The notes below the pieces were generated by a model. The model searched no databases, had not been told where the DNA came from, and was given only the letters and a program-made list of their open reading frames with translations. The translations under genes were made by a program, and so were the position numbers. Below, piece by piece: positions 1-64,000 of a stretch of 64,000 nucleotides of DNA; within the stretch, counting starts at the first letter, position 1, and each line of letters starts with the position of its first letter. The DNA comes from Chrysomallon squamiferum (taxonomy: Eukaryota; Animalia; Mollusca), in NCBI GenBank assembly GCA_012295275.1, contig CM022667.1, forward strand, positions 5,952,001 to 6,016,000, written 5' to 3'.

Positions 1-888
1 TGTGTACAGCTCTGTAAAACTGGTTCTTAATAGCCACATAAGAATGAGTTTTGTGTTTGCAGAAACAAGACTGATGTTTCACAGATGTTCATTTTGTAGC
101 TCTATGTGAGCAGTAAAACAAAGGTTTCAAAAATATATTTGTAAAGTGTGCTGACATTATTTCCAGCTTATTTTTATTCATTTTCATGTACAGAAACCAC
201 ATTTGAAAATGAACACTGCCTGTTTACATTTTAGCACTAATACAGGCTCAGCATCTACTTTTTTGCATTAATTTATCAAAGTGGAATAATTATAATAGCA
301 AAACAAAAATTATACAAAATAAAAATAAAAATAACACACAAATATATAAATGTGAAAATTCACCAATAATATTACAATATAAATAACAAATAACTAAACG
401 GTTTTGGATTTTTCTCCTGGATGAGCTTACTTAACACCATTGTACAAATATATGTATAAAGATGTAGAGTAACCTATGGACTGATCACTGCAGTTAGTCT
501 CTTAGATGTCATAACAAACAACAAGTGCACATCATTGAAACAGGACACCTTATTCTCTGATACTGAATTATCATAATACTTATAATGAGATAATGTGAGT
601 AACTATAATAATAATAATAATAATAAACACAATAAGTAAATAAATCTTAAAACAGACCAATATTTAATATGATGAATTTAAGAAAAACGAAAGACCTATT
701 AATTGTTTCATCCATTCAAGTGTGATTCTTCAAAGATATACTTAAATTAATGATTCTAGTCTTAGAAATTAAATTATTAGAATAATTATTAGAATGATTT
801 GTTTGTTAATTTTAATTTATTTCATGAATATTTTTATTTTCTTGCTATAATTAACATCTTTTTCATAAAAATATAATTATTTACTTAC

Positions 889-2280
889 TACTCATTTCTA
901 ATCTCAGTGGTTTACTGGACATTCTAGCAGTATTCAGTTTACAAATCCAGTCTGTGACATCCTGATCTGAAGCTTTGTTAATTGTCAGAGAATACTTCTT
1001 AGTTGTTGACAGTCTGCTGTTTGTCCCATCTCCACACTCTACAGAATAACTCTGTCTGTCAGCTGGAGGATTCCACACAGAACACTGATCTGGTTTCTGT
1101 CTGAGTGAAGCCAAAGCCACATTACCACCATCTTTAAAAAATACTATTCTGTCTTGAAGATTTTCAGCACCTGACACTGTACAAGTCAGAGTAAACTGTT
1201 TGTCTTTGACTAAATGAGATGAAGATCCAGACAAAGTCAATGAAACACAATCTGTAAAATAAAATTGAGAAAATTAAAAAAACACAAAAAAAACCAATTG
1301 TATTCATTTATTCAGTTTTTATTTGTTTATTAATTTATTTATGGTTAACATTATTATTCAGTATTTCTAATGTAATTAACTCTATGGTTATTTAAGATAA
1401 TGAGAGAAGTGACATCATCATTCATGGAAAATGATGCTATTTTTAACTGGCAGCAATGTCTGTGTGTGTGTGTTTTAACCACATTGAAAAGAAAATATAA
1501 AGTACAAACTATGGCTATTAATGGTCTTTGATGGGAAAATCATTACATGAAATGCAGCTGGAATGAACACTATAGAAATTGTGTAAAGTGCAGTATCTGT
1601 ACATTGAATTAACAAAGACATATAGTTCTACCTGACTTACTATCATCATGCAGCAGTTGAGCACAAATATAGATCAACAATATTAGAAAAATCTTGTTCA
1701 TGATTGCAAAATGAAAGTTTTTATTATTGTTTTCCCTTCCTATTACAGTTTAGATATATACAGTTTTAGGAAATTTAGTATTTGTAACATTTTGGGGTGT
1801 GTATTCCATTCATGTTGTAAATTGTTAATTACTCTTTAATTAACATAAACATTCTTTTGAAATTAGAAACAAAATTAGTTTTATCTATTGAAATATCTCA
1901 TGAAAAAAGAAAAATCAATACATAAAAACTGATAATAAAAAAAATGATATAATAAGTTAAAACATTTGTTTGAATTTTAGTTATAGTTAAAGATCACAGT
2001 GCAAATGTATATTGAAAATATGTTTCAGTATTACTCCATTCACTAAATATTGAACAATATATATATATATAATGAAACAAAACTCAGGAAAATGCGGCAG
2101 CTATCATACGTATGAATAAAATAATGTTAATTTTCGCAGCTGATAACCAATAAAAATTAAGTGTGAAGAGGTTGGGTTTTATTAAACAGTTTCTGTAAAT
2201 TTACCTGAATACGTAACACTGCTCAAGAAGAAAACCACTAAAATCAGTTTCTTGTCGACTGTAGAAAACATCGTAGACAT
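889..2280 (-). CDS. Gene A (5' part; continues off the left edge): IgSF receptor with V1-type head
   Basis: Signal-peptide exon 2205-2280 (MSTMFSTVDKKLILVVFFLSSVTYS+G, donor GTAAAT). V-like Ig exon 889-1251 (363 nt, phase 1-1, TTTTACAG acceptor, GTAAGT donor; FTLTC...DVTDWIC). Paralogous to genes B and G. Confidence 0.85.
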
Positions 2281-2329
2281 AACTGATTAATTATAAATAG
2301 AGTCAAGGTTTTAAATTAAAAGTTCGGTT

Positions 2330-2800
2330 CTCACAACAAGTTACAACACCTTGGCTTGCATTTCACTTCCTGGTTTCTTCTGTTAAAATGTGTACATCTA
2401 TTCGGTTTTAGTTAATGCAGTAACATCCGATTTTCCATTTGAATTAAAGTCACAGGATTACGGAGAATACCAGTCATGTAAATCTTAGTTTTGACGTTGT
2501 GTTACAAATAGTAGCGATCTTTTGATACAACAAACTAATTTAACTCACAACGAACTTCCACTAAGTTTACTGTACTGAATATGAAAACTAAAACGAGTCT
2601 ACGCATTACCTCTGCTATCAACAGAACGAAGGGTTATGGTCCGGGAAGTGTGTAGACTTGCGTAGATGATCTGAAATGATTTCTATGTCCCGTTACTCGT
2701 TTACCGTCCTTTTTCTTGGTTGACGGGTGTGTGCAGTCAAACGTTAACAACGAACTAATTCTACATCACAGTTAGCACTGAGAATTTGTTTCACAGGTTA
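2330..2800 (-). promoter_or_regulatory. Conserved upstream/promoter block of gene A with ETS core CCAGGAAGTG (about 2364-2373)
   Basis: Colinear similarity with about 17040-17495 (gene B) and 63340-63880 (gene G). Shared words: cacttcctggttt, ttagttaa(t/c)gca, gcgatc(t/a)tttgatac, aagggttatg, ctaattct, tgtttcac. The ETS core lies about 80-90 nt upstream of the ATG in all three. Confidence 0.6.
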
Positions 2801-3860
2801 TGACAACGTTGCATGTATATATATATAATTTTATTTTAATTTGTTTGTTTTGAAACCTAATTTAATATTTTACAAAATCATTTAAATAATTTGATTTGTT
2901 GGGGAAAAAAGACACTAACATTTTTTTTATTTATGAATTATTTAATTATTTATTTATTTATTTTTATTTATTTATTTATTTATTTTCCTTTCATATATTT
3001 TAATTTTATTGTCGTTTTTGAAACTGGGTCTTTGTTAGTAATATACCTTACATCAAAGAAAGGTGCAAGAAAACATATTTTTAGTCGTACAAGGAAAGTA
3101 TAATTTAATTAAATACAAAGACAACTTTTATCTTTACTCATGATGTGAGGACGCAGACTTTTAGGACAGAAATTAACATACAAAATGTATTCTGTCTTTA
3201 ATCTCTTTATGCAGATTATAAACTAAAACCGCACAGTGAGAGTACGAAGCAAAATGTTCAGTTTGGAGGTGAACCAATTTTTCTCAGGTTTCATAATTCA
3301 GATCTCGATTTAATGTGGCTAACTTCATAACAAATTACACTGGTTTTAAATTAGATACATCTTAGATATGAAATGTTAAATAAATTTAGAAAATTGCATT
3401 TACTTTTTTCCTTATATTCGTTTTAATCTTCATTGACGCATGAATTCTGATTTTCACAGGTAAATGTTAAGGTATAAGCAATCCAGCAGGCCGCGTGGGT
3501 CGTTCATTTCGGTTAAAGCCGAGCTTTGTGCAGTTCCACTTCACTAATTTTCAATCTCGTTTGGGAAACTGATTGTCATGACCTTTTTAAGACGTTTATA
3601 TATTCTACTAGAAGTAGAGTAACATATAGTAGTAAAATAACAGTGCGTTGATCTAAACTGCAAAGTTAGAGAAACTGAACATTTCACACCATCTCACCAA
3701 ATAGCTAACAGAAGATTTCTAGCAGCAAGCTCAGTTTTAATTGCGCTGTAACCAGTTCATTTGGAAAAGGATATTCTCTACAGCCTTTATCACTGTCATA
3801 ACATATCTATTTCTCAAATCCAGCCACTACTTGTTTCCAGCCTATTACCTAAAGTACAAA

Positions 3861-3906
3861 CAGATTACTGGATACAGATTACTGGATACAGATTACTGGA
3901 TACAGA
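3861..3906. repeat. 14-bp tandem repeat (cagattactggata) x3
   Basis: Read directly. Confidence 0.9.
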
Positions 3907-4293
3907 AAACCCATCAAAGTATGTGCACTGTTTCTAGTAGAGTAATCTTCTCTAGTTCTTATATGGAGATGTTTCCCAGCATCTTCCGGACCCTTCTTTA
4001 TTAGTTCAAGTGCATCGACTACAACTATCTCTGTTGTTATTCTCATCTCCCACATCTCGCTCATCTCTGTTTCAGATTCTGCATTTCCTTGAAAACGACG
4101 TTTCTCTCTGAAGGTACAGACATGTCCATAAAAAGGCAGTTTATTTTATTTGTTCTTTTTGTTCTTATTGTTCTTTACAATATTACATGTTATCCTATTT
4201 AGATAATGTTGCAGCTGACCATAGAAATAATTTTGTGATTTCAGAATAACTATTTGGAAAGCATTACAGTACTAGATTAATTTTATTTGATGC

Positions 4294-4464
4294 GATGAGA
4301 TCATTACATCAGTCATCATTACTTTCCTGCAGCAGCATCCTGGCTTTGTGTTTCAACATGACAACGTTAGGCTTACCACTAATCTTCTTGAGTGGAACCA
4401 TATCGAAGTGTTGAATTGGGCATCAAAGTCTCCTGAATTGTTCCCAATTGAGCATGCATGGGCC
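4294..4464 (+). mobile_element. Degenerate Tc1/mariner transposase fragment
   Basis: Translates DEIITSVIITFLQQHPGFVFQHDNVRLTTNLLEWNHIEVLNWASKSPELFPIEHAWA, matching the Tc1 DDE motifs FQ(Q/H)DNA..H and W...SPDLNPIE..W with a short internal deletion. No TIRs recognised. Confidence 0.8.
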
Positions 4465-4555
4465 TACTGGGCTACCACATACACAATCATTATTGAGCCT
4501 CTCTCACCATTTTGGTAGATGTACCCCATGTTTCATTAGCTGACATTAAGGCACA

Positions 4556-4560
<5 letters not shown>

Positions 4561-4592
<32 letters not shown>
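4561..4592. repeat. (TG)n microsatellite
   Basis: Read directly. Confidence 0.95.
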
Positions 4593-4596
<4 letters not shown>

Positions 4597-5348
4597 GTTC
4601 TTTAAAACATCATGCCAACATTTCTCAGCTACAATTTCCTAATTTATAGCCACTGGAAATTTCAACGTTTTTTATATGATCTAATTTTATGCATGAAGTA
4701 TATTTATATATAACTCGAATACTAACAGACAGGTGACATGGTATTTATTTTTATGAAATATATATCACCACTCAGATGAAAGTAAGAATTGAAAGTGCTT
4801 GTATTAAAGATTACATACGGAATCATTCAGTTATTTCCTCTTTACTTTCGATCACAGATAAAATCATGCTGTGAAATTACAAAAGAAAATGTTTAATTTA
4901 TTCACTCATTCATTTATTTTATTTTCATTTCTTTCATTTTGCTTTTATTATATTTTATTATTTCATTGTTATTTTTTCAGTTCTTATAATACTGCAACAG
5001 AGGTCATGAGTTTGCTTAGAAATAACAAAAATAAAATGCAATATATAAAAATAAACTTTATCTGAAATTAGATATTAAAGCCATTATATTAGAGTAATTT
5101 CTGTGAATTATGCTTATATTTCCAGTGTTGGGAGTCTATAAAAATATCTTCAGTTAGAATACAATCCCTCCTCAGTCAAATGTACAGGCTCACAGAGACA
5201 GAAACGTAGTCAACTGAGGTCATACGTGTGGATGTTACTTAATCACGATTTGAAAAAATCCTCAAACATCAGAAATCCGTTCCATTCACAGGATGGTTCT
5301 TTAAATAAACAAATATGAAACACACTACAGAAACGAAAACGTCTGAAT

Positions 5349-8300
5349 TCAGCCTGTGACTTGTGAGTTTTCATAGACGGTGAGTACAGAGTATGGTGAG
5401 TCTTTTCTAGCTTCCAGTGATGAGTAATTGTTTGTAGTATCTGTGTTTCTCTCAGTATCTGAAAAATAGTCTTGATTACACAGTTGTACAGAAGTAGTTG
5501 TGACAGTATTTCTAATAAGGTAAAAATGTAACAGCGACGATAGAGGAAACAACAGAGTTGTTCTGTTGTATCCGAGTTCTCTGATAAATCGCTGAAATAA
5601 TATCTTTTTTTTAGAAACTACAACATTTCATCACAGATAGAAACCACAAATGTTAATATAAAACATGAATTATATATACGTCCAATGATTATTTTCCTTC
5701 TTAATAAATGTATCTGGTTATATGTAAAAATAAATGTAAATGCATTTTGTAGATTTTTATGTTTATTTTTTACCCCAGTAACAGATCACATCCTTTACTG
5801 ATAATAAACAATGTAACATATACAAAGTACTGTAACATAACAACAAAAAACAATATTTGTATTTTATATACATATTTCTCAGTTACCCTGAAAACAAAGA
5901 TCACAGACTTACAGACGGTCTGATTTAACCGCTCAGATTCGCAGAAACTGTTTGATCTGTTACACTTTGTATTTATATACTGACCTTGACTTTGTTGAAG
6001 ATCGTCATAGAGAGAAGATTCCTGTACTGCAGTGTTAAACTGTCTGAAACAAACAAACCACTGAGAAGTCGGAAATCTTGGATTTTATTTATTTAAACTA
6101 ATTTAAATTTGTGTGCATTGTTATGTGTAATATTTCCTCCATATTGATTTTCAGTTTGTTTTTTTTAAATTCAAATTTTCCATATCCTTAATATGTCAAA
6201 ATAACGTAATATTTAATTAGAAATGAAAACGGCTGATATTTATTAATAATTAGTCACAAATTTGGTTTTTATTTCTTCCTTAAATTTTTACAACTTACCT
6301 TGATGTGTACGTTTGGTCAGACTTAAACTTTTCTAAAACAAAAATAATATTAAGAATGTTAGAAATGTAAAACAACATCTCTTATTAATATATGTTTTAC
6401 AACAGTTATTTAGAATTCTTAATTATTTACTGTGATAAGCAGGATTAATAATGTTCCAGCATTTGAGGAGAAAGAATTATTGTTTATATACTGTATCTGA
6501 TATCTTTTGAAGACGATAGTGTCTTTGTAAAATTTACCTTTACTCTTCCTGCAGAAAATTAAAACAATTCCTCCAATTAAAAGTTCTGTAGCCAATGTTA
6601 TTCCAATTCCAACACCAATTCCTGTTCCCAGTAAACACTCTTTTCTTTCTGTACTTTCCGAAGATGATGGAACTGAAAAGAATGCGAAAATTCCTGTGCA
6701 ACAGGCATAATACACACATATCTGTTTCGTTTGTTATGTTTTAAGTGCTCTTTTATATAACAGAATACACTAAACATGTAGCGTTATAGATGGAATTTAC
6801 TATGCATAAAGGCAGGATGAAACATAAGCAAACACTTGAGTATGTAATATTCCATTTTTTCATTCACCATTTTAAATTAATTTGTTCCTTCTACAAAAAG
6901 TGGACATAATAGAAATTGTTATATTACTGCAAATTAAAATATGCTCTTCTTTCACAGAAGTTTTGAAACCAACTTTGTTAAAAGCCAAAACTTGAATTAG
7001 ATGTGGATAAACAGCATAAATCAATTCATATTTAAATACTATTCACATTATGTAATATTAAACAGATGGTAAAATAAATTACCAAAAATATATAACTCTT
7101 TTTTTTTTTTCAAAAAAAACTCTTCACTTAAAAAGGTACACAAGTTTAATACAATCATTTATTTATTTCATTTATCACCTTATTTATTTATTTAAATTCT
7201 AAGTGTATTTTTAACAGAAATTAGCTACCTGTTTCATTCAGGGATAATTTCAAGATAAGCTCTTTCCTTGGTTCTCCATTTGACACAGCAACCTGATAGA
7301 TTCCAAAATCTTCTTGTTTGACATTTGTCAGTTTATATTCACCTACAGCAGACACATTTGTAGTGTTTACAGGTTGTATAGATCCAAGACTTTTATTGTT
7401 TACATCTGTGAATTTATACCAGGTAAATGTTGGAACTGGATTGGCAATCACAGAAATGTGTAGAGTTACATTTCCACCTTCTACAGCAGCAAATTTGTCC
7501 TGAACTGTAACTCGATGATCCAGTCTTGGTGAACCTATAGGAAATAATGTTCTTGTTACTAACATACAAATGATAAAATAAAATAAATTTAAATTAAATA
7601 ATTGTATTTAGTGACTTACATGTAACATTAAGCTGCATACTTTGTCTGACATCAGACTTGATGTTGTTTCCTGCTTCACAAGTGTAAAATCCTGTATCCA
7701 GACATTCAGCTTCATTCCAGCTGTACTCCACTGACTTGGAGTTTTTCACTTCACGTAGAATGTGTGAGTTGTTTAACAGTTTGATGTGAGATGCTGGATT
7801 ACTGTCAACTTCACATCTTAGATACGTAGGAGTCAGTTCATCAACTGTTATCTTTGTAGACTTTGAGTTTAAAGTGAAAGAAGTTACTGAAGTCTGATCT
7901 GTAACAAGTAAAAACAATATGTTGTATTTTGTCAAAAAGCGTTCATTATTAAGTAAGAAGGTTTATACTCATGAAGTGGACAATTGTTTTAATCATTTAT
8001 TTACTCGGTTTTTAATTAATCATTTCAATTTTTTATATGTAAGATTACATGCTTTAAATAATTGAAATTAGTCATGGTTCTACAAACGTCTTTGAAGTCA
8101 CTGAACGAAAAGCAGGGTCTACAGGAAATATAATTGAAAACCTGTTCTATAATATCAATCTGAAATAATAAGTGAATATCATGTGAACTCAACCTGAACA
8201 TAATTATATCTATCTATCTGCCTATCTGTCTGTATGTGTAATACAGATTATTTGTAATAGTTAATAATCCCATTTAATGCCAGGAAAATACAGTTAGTTG

Positions 8301-11300
8301 CATTGATAGTGGTAAATGGTTTGGAGGTGATGGTGGCAATGGACAAAGGGGATTAACTCTAGGTGAGTGGCCCAGTCCAGTATAAGCGGCACATACGCCA
8401 GAAATCAGTCGATTCCATTCAACAGCCATTACAGCCACTGCAGAACAAATTCCCACCCACCAACAACATAAATATGAATGTCATATTCATAACACTGTTC
8501 TCGAGTTTTTCAATTTTGCACGGATTAACAGCAACAGAATCCTGTTGACCAGAGCATGAAAGCCAGATCGACAAGATGCCACCATCATCATCGGCATCAT
8601 GATCAAGGACTGCCGGTTGAAAAAAGTAAAACCAAATGAATAACAATTCATTTTCCTACAATATAAAAAATGTAATGGGTTCAGACAATTTATTTTGTCT
8701 CACTAATGGTGGGACACCTAGGGGACATCTACAGAGCAAAGTTTCATGTGGCTCAGGTTAGGTTCCACCTACTGAACCACAGGGAACAGATCCAAGGATT
8801 CACTGAAGTATGCCAGAGGAATCCACTCCACCTTTGGGGCCGAAGGGAAATGGTTCATTCCCACCCATGAATTTTGCCGAGGGGGTTAAGGTAATGTAGA
8901 TATTTGCCAATTCTCTGACTTAAAGGTCAGGAGCACTGACGAGTCACATACATATCATATCATAAGGGCAATCGGTGAGTCTCCAGGGGTCCCAGGTTAT
9001 TTATAAATTCTTCTTTGGAATTTCTCTTGCTTCTCAACTCATATGATAATTAATATACACATTTTTATTTTATTTTACTTTATTTATTTTTTATTTTTAT
9101 TTTTTTTACTGATTTTTTTTACTGATTTATTTATTGAATTTTGAAAAAAATTTATCTGCCAACTTGAACAAAATCTCTTGTTCCTCTTGTCCACTTTACG
9201 ATGTATTACAAAACACATATTTTTATTTGGAATTTGTTGATTCCTTCTAATTTAAACGTTTAAGTTTGTATAAACATGAGCTATGCAACTCTTGTTTTCA
9301 TTAAATTCATTCATTTACGTTTTTACACAAACTAACAGGGTAAGAAAGAGAAAATAATATATACATTTTTAAAATTTATATATTTTTTAAACAGCTAAAC
9401 TGAACATTATTACAGCTGTGTACCTCAAAATATTAAAACTTCAAAATAACTATAAACATTATAAACATGAATCTGATTTTGACAAATCTTTTACAACTGA
9501 ATCTTTTGCCACCATTTTCATTTCTTTCTTTTTGTTTCTGCTTCTTCTTTTTTCTTCTTTTTCTTTCTTTTCAACTAGTATAATTTTAAAAAAGTATTTG
9601 TATAACGTTGTTTTATTTAATTAGTATTATTTTTTTTTAATAAGTATATAATATATAATATTTTTCTATAAGAACATTTTTCATTTCATTATACATTTAT
9701 ATATTTGTCAAAACATTTCTTAATGTTAAAGTATAAACCCTATTTAGGAAATCAAATTCTGTAAGTTTACTTACATTGAACATCCAAGATAACAGTTTTG
9801 TTTTTTGACTTGTTTGTGTTTACATTGGTGACAATACACACACAGACTCCAGCCTCTGTTCTGTGTATTTGTGTAAAAGAAAGTACGTCATCGTTTATTT
9901 CCTTTGTCTGACACTTCCACTTGTAAGAGCAGACTTCACCACAGTCTGCCTCACACAAAACAGCCACGTTTTTACCTTCTACTATCTGTACTGGTGAACT
10001 TCTGTTCAGTTTAACGTTTTCTGGACCATCTGAAAATGCAGTTAAATTAATTAATAATTATTGCTCTCTGTATTAAAACAGTGTACATGAATATGTGTGT
10101 GAGGGTGTGTGTTCCCAAAGAAGAGAGAAATGTTTTATTTAATGATCATGAAGACAAAGAAAAGAAAACAACATACTTTCAAGTGATTAATTTTTGTGTT
10201 ATTGTTTTGTTATTTTTTTTTTTTTTTTACCAATTTTAAGTAACAAAGTACAATGCATAAAAAGGGTTCAGTTATCAAGGATCTCGTACTGTTATTATTT
10301 GTAGCAGTGGAATACTCTATTAGAAAGTGGACACATTTTATTGTTCTTCACAAAATATTTTGTTTTAATGTGTGATCAAACAAATTTTTAAGACCGTATA
10401 TGCATTTCTAAACAAAGACATATGTTATTTTTCATTTCTCTAATAATCCTGTTTTAATACAAATTAAACAAAAGCCAGATTATTGCTGCTTCTACAAACA
10501 GCCTTCAACTTTTGTTTTTCTTTGTAAATATCAAGCAAATTCAAAGAAACATATGCAACTGTCAGTATGTCATCTTAATTAAATTCAGTTTGTGATGCAA
10601 GAAAACTGAAATATGCAAATATTTTTAACAATACTATTTTTTTGTTTTATTTTGCATAGAGCTATTACTGGACATCTATCAACAACAACATCATCAACAT
10701 TAACAACAACAACAATAATAATAATAATAATTAAAATAATTATATAAAATAATTTGAAAACATACAAAAAATTAATTTAGATCAATTATAAATACATAAA
10801 TTTCTAAGATTATTTTTAAACAAAACTCACAGTATACTTTCAGAGTGAAACTTTTAGTGAGAGATTTGGCTGAGACTCTGTTAGTCACAGTACATGTGTA
10901 CTTCTGTCCTGTCTGGTTTCTTCTCACATTTGTAACACTGACCTGAGACCCTGACTCAGTCTGTTGATTGTTAAGTGACCAGGAAAACAAACATGGCGGC
11001 TTGCAGACAGCAACACAGTTTACATTCAAATCATCTCCTTCTTCAACATTTCCTGGTGAAGTCAGCTCTACACTGTCTGGTCCACCTAAAAATAAAATAA
11101 TAATACTTCAAATAATAACAATAATAATAATAAAAAATAATAAAAAATACTGCTACTACTACTACTAATAATAATAATAAAAAATTTAACATGTGATCTT
11201 TTAATTTGCTAAAGATAACTTCCATTAATGACCATATGTTAAGGTGTATATTACATTTGCTGATATGTAATATGCATTAGAATAAACAATTACTGCTTTT

Positions 11301-13597
11301 ATAACAAAAAAATGTTTTCTAGAACTATGCTAATTTTTAATTTCAATGATGGTTTAACCTGAGACAAAAGTTAGAAATGCAAGGTAAGACAAAGACCCCA
11401 GTCAGAAAACTGTATAGGACAAAAGACACTCCATACTGTTTCTCATCTGAACTTTTGAATTGTTTCCATTTTGTAAAATCTGTCAAGATTATATCATTAA
11501 TATTTTCAATTTAATTTTTTGGGAGTGAGAATCTATATATTATTTATTTGTAATCTTAGTACAAAGTGCTTTCGGAAATTATAGTCAGTTTTCAAAGATA
11601 CATTATTATGCTTTGATATAAAATATCATTTGAAACTGTATCCTTAACCCTAATTATGATTATTAGTAATTAATTATGTTGGTTAAACATATTAAATTGA
11701 TGAACATGCCATTATTATTCTGATTTCGATAAAGAGATGTAGTATATATAATTTAGGCAGTTTGTAGCAGAGCTATCTATGGGTGGGCAGTTTGTCAAAC
11801 ATTGTTTAGTGTTGTTTTTCTCTGGGGGCTTTTGTTCTACAAAAATCCACTGAGGAAGCTTATGTCCTACAAACTATTTAACCTTATATATATATATGGA
11901 CACTTGCTTGCACATATATACACATACACACACATATATTCTCAGACCTCCTTTCATGTACACAATCACAGACAAACAAGATTTTCAGAATGGCAGATTT
12001 TTTGAGCTCGAGCTACAGGTTTGTAGTCATGAAAAAAAAAAAAAAAACTATTTGACTGAAAACTAGCACTATTTGTAAATAAGAGATTATTATGAAGTAG
12101 ATCTAATTTTCTGAAATGCACCATTATTTTTATCATTATTTAATGTATTTGAACCTAGTAGTTAATAATACAAATTAAACTTGACACTAGTATAAACTAA
12201 ACTATTAATAAACCTAAACTCTGATTATTCACCTGTGTTTGTTTGGTGATCAGCTGTTTTACTCCTGTACAAGTATTAATTATATTGTACACCTATTTTT
12301 TTTATTCTTTAATAAAATAGCAAAATAAATATCAACTATTTATGAGCTGATACAATTTTCTTTTTTTCTTTTCTTTGATCGTCTTGCAATACTTGAAGTT
12401 TATCAAAGTGGAATTGATATAATAGCAAAAAAAAAAAAAATAATTAAGTAATTAATAAAAATAAAAATAAAAATAATAATAATAAATAACATTAGAATAA
12501 TTATAAATCAAAAATGTCTTTCTTCCTTGTTCATTTTATTAAAACTGTACAAAGAAATGTATATTAACATTGTTCAAAAATGTATACAATACAAATGTCC
12601 AAATATATGTACATTAACACTGTAGAAAGAAATAATTTTGACATTACACAGATATATGTATATCAACATTGTATAAAGATATATTTATTTCAGAGTAATC
12701 AATGGATGGGTCATTTTTCTTCAAAGCAAACAAAAATAGCACATCAAAACAGTACATGATAGTCTATGATCTTCAATTTTCATAATGATTATCATAATGA
12801 TAATAACAATAAACATAATAAACAAATCTTAAAACAAATTATATTAAAAAAAAAAGTATGATTCTTTCAACATATTACAATTAATCTAAAATTGTGCTGC
12901 CAATCAGATACACTAAATTTAATTATTATATTTATCATTCACTGTTTCAGGGAATATAGTTTAATTCATTTTATGAATACATTTTATTTTCTTACTACAA
13001 ATAATATCTTTGTTATAAAAATATAATTATTTACTTACTGCTCATTTCTAATCTCAGTGTGTTACTGGACTCTCCACCAGTATTCAGTTTACAAAACCAG
13101 TCTGTGACATCCTGATCTGAAGCTTTGTTAATTGTCAGAGAATACTTCTTAGTGGTTGATAGTCTGCTGTTTGTCCCATCTCCACACTCTACAGAATAAC
13201 TCTGTCTGTCAGCTGGATAACTCCACACAGAACACTGATCTAATTTCTGTTTGAGTGAAGCAAAACTCCCACTACCACCATCTTTAAAAAATACTATTCT
13301 GTCTTGAAGATTTTCAGCACCTGACACTGTACAAGTCAGAGTAAACTGTTTGTCTTTGACTAAATGAGATGAAGATCCAGACAAAGTCAGTGAAACACAA
13401 TCTGTAAAATAAAAGATAAAATCTTTGTTTTCAGTATATCTGTTTCTTCTTAGTTTCTCAGATTGTTTCTTCTTCTTTTTAATAACATTATCATTCAATT
13501 TTTAATTTGGAAACTATTTAGTATCTGGTTATTTCACAAAATAAGTATTTAGAGGGAGTTGTTCATTTACAATATTTCATTACACTAAATCCAATTA

Positions 13598-13652
<55 letters not shown>

Positions 13653-13672
13653 GCAATAACAATAATAATAAC

Positions 13673-13718
<46 letters not shown>

Positions 13719-16241
13719 CCTCTTTTATGTCTAAAATGAACAGATTTCTAGAATGACAACTGCATCAAGTATAAAATATATTACAGAGATATATGATAGA
13801 GTTCAGTATGTCCACTTGGATTAGGTGGGAAAAATACTTTTGTTACATTACTGCTTGATGCCAAATGTGTTTTGATGGTTAGCTATAGTCAAGCATACAT
13901 TTTGAACAAATGCAGAGCAATGACATTAGAGAAAGCTGGTGCTTTATTGTTAAATGAAAGAGGTTTTTTTATTTGTCTTTTTTGCTCTTATATATCCTTT
14001 TGAAGAACTTCACTATCTGTAACAATGGAAGTTCTGGTAAATGGGTTTTGAGGTTTGTATGTTAAATTATTAATTAGTCTTTTATTAAAACAAGCATTTT
14101 TCTAAGAATTTACTAACAAAATTAATTTTATCTAATGGATATGTGTTCTAGTAGGGAAATGACACTGATTAACGTATTACACTGTAAACTGTTTTATTTT
14201 TAAACAAGTCTGAAATTTTGTTATTGTTTAGTTTTATAGAAAAGAGTGAACACAGGATTCAGAAACAGTGAAACTGAAACGTGACTACTTTGTGTTGTAT
14301 CCTCCCATCCCACTTGTCACACATCTTACAACAATACAGCTGAGTGAACTCCTAACTACCTGAGTGAACTCCTAACTACCTGAGTGAACTCCTAACTACC
14401 TGAGTGAACTGCTAACTATCTGAGTGAACTCCTAACTATCTGAGTGAACTCCTATCTGAGTGAACTCCTATCTGAGTGAACTCCTAACTACCTGAGTGAA
14501 CTCCTAGCTACCTGAGTGAACTCCTAACTACCTGAGTGAACTCCTAACTATCTGAGTGAACTCCTACCTGAGTGAACTCCTAACATTTTACTACCTTTTT
14601 TTTTTATTTTTTTTTTTTCACTAAATACATATTTTCTTTCATGATAATATTATTTTATTTGTAAGTGAAAATGTCATTGTTAAATAGCACATTCTGGTTG
14701 CTCTTAATAATTTTCCTTGAACATACAAAGATAAAAACTGATAAGAGATTTAGAATTTGTATTTTTCTAATATAAAGGTATTTTCTAAATAACAGGTGTT
14801 TTTTTATCAGAATGAAAAGACGTGTATGAAACTAAAGACGTTATTTTTAATGTTGCTTTTCACTGAACCAAATCAGAGACACAGATTACAACTAGAAAGT
14901 GAAGTGATCAGAAACTAGAGAACTTAAGTTGATGTTACTGACTGACTTAAATGAATTTTGATAAGCAGATGTTTACAATTTATGTTTTAATGGACACTGG
15001 TATTTAGTGGGAATAACCCAGTGGGGGGGGTTGTCCTCCTTCATACAAACTATTTCCTTAAACAAAATCATGTTGAAAAAAACAACCAGAACAAAAAAGC
15101 AAACAAATAAAATAAAATAATGTTAACAATAACAATAATAATAAAGTAACCCTGGTTTGATATCTAAAATAATCAGATTTCTAGAATCACAGCTGCCACA
15201 TTTGGAATACAGATTTCAGTGAGATTTGCCAGAGTTCAGTTTGTGCACATTTTTGTTTTATTTTGTTTCTTCCTCTTCACCTTTTACAATTTGCCTTAAA
15301 TATTGTCTGAAGAACTTTAATAGCAGTAACATTGAAAGTTTTGGTGAAAGGGGTTTCAGATTTTGTATTTCTTTCTGTGTTAAATTATTAATTACATTTT
15401 TTATTAAAACAATCATTTTTCTATGAATTTAAAACATAATTAGTTTTATCAAATGGAACACATACTTTTGAAAAAAAAAAAAAAAACCTATTAACATATC
15501 ACACTCTAAATTTAGATTTTTGTAAACAAGTCTGAGTCTTTTATGTAAAAGATAAACTGAACATAACAGGATACAGTGACACTGAAACTCATATGTAACT
15601 AATTTGTACAGTGTCCTCTCATTTGTCACACATCTGATAACAACACATCTCATGGCTGAGTGAACTGCTGACTATATTGTCTCTACCTAGCACAGAATAA
15701 TGGACTCATCTTCCTGTAGGTTATAGAGTCAGCTTAGGGAATAATTAAACAAACCTCTACTAACAATTAAACACAAACACTGAACAGATATTATGTTAAC
15801 ATCCATAACATTACACATTCAGACACATAACACAAAGCTAATATGAATGATACATGGAGCTCTAGAGCGTATATTAGAGTGTTACAGTACATATCAGTTT
15901 ATAAATGTGTTCAGCGAAGTTAAATTATTGTGGTTTGATTACTTAGTCACTAAGCTGTCTAGGGGAGACAATCCTTTCTACTGCATGTGAATATATTTAT
16001 CCCTAGTCTATACACATTGATAATCAAACAACAATTAAACTTTTATCTAAACTGTGCAATATCTTTAAAACCTTCTCTTTTAAATAATATTTTTAGACAA
16101 TTAAGATGAAATAATAAGTAAAATATGTTTTGGTATTAATTATTAAGTCTAATAGAATATCAGTAAAAATAAATAAATTATCAATGATGATAGACATAAA
16201 ATTAAATATTTATTTGTTTTTCATGTTATTTTAGTCTTAAA

Positions 16242-16295
<54 letters not shown>

Positions 16296-16998
16296 CAAAT
16301 CAAAAATTAAAATGTAAAAAAGTGTATCAAATCTTTTATAAATATCAGAAGTTTGTACTTATAAATAATTCTTTTCTGCAGTTTGTGAATATTTTAAAAA
16401 TTACTACATAACAATTAATTATTTAAAAACAGATAAAATGTTTTTAGCTAAATTATTTTCACAGGCAGAAGTATTAAATGTAATTATGTATTCATAATTT
16501 AAATGTGACCAAAATTATGCCTGGTTACTAACAGATGTTGTTGAATCCTACAAAACGTATCATATTTATCTGAAAATTAATAAATATATCTAAACTGTAA
16601 TCAGAGAGGAATATGTCAGAGGATGTCACAGATCAAATCAGATTTTAATTCTTACTTTTCAGAGGAATATCTTTAAACCTGAAATAATTATAGAACGTTT
16701 AATTAATAGTGTTAATTTTATTATTATTATTGTTTTAATATTAAATTAATTTTCAATTTCACATGTTCTACTTTAATTCCATACTTTTAAAAAATAATTA
16801 TAAAACAATAAATAAATAAAATAAGGAAAAGGAGGTAGCTACAGTGACTCTGAATTAAAGTAAAATAATTTTCACAGCTGACAAGCAATCGAGACAGAGA
16901 GTCAAGAAGTTTTAACATTTTGTAAATTTACCTGAATACGTAACACTGTTCAAGACGAACACCATGAAAATCAGTTTCTTATCAACCGTCGAAAACAT
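5349..16998 (-). CDS. Gene B: complete IgSF receptor SP-V1-Ig2-Ig3-Ig4-Ig5-TM(Glu)-ITIM/ITAM tail, lacking an intact FN3 (about 620 aa)
   Basis: Exons: SP 16932-16998, V1 13039-13401, Ig2 10831-11085, Ig3 9775-10029, Ig4 7620-7898, Ig5 7229-7534, TM 6538-6672, tail1 6299-6332, tail2 5985-6043, last 5349-5458 (TGA). All GT-AG with compatible phases and an open frame (1863 nt). Tail: [67 protein letters not shown]. Confidence 0.88.
6928..7003 (-). pseudogene. Remnant 3' end of the FN3 exon in gene B
   Basis: Translates HLIQVLAFNKVGFKTSVKEEHILIC then a GT donor. Homologous to the FN3 ends YLIRVLAFNKFGFKHFTKEKEIFVC (C) and [25 protein letters not shown] (D). The first ~75 codons are missing. Confidence 0.8.
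8280..9030. other. GC-richer unidentified insertion in the Ig3-Ig4 intron of gene B (possible decayed element)
   Basis: Composition clearly differs from the AT-rich flanks and it is not seen in the equivalent intron of gene G. Only short ORFs, no recognised motif. Boundaries approximate. Confidence 0.35.
13601..13714. repeat. (AAT)n microsatellite; others at about 16221-16274, 19252-19308, 21441-21530, 22586-22633, 61363-61450, 62670-62739
   Basis: Read directly. These explain the poly-N/Y/L ORFs in the ORF track. Confidence 0.95.
14340..14584. repeat. 20-bp minisatellite (ctgagtgaactcctaactac), about 13 copies, intron 1 of gene B
   Basis: Head-to-tail copies with some 16-bp variants and no spacers. 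The paralogous site in gene G (about 62074-62114) has 2 copies. Confidence 0.92.
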
Positions 16999-17039
16999 AG
17001 TTTATTAATTATAAATACTGACAAAGTTTTAAATTAAAA

Positions 17040-17495
17040 ATTTCCTTCTCACAACAACAAACGACGTTTTCTGCTCGCAGTTCACTTCCTGGTTTGTTTT
17101 TGTCAAAATGTATACATCTCTCCGGATTTAGTTAACGCAGTAACATCCGATTTTCCATCTGAAGTTTCTGAATTATGGTGAATAAATAGCATGTGAGTCC
17201 TTGCTTTTTGTAACAGTGACATGCGATCTTTTGATACCGCAGACTAATGCAACGCGAACTGCCTCTGTTTACATTATTGAGTATGAAATCTAAAGTATTA
17301 TCTGCACTGTGTGTAGTAGTACAAAGGGTTATGGCCGTGAAGTGTATAAACCTGTTTAAACTGTCTTAAAGTTAATTTTACGTCCCGGTCCACATTATTC
17401 GCCCTTTGAATTAGCTGACGGTTTTATGCAATCAAAAGTTCACAACGACCTAATTCTCTTACCCAATTATTAGAGCTAAGAATTTGTTTCACTTA
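17040..17495 (-). promoter_or_regulatory. Conserved upstream/promoter block of gene B (ETS core about 17083-17092)
   Basis: Homologous to the gene A and G upstream blocks. Confidence 0.6.
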
Positions 17496-19250
17496 GTGTG
17501 ACTTACAAATTCGAATGCAACATAATTGTTTACCCTTACTTATTTATAATTAAATTAAACACAAGACCATTTTTAAACATTTTGATTAGTTACTAAGTGA
17601 ACCTGTTAGAAATCAGTACTGATATCAGACAATTGGTTCTTCTTCTTTTTACTTACTTTTAAAAGTTAATAATTTATTAGTTACTGAATACGAGTGTTAT
17701 TTCTGGTATAACTGGTCGGTCTTTTTTCAGATTAATGTTTGTAAACAGCTTAGTACTGCTGAAACAGCTGAAATGTAACTTTGACATATTATGTAGAAAT
17801 TGTTATCAGATAAAACACATAACTGAGACATATATATTTAAAGGAGAAATGATTTAATTTGAATATATCATGGTTTTGGGGAGTTTTTTCAGCTTAGCAC
17901 TCAAATAATCTTAGTAGCTCACTTTTCTTCTTTTGTTTTTCTCTTTTCTCGGTGACTGCTAGGAGATTTTCACAATTTATGTGATCACTGGGATTGGATA
18001 GAAAAGAAATTAACAAACTGACGAAGAACAAAACTTTTATTTGGCTACATCTCTTTAAACAAATCAAAAACTAAAACTGCACAGTATTGGTAATAAAGCA
18101 AATATTCAGTTTTCTCTGTTTTAGAATTCAGATCTTCATTTTATATGGTAATCTTTATAAAATTACTGTTATTCCAGTTATTGGTATTGTTATTATTATT
18201 TCTTATTTTTCTTGTTGTTTGTTTTGGTTTCGTTTAATATTAATATTAATCCATGAGCTAGACAGTTGAAGCTGAATACCAAACTGGTGAACAGATCCAA
18301 TGAAGATGTTTTGTTAGTGCAAATATCCCACATTAGCTGACATTTTTGACTGGTAGCGTTGTGACGTTTTTCCTACCTTCTTAGTAAAACAGAAATGAAT
18401 TTTAAAAGTTAGAGTAATAGAAGTATTTATTTTTTTGTGATAAAAGTTTAGCTATCTCTAAAATAAAAATAGAATGAAATCAATGAAAATAAAAAAAAAA
18501 TAAAAGAATACAAAATACAGAAAAAAGTCCATATAAATGATTTCGTTAAACTAATTCAGTACAGATGGATGATTTCAACTTACTGTATCTACCAGTGTGC
18601 TGTTTCAGATATTTATTCTGTAAATGAAATATTTGAAATCTGGCGTTTATATATTAAGCTAAACAAGATATTTACCCTTATATATATATACACACACACA
18701 TTTCTTTTTAAATTACCATAATTGTTTTGAAGAAAACATATTGATAATGATGAAAATAAGAAATGAAAAATTAATAATAAACTAATTCAAGTACTTGAAC
18801 TTCATGTCATGTCATTATTGTTAAAACAAAATATTATAACTTTCATTATTGTAAATTAAAAACATATTACTGCAAACTAAGGAATGCTTTGTGATTCCAA
18901 AATAACGGTTTGACTTACGATAATGATGTCATATCAAATATAACTGAACATAGCTAAGAAGAGTATAGAAAAATTAGTTGATCTGTTAAAACATGCACAT
19001 TCAAGATTCTACACATTTAATCTACCACCTTAGTTAATTCTGAGAAAATATATGATGCTTCATGGTGAAGAGTGGTGAAGACCATGACGTTGTTAAATGT
19101 CAGGCGTCCAGTGTGAAAACATTACAGTATGGTCAATGAATGAAAATACAAAGCAGGTACTGTCACACAAAATTTGATCTTGGAACGACGAGTTTTTCGT
19201 ATGTAATAGTATCAATTTGTTTTCTTTTACAAATCCCAACAAACAAACAA

Positions 19251-19312
<62 letters not shown>

Positions 19313-20003
19313 TAAAACAAAAACTTTCCTATTCACTTCTTTCATCTTTATTCCTTTTATTATTATTATTAATATATATATATTCTTTTAATCAGAAGAA
19401 AAACTTTTATGAAAATATATGTAATTATTCACCAAAATAAACTGAAATTTAGGACAAAAAGAAATTATTGTTAAAACTGATTCAGAGTGAAAAGGAGTGA
19501 TTCGTCAACAAATAAATAAGCAAATAAAAATAATCATAGAATTTTATCAAAACAAAAACAAAGAGTACGTTGGTTACAGGGTATATTGCTCTTTATTACT
19601 ATATACGGTGCATGCTCCTTTGAACAAAAATGTATCTGCACGTAGCCGGGAGAAGATGGCAATTTTCAGCTGATTTAGGCTTTGCAAAATGGTAGAAGAA
19701 GAAAAAAAGGAAGAAGACATGTCAGTTATTATTACAGTAGCCTGATTTAAACAAGATTATAATAAAACTGAATTGAAATGGAAAGGACATAAACACTTTA
19801 TCTGTCAGTGTTGAGTGATTTTATAAAAGAAAGTTCATATTCTTATACAACCTTATTTAACGAAATAAATAACTTTAAAAATGTGACATGTAAGGTAATA
19901 CTAAACAAAAAAGTGAACTAAAAATAACATGAATAAATAAATAAAACAATAGTAAAATAAACAAAAAATGTACAACACAAAAAATATATATCTAGTTTCA
20001 ACA

Positions 20004-21229
20004 CTATCTCTGACTTGTGTTTTCATAGACAGTGAGTACAGAGTATGGTGAATCTTTTCTTGCTTCCAGTGATGAGTACTTGTTTGTAGTATCCGTGTTT
20101 CTGTCAGTATCTGAAACCAGATATGTAATAATTGCACATCATGTCTTATACAGTAGTAGAAATAAAAGTAATATCAGAAGTAATGGAAGATCAGCACACA
20201 AGGTACATAGCAATTAAAATAGTTGTCTGTGTGTTGATCAAAGAATGAAATTTAAAGATTAGTTATGTTTTTCAAAATATAACAGATCATTTTGACTAAG
20301 ATTTTGTATTGTGCCTAGTCCATTTATAATTCATAATTATATATTCATGGTTGTAGAGACATAATCTATGAATCACAAAATATTTTATTACTATAGTTAC
20401 AGTGAGCAGATTGATATACCATCTGTCTTTCCTGTCTAGCCTAGACAGATTTGATAATAGTAATTAAAATCCTGCTATTTTAGCTAAATGTTATATTTTT
20501 ATACAAAAAAAAAAAAAAAAAAAAAAAACAAATACTATCACAGACTGTATTTATGCTGATTTTGATTACTTCTCTCTTTCAGTTATTTAATAATTTATTA
20601 TTATTTTTATTTATTTATTTTCTCTATTCTAAAACTAACAGATTTTACTGACTTTGACTTTGTTGAAGATCGTCATAGAGAGAAGATTCTTGTACTCCAG
20701 TGTTAAACTGTCTGAAACAAACAACACTTTCCCATTATTTAATTATTTTAGTTTTGAGTATATTAAAATAACATCTTTAAGATAAAAAAATAAATAAATA
20801 AACAAATAAATAAATAAATAAATAAGCAAAATTAATAAAAGGATTTAAAAAAATAAATTTAAATAAAAAAATAAATTAAAAAGCAATAAATTTGTGTAAT
20901 TATTAAGTGAACTGAACATGTAGTGATAAACAATGTATGTTTCATATCAGTTTAACTTTGATCTTTATTTTGGTGTCTCAATATACTGTAATATTAAATA
21001 CCTTTGTGTATAGATGTGATCTGTTATACACTTCTCTAAAATAAAATAAAAAATAAAAATTAAATGTAAAAGAGGTGAAATGACATTAATTAGATCATCA
21101 GTCCTGATTTACTATAAAATTACAAACATATTAATAACAATAAGAAACAACCATCAATTAAAGAGAAATATTTAAGAAATTATGTGTAAAGAAACAAGAA
21201 AAATAAATTCATTTGAATGTAGGAGTGCC

Positions 21230-21263
<34 letters not shown>

Positions 21264-21440
21264 TAATAATAAAAAACAAATAAATCAAAAAAGTAAAAAA
21301 GGAAAAAATATTCACTTGTTTTAATGCAGTGAATTAAAATAATAACTGCACCGATAAGAAGAATTGCAAACAGTGTAATTCCAATTCCAATACCAATTCC
21401 TGTCCACAGTAATCTGTCCTTTTCTGATGTACAGTCTGAA

Positions 21441-21472
<32 letters not shown>

Positions 21473-21497
21473 TAATAATAATAATAATAATAATAAT

Positions 21498-21532
<35 letters not shown>

Positions 21533-22582
21533 AAAAATAATAGTAATAGTAATAATCATTGATATATAATTGGAAAAATATTTTCTAGTTGTACCTCAAG
21601 TTAAAGTAACTTGACAATTATTATAAATTTAGCAATCACACAATTATAATAATTCATATTAACGTTTTCTGCAGTTTTACTGTAAAATGCCTATTAAATT
21701 AATATTTCACTGTACTGAAAGTATAAGGGCAATTAAGTCAGTGCAGTAGCTCCAGTCAAACTTTGACTCTTACTCAGGGTAATTATCATCAGTTTCTTGA
21801 AGCCTGTTTGAGAAACTTTTTGTATGTGTCATTGTTAAAAATGTATTTTTAATTGAATTTACCACAAACAAATATTTCCTTTTCCTTGGTAAAGTGTTTG
21901 AATCCAAATTTGTTAAAAGCCAAAACTCGAATCAGATATCTGGTGTTTGGTTGTAAACTAGAAATCTCTGCTGTGTGATTTGTGTGAAGACCTTTTTCAC
22001 CAAACTGTTCAGTGAGATTTGTCCACTCAGATGTTGTGTCTGCTCGATACTGTACAAGAAATGTTTGTTGTGATCCTCCATTAAATTCTTCTGTCCAAGA
22101 CACTGACACTGAATGTGGACCTGTGATCCAAGTTCGCACATCAGAGGGAACAGTTGGAGGACCTTCGAATTAAACATTTTATCACTGGTTTGTTGAAAAT
22201 ACTCAAAGGTTATAAATAAAGGATTTATCTCATATAACTGAATACATGAATATTTAAATGTTTTGGAAACTGTAGTTCTACTTCAGTTGAAATTAAATCT
22301 TTATCTACAATTCTGAAAGAAAAATCATGTTGTTGGTTTGATAATAGTAGAAATGTTTTTAAACTTGAACTTTCAAATCAGATTAATTCATGAAGAAAAC
22401 AGCTAAATGTTACAAACTTATCTGTCACACGCTCAAATATCATTTATGCAAATGATGAACAAGAGCTTCACAAAAGATAGAAATGATATTGAATGACACA
22501 CACATGCACATGCACACAAACATCATTCTGACCTGATACCATACCCATTTTATGTAGAATTTTAACTTTCTTACTATTACTA

Positions 22583-22637
<55 letters not shown>

Positions 22638-25600
22638 TTTTTTTTTTGTCATTTGTGCAGACAATATTTTTAAAAAAAATGAAAATATTTACACTCTGCT
22701 TTTACAAATAAAAAAACATTTTGTAATTACCTTCTTGAGTGAGATTTAATTTTTCCACAAGATCTTTTTTTGATTCTCCATTTGACACAACAACCTGATA
22801 AATTCCAAAATCTTCTTGTTTAACATTTGCTAGTTTATATTCACCTACAGCAGACACAATTGTAGTGAGTACAGGTTGTATAGATCCAAGACTTTTATTT
22901 TTTACATCTGTGAGTTTATACCAGGTAAATGTTGGAACTGGATTGGCAATCACAGAAATGTGTAGAGTTACATTTCCACCTTCTACAGCAGCAAATTTGT
23001 CCTGAAATGAAACTCGATGATCCAGTCTGGGTGAACCTGAAGAAAATAAGTTCCTTATTATTCACATGCCAACAAAAGATATCTAAAACACAAAAATGAA
23101 ATACAAAAAAATGGAATTGCGAAGGAAGACATCCAGGAGAAACATTGTAAATACAAAATTAATTAAACTTTTCCAAATGACAGTAAGTTATATTGGACAC
23201 TGCCTCAGCAATATGGTATTGTGGGAAAAGCAACACTTCAATATAATAGCTGAACAATTAAGACATAATACAGACAGCAAAATTCTGTATCTGCTAGCAG
23301 AAAATACAACTGTATGTAAACAACAAATGTAAAGTAACAATGTGAACTATTCTGAAAAAGTAACTGAAAGAAACTAATTTCAGTAAGGTTTTTTTTATTG
23401 AGATGATAATTTAAAAAGATGGTTGAAAACAGATATGAATAAAATGGTCTTGTTTCCCATTTGTGATCTAGATTTGTTTTCTTCATCAATGCTAAACAGT
23501 TGTTTATATTCACCAGTGAGCTGATTTATTTCTGACTTTTTTGTTACCACTTTGTAACCAGAGGTATACTATTTTATAAGCACATTTTTGTTTCTAAAGT
23601 ATTCATTCTGTTGTACTTATGAAATGGATTGTTAAAATTCTGATACCAAATACTTAAAACGTCACTAACATCAGTTAATTACAACATTTAGTAACTTGAG
23701 GATATAAAATTATAGTGATTTTTTTATTATTATCATGTTTTTTTATTCTTCTTTTTTTTTTTGTATTTTATCTGCATTAAACAATTGGGACTTGTGAAAA
23801 CAGTAATAACAATTATTGTCTGTGAATGTGGTATGGCAGAAGTAACGTAAATGTCTTTTTCTAGTGTATTTTGAAAAACTATATTAATTAACAGACTGCA
23901 TGTCCCAGAAGTACACAATATCTGATTTGGCAAATCAAATAATTATGTTATATGTACAGTTTATAATCAGTTTTTTAATTAAATGTTTTTCTTCAAATAC
24001 TGTTATTTTTCATCTTATTAATTCATGACTTGAAACTGCATCTGCTTGGTTCACATAGCAAAATTGTTTAATTTACTGGTTTTTCAAAATGTTTTCAAAA
24101 ATATACATATGACTATCCTTGAAACACCCCAGAATAAATCTATATTATTAAAGACAAAGAGTGACATACATGTAACAAGAAGCTGCACACTTTGACTGAC
24201 ATCAGACTTGATGTTGTTTCCTGCTTCACAAGTGTAAAATCCTGTATCCAGACATCCAGCTTCATTCCAGCTGTACTCCACTGACTTGGAGTTTTTCACT
24301 TCACGTAGAATGTGTGAGTTGTTTAACAGTTTGATGTGAGATGCTGGATTACTGTCAACTTCACATCTCAGAGACACAGGAGTCAGTTCATCAACTGTTA
24401 TCTTTGTAGACTTTGAGTTTAAAGTGAAAGATGTTATTGAAGTCTGATCTGTAAGAAATACAAAATAATGTGGTGTTTTGAATCAAAAACAATTCAACAT
24501 TAAGTAACAAGGTTTATGTTCAGAAGTTTTAATCATTTATCTATTGGGTTGTTAATTTATCATTTTAAATTTTTATACATAACATTATATGCTGAAGAAA
24601 AAATAAATAAGCAAAGACTAAAAGAAAAGGAAGGAAAAGAAAAAAGAAAATAAGTTTTATTAATCAAAAATTCTATTTGCTTTACTAAATAGCAAATCAT
24701 ATTGTTTGTTGTAAAAATAACTAAAATGTTAAGCATATTAAAGCTAAGCACCAGAATTGAATTTAAGTTCAAACAAAACAATCCAGTATCTAGATATCAC
24801 ACTGTGAAACAAACCATTCTGGAGTCAGTGAAAGAAAAAGAACCAAATAATGAAGAATTAATGGTGATTTTAGGAGAAAAAACATATGTTAATGAAGGAA
24901 AAGGCTCTGCAGGTAATGAACTGATGAAGAATATTATTTGACAGTATAGTAATTAAAACTACTGAAAACATGTTCTGTTATCTCAGTCTGAAATTAAAAA
25001 AAAAAAATGTCATAAAATATATTTTATTTTATTTTACTTTTGCCTGTTTGTATATGATTTTATAGAAAAAAAGGAAGAAAAAACCAACAACAAACTAACA
25101 ACAAAAAAACAAGCAACTGAATCAACATATATATATATACGTACAAAAATAAAACGTTAGTCGCTTTATATCAATTACTTTCATTTAACATTTACTAACA
25201 GATCCTGAAATGTACATTCATTATGTACTTATTAATTAATTTACTAATTAACAAAAATAAACTCACACAGGACATCCAGTGTAACTGTTGTGTAATTTGA
25301 TTTGTTCGAGTTTGTGTTGACAGCTGTACACGTGTAGACACCAGCCTGTGACTTGTCTACATCATTTAAAGTCAACACAGCACTTGTAGACTTTGTGTAT
25401 GTTTTAAACTTCCACGTGAAAGAACAAGATGTACGACAATCTGCTTCACACAACACAGCCACATCATCACCTTCCTGTACTGTCAGTGCAGAACTCACGT
25501 TTACTTTTACACTGTCTGGTCCATCTAAAGTACAAATAAAGTATTATATGTGGTTTTGTGATCTTTCTCTGAATAACACTTACACATTTTATAAAATATT

Positions 25601-28600
25601 TACTTTATTATACATATATGTGTTTATGAATAATAATATTAACAACACACACACACACCCACACCCACACACACACACACACATATATATATTATAAGTA
25701 TTAATATAGGTAAAGACACTGATATGTAGTGACATAGATATTAACTGACAAACACAGTAAAAGCTAATTTTTTATTTAGCTTTCAGATATAACTAATAAA
25801 TAAATTTTCTGAAACTGACAAAACTGATAAGATCAAATATGTGGTTAAAACACATACATTCACAAATTTTGTATTAACTGATATACATTTCTTTGAAACT
25901 AATATATAGGACTCATATTAAAATTCTAAGACCTGGTTAAATCCTCTTCTAACAGATGATCGTGTTCTATGAATTAACATTATTAAACTATACTTACAGT
26001 AAACTGAGAGTGCAAACTGCTCAGATTTTTCCACTGATGTAGTCGGGTTGTTTGCTGTACATTTATATATTTCACCTGTCTGATGTCTACTGATATGTGG
26101 CAGAGTTAACTGAGAAGTTGCAGAAAGTATTTGATTGTTGAGTGACCAGGAATAGGAACATGTAGGATTACAGATAGAAGTACAGGTAACTGTCAGTGTG
26201 TCACCTTCTACAACTGTACCAGGTGATGATGGATTCAGTCTGACACTGTCTGGACCATCTGAATGTGAAACAAGGAAAAAAGATGATTATCATTTGACAG
26301 TTTATAACAGGGACATTCTATAATGATGCCAGATCAATACTGATTTTGGGCATGAATACACTAATTTTCTGACTAAAATTCATAGCTGTGATAGTTTAGA
26401 ATTGGTTTCTCTTTAATTGTACTATAATCATCATTATTTAATGTTTGTTTAAGCTCTACATTAATTATAATTACTGATTACAACTATTGCACTTAAGGTG
26501 ATATTATTTTAAAAATAATTAATAATAAAAATAAAAAAAGAGTAAGAAAAAAAGAAAACAAAAGGCATGAAAAGAATGAATAAAAAAATATAAAAATTAA
26601 AGAGTAAAATCCGGATTAAAACCAGATATTATATTTGCTCTTTTAACTAACAAGGCTTGCAAATGTTGGTAATATTTCCAGTAACTGGGTTTTTTTTTTT
26701 TTTTTAATCAGGCCTAATTTATATTTAAATATCTATCTGTAGAGAATAGTTGGGGAAAAAATAATAAAAAATAATGAAATGAAAAGAAGTATTTTATTAT
26801 TTGGTGATCAAAATCTTATCATTTGATATTACAATTTGTCCAACACAATTATAAATGATAAATGTTTCAAATGATTTAACCATTCTCTTTTTATTTCTCC
26901 CTCATCCATTTCTTCAAATTATAAATTTACTGTAAAATAAATATTATTATTAACAATTTGTATACACACTATTTCCACTTCTAGGAAGTGAGTGAGGTTT
27001 TTATTTTGAATTTCATGAAACATTTTAAACAAATCACATTCTTTCTGTTGATTAACTCATGTAGATAGTGAGACAATTATTCCAATCAGCCTACTGCTTT
27101 TCAGTGGCCTCCATTTTACTGTACAATTATTTAGGAGTCACCAAAGTGAAACTGTTGATAGGTGGATTGTGAATTACAATTATGAATAATGAAAGTATTT
27201 AATTCTGACATTATTATATAAAGATTTAGCAGAAACAGGTGTCTCTGTCAGTTTTCTCTCCATTTCTGTATTTGTTTTGTTGTGCATACCAATTTTTTCC
27301 TTTCTTACCATTTTCATTTTGTATTCATTTCTGATTAGCAAACCAGATATCAATACATATAAACTATTGCTTAAACCAAAGAAGACAAGAATATTTACTT
27401 TCAGAAAGACATGATATAAAATAAGATTTATCTTCATTTGTTGTTTTCTTTTTTTCTCTTTTTCAACTGATGCATTTTACAAAAAAGAACATCTAAATTA
27501 AAACAAATGTAGCTAGCATGATGCCATTTCATGTGAAACTGACCAGCTACCTTAACTAAACAGTCAGTGATACAAAATAATGTTTGTCTAATTTCATCTT
27601 TTTTGTTTAATTGAGGAATTAAATTAAAAAACCACAAAAAAAACACACACAAAAAAAAAGAAAAAAGAAAAAAGAAAGGTATATGAACCAACAATACAGA
27701 AAATGAAAAGAACTTAAATCTATTTTAATATAACTTTTTGCACATAGTTATTACAATAAAAGCAAAATAATAATAAATTAATACAATCAGAAAAATGAGA
27801 GAACAAAAACATAACAACACTCCTCCCACCACAAACAAACAAAAAATAAAACAAAGAAAAGAAAGCAAGTCTCAACTCACATATGTATGGAAATACTCCT
27901 TTAAAAGAATAAATAAATAAATAAATAAATAAATAAAATGAAACCATTCTGTTTCACTAAAAATAAAGCAATTCCCTATAATTGAAGATTTCAAATATTT
28001 CTAGAATGTAATGTTGACAATACAGAAGTCATATGGAAGATATAACACTACATAAATAATGACCAGTGGAAGGAAGGACTCACATAATTTAGTTTTGGTA
28101 CAAGTTGATGGATTTCCATTTCCTCCATCCTGACATCTCCATGTTCCCACATCTGTATCAGTGTTGAAAGACTGAATAGTTAGAGTTATCTGTGTTTGTG
28201 AGTCAGCAACAGCAGAGTAACCAGGTGATCCTCTACACCGAGTGTTGACTGTGTTACACTGTACAACTTGTCTGCCTCCTGGTGCTATGAAGATGATTCC
28301 AATGGTGACTGAACCAGTTATTTTACACACCAACTGTGTACTATGTCCTTGTTGTCCACCACCCATACAGTCAAGTGTTGTAGTAGCCTCACCTGTAATT
28401 ATTATTAAATATCAGTTATATATATCATTTTTAATATTACAGTTATCTTACATTCTGTGTACTTGTTGTACATACAGTCAAGTGTTGTAGTAGTCTCACC
28501 TGTAATTATTATTAAATATCAGGTATATCTATTAAATATCAGGTATAAACTAGTTAATATTTGTTGTTATTTATTATTTGAAATCAAAATAAGTAAATTT

Positions 28601-28805
28601 TGAAAGTACATTGTTTGATAATTCTACTTTCCCACCTGTTAAAGACACTAATCTAGTTTTCGTAGATTTTTAAATATATTTTATCTGCTGAAACATTTTA
28701 ACACTTGAAGTTGTAGATGTTTGTCTGTGTGTCAGAGATTTTACCTTTAACTAGACTCACGAGAGAAATGACGAGGATAACTCCACTGAAGACATTGAGA
28801 AACAT
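20004..28805 (-). CDS. Gene C: complete IgSF receptor SP-V2-Ig2-Ig3-Ig4-Ig5-FN3-TM(uncharged)-ITIM/ITAM tail (about 697 aa)
   Basis: Exons: SP 28745-28805 (MFLNVFSGVILVISLVSLVK+G), V2 28084-28392, Ig2 25998-26258, Ig3 25267-25524, Ig4 24170-24448, Ig5 22731-23036, FN3 21863-22162, TM 21316-21435, tail1 21002-21035, tail2 20653-20711, last 20004-20110 (TAG). All GT-AG, open frame (2094 nt). Tail ends ESSLYDDLQ...[26 protein letters not shown]. Confidence 0.9.
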
Positions 28806-29719
28806 TGTAACCTGAAAACAGACAGATAATAACTTGTAAGTATATACATTTAAACAAGAATTTTACACATATTCTATCGCAGATCAAGATTTACTGAGAT
28901 ATTTTTAGTTCACCCAGTATCGCACTCACAGAATACGTGTTAGAAAACTACTATCTCTTTACTAGGTTATCTTTCTTACCTTTACTCCTGTTACGATACT
29001 GAAAACAGACATGATATTAAAATACCTAAGTTTCATAAACTCATTAACTCCATAACAATTGTAAGTAAACAAGAACAAAATAAATAAACTAATAGTACTA
29101 TCTGAAATTTAAGAAAATTTATAATAGTTTATAATAGACCACAATTTATTCAAATATTTGTTAGTACACTCAGTATCATATTTGTTAGTACACTCAGTAT
29201 CATATTTGTAGAATACATATTAGAAAATTAATATCCCTTTAGTGGTTTATCGTTTTAACATTTACTCCTGTTCAGATATTTTAAAGAACATGAGATTAGC
29301 GATACCTAAACTTCATACACCCGTTAACTCCAAAGTATTATGATAAATTATACAAGATGCAGATATTCCTTTCAAGTTTTATGCTCTTTTTTCTCTTTCG
29401 TTCTTTTTTTAAGACACTATAGAGTCAGTAACTGTTTACTGTCAGTCACATTTGAACAAACACTTTCTAAATATAGAACAGTGTAACACTGACATACATA
29501 ACTTGTTATCTCTGAACGCGTTTCTGCCTGTCGTATTCAACAAGCAAACGCCCCAGAAAAAACAAATCAACAGAGAACTCTTAAAAATAAATGGTATAAA
29601 ATTGCAACTGTTTAAAGAAGGAAAAACAATAATAAATCTATTTCTTGATATTTCAACTGCTTAATGAAGTAAAAACGATAATAAATGTATTTGTTGATAT
29701 AACACATTAAAAAAGAAGA

Positions 29720-30400
29720 GACTCACAAACGTTTTTTGCCGGGTTCACAAAACATCCAGGAAGTAAATAAAACAACTAAGTCGCACCCGTTCAGATGTTA
29801 ATCTCGTTTCGGTTTTAGATTTTTTTCAACTCGATCTACTATTTCTGTTTTACTGTTGTTACTGTATACTTTTGTTCCATGATGCACAGCGCTGTAAATA
29901 ATTATTACTTCTAAATAGTTGTAACCACTGAGGTGATAAGAAAATATCTACGAGTTACAGCAGACTACTATAAACACACAAACATTAACACAACAGAACT
30001 CGTCCTGTGCAGACCACACTCGCGTTTTTCATATTTAAATTATTGCCACTTGACATGTACCAGACAATATTTGTATAGCAGTTTATTTTCAACATCCTAT
30101 GCGATCTGTAGAGGGAAGATTTTACCTTGACAGATATTTACATAGCCTACACAAGACATTTTATTACTTGTTTATTTATTAAAATGAGCAGTTACCGCCC
30201 TCGGTTTGGTTTTCGCAGCAAACTGAAAGTTTCGTATATGCGAGATTCTACAGAAAAACTCGTGGCCTATAAAAAAACACACTCGAATACAATTACGTCC
30301 TGATAGTTTGGTGTACGCATGATTTTCACTAACTAGTTTTCTTTGTTCTTGTGAGCCTGGTGTTTGGGTCAGATACAAACAACATTATCGTTGGAATCAG
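29720..30400 (-). promoter_or_regulatory. Putative promoter and non-coding first exon of gene C
   Basis: The SP exon has an acceptor 6 nt before the ATG (exon starts 28811), so an upstream UTR exon is required. Candidate GTGAGT donor at 29721-29726, ETS core ccaggaagt 29756-29764, IRF-like gtttcggtttt 29806-29816. CpG-richer block conserved with about 49330-49960. Confidence 0.5.
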
Positions 30401-31296
30401 CGCCCTAGTCGGCTGCCTAGTTTCCCAAAAACGTAATGTTTCCTAAATCAGATTTATTTCTTTACAACATAATTATAAGTCAAAGCTAAAGCAAACTGTT
30501 AAGTAATCAGTACAAGAACACACGGTACATAATTTATTACGTGCAGAACTAGTGCAGTAGGGTTACTTTGTAGTCTGTTTGTGATTTTGAAAAACATCAT
30601 GCCAACTTTCCTCTGCTACAATTTCCTAATTTATAGCCAGTGTGAATGTCAGGTTTACTACGTGATCTCATTTTACCCACACATTTTGTCCGTTTCTCTT
30701 ATAATTCCTCACAAGTTTTAACTGAACTTTTTAAATTATTATAATTTTAATAGGAATTCTTAAGTAAAAACAGAAATGAATTATGATATAAACTGAATAT
30801 TTAGACAAGTAATTAATGAGCATATTCTGTTCTGTTTATTAATTAGTATGCAAATTATGTGGGTTTTTACATTAGCATATCTATATATAATTCAAATAGT
30901 GATAAACAGTTGATATAGTATTATGCTTATAAAATACATATTAATATTCAGATCAAGGTAAGAAATTAAAAGTATTTGTGTTACAGATTACATATGAACT
31001 CATTCATTTCTCTCTTCTTTCATTCAAAATGACAGATCACAGATAAGATCATGAACTGAAATGTAAAAAGAAAAATTCATTTATTTATTTAGTTAGATTA
31101 TTTTCGTTTATTTTTCTCTTTTTACTACACTGTTATTTTGTTATTATTATTTCTATCACACACTGTTGTGTCAATTATTATAGAACTGTAATAGGGTTTG
31201 TGAATCTACATAGTAATAACAAAACAAAACGCAATACATAAATATTCTTTTTATTTGAAATTACCTAATAAAGTCGTTTTACTAATATATTTCTAT

Positions 31297-31300
<4 letters not shown>

Positions 31301-31352
<52 letters not shown>
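31301..31352. repeat. (TC)n microsatellite 3' of gene D; counterpart (GA)n at 48260-48340 3' of gene E
   Basis: Read directly. Confidence 0.95.
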
Positions 31353-31356
<4 letters not shown>

Positions 31357-31517
31357 AACCAGGCACAGAGACAGACACATGTACAATTCAGGTTATTTGT
31401 AAAGATATTACTTAATCCGAAAATATCCTGAAATGTCAGACATTAGTTCACTTTCATTCACATCATAGTTATTTAAATAAATAAAAATGAAATACAAGAC
31501 AAAAAAAAGATCTGAAT

Positions 31518-32988
31518 TCAACCTGTGACTTGTGAGTTTTCATAGACAGTGAGTACTGAGTATGGTGAGTCTTTTCTAGCTTCCAGTGATGAGTAATTGT
31601 TTGTAGTGTCTGTGTTTCTGTCAGTATCTGAAACATAATCTTGATTATACAGTTACACAGAATATAATTAAAGTAGTAGTATAAAAAAGTAAAGCAGTAA
31701 GTAACACAGTTTCTTCTCGCTGTACTTGAGATCACTAATAATATTTAAAATAATAACTTATCTGTTGTGTTGTGTTATTTTATTTTGTTTGTTTGTTGTT
31801 GCTTTTTTAATTCTCACAAATTACATTTCATGAGCAAATTAAAGACAATAAATGTTAATATAAAATTTAAACAATGTATACTTCTACTGATCATTTTCCT
31901 TCATTTTAAAAATATCAGCTAAATCATAAAAACAAATGAAGTGTAAACATTTATGTTTATTATTATTTTTAATTTATTTTTTGTTGTAGATTGATCCCTT
32001 TATTCTCTACCACAATTCCTGATCAAATCCTTTATATGTTAGTTATTTAATATTAGAACAATAAAATAAGACTTTGTACTTTAGGTATGTCTCAGTTATT
32101 CTGAAAACAAAGAAAGCAGACACACAGCATGTTTCTGATTTAACAGGCAGCTTCACAGAAACTCTTGAATCATTTACACTTTGTATTTATATACTGACCT
32201 TGATTTTGTTGAAGATCTTCATAGAGAGATGATTCCTGTACTCCAGTGTTAAACTGTCTGAAACAAACAAACCACTGAGAAGTGGAAAATTATTAATTTT
32301 GGTTTATTTAATCTATTTCACATCTGTGTGTGTGTACGTGCATGAATACCTACGTGTGTATAGTTTTTCATCCGTAATAATTTCTTTTCTTTTCCAAATA
32401 CCCTTTTGACTAATTAGCATAATATTTATTTTTCAGTTAAAACGAAAACGACTGACACATTGTTTTTCTATTTCTTCCTTAAATTTTCATAACTTACCTT
32501 GATGTGTACGTGTTCTCACTCTTAGACTTTTCTAAAACAAAAAATAAATATTCAGAATATTAGAAATGCGAAATAACCCTTATTAATATTTGTTTATAAA
32601 TGTTACTTCTTTGTTTTGACAAACAAAATTTATAATATTAAAAAAGTTGAGAGGACGAAGCAAAGCACAGTATTCATTATTTGTAAAATAATGTTTTCAG
32701 TTTCCTTGTAAAGTTTACCTTTTCTCTTCCAGCAGAAAAAGAAAACGATTGCCCCAATGAAAAGTTCTATTCCCAGTAATATTCCAATTCCAATACCAAT
32801 TCCTGTTCCTAGTAAACCGACTTTTTCTTGCGAACATTCTGAAGATTAAATAAATGAAAAAGAACGTGTAAATATCCTATAAAATACACAGCAAGTTGGT
32901 TTCAGATAATACATTTTTAATTTATCTGTCTATTAATCTGTGGTTGTGTGTGTGTGTATATATATATATATAGATGTTTATCTGTGTG

Positions 32989-33019
<31 letters not shown>

Positions 33020-35818
33020 CTGAATATATATATAGACAAATAGATAGATACCTATACAAAAATATATTAAACATATACAGTGTTAGCTGAGATTTAGTAT
33101 GATAAGAGGCAGGGCACTTTTTATATAAACAATTTCAAACACTCTAGTATAGTTGTTTATTCGTGTTCTACATTAATCACTTTGTAAATGAAGATTCATA
33201 GTTGCACGAATCAGTTCGAAAACATAAATTCACGTTGTTGCTTTCTTACCATAGATTATAAGATGCTGTTCATTCGTTGAGATTTTGAATCCAAATTCAT
33301 TAAAAGCTAAAACTCGAATCAGATATCTGGTGTTTGGTTGTAAACTAGAAATCTCTGCTGTGTGATTTGTGTGAAGACCTTTTTCACCAAACTGTTCAGT
33401 GAGATTTGTCCACTCAGATTTTGTGTCTGCTCGATACTGTACAAGAAATGTTTGTTGTGATCTTCCATTAAATTCTTCTGTCCAAGACACTGACACTGAA
33501 TGTGGACCAGTACTCCAAGTTCTCACATCAGAGGGAACAGTTGGAGGACCTTCAAGTTTAGAACGTAACAAAATAGTTAGAAACAGAAACTAGTGAACAA
33601 TCAGTTTTGTTTAAGCACTATCGATATTATGCAATATCTATCTATCTGCCTATTTTCAAATAAGGATATACATAATGATCAAAAAATCAGTATTTCAGAC
33701 ACAAACGTTGCTATATTTCAGCACATAATATAAATGAAAACATCTGAAACTGTAACAGTAAGTCTAAGTAGATAATAGGTGTGTGTGTGGGATAGATATT
33801 TTTCATTCCAACTCTATTTTTACCTATTTGACTGAGAGATAAATTAAAGACAATATCCTTCCTGGAACCTCCATTTGACACAACAACCTGATAGATTCCA
33901 AAATCTTCTTGTTTGACATTTGTCAGTTTATATTCACCTACAGCAGACACATTTGTAGTGTTTACAGGTTGTGTAGATCCAAGACTTTTATTCTTTACAT
34001 CTGTGAGTTTATACCAGGTAAATGTTGGAACTGGATTGGCAATCACAGAAATGTGGAGAGTTACATTTCCACCTTCTACAGCAGCAAATTTGTCCTGTAA
34101 TGAAACTCCATGATCCAGTCTTGGTGAACCTGAAAAAGTGAAACTAGTGATTACTGTTATCAATAAGGACCGTATTGAGACAAATATTTGCTTATACAAA
34201 TTTAACTCTATTATAGCAGTAATTTATCATATAAAATAGCAAGACATAACAATGACATTTTTTTTTGATGTACTTATTGATATTTTACTCTTTTTTTTAA
34301 ATAACAATAAAGATGATTTCAAAATAACAAAGTATTTTCATTTTAATATTTTATTAATTAAAATGGAGCTGATTTAAATTACAAAAATATTATGTGGAGT
34401 GTACTTTCTTATTATTTCATTATGAATAATAATAATAAAAAAAGATTACTAAAAAAAAAATTCAAAAAAAATAAAATAAACGAATAACACCCATTCATTT
34501 TTTACTTCTTTTCAATGTAGCATTTCAGATCAGATTTCAACTTAATGTGACATAGAATGACCCATATTTTCGTTGATATCTTTCAATATTATTAAACTAG
34601 TACAAATTATATTACAACATTACATACATGAAACATGAAGCTGCACACTTTGACTGACATCAGACTTGATGTTGTTTCCTGCTTCACAAGTATAAAATCC
34701 TGTATCCAGACATCCAGCTTCATTCCAGCTGTACTCCACTGACTTGGAGTTTTTCACTTCACGTAGAATGTGTGAGTTGTTTAACAGTTTGATGTGAGAT
34801 GCTGGATTACTGTCAACTTCACATCTCAGAGACATAGGAGTCAGTTCATCAACTGTTATCTTTGTAGACTTTGAGTTTAAAGTGAAAGAAGTTATTGAAG
34901 TCTGATCTATAATATAAGTTAAATTCATAGAAAAATATATTGTAGACAGGTTATTATTACTATTTAAATTAATAATGAATAGGTAAAAACTTATGACTAA
35001 CTAATAATAATATGTTAAGTTTAAAACCATATCATCCACACAGAGACACATTTATGGGGATTGATAGAAAATCTAACTTCTAATGTAATATTTGGAATTA
35101 TAAATTCAATGAATTTTAACTAAATATATAACTTTCACAGATTTTAACTGAAAGACACATTGTGAGTTTAGGAAAAGAGAAACCTTTTCATACATTTTTT
35201 ATATTTATAAGTTGTTCTTGTTTTTTTCTTTTTGTTTGTTTGTTTGTTTCTGTTTCTTCTTAATAAACAAACAAAAAAAATCAACTAAATAAAATAATTA
35301 TTCTGTCTTGTGTTCCAGCCACCATAGCAAAATTACTTGAAAATATTTTTCATACGAAATAAACACAAAAGACTGCATTGAAAAATGAATAGAACTTAAC
35401 TATATCACACACACACACAGGCACAAACACGTCCACAATATTAATGTTATTTTTCTTTTACACTGGCATGATTATAACAGTGTGGTTAGACTTTTCTCAT
35501 CCTAATAAAAGCAGTATTAATGAATGAAATTAAAGTTATTAATTAATAAAATAAACTCACACAGGACATCCAGTGTAAGTGTTGTGTAATTTGATTTGTT
35601 TGTGTTTTTGTTGACAGCTGTACACGTGTAGACACCAGCCTGTGACTTGTCTACATCATTTAAAGTCAACACAGCACTTGTAGACTTTGTGTGAGTTTTA
35701 AACTTCCACGTGAAAGAACAAGATGTACGACAATCTGCTTCACACAACACAGCCACATCATCACCTTCCTGTACTGTCAGTGCAGAACTCACGTTTACTT
35801 TTACTCTGTCTGGTCCAT
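31518..35818 (-). CDS. Gene D (3' part; 5' part lost at the gap, probably gene F): Ig3-Ig4-Ig5-FN3-TM(Glu)-ITIM/ITAM tail
   Basis: Exons: Ig3 35561-35818, Ig4 34628-34906, Ig5 33824-34129, FN3 33250-33549, TM 32719-32838 ([32 protein letters not shown]), tail1 32498-32531, tail2 32199-32257 (SLYEDL), last 31518-31627 (TGA). All open and in phase. Confidence 0.88.
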
Positions 35819-36219
35819 CTAAAGTAGAAATTAATGTGATCTATGTATATATATATATACAAACACACACACATACATACATACATACATAATACATGAA
35901 TACTTCAAAATTAAAAATTCTTCTTATGTTTTCCTTCTTATTTCTGACACAGCAAGTTTGTGAAATTGACAAAGCTACTAAGTTCAAATACTTGTTTTAC
36001 ATATATAAATACATAAATATGTCCATATGTAAATAGTCAATACACAGTCAATATGTAAATAGACTTCCTTAATTTATAAACATCATACACATGCATATGA
36101 ATGTCAGTTTGCATCAGTTCTAAAAATGATTCCATTTCTGTGTGTAATTCATTTGTAACTAAGGACCAAAAGGCAATGCAAAGTGAGTAATTTTAAAGCA
36201 AAGGAAAAAAGAACAGGAG

Positions 36220-36419
36220 NNNNNNNNNNNNNNNNNNNNNNNNNNNNNNNNNNNNNNNNNNNNNNNNNNNNNNNNNNNNNNNNNNNNNNNNNNNNNNNNN
36301 NNNNNNNNNNNNNNNNNNNNNNNNNNNNNNNNNNNNNNNNNNNNNNNNNNNNNNNNNNNNNNNNNNNNNNNNNNNNNNNNNNNNNNNNNNNNNNNNNNNN
36401 NNNNNNNNNNNNNNNNNNN
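36220..36419. other. Assembly gap (200 N)
   Basis: Fixed-length N run; gene orientation flips across it. Confidence 0.99.
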
Positions 36420-36820
36420 TACACAGTTGGTGTGTAAAATAACTGGTTCAGTCAGAAAAGGAATAAGCTTCATAGCACCAGGAGGAACACAAGTTGTACA
36501 GTGTAACAGACAAAACACTCGGTGTGTAGGACAACCTGGTTACTCTGCTGTTGTTGACTCACAAACACAGATAACTCTAACTATTCAGTCTTTCACTGAT
36601 ACAGATGTTGGAACATGGAAATGTCAGGATGGAGGAGACGGAATTCCATCAACTTGTGACAAAACTAAAATATGTGAGTTGTTCCGTCCACCGGTCATTA
36701 TTTATGTAGTATTATATCTTCTGTATGACTTTTGTATTGTCAACATTACATTCTAGAAATACTTGAAATCTTCAATTAAAGGGAATTGTTGTATTTTCAG
36801 TGAAACAGAATAGTTTCATT

Positions 36821-36851
<31 letters not shown>

Positions 36852-38147
36852 TTCTTTTAATTTAGTGTTTTCATACATGTGAGTTGAGACTTGCTTTCAT
36901 TTCTTTCTTTTATTTTTTGTTTGTTTGTGGTGGGAGGAGTGTTGTTATGATTTTGTTCTCTCATTTTTCTAATTGTATTAATTTATTTTTATTAGTTTGC
37001 TTTTATTGTAATAACTATCTGCAAAAAGTTATATTAAAATAGATTTAAGTTCTTTTTCATTTTCTGTATTGTAGGTTCATATAGCTTTCTTTTTTTTTTT
37101 CTTTGTATTTTTTTTAATGTAATTCGTCAATTAATCCAAAAAGATGAAATTAGATAAATATTATTTTGTATCACTGTTCAGTTATGGTAGCTGGTCTATT
37201 TCACATGAAATGGTATGTTGCTAGCTACATTTGTTTTAATTTAGATTTCTTTTTTGTAAAATGCATCAGCTGAAAAACAGAAAAAATGAAAACAACAAAA
37301 CAAGATAAACATTATTTTATATCATGACTTTCTGAAAGTAAATATTCTTGTCTTCTTTGGTTTAAGCAAGAGTTTATATGTAGTGATATATGATTTGCTA
37401 ATCAGAAATGAATACAAAATGAAAATGGTAAGGAAGGAAAAACTGGTATGTACAAAAAAAAACAAAACTAATACAATTGAGATAAAACTGACAGAGACAC
37501 CTGTTTCTGCTAAATCTATATATAATAATGTCAGAATTAAATACTTTCATTGTTCATAATTGTAATACACAATCCACTTATCAACAGTTTCACTTTGGTG
37601 ATTCCTAAATAATTGTAATAGTAAAATGGACGCCACTGAAAAGCAGTAGGCTGATTGGAATAACTGTCTCACTATCTACATGAGTTAATCCACAGAAAGA
37701 TTGTGATTTGTTTAAAATGTTTCATGAAATTCAAAAATAAAACCTCACTCACTTCCTAGAAGTGGAAACTGTTAATAAAATTGGCTGAATAATATTTATT
37801 TTACAGTAAATTTATAATTTGAAGAAATGGATGAGAAGAAGAGAGGGAGAAATAAAAAGAGAATGGTTAAATCATTTGAAACATTTATCATTTGTAATTG
37901 TGTTGGACAAATAGTAATACCAGATGATAAGATTTTGATCACCAAATAATAAAATCCTTCTTTTCATTTCATTATTTTTTATTATTTTTTTGTTTCAACT
38001 ATTCTCTACAGATAGATATGTAAATATGTTTTAGGCCAGATTAAAAAAAAACCCAGCTTACTGGAAATATTACCAACATTTGCAAGCCTTGTTAGTTAAA
38101 AGAGCAAATATAATATCTGGTTATAATCCGGATTTCACTCTTTAATT

Positions 38148-38178
<31 letters not shown>

Positions 38179-41100
38179 CATTCTTTTCATGCCTATTGTT
38201 TTCTTTTTTCTTACTTTTTTTTTTTTAATTATTAATTATTTAAAAAAATAATATTACCGTAAGTTCAATAGTTCTAATCAGTAATTATAATTAATGTAGA
38301 GCTTAAACATAACCATTAAATAATGCTGATTATAATACAATTAAAGAGAAACCAATTCTAAACTATCACAGCTATGAATTGCAATCAGAAAATTAGTGTA
38401 TTCATGCCCAAAATCAGTACTGATCTGACATTGTTATAGAATGTTCCTGTTTTAAACTGTCAAATGATAATCATCTTTTGTCATTGCCTTTCACATTCAG
38501 ATGGTCCAGACAGTGTCAGACTGAGTCCATCATCACCTGGTACAGTTGCAGAAGGTGACACACTGACAGTTACCTGTACTTCTCTCTGTAATCCTGCATG
38601 TTCCTATTCCTGGTCAATCAACAATCAAATACGTTCTACAACTTCTCAGTTAACTCTGCCACACATCAGTAGACAACAGACAGGTGAAATATATAAATGT
38701 ACAGCAAACAACCCGACTACATCAGTGAAAAAATCTAAACAGTTTCAACTCTATGTTTACTGTAAGTATAATTCAATAAATCTTCTTTGTAGAACATTAT
38801 CTGTTTTCAAACAAACATTTAACCAAATCTGAGAAATATGATTTCAGTCCTACATATTTAGAAGAAATGTTTATCAGAATTGTGAATTGATGTGTTTAGA
38901 ACAAATATTTGAATTAAGCAGTTTTGTTAATTTCACAAATTTATGTATTAGTTATGTCTTAGATCGGAAAAAAGTGTTTTAATGTGTTTGTGTGTATATG
39001 TATTTACTAAAAAAATACAGTTATTATTTTATAAGATATAGTATTCATCTATGCATGTATATATGTAAATGTTTTTCATAGAAATGCTCGAAACTCCATA
39101 TAATAGTACTTTATAATCAATTCTGTATATCACCATTTGTCAGCCATGTAACAAACCATCACAAATATGAATTTCAAAGTGATAAATCATGCTGAAATTT
39201 ACACTTGGTGCATGATGTGTGCTACACTCTCTTTGCCAGTCTAATTTATTTTCATATCAGCTATACCTTCATCTTTTCTCCCCTCTCCTGTTCTTTTTTT
39301 TCCCTTTGCTTTAAAATTACTCACTTTGCATTGCCTTTTTGGTCCTTAGTTACAAATGAATTACACACAGAAATGGAATCATTTTTAGAACTGATGCAAA
39401 CTGACATTCATATGCATGTGTATGATGTTTATAAATTAAGGAACTCTATTTACATATTTACTGTGAATTCTGATTTACCGAACCGAGCTCCCCATTTTGG
39501 GGTTTTATGTGCGTGTATATGATCCTGGGTGAAAGATCTTACACATACATATACAGAAAGGTGTATCCCTGTCAAAAGGCCATATGTGACATTACTTATT
39601 TATTTATTTGTTTTTATTGTTATTTTTGATCAAAGTTCATTTATTGAAATTATGGTTATCTTAATTGAGATTAAACTTATTCCCAACGTTTTATTATTAA
39701 TTTTCTTTAATAAAGAAAGAAATGTTCTACTGAAGATAATAGATCATTTGTTACACAGAATGGAATTCACTGGCTATTTCTATATCCAATCCAGTGTCAG
39801 TGACTGGTCTGATGATAACAATGGTAGGTGATGTAGAACTAAAACTCAGTTAAACATTTTGCAATCTATTATAAGTTAATAAAATAATTATCTTGTATAA
39901 AAATATTTCTTTTTCATTTTCCATGCTAAATGCCTGTTAAATATTTTCAACCTTTATGCAGCAGTGTAAACCTTGCAGAAATGGTAGAAAGTCTAACATG
40001 ATTCACTGGTAAGAAAAAAGACCATGTATTTGCAGTGCTCATAAATTGTTTTTAAATAAAAATAGGTTAAATGTAACTGGGATGATAATGTGTTTTACCG
40101 TGACTTAATTTTGCTCATTAATATTCTTCTGTTTGACTTTTCATTTGATGAAATCTTCTCCAAACAATTTTACATCATCCACTTCTTTTCCTACAGACTT
40201 TTCTCTTGAGGATATTCCTTTGAAATAGATCAAAATTGCAGAGATGTTTGAATAGAATCACATAATGTCTGAAAAAGTAAATATTGTCAGTAAACAGAAA
40301 TAGTTTCTCAGATAAATATAGTCTTGTTTTTTAAGCCTGATGTCATCTTGCTGATATAAAAATTATATCTGCACTAATGTTGAATGAAAACAAGTTATAT
40401 GTGAGTGACTGAACATGGGTTCATTTAAAATATATTCCTAATAAAATCGGTATGTATAATTTTATCATTTACCTTGGAAGACAAACACCAGATCTCTTCA
40501 GTCAGACACTACCACTGAACTATGAGCTGCATTCTGATGTCCCTATTATGAGACATGATAAAAGTTATATAAATATGGTGAAATAAGAACAGAAATGCAT
40601 CAAAACATAAATATATTAGCACATGACAGGCATCATAGAAAATAATTATCTTCTTGCATGGTATTTGGAGTTACTCAGCACTGCTGGCTTTAATATGTTC
40701 AAATATATGAAATGACACAAAAATGCCTATAATCTGTCAAGTTCACCCAAATGGAACATTATTAATGTTTTGTATTTAATCATTTTAGTTTATTAATACT
40801 TTCTTGAGCACATGTCTTCTTTACCAACGTCACAGAATTGTCTGACAGATTAAGATTGTTGGGGTTTTGTTGTTCTTTTGGGGGCTGTTTTTCAGCACAG
40901 TCTTGATACTATTTATATGCTATTTTACTATTAAATATCAAACAAAATTGTAATAGGTCCAAAAGCCTAATTTGTTTTTATTCCTGTTCTAAAACCCAAG
41001 AGATATGACTTGCACATGTGCATTTAAATGACTCTTTCATCAGAAATAAAATGGATCTGAAATAGCTATAATATCAAAAATAATAGTTTACCTGGTATTA

Positions 41101-44100
41101 CTGTTTAATAATAAATACAGGTGAGACTACTATATCACTTGAGTGTAAGTACAACAAGAACACAGCATGTAAAATAACTGTAATATTAAAAATAATAGAT
41201 ATACCTGATATTTAATAATAATTACAGGTGATGGTACTACAACACTTGACTGTATGGGTGGTGGACAACAAGGACACAGTACACAGTTGGTGTGTAAAAT
41301 AACTTGTTCAGTCACCAGTGGAATCATCTTCATAGCACCAGGAGGAAGACAAGTTGTAACGTGTAATAAACTCAACAATGACTGTTTTGGATCACCTGGT
41401 TACTCTGCTGTTATTGACTCACAAACACAGATAACTCTATCTATTGAGTCTTTCAACACTGATACAGATGTTGGAACATGGACATGTCAGGATGGAGGTG
41501 ATGGAAATCCATCAACTTGTACCGAAACTAAATTATGTGAGTTTAACACGTTTCGTTTTGTGTTGGTGTTTGTATTAGCAGTAGAGTAGAAAATATTAAA
41601 TGAAATCTCCTTAATTTTGTTTATTTCGTCTGATAATGTAAATTAATTTTCTAAAAGTATAACACATTGTTCTGGTGGAATGTCATAGATTTCTGTACAT
41701 AGGTGTATGAATGTTGTGGAAAGATAATGATAGTTTTCATTTATACCACATCAGAAATACTGTCACCCAGTGTGAAATATCACAGTGCTGTGCTGCTTAG
41801 ATCTACAATGAGTATGGCTGCAAGATATTGTTCTTCTGTTACGTAGTTGATGTCACAATTTTCCAGGATTGTTTGCTGAGTCTTTTTGTCTTTTTAAATC
41901 TCATCTGTGATGACAGTTTTACTTTGGGTAACACCTTTCCTCAGACCTTCCACAATTAACACAAATACACACATTTATTCTTGATTTTTGCTTTTGCAAA
42001 ATAGTTTAGTTGAATCAATATTTTAAGCATGAATAGCTTTAAGCCTTTAGTACAAGTAATTATTATTAATTTTTTTTTTAAACTACTTGGTTCTAAAAAT
42101 CCATTAAACACAGAAAATTAAACCTCTACTTTTTTTATACATTCGATATTAATCATTAAATTTTTATCTATATTTAAAATATCATAAGCAACTAGCATTA
42201 GATTCAGTATTTTATTATTATTATTTTACCTTTTTATTACTACTTTTTGTTTCAGTATATTCAACTTAATATCTGTTGAATATTTACACGTTTCAGATAT
42301 TGCTGAATAAACACAATTTGTTTGTTTTTTGTTTTTGTTTTTGTTTCTCTTTCATGTTTAGAGTGTTAAAATGGTAACAATGGATTTTACACTTCTGAAT
42401 TTACCTGCACAGTTATAAGTATATTGTGCTTTCACTCATCACAGATTCTGAAGTATAAACTATACAATAAAAACTATTTTTTAATATATTTTTTTATGCA
42501 ATTTCCTCATTGTGTTTTACTTCAGATGGTCCAGTGTCAGACTGAGTCCATCATCACCTGGTAGAGTTGTAGAAGGCGACCCACTGACAGTTACCTGTAC
42601 TTCTCTCTGTAATCCTACAGAAGAATAAGACACTTTCTACAATTTCTCAGTTAACTCTGACACACATCAGTAGACAGCAGACAGGTGAAATATATAAATG
42701 TACAGCAAACAACCCAACTACATCAGTGAAAAAATCTAAACAGTTTCAACTCTATGTTTACTGTAAGTATAATTCAATAATGCTACTTTGTAGAACATTA
42801 TCTGGTTTCAAACAAACATTTAACCAAATCTGAGAAATATGATTTCAGTTCTACATATTTAGAAGAAATGTTTATCAGAATTGTGAATTGATGTGTTTAA
42901 AACAAATATTTGAATTAAGCAGTTTTGTTAATTTCACAAATTTATGTATTAGTTATGTCTGAGATCAGAAAAAAACTGTTTTAATGTTTTTGTGTGTATA
43001 TGTATTTACTAAAAAAATACAGTTATTATTTTATAAGATATAGTATTCATCTATGCATGTATATATGTAAATGTTTTTCATAGAAATGCTCGAAACTCCA
43101 TATAATAGTACTTTATAATCAATTCTGTATATCACCATTTGTCAGCCATGTAACAAACCATCACAAATATGAATTTCAAAGTGATAAATCATGCTGAAAT
43201 TTACACTTGGTGCATGATGTGTGCTACACTCTCTTTGCCAGTCTAATTTATTTTCATATCAGCTATACCTTCATCTTTTCTCCCCTCTCCTGTTCTTTTT
43301 TTTCCCTTTGCTTTAAAATTACTCACTTTGCATTGCCTTTTTGGTCCTTAGTTACAAATGAATTACACACAGAAATGGAATCATTTTTAGAACTGATGCA
43401 AACTGACATTCATATGCATGTGTATGATGTTTATAAATTAAGGAAGTCTATTTACATATTGACTGTGTATTGACTATTTACATATGGACATATTTATGTA
43501 TTTATATATGTAAAACAAGTATTTGAACTTAGTAGCTTTGTCAATTTCACAAACTTGCTGTGTCAGAAATAAGAAGGAAAACATAAGAAGAATTTTTAAT
43601 TTTGAAGTATTCATGTATTATGTATGTATGTATGTATGTGTGTGTGTTTGTATATATATATATACATAGATCACATTAATTTCTACTTTAGATGGACCAG
43701 ACAGAGTAAAAGTAAACGTGAGTTCTGCACTGACAGTACAGGAAGGTGATGATGTGGCTGTGTTGTGTGAAGCAGATTGTCGTACATCTTGTTCTTTCAC
43801 GTGGAAGTTTAAAACTCACACAAAGTCTACAAGTGCTGTGTTGACTTTAAATGATGTAGACAAGTCACAGGCTGGTGTCTACACGTGTACAGCTGTCAAC
43901 AAAAACACAAACAAATCAAATTACACAACACTTACACTGGATGTCCTGTGTGAGTTTATTTTATTAATTAATAACTTTAATTTCATTCATTAATACTGCT
44001 TTTATTAGGATGAGAAAAGTCTAACCACACTGTTATAATCATGCCAGTGTAAAAGAAAAATAACATTAATATTGTGGACGTGTTTGTGCCTGTGTGTGTG

Positions 44101-46541
44101 TGTGATATAGTTAAGTTCTATTCATTTTTCAATGCAGTCTTTTGTGTTTATTTCGTATGAAAAATATTTTCAAGTAATTTTGCTATGGTGGCTGGAACAC
44201 AAGACAGAATAATTATTTTATTTAGTTGATTTTTTTTTTGTTTGTTTAAGAAGAAAGAAACAGAAACAAACAAACAAACAAAAAGAAAAAAACAAGAACA
44301 ACTTATAAATATAAAAAATGTATGAAAAGGTTTCTCTTTTCCTAAACTCACAATGTGTCTTTCAGTTAAAATCTGTGAAAGTTATATATTTAGTTAAAAT
44401 TCATTGAATTTATAATTCCAAATATTACATTAGAAGTTAGATTTTCTATCAATCCCCATAAATGTGTCTCTGTGTGGATGATATGGTTTTAAACTTAACA
44501 TATTATTATTAGTTAGTCATAATTTTTTTACCTATTCATTATTAATTTAAATAGTAATAATAACCTGTCTACAATATATTTTTCTATGAATTTAACTTAT
44601 ATTATAGATCAGACTTCAATAACTTCTTTCACTTTAAACTCAAAGTCTACAAAGATAACAGTTGATGAACTGACTCCTATGTCTCTGAGATGTGAAGTTG
44701 ACAGTAATCCAGCATCTCACATCAAACTGTTAAACAACTCACACATTCTACGTGAAGTGAAAAACTCCAAGTCAGTGGAGTACAGCTGGAATGAAGCTGG
44801 ATGTCTGGATACAGGATTTTATGTATTTGTGAAGCAGGAAACAACATCAAGTCTGATGTCAGTCAAAGTGTGCAGCTTCATGTTTCATGTATGTAATGTT
44901 GTAATATAATTTGTACTAGTTTAATAATATTGAAAGATATCAACGAAAATATGGGTCATTCTATGTCACATTAAGTTGAAATCTGATCTGAAATGCTACA
45001 TTGAAAAGAAGTAAAAAATGAATGGGTGTTATTCGTTTATTTTATTTTTTTTGAATTTTTTTTTTAGTAATCTTTTTTTATTATTATTATTCATAATGAA
45101 ATAATAAGAAAGTACACTCCACATAATATTTTTGTAATTTAAATCAGCTCCATTTTAATTAATAAAATATTAAAATGAAAATACTTTGTTATTTTGAAAT
45201 CATCTTTATTGTTATTTAAAAAAAAGAGTAAAATATCAATAAGTACATCAAAAAAAAATGTCATTGTTATGTCTTGCTATTTTATATGATAAATTACTGC
45301 TATAATAGAGTTAAATTTGTATAAGCAAATATTTGTCTCAATACGGTCCTTATTGATAACAGTAATCACTAGTTTCACTTTTTCAGGTTCACCAAGACTG
45401 GATCATGGAGTTTCATTACAGGACAAATTTGCTGCTGTAGAAGGTGGAAATGTAACTCTCCACATTTCTGTGATTGCCAATCCAGTTCCAACATTTACCT
45501 GGTATAAACTCACAGATGTAAACAATAAAAGTCTTGGATCTACACAACCTGTAAACACTACAAATGTGTCTGCTGTAGGTGAATATAAACTGACAAATGT
45601 CAAACAAGAAGATTTTGGAATCTATCAGGTTGTTGTGTCAAATGGAGGTTCCAGGAAGGATATTGTCTTTAATTTATCTCATTTCTCAGTCAAATACAAA
45701 AAAAATAGAGTTGGAATGAAAAATATCTATCCCACACACACACCTATTATCTACTTAGACTTACTGTTACAGTTTCAGATGTTTTCATTTATTATTATGT
45801 GCTGAAATATAGCAACGTTTGTGTCTGAAATATTTAGCTGTTTTTTTTTGATCATTATGTATATCCTTATTTGAAAATAGGCAGATAGATAGATATTGCA
45901 TAATATCGATAGTGCTTAAACAAAACTGATTGTTCACTAGTTTCTGTTTCTAACTATTTTGTTACGTTCTAAACTTCGAAGGTCCTCCAACTGTTCCCTC
46001 TGATGTGAGAACTTGGATCACTGGTCCACATTCAGTGTCAGTGTCTTGGACAGAAGAATTCAATGGAGGATCACAACAAACATTTCTTGTACAGTATCGA
46101 GCAGACACAACATCTGAGTGGACAAATCTCACTGAACAGTTTGGTGAAAAAGGTCTTCACACAAATCACACAGCAGAGATTTCTAGTTTACAACCAAACA
46201 CCAGATATCTGATTCGAATTTTAGCTTTTAATGAATTTGGATTCAAAATCTCAACGAATGAACAGCATCTTATAATCTATGGTAAGAAAGCAACAACGTG
46301 AATTTATGTTTTCTAACTGATTCGTGCAACTATGAATCTTCATTTACAAAGTTATTAATGTAGAACACGAATAAACAACTATACTGGAGAGTTTAAAAAT
46401 GCCCTTCTTGTTATCATAGTAAATCTCAGCTAACACAGTATATATATAATTTTAATATATTTTTGTATCTGTCTATATATATCTATATATATATTTGTCA
46501 TATATATATTCACACACACACATATATATATACACAGATAA

Positions 46542-46580
<39 letters not shown>

Positions 46581-46585
46581 TAAAC

Positions 46586-46624
<39 letters not shown>

Positions 46625-48093
46625 ACCACAGATTAATAGACAGATAAATTAAAAATGTATTATCTGAAACCAACTTGCTGTATATTTTATAAGATATTTA
46701 CACGTTCTTTTTCATTTATTTAATCTTCAGAATTTTCGCAAGAAAAAGTCGGTTTACTAGGAACAGGAATTGGTATTGGAATTGGAATATTACTGGGAAT
46801 AGAACTTTTCATTGGGGCAATCGTTTTCTTTTTCTGCTGGAAGAGAAAAGGTAAACTTTACAAGGAAACTGAAAACATTATTTTACAAATAATGAATACT
46901 GTGCTTTGCTTCGTTCTCTCAACTTTTTTAATATTATAAATTCTGTTTGTCAAAACAAAGAAGTAACATTTATAAACAAATATTAATAAGGGTTATTTCG
47001 CATTTCTAATATTCTGAATATTTATTTTTTATTTTAGAAAAGTCTAAGAGTGAGAACACGTACACATCAAGGTAAGCTATGAAAATTTAAGGAAGAAATA
47101 GAAAAACAATGTGTCAGTCGTTTTCGTTTTAACTGAAAAATAGATATTATGCTAATTAGTCAAAAGGGTATTTGGAAAAGAAAAGAAATTATTACGGACG
47201 AAAAACTATACACACGTAGGTATTCATGCACGTACACACACACAGATGTGAAATAGATTAAATAAACCAAAATTCAATAATTCTCGAGTTCTCTATGTTT
47301 TGTTTGTTTCAGACAGTTTAACACTGGAGTACAGGAATCATCTCTGTATGACGATCTTCAACAAAGTCAAGGTCAGTATATAAATACAAAGTGTAAAAGA
47401 TTCAAGAGTTTCTGTGATGCTGCCTGTTAAATACAAAGTGTAAAAGATTAAAGAGTTTCTGTGATGCTGCTTGTTAAATCAGAAACATGCTGTGTGTCTG
47501 CTTTCTTTGTTTTCAGAATAACTGAGAGATACCTAAAGTTCAAAATCTTATTTTATTGTTCTAATATTAAATAACTAACATATAAAGGATTTGATCAGGA
47601 ATTGTGGTAGAGAATAAAGGGATAAATCTACAACAAAAAATAAATTAAAAATAATAATAAACATAAATATTTACACTTCATTTGTTTTTATGATTTAGCT
47701 GATATTTTTAAAATGAAGGAAAATGATCAGTAGAAGTATACATTGTTTAAGTTTTATATTAACATTTATTGTTTTTAATTTGCTTATGAAATGTAATTTG
47801 TGAGAATTAAAAAGGAACAACAAGCAAACAGAATAAAATAACACAACAGATAAGTTATTATTTTAAATATTATTAGTGATCTCAAGTACAGCGAGAACAA
47901 ACTGTGTTACTTATTGTTTTAGTTTTTTATACTACTAGTTTAATTATATTCTGTGTGACTGTATAATCAAGACTATTTTTCAGATACTGACAGAAACACA
48001 GATACTACAAACAATTACTCATCACTGGAAGCTAGCAAGGACTCACCATACTCAGTACTCACTGTCTATGAAAACTCACAAGTAACAGGTTGA
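36420..48093 (+). CDS. Gene E (5' end in gap): V2a-Ig2-V2b-(disabled Ig2)-Ig3-Ig4-Ig5-FN3-TM(Glu)-tail; lesions indicate a pseudogene or consensus errors
   Basis: Exons: V2a <36420-36673, Ig2 38501-38761, V2b 41228-41536, disabled Ig2 42526-42762, Ig3 43692-43949, Ig4 44608-44888 (281 nt, +2 frameshift near 44822), Ig5 from 45387 (donor destroyed near 45690), FN3 45982-46281, TM 46731-46850, tail1 47038-47071, tail2 47313-47371, last 47984-48093 (TGA). Close paralogue of D. Confidence 0.7.
42526..42762 (+). pseudogene. Disabled second copy of the Ig2 exon
   Basis: Acceptor and donor retained, but a 4-nt deletion gives Y-G-P-V-S-D-TGA, and a second net 20-nt deletion removes CSYSW, relative to 38501-38761. 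Confidence 0.85.
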
Positions 48094-48255
48094 ATTCACA
48101 TGTTTTGTTTGAGTCTTGTATTTCATATTAGTTTATTTAAAGAACAGTGATGTGAATGACACTGAACTAATGTCTGACATTTGAGGATATTTTCGGATTA
48201 AGTAACATCTATAGAAATACCTGAATTGTACACATGTTTGACTCTGTGCCTGGTT

Positions 48256-48341
<86 letters not shown>

Positions 48342-49329
48342 TTATACAGAAATATATGAGTAAAACGGCTTTATTATGTAATTTCAAATGAAGAGAATCT
48401 TTATGTATCGCGTTTTGTTTTGTTATTACTATGTAGATTCACAAACCCTATTACAGTATTATAATAATTGACAGAACAGTGTGTGATAGAAATAATAATA
48501 ACAAAATAACAGTGTAATAAAAACAGAAAAATAAACGAAAATAATCTAACTAAATAAATAAATGAATTTTTCTTTTTACATTTCACTTCATGATCTTCTC
48601 TGTGATCTTTCATGTACAATGAAAGAGGAAAAAAATGAATGATTTCATATGTAATCTGTAAGAGAAATACTTTTAATTTCTTATTTTGATCTGAATAGTA
48701 ATATGTATTTTAAAAGCATAAATACCATATCAACTAATTATCACTATTTGATAAATATAGATATGCTGACGTTAAAATAAAAATAAAAAACTTAATGTGC
48801 ATAGTAATTAATCAACAGAACAGAATATGCTGATTAATTACTTGTCTAAATATTCAGTTTATATCATAATTCATTTCCGTTTTTACTTAAGAATTCCTAT
48901 TATTATTATAATAATTTAAAAAGTTCAATTAAAATTTGTGAGGAATTATAAGAGAAATGGGTAAAATTAGATCACGTAGTAAACCTGACTTTCACACTGG
49001 CTATAAATTAGGAAATTGTAACAGAGGAAAGTTGGCATGATGTTTTACAAAATCACAAACAGATTACAAAGTAACCCTACTGCACTACTTCTCCACTTAA
49101 TAAATTATGTACAGTGTGTTCTTGTACTGATTACTTAACAGTTTGCTTTAGCTTTGACTTATAACTATGTTGTAAACAAATAAATCTGATTTAGAAAACA
49201 TTACGTTATTCGCAAACTAGGCAGTCGAGAAGGGCTCTGATTCCATCGACAGTTTTGAAAAAATAAATTCAATTTAACTGAGGGTAGGTTTTCATTCTGG
49301 TTTATTTCAAGCAAGAACAAATAATCGGG

Positions 49330-49960
49330 TTGTTTATATCTGGCCGAAACTCCAGGTTCACAAGAACAAACAAAACTAGTGAGTGAAAATCGAGCGTACA
49401 CCAAACTTTCAGGAGTGTTTTTTATAGGTCAGAATTTTGTTTATAGAATCTCGCATATACGAAACTTTCAGTTTGCTGCGAAAACCAAACTGAGGGCGGT
49501 AACTGCTTATTTTAATGGTATAAACAAGGAAAACAATGTCTTGTGTGGGGTATGTAAATATCTGTCATAGAAATATCTTACCTCTAGAGATCGCATAGGA
49601 CGTTGAAAATAAATTGTTTTACAAATATTGTCTGGTACATATCAAGTGGCAATAATTTAAATGTGGAACACGCGAGTGTGGTCTGCACAGGACGAGTTCT
49701 GTTGTGTTAATGTTTGTGTATTTATAGTAGTCTGCTGTCACTCGTAGATATTTTCTTATCACCTCAGTGGTTACAACTATTTAGAAGTAATAATTATTTA
49801 CAGCGCTGTGCATCGTGGAACAAAAGTGTGCAGTAACAACAGCAAAACAGAATAGTAGATGAAAAAAATCTAAAACCGAAACGAGATTAACATCTGAACG
49901 GGTGCGACTCAGTTGTTTAATTTACTTCCTGGAACCCGGCAAAAAACGTTTGTGAGTCTC
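49330..49960 (+). promoter_or_regulatory. Putative promoter and non-coding first exon of gene F
   Basis: Reverse-complement homologue of 29720-30400. IRF-like aaaaccgaaac 49872-49882, ETS core acttcctgg 49924-49932, GTGAGT donor at about 49952. Confidence 0.5.
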
Positions 49961-49984
49961 TTGTTTTTTTTAATGTGTTATAGC

Positions 49985-50160
49985 AACAAATAGATTTATT
50001 ATTGTTTTTACTTAATTAAGCAGTTGAAATATCAACAAATAGATTTGTTATTGTTTTTACTTCATTAAGCAGTTGAAATAACAACAAATAGATTTGTTAT
50101 TGTTTTTACTTCATTAAGCAGTTGAAATATCAACAAATAGATTTATTATTGTTTTTACTT
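49985..50160. repeat. 49-bp tandem repeat, about 3.5 copies, intron 1 of gene F
   Basis: aaatagattt recurs at 49988, 50037, 50086 and 50135. Fewer copies at the paralogous site in gene C (about 29625-29705). Confidence 0.85.
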
Positions 50161-50935
50161 CTGTAAACAATTGAATTTTTATACCATTTAGTTTGAAGAG
50201 TTCTCTGGAGACTTTTTGTTGTGGGGGGGGGGTTTCCTTGTTGAATATGACAGGCAGAAACGCGTTCAGAGGTAACAAGTTATGTAGGTCAGTGTTACTC
50301 TGTTCTATATTTAGAAAGTGTTTGTTCAAATGTGACTGACAGTAAACAGTTACTTAAAAGGAATATCTGCATCTTGAATAATTTATCATAATACTTTGGA
50401 GTTAACCGGTGTATGAAGTTCAGGTATCGCTAATCTCATGTTCTTTAAAATATCTGAACAGGAGTAAATGTTAAAACGATAAACCACTAAAGAGATATTA
50501 ATTTTCTAATTCGTATTCTACAAATATGATACTGAGTGTACTAACAAATATTTGAATAAATCGTGGTCTATTATAAACTATTATAAATTTTCTTAAATTT
50601 CAGATAGTAGTGTTAGTTTATTTATTTACTTCTTGTTTACTTACAATTGTTATGGGTCAATGAGTCCATGAAACTTAGGTAAACCTAATATCATGTCTGT
50701 TTTCATTATCGTAACAGGAGTAAAGGTAAAAAAGATAACCCAGTAAAGAGATAGTAGTTTTCTAACATGTATTCTATGAGTGCGATACTGGGTGAGCTAA
50801 AAATATTTGAATAAATCTTGATCTGCGATAGAATATAAGTATAAAGTTCTTGTTTAAATTTCAGATAGTACTATTAGTTTATTTATTTACTTCTTGTTTA
50901 CTTACAAGTTATTATCTGTTTGTTTTCAGGTTGCA

Positions 50936-51996
50936 ATGTTTCTCAGAGTCTTCAGTGGAGTTATCCTCGTCATTTCTCTCGTAAGTGTGAAAGGTAAAAT
51001 CTCTAACACACAGACAAACATCTACAACTTCAAGTGTTAAAATGTTTCTGCAGAAAAAATATATTTAAAAAATCTACGAAAATTAGATTAATATCTTTAA
51101 CAAGTGAGAAAGCAGAATTATCAAACAAACTATGTACTTTCAAAATTTACTTATTTTGATTTCAAATAATAAATAACAACATATATTAACTAGTTTACAC
51201 CTGATATTTAATAATAATTACAGGCGAGACTACTACAACACTTGACTGTATGTACAACAAGTACACAGTATGTAAAATAACTGTAATACTAAAAATAATA
51301 GATATAGCTGGTATTTAATAATAATTACAGGCGAGACTACTACAATACTTGACTGTATGTACAACAAGTACACAGTATGTAAAATAACTGTAATACTAAA
51401 AATAATAGATATACCTGATATTTAATAATAATTACAGGTGAGACTACTACAACACTTGACTGTATGTACAACAAGTACTCAGAATGTAAAATAACTGTAA
51501 TATTAAAATAATAGATATACCTGATATTTAATAATAATTACAGGTGAGGCTACTACAACACTTGAGTGTATGGGTGGTGGACAACAAGGACAGAGTACAC
51601 AGTTGGTGTGTAAAATAACTGGTTCAGTCAGAAAAGGAATAAGCTTCATAGCACCAGGAGGAACACAAGTTGTACAGTGTAACAGACAAAACACTCGGTG
51701 TGTAGGACAACCTGGTTACTCTGCTGTTGTTGACTCACAAACACAGATAACTCTAACTATTCAGTCTTTCACTGATACAGATGTTGGAACATGGAAATGT
51801 CAGGATGGAGGAGACGGAATTCCATCAACTTGTGACAAAACTAAAATATGTGAGTTGTTCCGTCCACCGGTCATTATTTATGTAGTATTATATCTTCTGT
51901 ATGACTTTTGTATTGTCAACATTACATTCTAGAAATACTTGAAATCTTCAATTAAAGGGAATTGCTGTATTTTCAGTGAAACAGAATAGTTTCATT

Positions 51997-52027
<31 letters not shown>

Positions 52028-55000
52028 TTCTTTTAATTTAGTGTTTTCATACATGTGAGTTGAGACTTGCTTTCATTTCTTTCTTTTTTTTTTTTGTTTG
52101 TTTGTGGTGGGAGGAGTGTTGTTATGATTTTGTTCTCTCATTTTTCTAATTGTATTAATTTATTTTTATTAGTTTGCTTTTATTGTAATAACTATCTGCA
52201 AAAAGTTATATTAAAATAGATTTAAGTTCTTTTCATTTTCTGTATTGTAGGTTCATATAGCTTTCTTTTTTTTTTCTTTGTATTTTTTTTAATGTAATTC
52301 GTCAATTAATCCAAAAAGATGAAATTAGATAAATATTATTTTGTATCACTGTTCAGTTATGGTAGCTGGTCTATTTCACATGAAATGGTATGTTGCTAGC
52401 TACATTTGTTTTAATTTAGATTTCTTTTTTGTAAAATGCATCAGCTGAAAAACAGAAAAAATGAAAACAACAAAACAAGATAAACATTATTTTATATCAT
52501 GACTTTCTGAAAGTAAATATTCTTGTCTTCTTTGGTTTAAGCAAGAGTTTATATGTAGTGATATATGATTTGCTAATCAGAAATGAATACAAAATGAAAA
52601 TGGTAAGGAAGGAAAAAACTGGTATGTACAACAAAAAAACAAAAACTAATACAATTGGAGATAAAACTGACAGAGACACCTGTTTCTGCTAAATCTATAT
52701 ATAATAATGTCAGAATTAAATACTTTCATTGTTCATAATTGTAATACACAATCCACTTATCAACAGTTTCACTTTGGTGATTCCTAAATAATTGTACAGT
52801 AAAATGGACGCCACTGAAAAGCAGTAGGCTGATTGGAATAACTGTCTCACTATCTACATGAGTTAATCCACAGAAAGATTGTGATTTGTTTAAAATGTTT
52901 CATGAAATTCAAAATAAAAACCTCACTCACTTCCTAGAAGTGGAAACTGTTAATAAAATTGGCTGAATAATATTTATTTTACAGTAAATTTATAATTTGA
53001 AGAAATGGATGAGAAGAAGAGAGGGAGAAATAAAAAGAGAATGGTTAAATCATTTGAAACATTTATCATTTGTAATTGTGTTGGACAAATAGTAATACCA
53101 GATGATAAGATTTTGATCACCAAATAATAAAATCCTTCTTTTCATTTCATTATTTTTTATTATTTTTTGTTTCAACTATTCTCTACAGATAGATATGTAA
53201 ATATGTTTTAGGCCAGATTAAAAAAAAACCCAGCTTACTGGAAATATTACCAACATTTGCAAGCCTTGTTAGTTAAAAGAGCAAATATAATATCTGGTTA
53301 TAATCCGGATTTCACTCTTTAATTTTTTTTTTTTTTTTTTTTTTTATTCATTCTTTTCATGCCTATTGTTTTCTTTTTTCTTACTTTTTTTTTTTTAATT
53401 ATTAATTATTTAAAAAATAATATTACCGTAAGTTCAATAGTTCTAATCAGTAATTATAATTAATGTAGAGCTTAAACATAACCATTAAATAATGCTGATT
53501 ATAATACAATTAAAGAGAAACCAATTCTAAACTATCACAGCTATGAATTGCAATCAGAAAATTAGTGTATTCATGCCCAAAATCAGTACTGATCTGACAT
53601 TGTTATAGAATGTTCCTGTTTTAAACTGTCAAATGATAATCATCTTTTTGTCATTGCCTTTCACATTCAGATGGTCCAGACAGTGTCAGACTGAGTCCAT
53701 CATCACCTGGTACAGTTGCAGAAGGTGACACACTGACAGTTACCTGTACTTCTCTCTGTAATCCTGCATGTTCCTATTCCTGGTCAATCAACAATCAAAT
53801 ACGTTCTACAACTTCTCAGTTAACTCTGCCACACATCAGTAGACAACAGACAGGTGAAATATATAAATGTACAGCAAACAACCCGACTACATCAGTGAAA
53901 AAATCTAAACAGTTTCAACTCTATGTTTACTGTAAGTATAATTCAATAAATCTTCTTTGTAGAACATTATCTGTTTTCAAACAAACATTTAACCAAATCT
54001 GAGAAATATGATTTCAGTCCTACATATTTAGAAGAAATGTTTATCAGAATTGTGAATTGATGTGTTTAGAACAAATATTTGAATTAAGCAGTTTTGTTAA
54101 TTTCACAAATTTATGTATTAGTTATGTCTTAGATCGGAAAAAAGTGTTTTAATGTGTTTGTGTGTATATGTATTTACTAAAAAAATACAGTTATTATTTT
54201 ATAAGATATAGTATTCATCTATGCATGTATATATGTAAATGTTTTTCATAGAAATGCTCGAAACTCCATATAATAGTACTTTATAATCAATTCTGTATAT
54301 CACCATTTGTCAGCCATGTAACAAACCATCACAAATATGAATTTCAAAGTGATAAATCATGCTGAAATTTACACTTGGTGCATGATGTGTGCTACACTCT
54401 CTTTGCCAGTCTAATTTATTTTCATATCAGCTATACCTTCATCTTCTCTCCCCTTTCCTGTTCTTTTTTTCCCTTTGCTTTAAAATTACTCACTTTGCAT
54501 TGCCTTTTTGGTCCTTAGTTACAAATGAATTACACACAGAAATGGAATAATTTTTAGATCTGATGCAAACTGACATTCATATGCATGTGTATGATGTTTA
54601 TAAATTAAGGAACTCTATTTACATATTTACTGTGAATTCTGATTTACCGAACCGAGCTCCCCATTTTGAGGGGTTTTATGTGCGTGTATATGATCCTGGG
54701 TGAAAGATCTTACACATACATATACAGAAAGGTGTATCCCTGTCAAAAGGCCATATGTGACATTACTTATTTATTTATTTGTTTTTATTGTTATTTTTGA
54801 TCAAAGTTCATTTATTGAAATTATGGTTATCTTAATTGAGATTAAACTTATTCCCAACGTTTTATTATTAATTTTCTTTAATAAAGAAAGAAATGTTCTA
54901 CTGAAGATAATAGATCATTTGTTACACAGAATGGAATTCACTGGCTATTTCTATATCCAATCCAGTGTCAGTGACTGGTCTGATGATAACAATGGTAGGT

Positions 55001-56531
55001 GATGTAGAACTAAAACTCAGTTAAACATTTTGCAATCTATTATAAGTTAATAAAATAATTATCTTGTATAAAAATATTTCTTTTTCATTTTCCATGCTAA
55101 ATGCCTGTTAAATATTTTCAACCTTTATGCAGCAGTGTAAACCTTGCAGAAATGGTAGAAAGTCTAACATGATTCACTGGTAAGAAAAAGACCATGTATT
55201 TTGCAGTGCTCATAAATTGTTTTAAATAAAAAAAATAGGTTAAATGTAACTGGGATGATAATGTGTTTTACCGTGACTTAATTTTGCTCATTAATATTCT
55301 TCTGTTTGACTTTTCATTTGATGAAATCTTCTCCAAACAATTTTACATCATCCACTTCTTTTCCTACAGACTTTTCTCTTGAGGATATTCCTTTGAAATA
55401 GATCAAAATTGCAGAGATGTTTGAATAGAATCACATAATGTCTGAAAAAGTAAATATTGTCAGTAAACAGAAATAGTTTCTCAGATAAATATAGTCTTGT
55501 TTTTTAAGCCTGATGTCATCTTGCTGATATAAAAATTATATCTGCACTAATGTTGAATGAAAACAAGTTATATGTGAGTGACTGAACATGGGTTCATTTA
55601 AAATATATTCCTAATAAAATCGGTATGTATAATTTTATCATTTACCTTGGAAGACAAACACCAGATCTCTTCAGTCAGACACTACCACTGAACTATGAGC
55701 TGCATTCTGATGTCCCTATTATGAGACATGATAAAAGTTATATAAATATGGTGAAATAAGAACAGAAATGCATCAAAACATAAATATATTAGCACATGAC
55801 AGGCATCATAGAAAATAATTATCTTCTTGCATGGTATTTGGAGTTACTCAGCACTGCTGGCTTTAATATGTTCAAATATATGAAATGACACAAAAATGCC
55901 TATAATCTGTCAAGTTCACCCAAATGGAACATTATTAATGTTTTGTATTTAATCATTTTAGTTTATTAATACTTTCTTGAGCACATGTCTTCTTTACCAA
56001 CGTCACAGAATTGTCTGACAGATTAAGATTGTTGGGGTTTTGTTGTTCTTTTGGGGGCTGTTTTTTTCAGCACAGTCTTGATACTATTTATATGCTATTT
56101 TACTATTAAATATCAAACAAAATTGTAATAGGTCCAAAAGCCTAATTTGTTTTATTCCTGTTCTAAACCCAAGAGATATGACTTGCACATGTGCATTTTA
56201 AATGACTCTTTCATCAGAAATAAAATGGATCTGAAATAGCTATAATATCAAAATAATAGTTTACCTGGTATTACTGTTTAATAATAAATACAGGTGAGAC
56301 TACTATATCACTTGAGTGTAAGTACAACAAGAACACAGCATGTAAAATAACTGTAATATTAAAATAATAGATATACCTGATATTTAATAATAATTACAGG
56401 TGATGGTACTACAACACTTGACTGTATGGGTGGTGGACAACAAGGACACAGTACACAGTTGGTGTGTAAAATAACTTGTTCAGTCACCAGTGGAATCATC
56501 TTCATAGCACCAGGAGGAAGACAAAATGTAA
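50936..56531 (+). CDS. Gene F (5' part; runs into gap): SP-V2a-Ig2-V2b; probably the 5' half of gene D
   Basis: Exons: SP 50936-50993 (MFLRVFSGVILVISLVSVK+G), V2a 51544-51849, Ig2 53671-53931, V2b 56400->56531. All in phase 1. Confidence 0.82.
51195..51575 (+). repeat. About 107-bp tandem repeat carrying four copies of the V2 splice acceptor and exon start
   Basis: ataataattacag|G(C/T)GAG(A/G)CTACTACAA with exon-start positions 51224, 51331, 51438 and 51544 (the real one). Two copies each at 28499/28392, 41121/41228 and about 56294/56400. Confidence 0.9.
51597..56524 (+). repeat. Near-identical direct repeat of 36420-41352 (offset about 15.17 kb)
   Basis: Landmark offsets 36673->51849, 38501->53671, 41228->56400. 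Introns match nearly base for base apart from homopolymer lengths and a few substitutions. Confidence 0.92.
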
Positions 56532-56731
56532 NNNNNNNNNNNNNNNNNNNNNNNNNNNNNNNNNNNNNNNNNNNNNNNNNNNNNNNNNNNNNNNNNNNNN
56601 NNNNNNNNNNNNNNNNNNNNNNNNNNNNNNNNNNNNNNNNNNNNNNNNNNNNNNNNNNNNNNNNNNNNNNNNNNNNNNNNNNNNNNNNNNNNNNNNNNNN
56701 NNNNNNNNNNNNNNNNNNNNNNNNNNNNNNN
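56532..56731. other. Assembly gap (200 N)
   Basis: Fixed-length N run; gene orientation flips back across it. Confidence 0.99.
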
Positions 56732-59700
56732 TTTTACAACAAGATCTGTTCTTTTTTCCCCATTTGACACAGCAACCTGATAGATTCCAAAATCTTCTTG
56801 TTTGACATTTGTCAGTTTATATTCACCTACAGCAGAGACATTTGTAGTGAATACAGGTTGTGTAGATCCAAGACTTTTATTATTTACATCTGTGAGTTTA
56901 TACCAGGTAAATGTTGGAACTGGATTGGCAATCACAGAAATGTGTAGAGTTACATTTCCACCTTCTACAGTAAAATATGTATCCTGAAATAAAACTCGAT
57001 GATCAAGCCTTGGTGAACCTGTAGAGAACAAATTATTGTTATTGAGACGAGAAGAGAAAAAAAGTAAAATAATAATAATGATAGAAATAATGTTCTTTAA
57101 TGACATACATGTAACATTAAGCTGCACACTTTGACTGACATCAGACTTGATGTTGTTTCCTGCTTCACAAGTGTAAAATCCTGTATCCAGACATCCAGCT
57201 TCATTTCAGCTGTACTCCACTGACTTGGAGTTTTTCACTTCACGTAGAATGTGTGAGTTGTTTAACAGTTTGATGTGAGATGCTGGATTACTGTCAACTT
57301 CACATCTCAGAGACATAGGAGTCAGTTCATCAACTGTTATCTTTGCAGACTTTGAATTTAAAGTCAAAGATGTTATTGAAGTCTGATCTGGAACAAGTAA
57401 AAACACTGCAAAGTATTTTGTTAAACACATTTGAACATTAAGTAACGAATATTTTTGCACATTCAGTAGTTATAATCATTCATATTTGGTTGTTAATAAA
57501 TCATTAAATTGTTTCATATATAACATGATATGTTTAAAAACAATGTTAAAGTTCTCTTGAAAGCGTATGTATTTATTTTAAAAAGCAGAAAACAGTTTTA
57601 CTTTTCACAGATTGTATTTCTGTGTTAAAAACCAAATCAGTGCTTTAAAGGAGTCTCTGAATTCAGGTGGCATTCTTGATGTTTTAACTCTAAACACCAG
57701 TGTTGAATTTTAGCAGATTCAGAAGTATGTGGATGTCACACAGTGAAGCAAATTTGAAAGAAAAATAATCAACTAATTGAAATTAATCATGTTCATAAAA
57801 AACAAAAAAATGAAGTCCTTGAAGGAAAAGCATATGCAGTTAATGAATTGATGAAGAATGTTCTAGAGACAATGTAGTTAGAAACAGAGTCTACAAGATA
57901 ACAACTGAAATTCTCCTGTGTAATGTCAGACTGAAATAGAAAAATAAAAATATAAACATCATGTAAACACAATCTGAAAATAATTGTTTATGTATGTATG
58001 TATGTATGTATATATGTATGTACGTACGCATGCATTGTTGGCTGTTTATACAGCCTGAAATAAAGCATAAGTCACTTTTAAGTTATTTACATTTAACAGT
58101 GATTAGCATATAGTAAATTTAAATCATCGACTGTTATCTTTAAAGACTGAGTCTAAAGTCAAAGATATTAATAAACCATGATCTGTAAGAAATAAACAAT
58201 TACTGAAAATAAAAAATGTGTTTGATAGACAATTCTGGTAAAACACGTTTTACAAGTCTCCAACAGTTGAACTGATTTATTTTGAGGAAGAACTACTAAG
58301 CTAACAGGATGACGTCTGAATTTAAAAATTGTTATAAGTTCCTGTTTGGTATTTTTCTTTCTTCCTCTATTTTTCTTCTCTTTTTTTTTCTTTTTAATAT
58401 AACAAGTCTATATTTATTTATTCATTCATTTATTTATTTATTAAATTATCTATGTTTTGAAATAGGTAAACTGAACATTATTACCCTTGCATATCTCGGA
58501 TAATATAAGAACTCTAAAATCAGTAAAAATATTATAAATGTGTTTTGACAAAACTTTTAGAATTGAAACTTTTGTCACCATTTTCCTGTCTATATGTTTC
58601 TTTTTTCCCCCTTTTTCTCCTTCGTTTTCTTCTTTTTAACTTGTATATATATATATTCTTATACATATATATTCTTTTTCTTTTAATAAGCTTTACCTCT
58701 TTCTTTAATTTTGAGTTTTTAATGTGTATAAAATACAGTATATTTATTCAAGAACATCATTCATGTCATTATTTATTTCTATCTTTGTTAAACAGATATT
58801 AATGTTCAAGTACAAATCCTTTTTGAAAATCAAATTATCTATGTTTACTTACACTGAACATCCAAGATAACAGTTTTGTTGTTTGACTTGTTTGTGTTTA
58901 CATTGGTGACAATACACACACAGACTCCAGCCTCTGTTATGTGTATTTGTGTAAAAGAAAGTACAGCATCGTTTATTTCCTTTGTCTGACACTTCCACTT
59001 GTAAGAGCAGAGTTCATCACAGTCTGCCTCACACAAAACAGCCACGTTTTTACCTTCTACTACCTGTACTGGTGAACTTCTGTTCAGTTTAACGTTTTCT
59101 GGACCAACTGAAAATGAAAATAAATCATTTGGTTTGCTTTTTTCTTATATGATAATAGTAATAGTGCAAATAATAATAAAAATAAATAAATAAAATAATT
59201 GTGCTTTCTCTCTATGTTAAATTAATAAATAAAATAAAAAAACAAAAATAGTCTAAATTTTATAATACTTATTACTAATTCTTTCACACGCACACATACA
59301 TACACATACCGAAAATGTACCTTTAAATTATTAATAAAACATGTGTTTAATAGTTCTTTCATTCTTCATATTTTTACTGTTTGAAATAAATGATTAAAAT
59401 ATGATAATTTGCAAGAAAAAATGTTAAAATGTACAATTGTTCAAAAATGCCAATTTAGTTCAAATTACTTGTTTAAAATACTGAAACTAATCTTTGTTTT
59501 ATACATACATACATACATGCATATATACATATATAAAACAGTATTTTATTGATTTATTCTGCAGATTTATCACACTGCTAATAGTAGCTAATAATACAAA
59601 GATAATTAACAATTTAGCACTGACAATAATAATTTAAAATAATTTGAAAACATAAAAAATTCATTTAGATCAGTTATAAATAAATAAATTTCTAAGATTA

Positions 59701-59978
59701 TTTTAAAATTAAACTCACAGTGTACTTTGAGAATGAAACTTTTACTGTTAGTCACAGTACATGTGTACTTCTGTCCTGTCTGGTTTCTTCTCACATTTGT
59801 AACACTGATCTCAGACCCTGACTCAGTCTGTTGATTGTTAAGAGACCAGGAAAACAAACATGGCGGCTTGCAGACAGCAACACAATTTACATTCAAATCA
59901 TCTCCTTCGTCAACATTTCCTGGTAAACTGAACCTAACACTATCTGGCCCACCTGAAAAAATAAATAATAACAACAAA

Positions 59979-60029
<51 letters not shown>

Positions 60030-60276
60030 CATAACATAACATAACATAACATAACATAACATAACATAACATAAACAATAAATATAAGTATGCACATTGA
60101 ATAGGACACAACTTGCCCATCTGAAACAATATTATAAATTACAATATTATAAATTACTTGTCACTCCATGTCATCTAAGCAATTAAAGTGAATATTGTGA
60201 AGTCAGAACAGTATTTCATGCGGAAAGTTTATATATATATATAAAATGTGTTTAATAATAATAATAATAATAATAA

Positions 60277-60307
<31 letters not shown>

Positions 60308-61362
60308 AAGAAGAAGAAGAAGAAGAAGAAGAAGAAGAAGAAATAAAAAGAAATAAAATACACTATAAAATAAACATAAAATAAACACATAATAAACACA
60401 TAAATATGAATAAAACCAGTGAATTTATTTTAGAGTTTCTTGGTATTTATTTTGTAATGAATTTTTCCATCCTTTCAGGTTAGACAAGATTTGGGCCCAA
60501 TCTAAATGATTATAAAAGGTTAGAGAACACCAGACATGTACACAGTTAATTATTTCTGTGGTATAAAAAAAATATAATCCAAATAATACAAGAATGTTTA
60601 ATATATATTACATATTATATATAAGGTATACCTATTTTTTCAATTATTTTAATTTTTGATTCCAGAAATGCAGTTATATAAATTAATTATGATTTAAACA
60701 AATCCTAAGTAAAATATGAATACTTTTTATTTTATTACTATAAATAACATCTTTCTTATAAAAATGTAATTATTTACTTACTGCTCATTTCTAATCTCAG
60801 TGGTTTACTGGACATTCTAGCAGTGTTCAGTTGACAAAACCAGTCTGTGACATCCTGATCTGAAGCTTTGTTAATTGTCAGAGAATACTTCTTAATGGTT
60901 GACAGGCTGCTGTTTGTCCCATCTCCACACTCTACAGAATAACTCTGACTGTCAGCTGGAGGATTAAACACAGAAAACTGATCTAGTTTCTGTCTGAGTA
61001 AAGCAAAACTCACACTGAAACCATCTTTATAAAATATTATTAAGTCATCAAGATTTTCAGCACCTGACACTGTACAAGTCAGAGTAAACTGTTTCTCTTT
61101 GACTAAATGAGACGAAGATCCAGACAAAGTCAGTGAAACACAATCTGTAAAATAAAAGATAAAATCTTTGTTTTCAGTATATCTGTTTCTTCTAGGTTTC
61201 TCAGGTTTTTTTCTTCTTCTTCTTCTTTTTCTTCTTCTTCTTTTTAATAACATTATTATTCAATTTTTAAGTTGGAAACTATTTAGTATCTAGTTATTTC
61301 ACAAAACAAGTATTTAGAGAGAGTTGTTCATATACAATATTTCATTACCCTAAATTCAATTA

Positions 61363-61415
<53 letters not shown>

Positions 61416-62668
61416 CAATAACAATAACAATAATAATAATAATAATAATAACACCTCTTTTATGTCTGAAATGAACACATTTCTAGAATGACAACTGCAT
61501 CAAGTAGAAAATATATTACAGAGATATATGATAGAGTTCAGTATGTGCACTTTGATCAGGTAGCAAATATACTTTTGTTACAGTACTTCACAATGCCAAA
61601 TAATTTTAGATAGTTAGCTATCGTCATGCATAAACTTTGAACAAATGCAGAGCAATGATATTAGAGAAAGCTGGTGCTTGTTTGTCAACGGAAAGAGGTT
61701 TTTTGTTTTGTCTTTTTCCTCTTATATATCCGTTTGAAGAACTTCAATATCTGTAACAATGGAAGTTCCGGTAAATGGGGTTTGAGGTTTGTATGTTAAA
61801 TAATTAATAAAACTTTCATTAAAACAAGCATTTTTCTATGAATTTACTAACAAAATTAATTTTATCTACAGGATATGTGTTCTCGTGGGAAATTGATACT
61901 TATTAATATATTACAGTGTAATCTGTTTTATTTTTAAACAAGTCTGAAATTTTGCTATTGTTTAGTTTTATAGAAAAGAGTGAACACAGGATTCAGAAAC
62001 AGTAAAACTGAAACGTGACTACTTTGTGTTGTATCCTCCCATCCCACTTGTCACACATCTTACAACAACACAGCTGAGTGAACTCCTAACTACCTGAGTG
62101 AACTCCTAACTACCTAGAAAATAGCAATGAACTCCCGTCTGTTAAGACAGAAGAACAGAATCTGTATTCTTAACCATTTATTATAATATAGTCAGCCACA
62201 TAACATATTAGTGGTATGAATTATTAAATCATATTTTGTAAATATAAGAAAGACACATCTAGCACTAGGATGTATATCAATATATACAAAGTTCAGTTGT
62301 TACATTAATGTTACAGAGGTTTGATTAGTTAGATCCTAAGCTGAGTGTGGGAGATAACTCTTTCTACTGCCTGTCAGTATATTTATCCCTAGACTCTATA
62401 CAGACATAAGAAAATAGTAATTAAACTGATTCCTGTAATATCATTAAAAGATTCTTTGATTAAATTATTATAAATATTTTAGCACATAACACATTTGAGA
62501 GAGTTAAAATGAAATAATAAGAAAATATTTGTTATTAAAGTTATTAAAGACTAAAGATCAAAAGTGTATCAGAAATGGGCTATATTTCTATGAATATTTG
62601 CTAAGTAAGAATAAAGAAATTATCATCGGTGACTAATAATATTATTTATTTATTTACGTATGTTATTT

Positions 62669-62743
<75 letters not shown>

Positions 62744-63290
62744 TGTTGTTATTTTCTTGTTGTTATTATTACGTTAATGATGATGATGAAAAAACTAAAA
62801 TGTGACCAAAATTACGCTTGATCAGTAATGGATGTTGTTTAAGTATGATCAGTTGAGTAGGCTTAAACAACATCCGTGACTCAAAATTAATAAAAGTATC
62901 TAAACTGCAATCAAAGAGGAACACTGGTCTGAGTACGTCACATGAATCAGATTTTAATTTTTACTTTTCAGAGAAATATCTTTTAATCACAAATATGAGG
63001 CCGATAATTGATAGTTTTTATTTAAATGTCAAAAATGTATCAGATTCATATGTTTCAGTATAACTCTATTCACTAAAACATTAACAAACATAAAATTAAA
63101 ATAAGTAAAAGGAGGTAGCTATCGTGAGTCAGAATAAAAGTAAAATACTTTTCACAGTTGATAGGCAATCAAGATTGAGCTTCAAGTAGATTTTTACAGT
63201 TTCTGTAAATTTACCTGAAAACACAACACTGTTCAAGAAGAACACGACTAAAATCAGTTTCTTATCGACAGCAGAAAATATCGCAGACAT
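56732..63290 (-). CDS. Gene G (3' end in gap): SP-V1-Ig2-Ig3-Ig4(nonsense)-Ig5; truncated receptor or young pseudogene
   Basis: Exons: SP 63215-63290 (MSAIFSAVDKKLILVVFFLNSVVFS+G), V1 60782-61144, Ig2 59719-59952 (21-nt in-frame deletion vs B), Ig3 58853-59107, Ig4 57109-57387 with TGG->TGA at 57206-57208, Ig5 57018-<56732. Confidence 0.8.
59977..60340. repeat. Compound microsatellites (AAAT)n, (ACATA)n, (AAT)n and (AAG)n
   Basis: Read directly; source of the CYVML and poly-L ORFs. Confidence 0.9.
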
Positions 63291-63339
63291 AATTTATTAA
63301 CTGTAAACACTGACAATATTTCAGATTAAAAATCCCGTT

Positions 63340-63880
63340 CTAAGAAGAATCGACGCTTTTGCTTGCAGTTCACTTCCTGGTTTGTTTCTGTCAACAATGC
63401 ATACTTTTATCCTGATTTAGTTAATGCAATAACATTCCATTTTATATCTGAATTAAAGTTACAGTATTATAGTGACTAAATACAAGCAAATCCTAGTTTC
63501 GATGTTTTATTACAATTATTAGCGATCATTTGATACCACAGGCTAACTCACAGCGAACTTCCACTAAGTTTACAGTATTGAATATAAACTCTAAAACGAG
63601 GCTACGTCCTACCTCTGCTGTGGGTGGGTACAAAGGGTTATGTCCCGGGTGAGTGAGTGCTAAGCAGAGCGAGCTGTTGTGAAGCACGTCTGGGTGAGGC
63701 AGGCTGTTTAACAAAGACATGAAATATGTAAACTTGTATAAATTGTCCTGAAGTTAGTTCTAAGTCCCCGTACTCCTTAATCGCCTTAGAAGTAGAGTGA
63801 CAGGTGTGTGCAATCAAACGTTTAGAACGAACTAATTCTGTAACACAGTTATTAGCGCTAAGAATATGTTTCACAGGTTA
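63340..63880 (-). promoter_or_regulatory. Conserved upstream/promoter block of gene G (ETS core 63371-63380)
   Basis: Homologous to the gene A and B upstream blocks. Confidence 0.6.
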
Positions 63881-64000
63881 TATTGGGACTGTTACAAAGT
63901 TTCATGCAAATGGAGAATACTTGTTTATGTTTTGCTTGTTTATTTATTTATTTATTTTAATTTTATTGTGCTTGGTAGTTATGTAATTTAGGTATCATTA

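Follow-up and report, generated by a model that had tools for sequence, protein, structure and literature searches.

A tandem cluster of immunoglobulin-superfamily genes in Chrysomallon squamiferum, a candidate immune-type receptor repertoire

Vertebrate CEACAM proteins place an N-terminal V-like domain, which lacks the B-F cysteine pair, before C2-type Ig domains, a transmembrane segment (TM) and a tail with ITIM (CEACAM1) or ITAM-like (CEACAM3) motifs, and their clustered genes show fast turnover with many lineage-specific copies. The LILR/KIR, SIRP, Siglec/CD22 and fish NITR receptors also form tandem birth-and-death families with variable distal Ig domains, a conserved stalk, ITAM/ITIM logic, pseudogenes and gene conversion between paralogues. 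Nephrin and SYG-2 (IRM) have 8–10 Ig domains, a single FN3 domain, a TM and tyrosines in the tail, and are conserved as one-to-one genes. Molluscan precedents are the oyster type-I receptors CgIgIT2 (five Ig domains, TM, ITAM; PMC11999971) and CgNCAM1 (three Ig domains, FN3, TM, two ITIMs; PAMP-binding and recruiting SHIP2; PMC11841013), which, by their descriptions, are single genes whose products bind microbes or PAMPs and signal via ERK or SHIP2-p38. The Alr complex of the cnidarian Hydractinia comprises 41 clustered IgSF genes and pseudogenes, and its products are described as having a V-set first domain, domains of the I-set type, a stalk piece resembling FN3 and, in several tails, ITAM/ITIM motifs (PMC9546547).

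The 64,000-nucleotide stretch of C. squamiferum DNA analysed here (the window) holds, according to its open reading frames, 6–7 units of a single IgSF receptor family on both strands. They follow one plan: a leader, a V-set domain (V1 or V2 type), then four Ig domains, an FN3 domain, a TM and a tyrosine tail of about 65 residues divided among three small exons (c0, c1, c2). Every domain exon is in phase 1 and has AG and GT at its borders. This plan of adjacent paralogues had been proposed in a preliminary description, and exon models and Pfam bear it out.

The sole complete copy in the window, g2 (V2 type, minus strand, 28805–20004), is also intact. Its coding sequence of 2,094 nt is uninterrupted, encodes 697 aa in 11 exons and has GT-AG borders at 10 of 10 introns (leader 28805–28745, V2 28392–28084, Ig1 26258–25998, Ig2 25524–25267, Ig3 24448–24170, Ig4 23036–22731, FN3 22162–21863, TM 21435–21316, c0 21035–21002, c1 20711–20653, c2 20110–20004). 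Exon models and RNA joints define g1 (V1 type, minus strand, 13401–5349), which is open from V1 to the stop codon provided that an FN3 remnant is skipped (V1 13401–13039, Ig1 11085–10831, Ig2 10029–9775, Ig3 7898–7620, Ig4 7534–7229, FN3 remnant ~6992–6931, TM 6672–6538, c0 6332–6299, c1 6043–5985, c2 with the stop 5458–5349). Its leader and FN3 exon are missing: about 60 nt of the latter are kept, and a leader-like stretch at ~17190–17370 is degenerate and without an ATG. Open from Ig2 to its stop is g3 (minus strand, 35818–31518; Ig2 35818–35561, Ig3 34906–34628, Ig4 34129–33824, FN3 33549–33250, TM 32838–32719, c0 32531–32498, c1 32257–32199, c2 31627–31518), the 5' part of which is lost in a 200-N assembly gap (36220–36419). 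At the left end of the window, which truncates it, g0 (minus strand, 2606–889) retains a leader (2606–2549, MRRLVLVFIFSTVNLVEVR) and V1 (1251–889).

The remaining units are damaged or cut by gaps. On the plus strand, g4+g5 (36420–48093) form one disabled unit with an extra V2-Ig1 pair and no second leader (V2 from the gap to 36673, Ig1 38501–38761, second V2 41228–41536, a half Ig1 exon ending at 42762, Ig2 43692–43949, Ig3 44608–44888, Ig4 45387–45696, FN3 45982–46281, TM 46731–46850, c0 47038–47071, c1 47313–47371, c2 47984–48093). The g5 part carries a 2-nt insertion in Ig3 at 44822 and a 5-nt insertion in Ig4, has lost the Ig4 donor and is, from Ig2 onward, an inverted copy of g3 with ~97% identity. 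Also on the plus strand, g6+g7 (50936–56531) comprise a leader (50936–50993, MFLRVFSGVILVISLVSVK), V2 (51544–51849), Ig1 (53671–53931) and a second V2 that starts at ~56400 and enters a further 200-N gap (56532–56731). Beyond this gap, which truncates g7 and g8 alike, lies g8 (V1 type, minus strand, 63620–56732; V1 61144–60782, Ig1 59952–59719, Ig2 59107–58853, Ig3 57387–57109, Ig4 from 57018 into the gap). It is disabled: a conserved Trp codon in Ig3 is replaced by TGA (57208–57206), its leader-like exon (~63560–63620) has GGA where ATG is expected, and its Ig1 exon is 7 codons shorter. Of the 7 units within the 64 kb, 3 are pseudogenes or damaged copies, and the domain gain and loss and the disabled copies reported earlier are all found.

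Quite possibly, although we lean slightly against it, some of the apparent copies are products of the assembly, with haplotypes or mis-joined contigs set side by side. Segments 36420–41359 and 51596–56531 share 99.1% identity over 4.95 kb and both stop at N gaps, and the gap at 36220–36419 is the midpoint of a large inverted repeat (28364–36219 versus 43287–51359, 85–97% identity). One of the two 99%-identical units may therefore be artefactual. Against a wider artefact, the inverted repeat has arms that are 3–15% divergent, three lesions are private to g5, and g0, g1, g2, g3 and g8 are all distinct from one another. Moreover, two independent DNA runs contained 15 and 12 distinct contigs of the c2 tail exon at ≥90% likeness (5 in one RNA run). 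Because near-identical segments adjoin gaps and an inverted copy is present, we count 5–7 independent units; an artefact could subtract one or two units at most, never the whole family. The family is large: summed depth on the Ig3, Ig4, c1 and c2 exons was 20–100 times that of the flanks.

Of the 8 translated Ig1–Ig4 exons of g1 and g2, 7 scored above the gathering cutoff of a Pfam Ig family, the exception being g1 Ig2 (Ig_2, 21.6 bits versus 27). The FN3 exon scored 41.1 bits (fn3, cutoff 25). V1 lay exactly on the cutoff of 'ig' (21.8), and V2 had no Pfam match. The AF2 model of V1 (pLDDT 93.7) has C' and C'' strands and, in Foldseek, antibody VH/VHH domains as best PDB matches (TM 0.72–0.80); that of V2 (pLDDT 79.7) best matched VL/VH/VHH domains (TM 0.5–0.65). 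V1 and V2, two distantly related types, are thus both predicted to be V-set. Unlike CEACAM N domains, both retain the canonical cysteine pair of strands B and F, which is invariant (C23/C103 in V1, C22/C86 in V2).

The nearest relatives in the searches made were dozens of predicted, uncharacterised proteins of Gigantopelta aegis, a snail of deep-sea vents, of which the RefSeq models P0023 (707 aa) and P0013 (696 aa) share the domain plan. All 31 database matches of the Ig4 exon (identity at most 69%; 17 lie on a single contig of 53.39 Mb) and all 3 of the tail were G. aegis paralogues, and no one-to-one orthologue of a characterised gene was found. Outside G. aegis there was a single distant V2 match, in an abalone (Haliotis). 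As far as the databases searched show, the family belongs to the Gigantopelta lineage, and its earlier designation as broadly invertebrate is not upheld. This taxon restriction may simply mirror which genomes the databases contain. A description of the family was not found in the literature searched, and the words immunoglobulin, hemicentin and nephrin were absent from the vent-snail genome papers examined. The G. aegis relatives bear automatic names (nephrin-, hemicentin-, CEACAM-, syg-2-, DSCAM- and twitchin-like), a mixture of labels of which the first three had been anticipated.

Among solved structures, the best sequence relative of the G. aegis orthologue was CEA (E 1.1e-34, three stretches over Ig1–Ig2), and CD22 d6-d7 (1.7e-14), CEACAM1 (1.9e-13) and CEACAM6 were found as well. 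Further relatives were of adhesion type, namely contactin-2 (8.4e-16), Robo1, MDGA1, IgLON5, NCAM2 and SYG-2 (6.3e-9). Besides CEA, CEACAM1 and CD22, that is, the nearest solved relatives are adhesion molecules (contactins, NCAM, IgLON, SYG-2), an observation that sits awkwardly with an immune reading. The likeness to CEACAM does not extend to orthology: the snail family has an FN3 domain and unrelated tail sequences, and represents a separate molluscan expansion. IRM proteins share the Ig/FN3/TM/tyrosine plan, which explains the many automatic 'nephrin-like' and 'syg-2-like' labels, but the snail proteins have five Ig domains and dozens of paralogues, SYG-2 is a weak match and the tail is unrelated to that of nephrin. 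The oyster receptors, described as single genes, differ from this diversified tandem repertoire, and no oyster protein was among the database matches.

The tails in the window contain SLY[DE]DL, N[NK]YSSL-x7-YSVL and VYEN. In an alignment of 11 tails from both snail species, YxxL-x7-YxxL occurred in 7, with M at the final position in 3 more, as in type-B tails, where the second motif half ends in M. Y[ED]N was present in 11 of 11 tails and LY[DE][DE][LM] in 7 of 7 of type A. The preliminary description had assigned ITIM and ITAM motifs to these tails. Its ITAM part holds in that the ITAM-like core YxxL-x7-Yxx[LM]-x-[VL]Y[ED]N is common to the window species and G. aegis, albeit without the acidic residues that precede the motif in the classical ITAM. 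The two ITIM-like sites are consensus matches only and are not conserved at position -2 (S here, A in G. aegis). Like the vertebrate leukocyte receptor clusters, the snail family combines tandem turnover and a variable tip on a conserved stalk with pseudogenes and putative gene conversion. In contrast to them, it has an FN3 stalk, carries the activating-type motif in the receptor's own tail beside YxN, not on an adaptor chain, and showed no paired activating and inhibitory forms in the window.

V domains evolve 3–5 times faster than Ig2 and Ig3. Pairs of V1 and of V2 gave dN of 0.065–0.147 and dN/dS of 1.10–1.64 in 6 of 6 comparisons, whereas same-type Ig2 and Ig3 pairs gave dN of 0.014–0.043 at similar dS. 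Since these ratios rest on 4.5–6 synonymous differences per pair and include the pseudogenes g5 and g8, they may also reflect relaxed constraint on V. Variable V positions showed no enrichment in predicted loops relative to strands (Fisher P=0.67 and 0.25). Identity to G. aegis was 45–56% for V, 44–62% for the best Ig1/2 matches, 64–69% for Ig4, 64–73% for FN3 and 74–78% for Ig3. The distal domains are variable, as had been claimed; of the nearly invariant stalk, the claim stands for Ig3 (91–97% at the amino acid level) and less so for Ig4 and FN3 (83–87%). When V1-type genes are compared with those of V2 type, identity is 46–51% in Ig1 and Ig2 (dS >1.1), whereas it reaches 83–97% in Ig3 and Ig4 (dS 0.02–0.17). 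In a tree of Ig3+Ig4, three window genes formed one clade (100/99) and the V1- and V2-types of G. aegis were intermixed in another. This grouping of the stalk by species and not by V type points to gene conversion.

Spliced transcripts exist. RNA contigs carried the joints 7532/7618 (4 contigs, 2 runs), which matches the g1 Ig3-Ig4 intron after a permitted 2-base shift, and 5458/5985 (3 contigs, 2 runs), which matches the g1 c1-c2 intron. Both are GT..AG on the minus strand and were absent from two DNA runs. The RNA runs are unlabelled and filed as metatranscriptomes; sampled words of the g2 region were represented in them at 0.16 and 0.13. Because the RNA contigs matched to g1 are mostly 90–99% alike, they probably derive from paralogues.

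We interpret the cluster, with moderate confidence, as transcribed, spliced type-I membrane IgSF genes that are likely immune-type recognition receptors. A rather unlikely alternative is that the proteins are adhesion or cell-identity molecules, akin to a nephrin/SYG-2-, IgLON-, contactin- or Dscam-like code, in which each paralogue, by its own homophilic or heterophilic binding, would help to organise tissues or wire neurons, and tail tyrosines would feed adhesion signalling (Nck/Grb2) instead of immunity. The Ig plus FN3 plan and the adhesion-type solved relatives agree with this. YxN and acidic YxxL sites occur in adhesion receptors too, and molluscs have tandem adhesion-gene arrays, for example the octopus protocadherins. 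However, CEA is the best solved relative, besides CD22 and CEACAM1, the two snails share no one-to-one orthologues, and the stalk tree follows species. The number of damaged units, the fast V domains with dN/dS of at least 1 and the conserved YxxL pair also argue against it.

There is a slim chance that the receptors are a symbiosis tool which recognises or polices the chemosynthetic bacteria housed by the snail's relatives; this falls within the immune-type reading as one special form of it. Apart from the Haliotis match, the searches made found the family in the endosymbiont-bearing G. aegis (PMC7895826), and the RNA runs with its transcripts are filed as metatranscriptomes. Yet where that hologenome paper discusses recognition receptors, it lists PGRP, TLR, FBG, CLEC and others without naming Ig receptors (PMC7895826), and the restriction to this taxon may stem from database content. 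Shedding or secretion of the ectodomains into the shell or sclerite matrix, where the family would serve biomineralisation, is very improbable: 'hemicentin-1 isoform' and 'immunoglobulin domain-containing protein' families are described as expanded in C. squamiferum, and Ig+FN3 proteins as specific to its sclerite proteome (PMC11871041), but all open copies of the present family have a TM helix and the conserved signalling tail. An allorecognition role is unlikely, and polymorphic homophilic self markers like those of the Hydractinia ARC are the hardest to credit, despite the formal analogy of clustered IgSF genes, V-set tip, FN3-like stalk and ITAM/ITIM tails (PMC9546547). In favour, contigs of another sample diverge by ~4.7% from the window where introns are single-copy, but this divergence may come from paralogues. 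Alr has atypical Ig sequences, whereas Pfam recognises 4 of 5 snail Ig domains, and a known colony-fusion role. The preliminary proposal of allorecognition is left without a biological basis in this solitary gastropod. Solitary gastropods are not known to fuse with or reject conspecific tissue.

The earlier picture of a clustered, turning-over IgSF family whose members have V-set tips and tails with tyrosine motifs is supported, and a lineage-specific immune-type receptor repertoire is its best reading, with function inferred from family dynamics and motifs. In such a repertoire, the fast-evolving V tip, projected by Ig1-Ig2, would bind a microbial or host-cell-surface ligand, and receptor clustering would lead to tail phosphorylation by a Src-family kinase. 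The conserved YxxL-x7-Yxx[LM] pair could then dock a tandem-SH2 Syk-type kinase, the neighbouring [VL]Y[ED]N Grb2 and LY[DE][DE][LM] a further SH2 protein, while in the window species the ITIM-like sites with S at -2 could additionally recruit SHP/SHIP-type phosphatases. The family would have evolved by repeated duplication and decay, with gene conversion homogenising Ig3-Ig4 within species and old V/Ig1/Ig2 lineages surviving.

The clustered units in the window belong to an uncharacterised, lineage-specific repertoire of immunoglobulin superfamily (IgSF) receptors with hallmarks of immune-type receptors. The window is AT-rich (GC 0.26-0.31 in 4-kb bins, lower than the genome GC of 34.5% in C. 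squamiferum and 37.5% in the vent snail Gigantopelta aegis according to a table in PMC7736800) and clearly eukaryotic, with short open exons, long AT-rich introns, many microsatellites and two assembly gaps of 200 N each (36220-36419 and 56532-56731). In a stop-to-stop ORF list, exon sets of about 85-120 codons recur on both strands, and all domain exons are in phase 1 with AG and GT borders. Seven of the eight Ig1-Ig4 exons of units g1 and g2 scored above the Pfam gathering cutoff (Ig_2, Ig_3 or I-set), the Ig2 exon of g1 being below threshold, and the FN3 exon adjoining Ig4 reached 41.1 bits (cutoff 25). As for the two N-terminal domain types, V1 lay exactly at the cutoff of Pfam 'ig' (21.8 bits) and V2 gave no Pfam match. 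Joining 11 exons of g2, the only complete copy, yielded an open frame of 2094 nt encoding 697 amino acids, with GT-AG borders at 10 of 10 introns. Its exon order is leader (MFLNVFSGVILVISLVSLVK), V2, Ig1-4, FN3, transmembrane (TM) exon and three tail exons of 34, 59 and 107 nt. Unit g3 reads without interruption from Ig2 to its stop, and so does g1 from V1 to its stop when the FN3 remnant is skipped.

Outside these genes, Pfam recognised no family in eight scanned intergenic ORFs, and there are no tRNA genes in the window. One ORF of about 70-80 codons between genes is kept in both arms of an inverted repeat (30172-30384, minus strand; 49325-49570, plus strand), with no Pfam match for 30172-30384. 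Another (4291-4518, plus strand; translation containing FQHDN and, further on, PIEHAW) has no Pfam match either; to the eye, its translation resembles a Tc1/mariner-type transposase over the C-terminal part. A 20-bp minisatellite of 12.9 copies and long (AAT)n runs were found at 14340-14584, 13598-13716, 21441-21556 and 61363-61451; the (AAT)n runs are intronic or flanking, and one immediately precedes the acceptor of the g2 TM exon.

We counted seven units: g0, g1, g2, g3, g4+g5, g6+g7 and g8. Unit g0 consists of leader and V1, its remainder lying beyond the window end. In g8, a TGA (57208..57206) stands where all other copies have a conserved Trp codon, and the leader has GGA in place of ATG. 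Unit g5, an inverted copy of g3 (about 97%), carries insertions of 2 nt in Ig3 and 5 nt in Ig4, has lost the Ig4 donor and retains only half of the Ig1 exon; none of the lesions lies within a homopolymer. The FN3 exon of g1 is reduced to about 60 nt, and its leader-like stretch carries a 10-nt deletion and lacks an ATG. No separate leader precedes the second V2 of g4+g5 within 1.2 kb, so this unit reads V2-Ig1-V2-(half Ig1)-Ig2 and onwards, that is, it has gained domains. Damage and change among the window copies are thus real. The gene models and damaged copies bear out the tandem receptor cluster proposed in the preliminary description, and the g8 substitutions, g5 insertions, g1 FN3 remnant and extra V2-Ig1 of g4+g5 confirm its disabled copies and domain gain and loss, but its copy count and the word 'invariant' for the stalk (Ig3-Ig4) need caveats. 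Positions 36420-41359 and 51596-56531 are 99.1% identical, each block ending at a gap, and 28364-36219 recurs in inverted orientation at 43287-51359 (85-97%), a gap marking the centre. One or two of the seven units may therefore be assembly duplicates. A repeat at 51199-51572 (3.5 copies of a 107-bp unit, 95% matches) lies just before the g6 V2 exon and reaches into its start. The unit comprises the V2 acceptor plus roughly the initial 30 nt of the V2 exon, fused to a short V2-like piece.

Sequence comparison indicates that V1, V2 and the tail are old and that the stalk is young. Identity to G. aegis climbs from the V domain, with best matches of 44-62% for Ig1/Ig2, 64-69% for Ig4, 64-73% for FN3 and 74-78% for Ig3. 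Between V1-type and V2-type genes of the window, Ig1+Ig2 share 46-51% of their amino acids (dS > 1.1), and Ig3+Ig4 are 83-97% identical (dS 0.02-0.17). In a maximum-likelihood tree of Ig3+Ig4 with 21 rows (three genes of the window plus 18 G. aegis proteins, those among 32 that span the region), the three window genes formed one clade (100/99), and the V1-type and V2-type proteins of G. aegis were mixed in another (86/86), whose inner starred groups also mix the types. The likeness of the stalk across V types would be explained by gene conversion or by one 3' half having been re-used repeatedly.

The two tips themselves are barely alignable (26% over 73 residues, E 0.006), and each has counterparts in G. 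aegis, at 45-49% in six listed proteins for V1 and 47-56% in five for V2. From small input alignments (9 rows for V1, 7 for V2), AlphaFold2 returned a confident model with a pLDDT of 93.7 for V1, which has extra strands (47-52 and 55-60) between C and D, and a fair one for V2 (pLDDT 79.7). Foldseek searches against the PDB gave antibody VH, VHH, VL and TCR V domains as top matches for both tips, at TM 0.72-0.80 for V1, with antibody VH/VHH leading among the V domains, and at TM 0.5-0.65 for V2. In neither alignment do the B and F cysteines vary. Thus, V1 and V2 are predicted to adopt the V-set fold, a sandwich of nine strands that includes C' and C'' and has a B-F disulfide; because antibodies dominate the PDB, the Foldseek result speaks for this fold and not for kinship with antibodies.

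Pairs of same-type V exons had a dN of 0.065-0.147 and a dN/dS of 1.10-1.64 in six of six cases, compared with a dN of 0.014-0.043 at similar dS for same-type Ig2 and Ig3 pairs. As each dN/dS estimate rests on 4.5-6 synonymous differences and some pairs include pseudogenes, we read these values as faster change of the V exons, possibly under positive selection, and not as proof of selection. By eye, the V1 changes gather in the C-C'-C'' stretch and the FG loop, those of V2 in the BC and C'-C'' stretches; a strand-versus-loop test of the variable positions was not significant (12/58 versus 15/62, p 0.67; 8/43 versus 18/59, p 0.25).

Spliced transcripts matching the gene models, on which the preliminary description had made its reading depend, are present in both RNA runs (X8 and X9). 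Contigs of these and of two DNA runs (X1 and X2) were compared over positions 4500-9359 of the window. The joint 7532/7618 occurred in three contigs of X8 and one of X9, one contig of 406 nt covering Ig3 and Ig4, and the joint 5458/5985 in two contigs of X8 and one of X9; neither was in any contig of the two DNA runs. Both are GT..AG on the minus strand and match the predicted introns Ig3-Ig4 (after a permitted 2-base shift) and c1-c2, between the second and third tail exons. Most RNA contigs are 90-99% like g1 and so probably originate in paralogues. This shows that the family, not g1 itself, is spliced and expressed. No RNA contig fell into the bin of the g1 TM exon (6444-6605), from which we draw no conclusion, and in the g2 region 0.16 and 0.13 of the sampled words were found in the RNA runs, a weak indication from words and not from contig comparison.

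In the DNA runs, the summed depth over the Ig3, Ig4, c1 and c2 exons was 20-100 times that of the flanks, summed depth not being copy number. At one c2 exon site, distinct overlapping contigs numbered 15 in X2, 12 in X1 and five in the RNA run X8, and these contig counts show that each individual carries many distinct copies. In parts of the g1 introns that look single-copy (4605-5321 and 6030-6916), contigs of X1 differed from the window at 34 of 717 and 42 of 887 letters (about 4.7%), with many small gaps, and one X2 contig differed at three of 690. The X1 divergence reflects either high allelic divergence or an unrecognised paralogous locus.

Relatives of the family were found almost entirely in G. 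aegis. With the Ig4 exon as query against longer proteins, all 31 matches were predicted G. aegis proteins (38-69% identity), 17 of them encoded on one contig of 53.39 Mb. Their automatic names, among which the nephrin-, hemicentin- and CEACAM-like labels had been foreseen, also include syg-2-, twitchin-, DSCAM-, contactin- and IgLON-like; such names are misleading. A word-based search with the V2 exon returned one G. aegis protein (56% identity), and a full HMMER search over 1.84 billion representatives gave 95 clusters at E <= 1e-3, 53 of them at <= 1e-10, some with 4-6 tandem V2 domains. Among the 20 of these 95 that were looked up, 16 came from G. aegis (14 on the same 53.39-Mb contig), three were unnamed ENA records and one was from Haliotis cracherodii. 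Scoring of the tail only, using that of the G. aegis homologue P0023, retained three of 40 candidates, all from G. aegis. None of the 132 fetched database proteins is encoded by the window (best tblastn identity 65%), and no oyster protein was among the matches of the Ig4, tail and V2 searches, the last with 20 of 95 looked up. An Atlas search with V2 gave unnamed mollusc clusters (0.94-0.95) as a lead only; one with the P0023 tail (610-707) reached 0.86 at best, and its SCIMP, opalin and poxvirus A36R-like clusters are leads, not evidence. The G. aegis homologue P0024 has four tail signalling modules in tandem, P0033 (636 aa) six tandem V2-like domains, and P0034 and P0035 four to five, so the V2 domain and the tail module are re-used in other architectures.

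The literature we found on Gigantopelta and on mollusc and gastropod IgSF, ITIM or ITAM proteins, with most subscription journals outside its scope, contains no description of the family, and the words immunoglobulin, hemicentin and nephrin are absent from the full texts of three vent-snail genome papers (PMC7736800, PMC7895826, PMC7142155). PMC11871041 lists 'hemicentin-1 isoform' and 'immunoglobulin domain-containing protein' among the expanded families of C. squamiferum and reports Ig+FN3 proteins in the sclerites; these entries may include genes of the present family, named differently there.

We then compared the family with known ones. The closest solved sequence relative of P0023, the G. 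aegis orthologue, is human CEA (E 1.1e-34 over Ig1-Ig2), followed by contactin-2, CD22 d6-d7, CEACAM1, titin, Robo1 and IgLON5, with SYG-2 far weaker. CEACAM and leukocyte receptor clusters resemble the family in plan and dynamics. However, CEACAM proteins have a V-like N domain without the canonical disulfide, otherwise only C2 domains and no FN3, whereas V1 and V2 of the window keep the Cys pair, FN3 is present and there is no orthology; the likeness is limited to Ig1-Ig2 versus the A/B domains of CEA. Nephrin and its IRM relatives possess 8-10 Ig domains plus FN3, a nephrin-type tail and one conserved orthologue per genome, but the window family has five Ig-type domains, dozens of paralogues and a weak SYG-2 match. 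A FREP or IgSF-lectin effector is ruled out because Pfam scans of the window exons and four G. aegis homologues revealed no fibrinogen or lectin domain, which such effectors have at the C terminus, and molluscan FREPs are secreted, unlike the window family with its TM and tail.

Compared by description only, Hydractinia Alr, as outlined in PMC9546547, is the nearest invertebrate analogue in organisation. Two oyster receptors come from molluscs: CgIgIT2, presented in a review as 5 Ig-TM-ITAM (PMC11999971), and CgNCAM1, presented as 3 Ig-FN3-TM-2 ITIM, which binds PAMPs and recruits SHIP2 (PMC11841013). As portrayed in these sources, they show that receptors of such kind work in molluscan immunity; both are described there as single genes, and their likeness to the window family is likewise one of description only.

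The cytoplasmic tails of g1 and g3 contain ...[QN]TYTSRQFNT[AG]VQESSLY[DE]DLQQ[SN]QDT[ED]..., and the g2 version is near-identical. In the window tails, SLY[DE]DL and SPYSVL fit the loose consensus of SHP/SHIP-recruiting ITIMs ([SIVL]xYxx[ILV]), YSSL-x7-YSVL has ITAM spacing, and a YEN site is also present. We aligned 11 tails (three from the window, four G. aegis type A and four type B), which have in common the C-terminal module N-x-Y-[SE]-[SG]-L-x-[AT]-R-x-D-[SAT]-P-Y-x-x-[LM]-x-[VL]-Y-[ED]-N. YSSL-x7-YSVL agrees with the ITAM pattern Yxx[LI]-x(6-8)-Yxx[LI] in all three open window tails; across the 11, strict L/L spacing was found in seven, a final M in three and C for the second Tyr in one. 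Y[ED]N is present in 11 of 11 tails and LY[DE][DE][LM] in seven of seven type-A tails. At position -2 of the ITIM-like sites, the window tails have S. Of the four G. aegis type-A tails, three have A there in both sites and the remaining one in the second; in type-B tails, the first ITIM-like site is missing. The inhibitory reading is thus not backed by conservation: the motifs claimed as ITIM and ITAM are there, but only the ITAM-like pair is conserved. By known SH2 specificities, the tandem SH2 domains of Syk/ZAP-70-type kinases bind paired pYxxL and Grb2 binds pYxN, and acidic pY[DE][DE][LM] is a fitting site for the SH2 domains of the Src family, Nck or p85. Judged by its motifs, the tail looks activating, with an ITAM-like pair and a putative Grb2 site, and not 'ITIM+ITAM'. 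The predicted TM helices of g1 (...ITLATELLIGG..., 6585-6600) and g3 (about 32760-32780), both on the minus strand, contain a glutamate, and that of g2 (...ITLFAILLIGA...) does not; such a charged residue could serve pairing with another membrane chain.

We infer an immune role for these receptors. The repertoire and its immune-type hallmarks agree with that half of the original immune or allorecognition reading, but allorecognition is unlikely: the role of Hydractinia Alr is colony fusion, which does not apply to a solitary snail. At its broadest, a mollusc lineage would have independently built a variable immunoreceptor system of dozens of clustered receptors, with two ancient V-set tip lineages diversifying under selection and a stalk and self-contained ITAM-like/Grb2 tail kept uniform by gene conversion, which tells pathogens from the chemosynthetic bacteria on which these vent snails rely; we regard this as improbable.

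The best-known examples of Ig receptors that form clusters, turn over fast and combine a V-set tip with ITAM/ITIM tails are those of vertebrates, joined recently by a cnidarian; work on molluscs has so far dealt with single genes of this kind only. Together with its G. aegis relatives, the locus is a compact and tractable gastropod example: both V lineages and the tail module are common to the two species, the stalk appears to show concerted evolution, and pseudogenes as well as gains and losses of domains can be seen in the making. It is a compact case from the molluscs in which V-set domains diversify on a signalling stalk that is homogenised. With these sequences one can ask whether lophotrochozoan immunity uses ITAM-Syk and Grb2 signalling, which ligands the V domains bind and whether such repertoires are linked to living with symbionts.

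Follow-up and report, generated by a model that had tools for sequence, protein, structure and literature searches.

The tail encoded by the last three exons of a tandem set of snail receptor genes is real, expressed and conserved. It combines an ITAM core with a trailing YxN site, on what is apparently an undescribed family of receptors. The conservation of these two elements leads me to regard the V-set/Ig/FN3 receptors, on balance, as probable stand-alone activating recognition receptors rather than on/off switches. The initial annotation had proposed a self-contained switchable tail that combines activating and inhibitory motifs. The activating half of that proposal (the reading frame, the ITAM core with its 7-residue spacing and the YxN site) is borne out and recurs in two tail types of the vent snail Gigantopelta aegis; the inhibitory (ITIM) half did not hold up. 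A switch within one tail is unsupported, and the kind of arrangement is in any case already known.

The window, meaning the whole 64-kb stretch of DNA that was analyzed, is AT-rich animal DNA (24-32% GC) with two gaps of 200 N (36220-36419 and 56532-56731). At least seven copies or fragments of a single receptor gene lie in it, labelled A through G in Table 1. In full, the gene encodes a signal peptide, five Ig domains of which the first is V-type, an FN3 domain, a transmembrane segment (TM) and a tail spread over three exons. The FN3 domain of gene C matches Pfam fn3 with E=2e-10. The FN3 remnant of gene B is skipped in one RNA contig (6672/7229) and included in another, about 95% alike, and once it is skipped the gene has an open reading frame of 620 amino acids with no internal stops. 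The 5' part of gene D was not found within the window, where the gene adjoins the gap at 36220-36419. Genes D and E form an inverted duplicate, 94-97% identical with introns included. The frame of gene E is broken: Ig2 has lost stretches of 4, 14 and 6 nt, Ig4 has gained 2 nt and Ig5 has gained 5 nt, and the gene is either a pseudogene or an assembly error. Since D and E are near-duplicates and E is frameshifted, B, C, D and E do not amount to four independent copies. The segments 36420-41359 and 51596-56531, each adjoining an N gap, are 99% identical and are likely an assembly duplicate.

Table 1. Receptor genes, fragments and exons in the window, with strand and the content or evidence for each.
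Feature	Position	Strand	Content or evidence
Gene A	887..2280	-	Predicted signal-peptide exon and V1 exon; remainder beyond window edge
Gene B, predicted signal-peptide exon	16932..16998	-	Similar exons precede A and G
Gene B, N-terminal V-set domain, type V1	13039..13401	-	Structure model, PDB matches
Gene B, Ig2 exon	10831..11085	-	Domain annotation
Gene B, Ig3 exon	9775..10029	-	Domain annotation
Gene B, Ig4 exon	7620..7898	-	Domain annotation and RNA contigs
Gene B, Ig5 exon (I-set)	7229..7534	-	Domain annotation and RNA contigs
Gene B, FN3 exon, 3' remnant	6928..7002	-	RNA contigs
Gene B, transmembrane exon	6538..6672	-	RNA contigs
Gene B, tail exon e2, 34 nt, membrane-proximal Tyr	6299..6332	-	RNA joint 6332/6538
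Gene B, tail exon e3 with SLYDDL	5985..6043	-	RNA joint 5458/5985
Gene B, last tail exon e4 and stop, three-tyrosine cassette	5349..5458	-	RNA joint 5458/5985
Gene B, cassette YSSL-x7-YSVL-xx-YEN (ITAM core and Grb2-type YxN)	5367..5426	-	Register common to 14 G. aegis tails
Gene C	20004..28805	-	Intact: signal peptide, V2, Ig2-5, FN3, TM, tail; about 697 aa
Gene C, tail exons	21035-21002, 20711-20653, 20110-20004	-	e3/e4 junction letters in RNA run X3
Gene D	31518..35818	-	Ig3 to stop intact, 487 aa
Fragment F	36420..39478	+	V2-Ig2
Gene E	41209..48093	+	Inverted near-copy of D with frame-breaking indels
Gene G	56732..63290	-	Signal peptide, V1, Ig2-5; tail lost at N gap 56532-56731

In genes B, C, D and E, three exons with GT-AG ends, which measure 34, 59 and 107-110 nt and have phases 1/2/1, encode the tail of 68-71 amino acids after the TM. 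The initial annotation had called for its junctions to be checked by RNA-seq, and all three are supported by contigs. These were assembled from four runs of one study, aligned to 5100-9300 at 86% likeness, and cover gene B only, from Ig4 to the tail. At the TM/e2 joint 205 nt are left out (run X3) and at the e3/e4 joint 526 nt (run X1, two contigs), while a 12-letter loose end in X3 is exon 2 and so implies the predicted 255-nt intron between e2 and e3. A 28-letter loose end, also in X3, matches the start of exon 4 of gene C. Together with a TM exon that ends in phase 1, these joints fix the frame of the tail. The possibility that real splicing uses another frame, which the initial annotation had kept in view, is thereby set aside. 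An alternative open frame does extend through exons 2-4, and it is excluded by the same joints and TM phase.

Of the changes in exons 3 and 4 among B, C and D, 8 are synonymous and 6 are non-synonymous (dN/dS 0.23, p=0.007), as against 1 synonymous and 13 non-synonymous when read in the alternative frame; these exons are under purifying selection. They are 90-96% identical between copies, compared with 66-80% for introns outside the D/E pair. Exon 2, which carries the membrane-proximal tyrosine, is 62-82% identical outside that pair, an intron-like divergence. Contigs from a related copy lie within intron 3 (depth 7-19, in two of the four runs); they may be pre-mRNA or DNA. Read-through of this intron would stop the tail of D ahead of the ITAM.

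The motifs of gene B lie where they had been placed, all on the reverse strand: TYTS at 6312, the tyrosine of SLYDDL at 6009, YSSL at 5426, YSVL at 5393 and VYEN at 5378, with matching sets in C, D and E. The ITAM core (YxxL/I-x6-8-YxxL/I) occurs in all four tails with 7-residue spacing, in the cytoplasmic part after the TM and in the expressed frame, and each of the four also matches the permissive ITIM consensus, (S/I/V/L)xYxx(I/V/L), twice. How often such motifs arise by chance was estimated from 200,000 shuffles per tail, uncorrected for scanning. A strict ITAM core appeared at a frequency of 0.002-0.005, at least one ITIM at 0.13-0.14 and a YxN at 0.31-0.41. By these frequencies the ITAM core goes beyond chance, and an ITIM alone or a YxN alone falls within it. 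The corresponding value for at least two permissive ITIM matches was about 0.006-0.007.

All 18 matches to Ig5 come from G. aegis (44-65% identity), as do 46 of the 51 profile matches. The remaining five profile matches are only 21-28% identical. The comparison of tails outside the window covers one species, G. aegis. Nine of the ten matches that were looked up map to one 53.4-Mb G. aegis scaffold. The G. aegis set consists of 47 proteins (the 46 profile matches plus P0003). Twenty have no predicted TM, may be incomplete models, and were left out of the cassette counts. The 27 TM-bearing models comprise five with the tail type of the window (T1), nine with a second type (T2), eight T2 models that end before the last exon (these too may be incomplete and fall outside the cassette counts) and five others. 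Word-based searches, which scored 7,996 candidates and are insensitive at distance, turned up this tail in no family member beyond G. aegis and the window. A search with exon 4 alone (one candidate, no matches) failed to pick up those G. aegis tails that have NYSSLEAR in common with it, and its blank is therefore uninformative.

The cassette YxxL-x7-Yxx(L/M)-xx-Y(E/D)N is present, in the same register, in 14 of the 27 TM-bearing G. aegis models, that is, in all the T1 and T2 tails counted. Its T1 form is YSSL-x7-YDVL-xx-Y(E/D)N (P0180 has YSPL and YDDL) and its T2 form YEGL-x7-YAKM-xx-YEN. The first tyrosine is retained in 14/14 of these tails, the second in 13/14 and the YxN in 14/14. When the window is included, 18 tails of two types agree in Y1 (18/18), Leu at its +3 position (17/18), Y2 (17/18), Pro before Y2 (18/18) and Y3 with its Asn (18/18), with no indels in the cassette. 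Asn at pY+2 is the rule given for the Grb2 SH2 domain (PMC7337045). A strict ITAM is found in 5/14 G. aegis cassettes, or in 12/14 if Met is allowed. The full ITAM consensus, which is given with D/ExxY (PMC7026191), is matched nowhere, as an acidic residue at -3 of Y1 occurs in 0/18 tails. P0005 has lost Y2, P0168 both +3 residues, and P0180 has Phe for Y2 in three of its four tandem repeats, yet all keep YEN. The YxN, not the ITAM, is thus the most invariant element. A third tail type, in P0176, has two strict ITAMs, each 7-spaced, and no YxN.

Over an alignment of four window and four G. aegis tails, all four tail tyrosine columns are invariant, compared to 24/64 columns overall (p=0.017). 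The SLYDDL tyrosine, with its acidic +1 and +2 residues, is kept in 5/5 T1 tails of G. aegis and is absent from T2. The membrane-proximal tyrosine, present in 2/5 T1 tails, is ruled out as a conserved site.

It is otherwise with the ITIMs. The initial annotation took SLY(D/E)DL as one ITIM and SPYSVL, the second half of the ITAM, as doubling for another. In G. aegis, the consensus is missing from the former site in every tail of the same type (0/5, where either -2 is Ala or Pro, or +3 is Met) and from the latter site in every cassette tail (0/14, with Ala, Lys or Thr at -2; Ser is found there only in the window). The five T1 tails do have a permissive match, at Y1, where the window tails lack one; T2 tails have none at any site (0/9). 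In a tail with three YxxL sites, and with S/I/V/L making up 25-29% of the residues, one match would arise by chance with a probability of 0.58-0.64. I/V/L at -2, which the human SHP2 N-SH2 domain is reported to prefer (PMC10369915, PMC7337045), occurs in 0/8 T1 tails, and the window matches depend on Ser at that position. The ITIM matches are likely coincidental.

The premise behind the switch, that activating and inhibitory motifs are usually divided between paralogues, is itself weak. FCRL2, 3 and 5 are described with both in one tail (PMC4950983), catfish IpLITR 1.1b with ITIMs, an ITSM and a YxN (PMC4810170), and the tails of Hydractinia Alr1C/D/H/I/L can be read as ITIM plus ITAM (10.1101/2022.03.25.485889). 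Recruitment of SHP-1/2 is reported as demonstrated for the ITIMs of FCRL2/3/5 and IpLITR 1.1b, whereas the matches in the window are of the Ser type and not conserved. ITAMs without any ITIM are also reported to inhibit (ITAMi, PMC5557797).

The N-terminal V domain is of two types, V1 in genes A, B and G and V2 in C, E and F. A structure model of V1 (pLDDT 96.4, from 61 sequences) finds, among the PDB matches listed, entries containing nanobodies or antibodies (TM 0.65-0.77), and V1, which retains the canonical C23, W101 and C103, is predicted to fold like antibody V domains. V2 has no Pfam match. All four combinations of V and tail were found: V1 with T1 (B, P0030), V2 with T1 (C, P0011, P0169), V1 with T2 (P0015, P0171) and V2 with T2 (P0001, P0005). 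V1-like domains also occur on tails poor in tyrosine, an ITAM-like pair being present in 1 of 30 TM-positive matches, though some of the TM calls are spurious. Between B and C, dS is 0.03 in Ig4 as compared to about 1.2 in Ig2 and Ig3, which points to exon exchange, and such exchange between copies weakens comparisons made within the window. The dN/dS values of the V domains, 1.27 and 1.40, exceed that of the tail (Fisher p=0.004). Positive selection on these domains was considered and rejected, as the values are not significantly above 1 (pooled p=0.17). With similar values in Ig4 (1.01) and Ig5 (0.88), no diversifying selection is established for the tip of the receptor.

How an activating receptor of this kind might work can be sketched, the downstream steps being borrowed from known ITAM biology. 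Ligand bound at the V domain would cluster the receptor, and a Src-family kinase would phosphorylate its tail. The two YxxL/M sites, 11 residues apart, would then bind a tandem-SH2 kinase (Syk or Shark), and the YxN would bind Grb2, leading to ERK or PI3K. The acidic upstream tyrosine (YDDL, YEDL or YEDM) may dock SH2 domains of the Src/Nck/Vav or PI3K type rather than those of a phosphatase. The likely output would be phagocytosis or the induction of defense genes. Duplication and exon exchange would pair the two V types with the two tail types, so that recognition varies while the signal is kept.

Three other readings of the tail deserve to be weighed against this one. It might after all be a dual switch, acting through Syk and Grb2 when fully phosphorylated and through SHP2 or SHIP, by way of its Ser-type ITIMs, when partly so. 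The two permissive matches in each window tail, rarer in shuffles than a single match, speak for this, as do the one match, at another tyrosine, in each of the five G. aegis T1 tails and an oyster Ig/FN3 receptor with ITIMs that is reported to act via SHIP2 (PMC11841013). The intron-3 contigs could be added, since read-through would cut the tail of D before its ITAM, but their possible origin in pre-mRNA or DNA takes away from this. Against it, the matches are not at the same tyrosines in the two snails and are missing from all nine T2 tails, one match is expected by chance, and I/V/L is never found at -2; Glu at +2, moreover, is reported to be disfavored by the human SHP2 N-SH2 domain (PMC10369915). 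I consider the dual switch unlikely, though the best placed of the three.

A family akin to nephrin, SYG-2 or Sidestep, in which the tyrosines dock Nck and Grb2 for actin remodelling instead of Syk, and which serves neural, epithelial or self/non-self recognition, seems to me somewhat less likely still. The Ig5-FN3-TM layout would suit it, as would RefSeq labels such as nephrin-like and syg-2-like, the greater invariance of YxN relative to the ITAM pair, and the presence of V1 on tyrosine-poor receptors. The RefSeq names, however, are inconsistent automatic labels, the five profile matches outside Gigantopelta are distant, and a 7-residue spacing is common to three tail types. The rapid duplication, exon exchange and decay of this family set it apart from single-copy genes of neural adhesion. 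I give even less credence to the idea that the tyrosines are YxxPhi sorting signals (AP-2/lysosome), which internalize the receptor with its cargo while YxN recruits Grb2-Cbl for down-regulation. All the YxxL/M sites of the window and T1 tails do fit YxxPhi, including those with Met and Phe at +3. Sorting needs no fixed pairing of sites, yet the 7-residue spacing is free of indels in 18/18 tails while the linkers upstream differ in length.

As activating receptors, the snail proteins have counterparts in other animals. The oyster receptor CgIgR, with five Ig domains, a TM and an ITAM, is reported to bind bacteria, recruit CgSyk and activate ERK (PMC6994640). It shares with the window receptors a molluscan origin, Ig domains with a TM and one ITAM, and an acidic-x-Pro before the second tyrosine. 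It is described as one gene, with D/ExxY, 8-residue spacing and no FN3 reported. The window receptors form a tandem family and include an FN3 domain; their ITAM core has a 7-residue spacing, lacks the acid at -3 and is trailed by a YxN. Hydractinia Alr is described as 41 clustered V/I/Fn3-like loci among which both ITAMs and ITIMs occur (10.1101/2022.03.04.482883), and in a splice form of Alr1A the ITAM is reported to be replaced by an ITIM (10.1101/2022.03.25.485889). As described, Alr resembles the snail family as a clustered invertebrate V-set/I-set/Fn3-like/TM family with exon shuffling and ITAM and ITIM tails. It differs in having fewer Ig domains, and in Ig domains without the canonical Cys and Trp that V1 retains. 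Alr was absent from the named matches of the snail receptor searches.

The ectodomain of vertebrate CEACAM proteins consists of IgV plus IgC2 domains, without FN3, and the FN3 domain of gene C sets the window receptors apart from them. CEACAM3 is described with a functional ITAM-like motif that ends in Met, as in tail type 2, and CEACAM3 and CEACAM4 are reported to mediate bacterial phagocytosis via Src kinases, Nck and Vav (PMC7026191). Both share with the snail receptors a V tip and an ITAM or ITAM-like motif that requires no adaptor; positive selection is described for CEACAM3, while the values for the snail V domains do not significantly exceed 1. By analogy, the window family likely works like CgIgR or CEACAM3. 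On the features tested, the snail family departs from both Alr and CEACAM and is therefore not filed under either.

ITAM-bearing Ig receptors have been described in oyster (PMC6994640) and Hydractinia (10.1101/2022.03.04.482883), and a review of invertebrate IgSF names, in its available text, oyster as the sole molluscan case of an ITAM (PMC11999971). Among the matches listed in the open-access literature, supplements aside, there was no description of a gastropod ITAM receptor or of this receptor family. With its conserved ITAM-YxN cassette, this fast-duplicating, V-tipped family is a concrete candidate for a diversified form of innate recognition in vent snails, for which symbiont-recognition receptors are being sought (PMC7895826). 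Going further, peltospirid-type vent snails might possess a cluster reminiscent of KIR or Alr, with interchangeable V-set heads exchanged among ITAM-Grb2, double-ITAM and tyrosine-poor tails. Its receptors would recognize and engulf the snails' bacterial endosymbionts, and FN3 skipping and ITAM-dropping retention of intron 3 would tune activation, but all of this is a long shot.

The cassette also suggests a likely function for dozens of genes in G. aegis that at present bear nephrin-, hemicentin- or CEACAM-like names. CEACAM is unmentioned in the available text of PMC7736800. For G. aegis, PMC7895826 lists the expansion of a 'CEACAM5' family, given as immune-related; its available text does not mention tail motifs or the mixing of V types. 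Since RefSeq calls several of the G. aegis matches CEACAM5-like, that expanded family is likely the receptor family of the window. On the snail proteins, the name CEACAM was assigned automatically.

The receptor genes of the window (tandem copies, B to E among them, of one gene built from V-set, Ig, FN3 and transmembrane [TM] segments and a tyrosine-motif tail) are, judging from exon comparisons, of mosaic history, because different parts of the same gene point to different relatives. Genes B and C are nearly identical in Ig4 (within 7229-7898 compared with 22731-24448), whereas their V, Ig2 and Ig3 exons differ. Similarly, the best Gigantopelta aegis matches to Ig5 and FN3 are models outside T1, the window's own tail type, while those to the TM segment and tail are T1 models.

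The FN3 exon of gene B has been reduced to its final ~75 nt. One RNA contig aligned there (run X2) joins Ig5 directly to TM. A second (run X3), about 95% alike to the first, includes the remnant and reaches its edge, which suggests an allele or paralogue carrying the whole FN3. Contigs from a related copy also map within intron 3, between tail exons e3 and e4 of gene B, at depths of ~19 (run X1) and 7 (X3); these could represent retained intron, pre-mRNA or DNA. Read from the sequence, read-through of this intron in D or E is predicted to meet a stop ahead of the ITAM and to gain a YIN site.

Coordinates of features within the window
Feature	Position	Strand	Basis
Gene B FN3 remnant region	6928-7229	-	exon comparison and RNA contigs
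Gene B intron 3	5459-5984	-	RNA contigs of a related copy lie within it
N gap	36220-36419		window sequence
N gap	56532-56731		window sequence
Open stretch, 75 codons	4291-4515	+	reading frame in window

The assembly of the cluster may be haplotype-mixed, since a 5-kb duplicate (36420-41359 and 51596-56531), 99% identical, flanks the two N gaps and D and E form an inverted repeat.

Tails vary further in G. aegis. In P0180 the final segment is present as four repeats, all retaining YEN and three having Phe for the second ITAM Tyr. The divergent P0176 has a 235-aa tail with two strict ITAMs, each 7-spaced, and two NPYDDL repeats; YxN is absent from it. Five other proteins (P0019, P0021, P0033, P0037 and P0053), whose genes share one 53.4-Mb scaffold, carry two or three V1/V2 domains (the family's two N-terminal kinds) in tandem, with Tyr-poor tails, and are possibly decoys or adaptor users.

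The 75-codon open stretch found no match in a Pfam search of the window at E 0.1; I take it to resemble a Tc1/mariner transposase fragment. The first intron of gene B contains a tandem repeat with a unit of ~16-20 nt (14340-14584).

Follow-up and report, generated by a model that had tools for sequence, protein, structure and literature searches.

How do neighbouring receptor genes come to carry nearly identical exons between introns that can no longer be aligned, together with heads and tails whose histories disagree? The question is raised by a stretch of 64,000 nucleotides from Chrysomallon squamiferum (the window; all coordinates below refer to it), which harbors a tandem cluster of type-I immunoglobulin superfamily (IgSF) receptor genes with the exon order signal–V–Ig2–Ig3–Ig4–Ig5–(FN3)–TM–Cy1–Cy2–Cy3. 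The answer favored here, with a probability of roughly 0.7, is that repeated short conversion tracts confined to exons made these exons alike, and that rarer crossovers re-paired two ancient V heads with the blocks of transmembrane (TM) and tail exons.

Composition of the receptor cluster

The window is AT-rich (GC ~28%) and contains two 200-N gaps (36220–36419 and 56532–56731). A Pfam Ig match was obtained for six of the seven Ig exons tested, and an fn3 match for the FN3 exon. The V2 exon is without a Pfam match; its predicted structure is a V-type Ig fold (pLDDT 92.5), matching antibody V domains and CD8. Signal peptides were called by eye as hydrophobic first exons. Two head types, V1 and V2, occur in the cluster and are 26–31% identical to each other, homogenisation of the heads being found within each class only. 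The only intact genes in the window are B (620 aa) and C (697 aa), which have open frames with no internal stops, one TM segment each, and GT–AG boundaries at every intron.

At the left edge, gene A (889–2280, minus strand) is represented by its signal exon and V1 exon, the remainder lying beyond the window. Between A and B, a short reading frame (4291–4515, plus strand) resembles what we take, by its motif, to be a fragment of a Tc1/mariner transposase. Gene B, on the minus strand, comprises a predicted signal exon of the V1 type (16932–16998), the V1 head exon (13039–13401), Ig2 and Ig3 of the V1 class (10831–11085 and 9775–10029), Ig4 (7620–7898), Ig5 (7229–7534), a TM exon bearing glutamate (6538–6672; TLATELLIGG), and the tail exons Cy1 (6299–6332), Cy2 (5985–6043; SLYDDL) and Cy3 (5349–5458; YSSL-x7-YSVL, YEN). 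Its FN3 exon was lost by deletion: a remnant of the FN3 3' end (70 nt) with its GT donor remains in the intron between Ig5 and TM (6928–7002, minus). Two further peculiarities of the B introns were recorded. The signal–V1 intron harbors an array of ~20-nt tandem repeats (about 12 units at 14340–14582, and 2 in gene G at 62074–62115) situated at the edge of the block of high B–G identity, and the Ig3–Ig4 intron carries a GC-richer insert (8206–9050), absent in G, pieces of which match other loci in the read contigs.

Gene C (20004–28805, minus) encodes the intact 697-aa ORF and is headed by a signal exon (28745–28805), V2 (28084–28392), Ig2 (25998–26258) and Ig3 (25267–25524), followed by Ig4 (24170–24448), Ig5 (22731–23036) and FN3 (21863–22162), an uncharged TM exon (21316–21435) and the tail exons (21002–21035, 20653–20711 and 20004–20110). 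Gene D is present as its 3' part (31518–36219, minus), with Ig3 (35561–35818), Ig4 (34628–34906), Ig5 (33824–34129), FN3 (33250–33549), a glutamate-bearing TM (32719–32838) and a tail; the head is cut away by the gap at 36220–36419, and no head exons were found between Ig3 and this gap. On the plus strand, F+E (36420–48093) comprises a partial V2, Ig2 (38501–38761), a second V2 (41228–41536), a broken Ig2 (42526–42762), Ig3, a frameshifted Ig4 (44608–44888), a donorless Ig5, FN3 (45982–46281), a glutamate-bearing TM (46731–46850) and a tail. E is thus damaged in Ig2, in Ig4, where 2 nt are inserted, and after Ig5, where the GT donor is missing. Because no signal exon was found ahead of the second V2, F+E is best read as a single gene with a presumably doubled V2–Ig2 unit. 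F2 (50930–56531, plus) holds a signal exon, V2 (51544–51849), Ig2 (53671–53931) and the start of a second V2 before the next gap. Gene G (56732–63290, minus) carries a signal exon (63215–63290), V1 (60782–61144), Ig2, Ig3, an Ig4 (57109–57387) interrupted by a TGA stop, and an Ig5 cut by the gap; part of the 5' end of Ig4 also recurs, in degenerate form, within its Ig3–Ig4 intron (58124–58196). Upstream of each V2 exon, the splice acceptor and the first ~30 coding bases are tandemly copied in one to three extra copies (at 41117, 51220–51434, 56290 and 28503), which could be decoy or alternative acceptors.

The contig bracketed by the two gaps (36420–56531) carries its genes on the opposite strand and has terminal repeats of 99% identity, 4.9 kb long, with 25 substitutions and 20 gap openings; the F2 region is a 99% direct repeat of 36420–41359. 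It is likely that this contig is inverted in the scaffold, and that F2 is then the head of D. With the middle contig turned around, all genes would lie in one orientation and F2+D would form a sister copy of F+E. The pairs D/E and F/F2 may represent duplicates or alleles, or else a doubling that is false.

Homogenised stalk exons between unrelated introns

In Ig4, genes B and C differ at 11 of 279 nucleotides, the very number that the initial annotation of this DNA had estimated by hand, and identity among B, C, D and G amounts to 96–98%. The B–C synonymous divergence (dS) is 0.032 in Ig4 and 0.124 in Ig5 versus 1.16 in Ig2, 1.23 in Ig3 and saturation in V (synonymous contrast of Ig4 and Ig3, Fisher p = 4e-13), so V1 and V2 genes have indeed diverged in V, Ig2 and Ig3 as had been claimed. 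Among B, C, D and G, the dS of Ig4 ranges from 0.016 to 0.049, against 1.04–1.43 for Ig2/Ig3 between the head classes. For the same four genes, 84 of 84 informative sites in Ig3 support the split BG|CD; over the three possible splits, the sites are divided 1/0/1 in Ig4 and 1/1/3 in Ig5. Per-exon trees and dS, suggested earlier as a check, accordingly return incongruent heads and stalk and a very low dS in Ig4.

Around most splice sites, this identity decays to the background level over no more than ~20 nt. The Ig4–Ig5 intron measures 85 nt in B (7535–7619), 1133 in C, 498 in both D and E and 90 in G, in line with the four lengths annotated for B, C, D and G, and the B intron aligns with that of neither C, D, E nor G. 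Among the Ig4–Ig5 and Ig5–next intron pairs, none except D–E scored above shuffled controls. Five successive introns of C and D are unalignable, although they are flanked by exons of 90–98% identity (97–98% in Ig3 and Ig4). By contrast, recent duplicates retain alignable introns, as do D and E, or C and F2, whose V–Ig2 introns share 1666 of 1781 positions with 115 mismatches. A C–D identity block extends 33 nt into the intron following Ig3, and the 150 nt at the 3' end of the Ig3–Ig4 intron of B (7899–8053, minus) are ~80% common to B, C and G and absent in D/E.

Homogenisation is also found in the first 240 nt of FN3, in Cy2 and in most of Cy3, as well as within classes in V1, V2 and Ig3; among the ectodomain exons, Ig4 and Ig5 are those homogenised across both head classes. 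The 3' 45–60 nt of Ig5 and FN3 escape it, and the B Ig5 accordingly consists of a homogenised core and a diverged final ~45 nt. The excess of differences at the Ig5 edge is significant at all sites (p = 1e-7) and not at synonymous sites alone (p = 0.34), hence selection may shape the edges of this exon. GC3 does not rise in the converted exons, being 0.35–0.36 in Ig4 and 0.16–0.23 in Ig5 versus 0.28–0.38 in Ig2/Ig3. Codon bias was rejected as the source of the low Ig4 dS: Ig4 does not differ in GC3 from Ig2/Ig3, which reach a pS of 0.6. As separate observations, the V1 exons (889–1251, 13039–13401 and 60782–61144) are mosaic, that of A being B-like at its 5' and G-like at its 3' end (p = 0.001), and V pairs display dN above dS (e.g., 0.108 versus 0.063 for B–G), with the changes clustered in the middle of the domain.

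Taken with the unalignable introns, dS values of 0.03 in Ig4 and 0.12 in Ig5 uphold the earlier suggestion that these exons were homogenised by conversion, and we infer concerted evolution of the stalk exons through exon-sized gene conversion. Conversion tracts would end where intron homology ends, as the observed drop of identity at the splice sites suggests. Between species, Ig4 is the most conserved domain (70–75% versus 43–61% for the others), which likely keeps it convertible: purifying selection would hold old paralogues similar enough to pair and convert. The same conservation might be cited for a recent whole-gene duplication after which introns turned over rapidly and exons were held by strong purifying selection, with no conversion at all. 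We regard this scenario as highly improbable and largely refuted by the contrast of dS and introns: selection at the protein level does not hold dS at 0.03, and genuinely recent duplicates (D–E, C–F2) keep alignable introns, which the five C–D introns are not; recent duplication was therefore rejected as the source of the exon identity. Equally improbable is homogenisation from spliced RNA, i.e., conversion templated by cDNA. It would account for most high-identity blocks ending within a few bases of splice sites, but hardly for the C–D block reaching into the intron after Ig3, for the absence of any lost intron, or for the unhomogenised 3' ends of Ig5 and FN3 despite their place in the middle of the transcript. 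Exon-sized conversion between genomic copies remains the preferred reading of the stalk.

Probable exchanges between heads and tails

The ectodomain exons are all in phase 1-1 and of lengths divisible by three, so that an in-register crossover, the loss of an exon (FN3 in B) or its doubling (V2–Ig2 in F+E) would preserve the frame. In its tail introns and 3' flank, B can be aligned with D/E at ~72–77% identity, with scores of 59–203 versus shuffle maxima of 29–42; with C, the corresponding scores (23–33) are at the shuffle level. The earlier statement that B resembles D/E, not C, in TM type, tail introns and 3' flank is therefore sound. A 24-mer quoted in its support occurs at 5961, 32175 and 47395 and is absent from C, and 4604–4689 matches 30591–30675 at 84%. 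The heads of B and D are saturated, yet their TM dS is 0.28 and their tail introns are ~75% identical. Conversely, C and F2/E have heads of recent common origin and unalignable tail introns (TM dS 0.62); no alignment was obtained for the C–D tail introns either. Since B shares its head with G and its tail with D/E, and C has a head in common with F/E but a different tail, at least two head–tail exchanges appear to have taken place. As gene B resembles C and G in the 150 nt immediately preceding Ig4, and resembles D from TM onward, one switch in B would fall in the Ig4–Ig5–FN3 interval, a pattern that ancestral pieces of intron could mimic.

Not every exchange claimed before fares equally well. 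Of the combinations listed, V1 with a glutamate tail (B) and V2 with an uncharged tail (C) occur in intact genes; V2 with a glutamate tail is represented by the broken F+E and the gap-split D. Exchanges had been placed in Ig4/Ig5, but the long tracts that can be dated end elsewhere: the C–F2 tract at the end of Ig2, and the D–E tract near FN3/TM, where 8 substitutions in 2200 nt (~99.6% identity) give way to 164 in 2800 nt (~94%; p = 2e-32), a boundary for which assembly is a possible explanation. The FN3 exon of E, described as C-like at its 5' and D-like at its 3' end, makes a weak chimera. It agrees with C and not D at four sites only (37, 38, 87 and 130), it is D-like at two synonymous sites within this stretch (27 and 41), and C, D and E are nearly identical over the initial 240 nt of FN3, so general homogenisation plus changes private to D suffice.

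Nor is the view of the tails as different signalling modules supported. All four tails in the window (B, C, D and E) carry SLY[DE]DL, YSSL-x7-YSVL and YEN, and hence the ITAM pattern YxxL/I-x6-8-YxxL/I, the last two tail exons being homogenised; a homologous motif is present in both tail types, I and II, of Gigantopelta and in Haliotis. Paired receptors with opposing tails were rejected on the ground of these shared tyrosine motifs. The tails differ in the TM exon, with glutamate in B, D and E and none in C, and in the short Cy1 exon. The ligand-binding heads are, overall, not homogenised between tail types, the V2 of C and the glutamate-tailed F+E making the one paired-like case. The products are predicted to reach the cell surface as receptors whose V tips vary and whose ITAM-like tail is common to all and, judging from its motifs, would signal via Syk; the rarer crossovers would re-pair V heads with TM/tail blocks differing mainly in the membrane glutamate. 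This residue, which likely alters assembly with partners or oligomerisation, stands together with the ITAM in B, D and E. An acidic TM residue combined with an ITAM recalls the CD3 and CD79 signalling subunits.

The reads offer a view independent of the scaffold. Contigs of four runs (X1, X2, X8 and X9) were placed on 5601–9300; X1 may be the source sample. In X1, unique B introns are matched without difference at depths of 28–43, and one 140-nt Ig5 contig reaches a depth of 780; in X2, an Ig5 contig has a depth of 193 versus 14–28 for unique B introns. These depths are a rough sign of many identical Ig5 copies. Flanks of G type and D type appear as loose ends in the X1/X2 DNA contigs, and RNA contigs contain further variants of FN3, Ig5 and Cy1, so the family extends beyond the genes in the window. 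RNA contigs of X8/X9 contain the Ig4–Ig5 splice, those of X9 join the end of a V1-class Ig3 to the common Ig4 (four contigs, agreement 0.82), and Cy2 is found joined to a C-type Cy3. Among the contigs listed for 5601–9300, none spans the stalk by 31 letters on each side, gaps in coverage counting as no evidence. Several letters of Ig4/Ig5 private to B (e.g., 7706, 7819, 7823 and 7826) are absent from the X1 and X2 contigs, which drop rare variants; this absence may reflect bubble removal or consensus error. Reads of Ig4/Ig5 from this cluster are not assignable to single genes.

Relatives, rival readings and known systems

All 16 Ig4 matches are proteins of Gigantopelta aegis (69–78% identity over most of the query for full-length matches); remoter relatives occur in Haliotis and a scallop. 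In trees built from domains covering at least 75% of the query, V1 and V2 each hold both species (support 100/100), so both heads are older than the split between the two snails. The Ig4 and Ig5 exons of the window form clades of their own (96/93 and 99/98; 87/91 and 100/99 with more rows), i.e., part of each gene was homogenised after speciation, Ig4 and Ig5 grouping by species and the V classes spanning both. Gigantopelta data are automatic gene models compared at the protein level, which may be fused or truncated. Nine of the 28 proteins have a V domain and a type-I or type-II TM tail, and they comprise all four combinations: V1+I (1), V2+I (2), V1+II (4) and V2+II (2), so heads and tails are uncoupled in a second species as well. 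Downstream of the head, identity is equal for pairs with the same and with different V; Ig2 and Ig4 track neither head nor tail, and Ig5–FN3–TM track the tail. The models, named 'hemicentin/nephrin/CEACAM-like', share the domain order, both V classes and a homologous tail with the window genes, their Ig4 being 69–79% identical; they differ in that Ig2–Ig4 are common across heads, Ig5–FN3 go with the tail, and the glutamate sits in the second tail type. Three of them (P0011, P0004 and P0027) display SRCR repeats on the same stalk, or V1 and V2 in one chain with a third tail; these may be further real shuffles or fused models.

The TM glutamate was found in 5 of 12 type-II and 0 of 5 type-I TMs of Gigantopelta, and in two proteins of Haliotis cracherodii, a relative with the same tail in H. 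rubra having glycine; the screen covered 142 proteins, 76 with a TM segment and five of these charged. Presence and absence of the glutamate on one conserved ITAM-like tail is thereby observed in three gastropod lineages (P0006/10/12/14/24; P0057 and P0081 versus P0070). Between the window and the other species, the glutamate is displaced by roughly one turn of the helix, which suggests separate origins.

The initial annotation went further and treated the stalk as a recombination hub. Its incongruent histories stand, and so does one switch between the Ig3–Ig4 intron and TM; the part that does not follow is that the hub is a selected one. In its strongest form, the identity of Ig4/Ig5 would be maintained by selection for high-rate germline reassortment of heads with tails with or without glutamate. 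The uncoupling of Ig4 from both head and tail in the two species, the exchange mapped to the stalk and the recurrence of the glutamate variants speak for it. We nevertheless consider it unlikely: the window displays few exchanges, most of them old (intron identity of 75–80%), the recent long tracts end at Ig2 and near FN3/TM, exon-centred homogenisation strikes V1, V2, Ig3 and the tail exons within classes too, and all tails have the same motifs. A stalk kept as a hub and a stalk converting since it is the most conserved exon may both fit the data. Still less probable, though somewhat more likely than the duplication and cDNA scenarios, is a mosaic produced by an assembly that collapsed repeats, kept both haplotypes as duplicates or mis-joined sequences in the shared stalk. 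The gap-flanked 20-kb contig on the opposite strand, the abrupt change in D–E identity and the indels of E invite this suspicion, but B and C are intact and no gap interrupts the stretch that holds them both, with canonical splice sites, private sites and introns of their own; X1 contigs match the B introns exactly, and the G-type and D-type flanks recur in X1/X2. Mis-joins, moreover, cannot yield near-identical exons amid unrelated introns, and Gigantopelta has the same pattern independently. The doubling of D/E and F/F2, for its part, may well be artefactual or allelic. The reading of conversion plus rarer crossovers is therefore retained.

Precedents for the process itself exist in vertebrate receptors, in protocadherins and in the fester genes of Botryllus. 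The paired leukocyte receptors KLRC, Ly49 and PIR underwent merohomogenization after speciation by conversion and recombination, their ligand-binding domains being homogenised, their tails opposing and their stalks spared (PMC3210942); in dog CEACAM1/CEACAM28, the homogenised tract measures 2.3 kb, introns included (PMC2110893). Homogenisation limited to parts of tandem receptor genes after speciation is common to both cases. Here, on the contrary, genes with two strongly dissimilar heads have become alike in stalk and tail motifs, and the tracts are exon-sized. In clustered protocadherins, a proximal ectodomain homogenised by regional conversion stands beside divergent distal specificity domains (PMC1852091), much as the proximal exons of the window are homogenised at synonymous sites and the distal ones divergent; protocadherins, however, have one large variable exon joined to common constant exons, whereas the window holds separate multi-exon genes with unalignable introns, no GC3 rise and reassorting tail blocks. 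In the fester/FcoR genes of Botryllus, an invertebrate receptor family, ecto- and intracellular regions are mixed by intergenic recombination and tails carry tyrosine motifs (bioRxiv 10.1101/2024.10.16.618699); that system belongs to another protein family and phylum, and the passages available name neither a homogenised stalk exon nor a TM glutamate variant. The oyster CgIgR has five Ig domains, a TM segment and an ITAM, YTELGQCDPETPYEKL, and is reported to bind bacteria and recruit Syk (PMC6994640). It resembles the present receptors, by motif and description, as a mollusc Ig receptor with an ITAM of like form, and is described as a single gene, the available text mentioning no cluster, conversion or TM glutamate (PMC6994640). 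In the literature covered, which excludes subscription papers, we found no published account of this gastropod family or of recurrent TM variants with and without glutamate.

Overall, exon-limited conversion, accompanied by a few head–tail exchanges, is well supported for these ITAM-like Ig receptors, which make up an undescribed gastropod family. A more far-reaching reading is tentative and rather doubtful, if less so than the selected hub: a combinatorial ITAM-receptor system in gastropods, in which the homogenised Ig4 stalk permits germline reassortment of the tails with V1 and V2 heads (perhaps also with SRCR heads in Gigantopelta), and the TM glutamate switches a stand-alone ITAM receptor to a CD3/CD79-like subunit of a larger complex and back. 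Were it true, head–tail phase would be polymorphic in populations. The locus clearly exemplifies exon-sized conversion among paralogues with introns that can no longer be aligned. Compared with vertebrate paired receptors, the pattern is inverted: homogenisation affects the stalk and the signalling motif, and two ancient heads are kept apart. This expanded family, with and without the glutamate in three gastropod lineages, is a lead on how molluscs may diversify recognition without somatic recombination.
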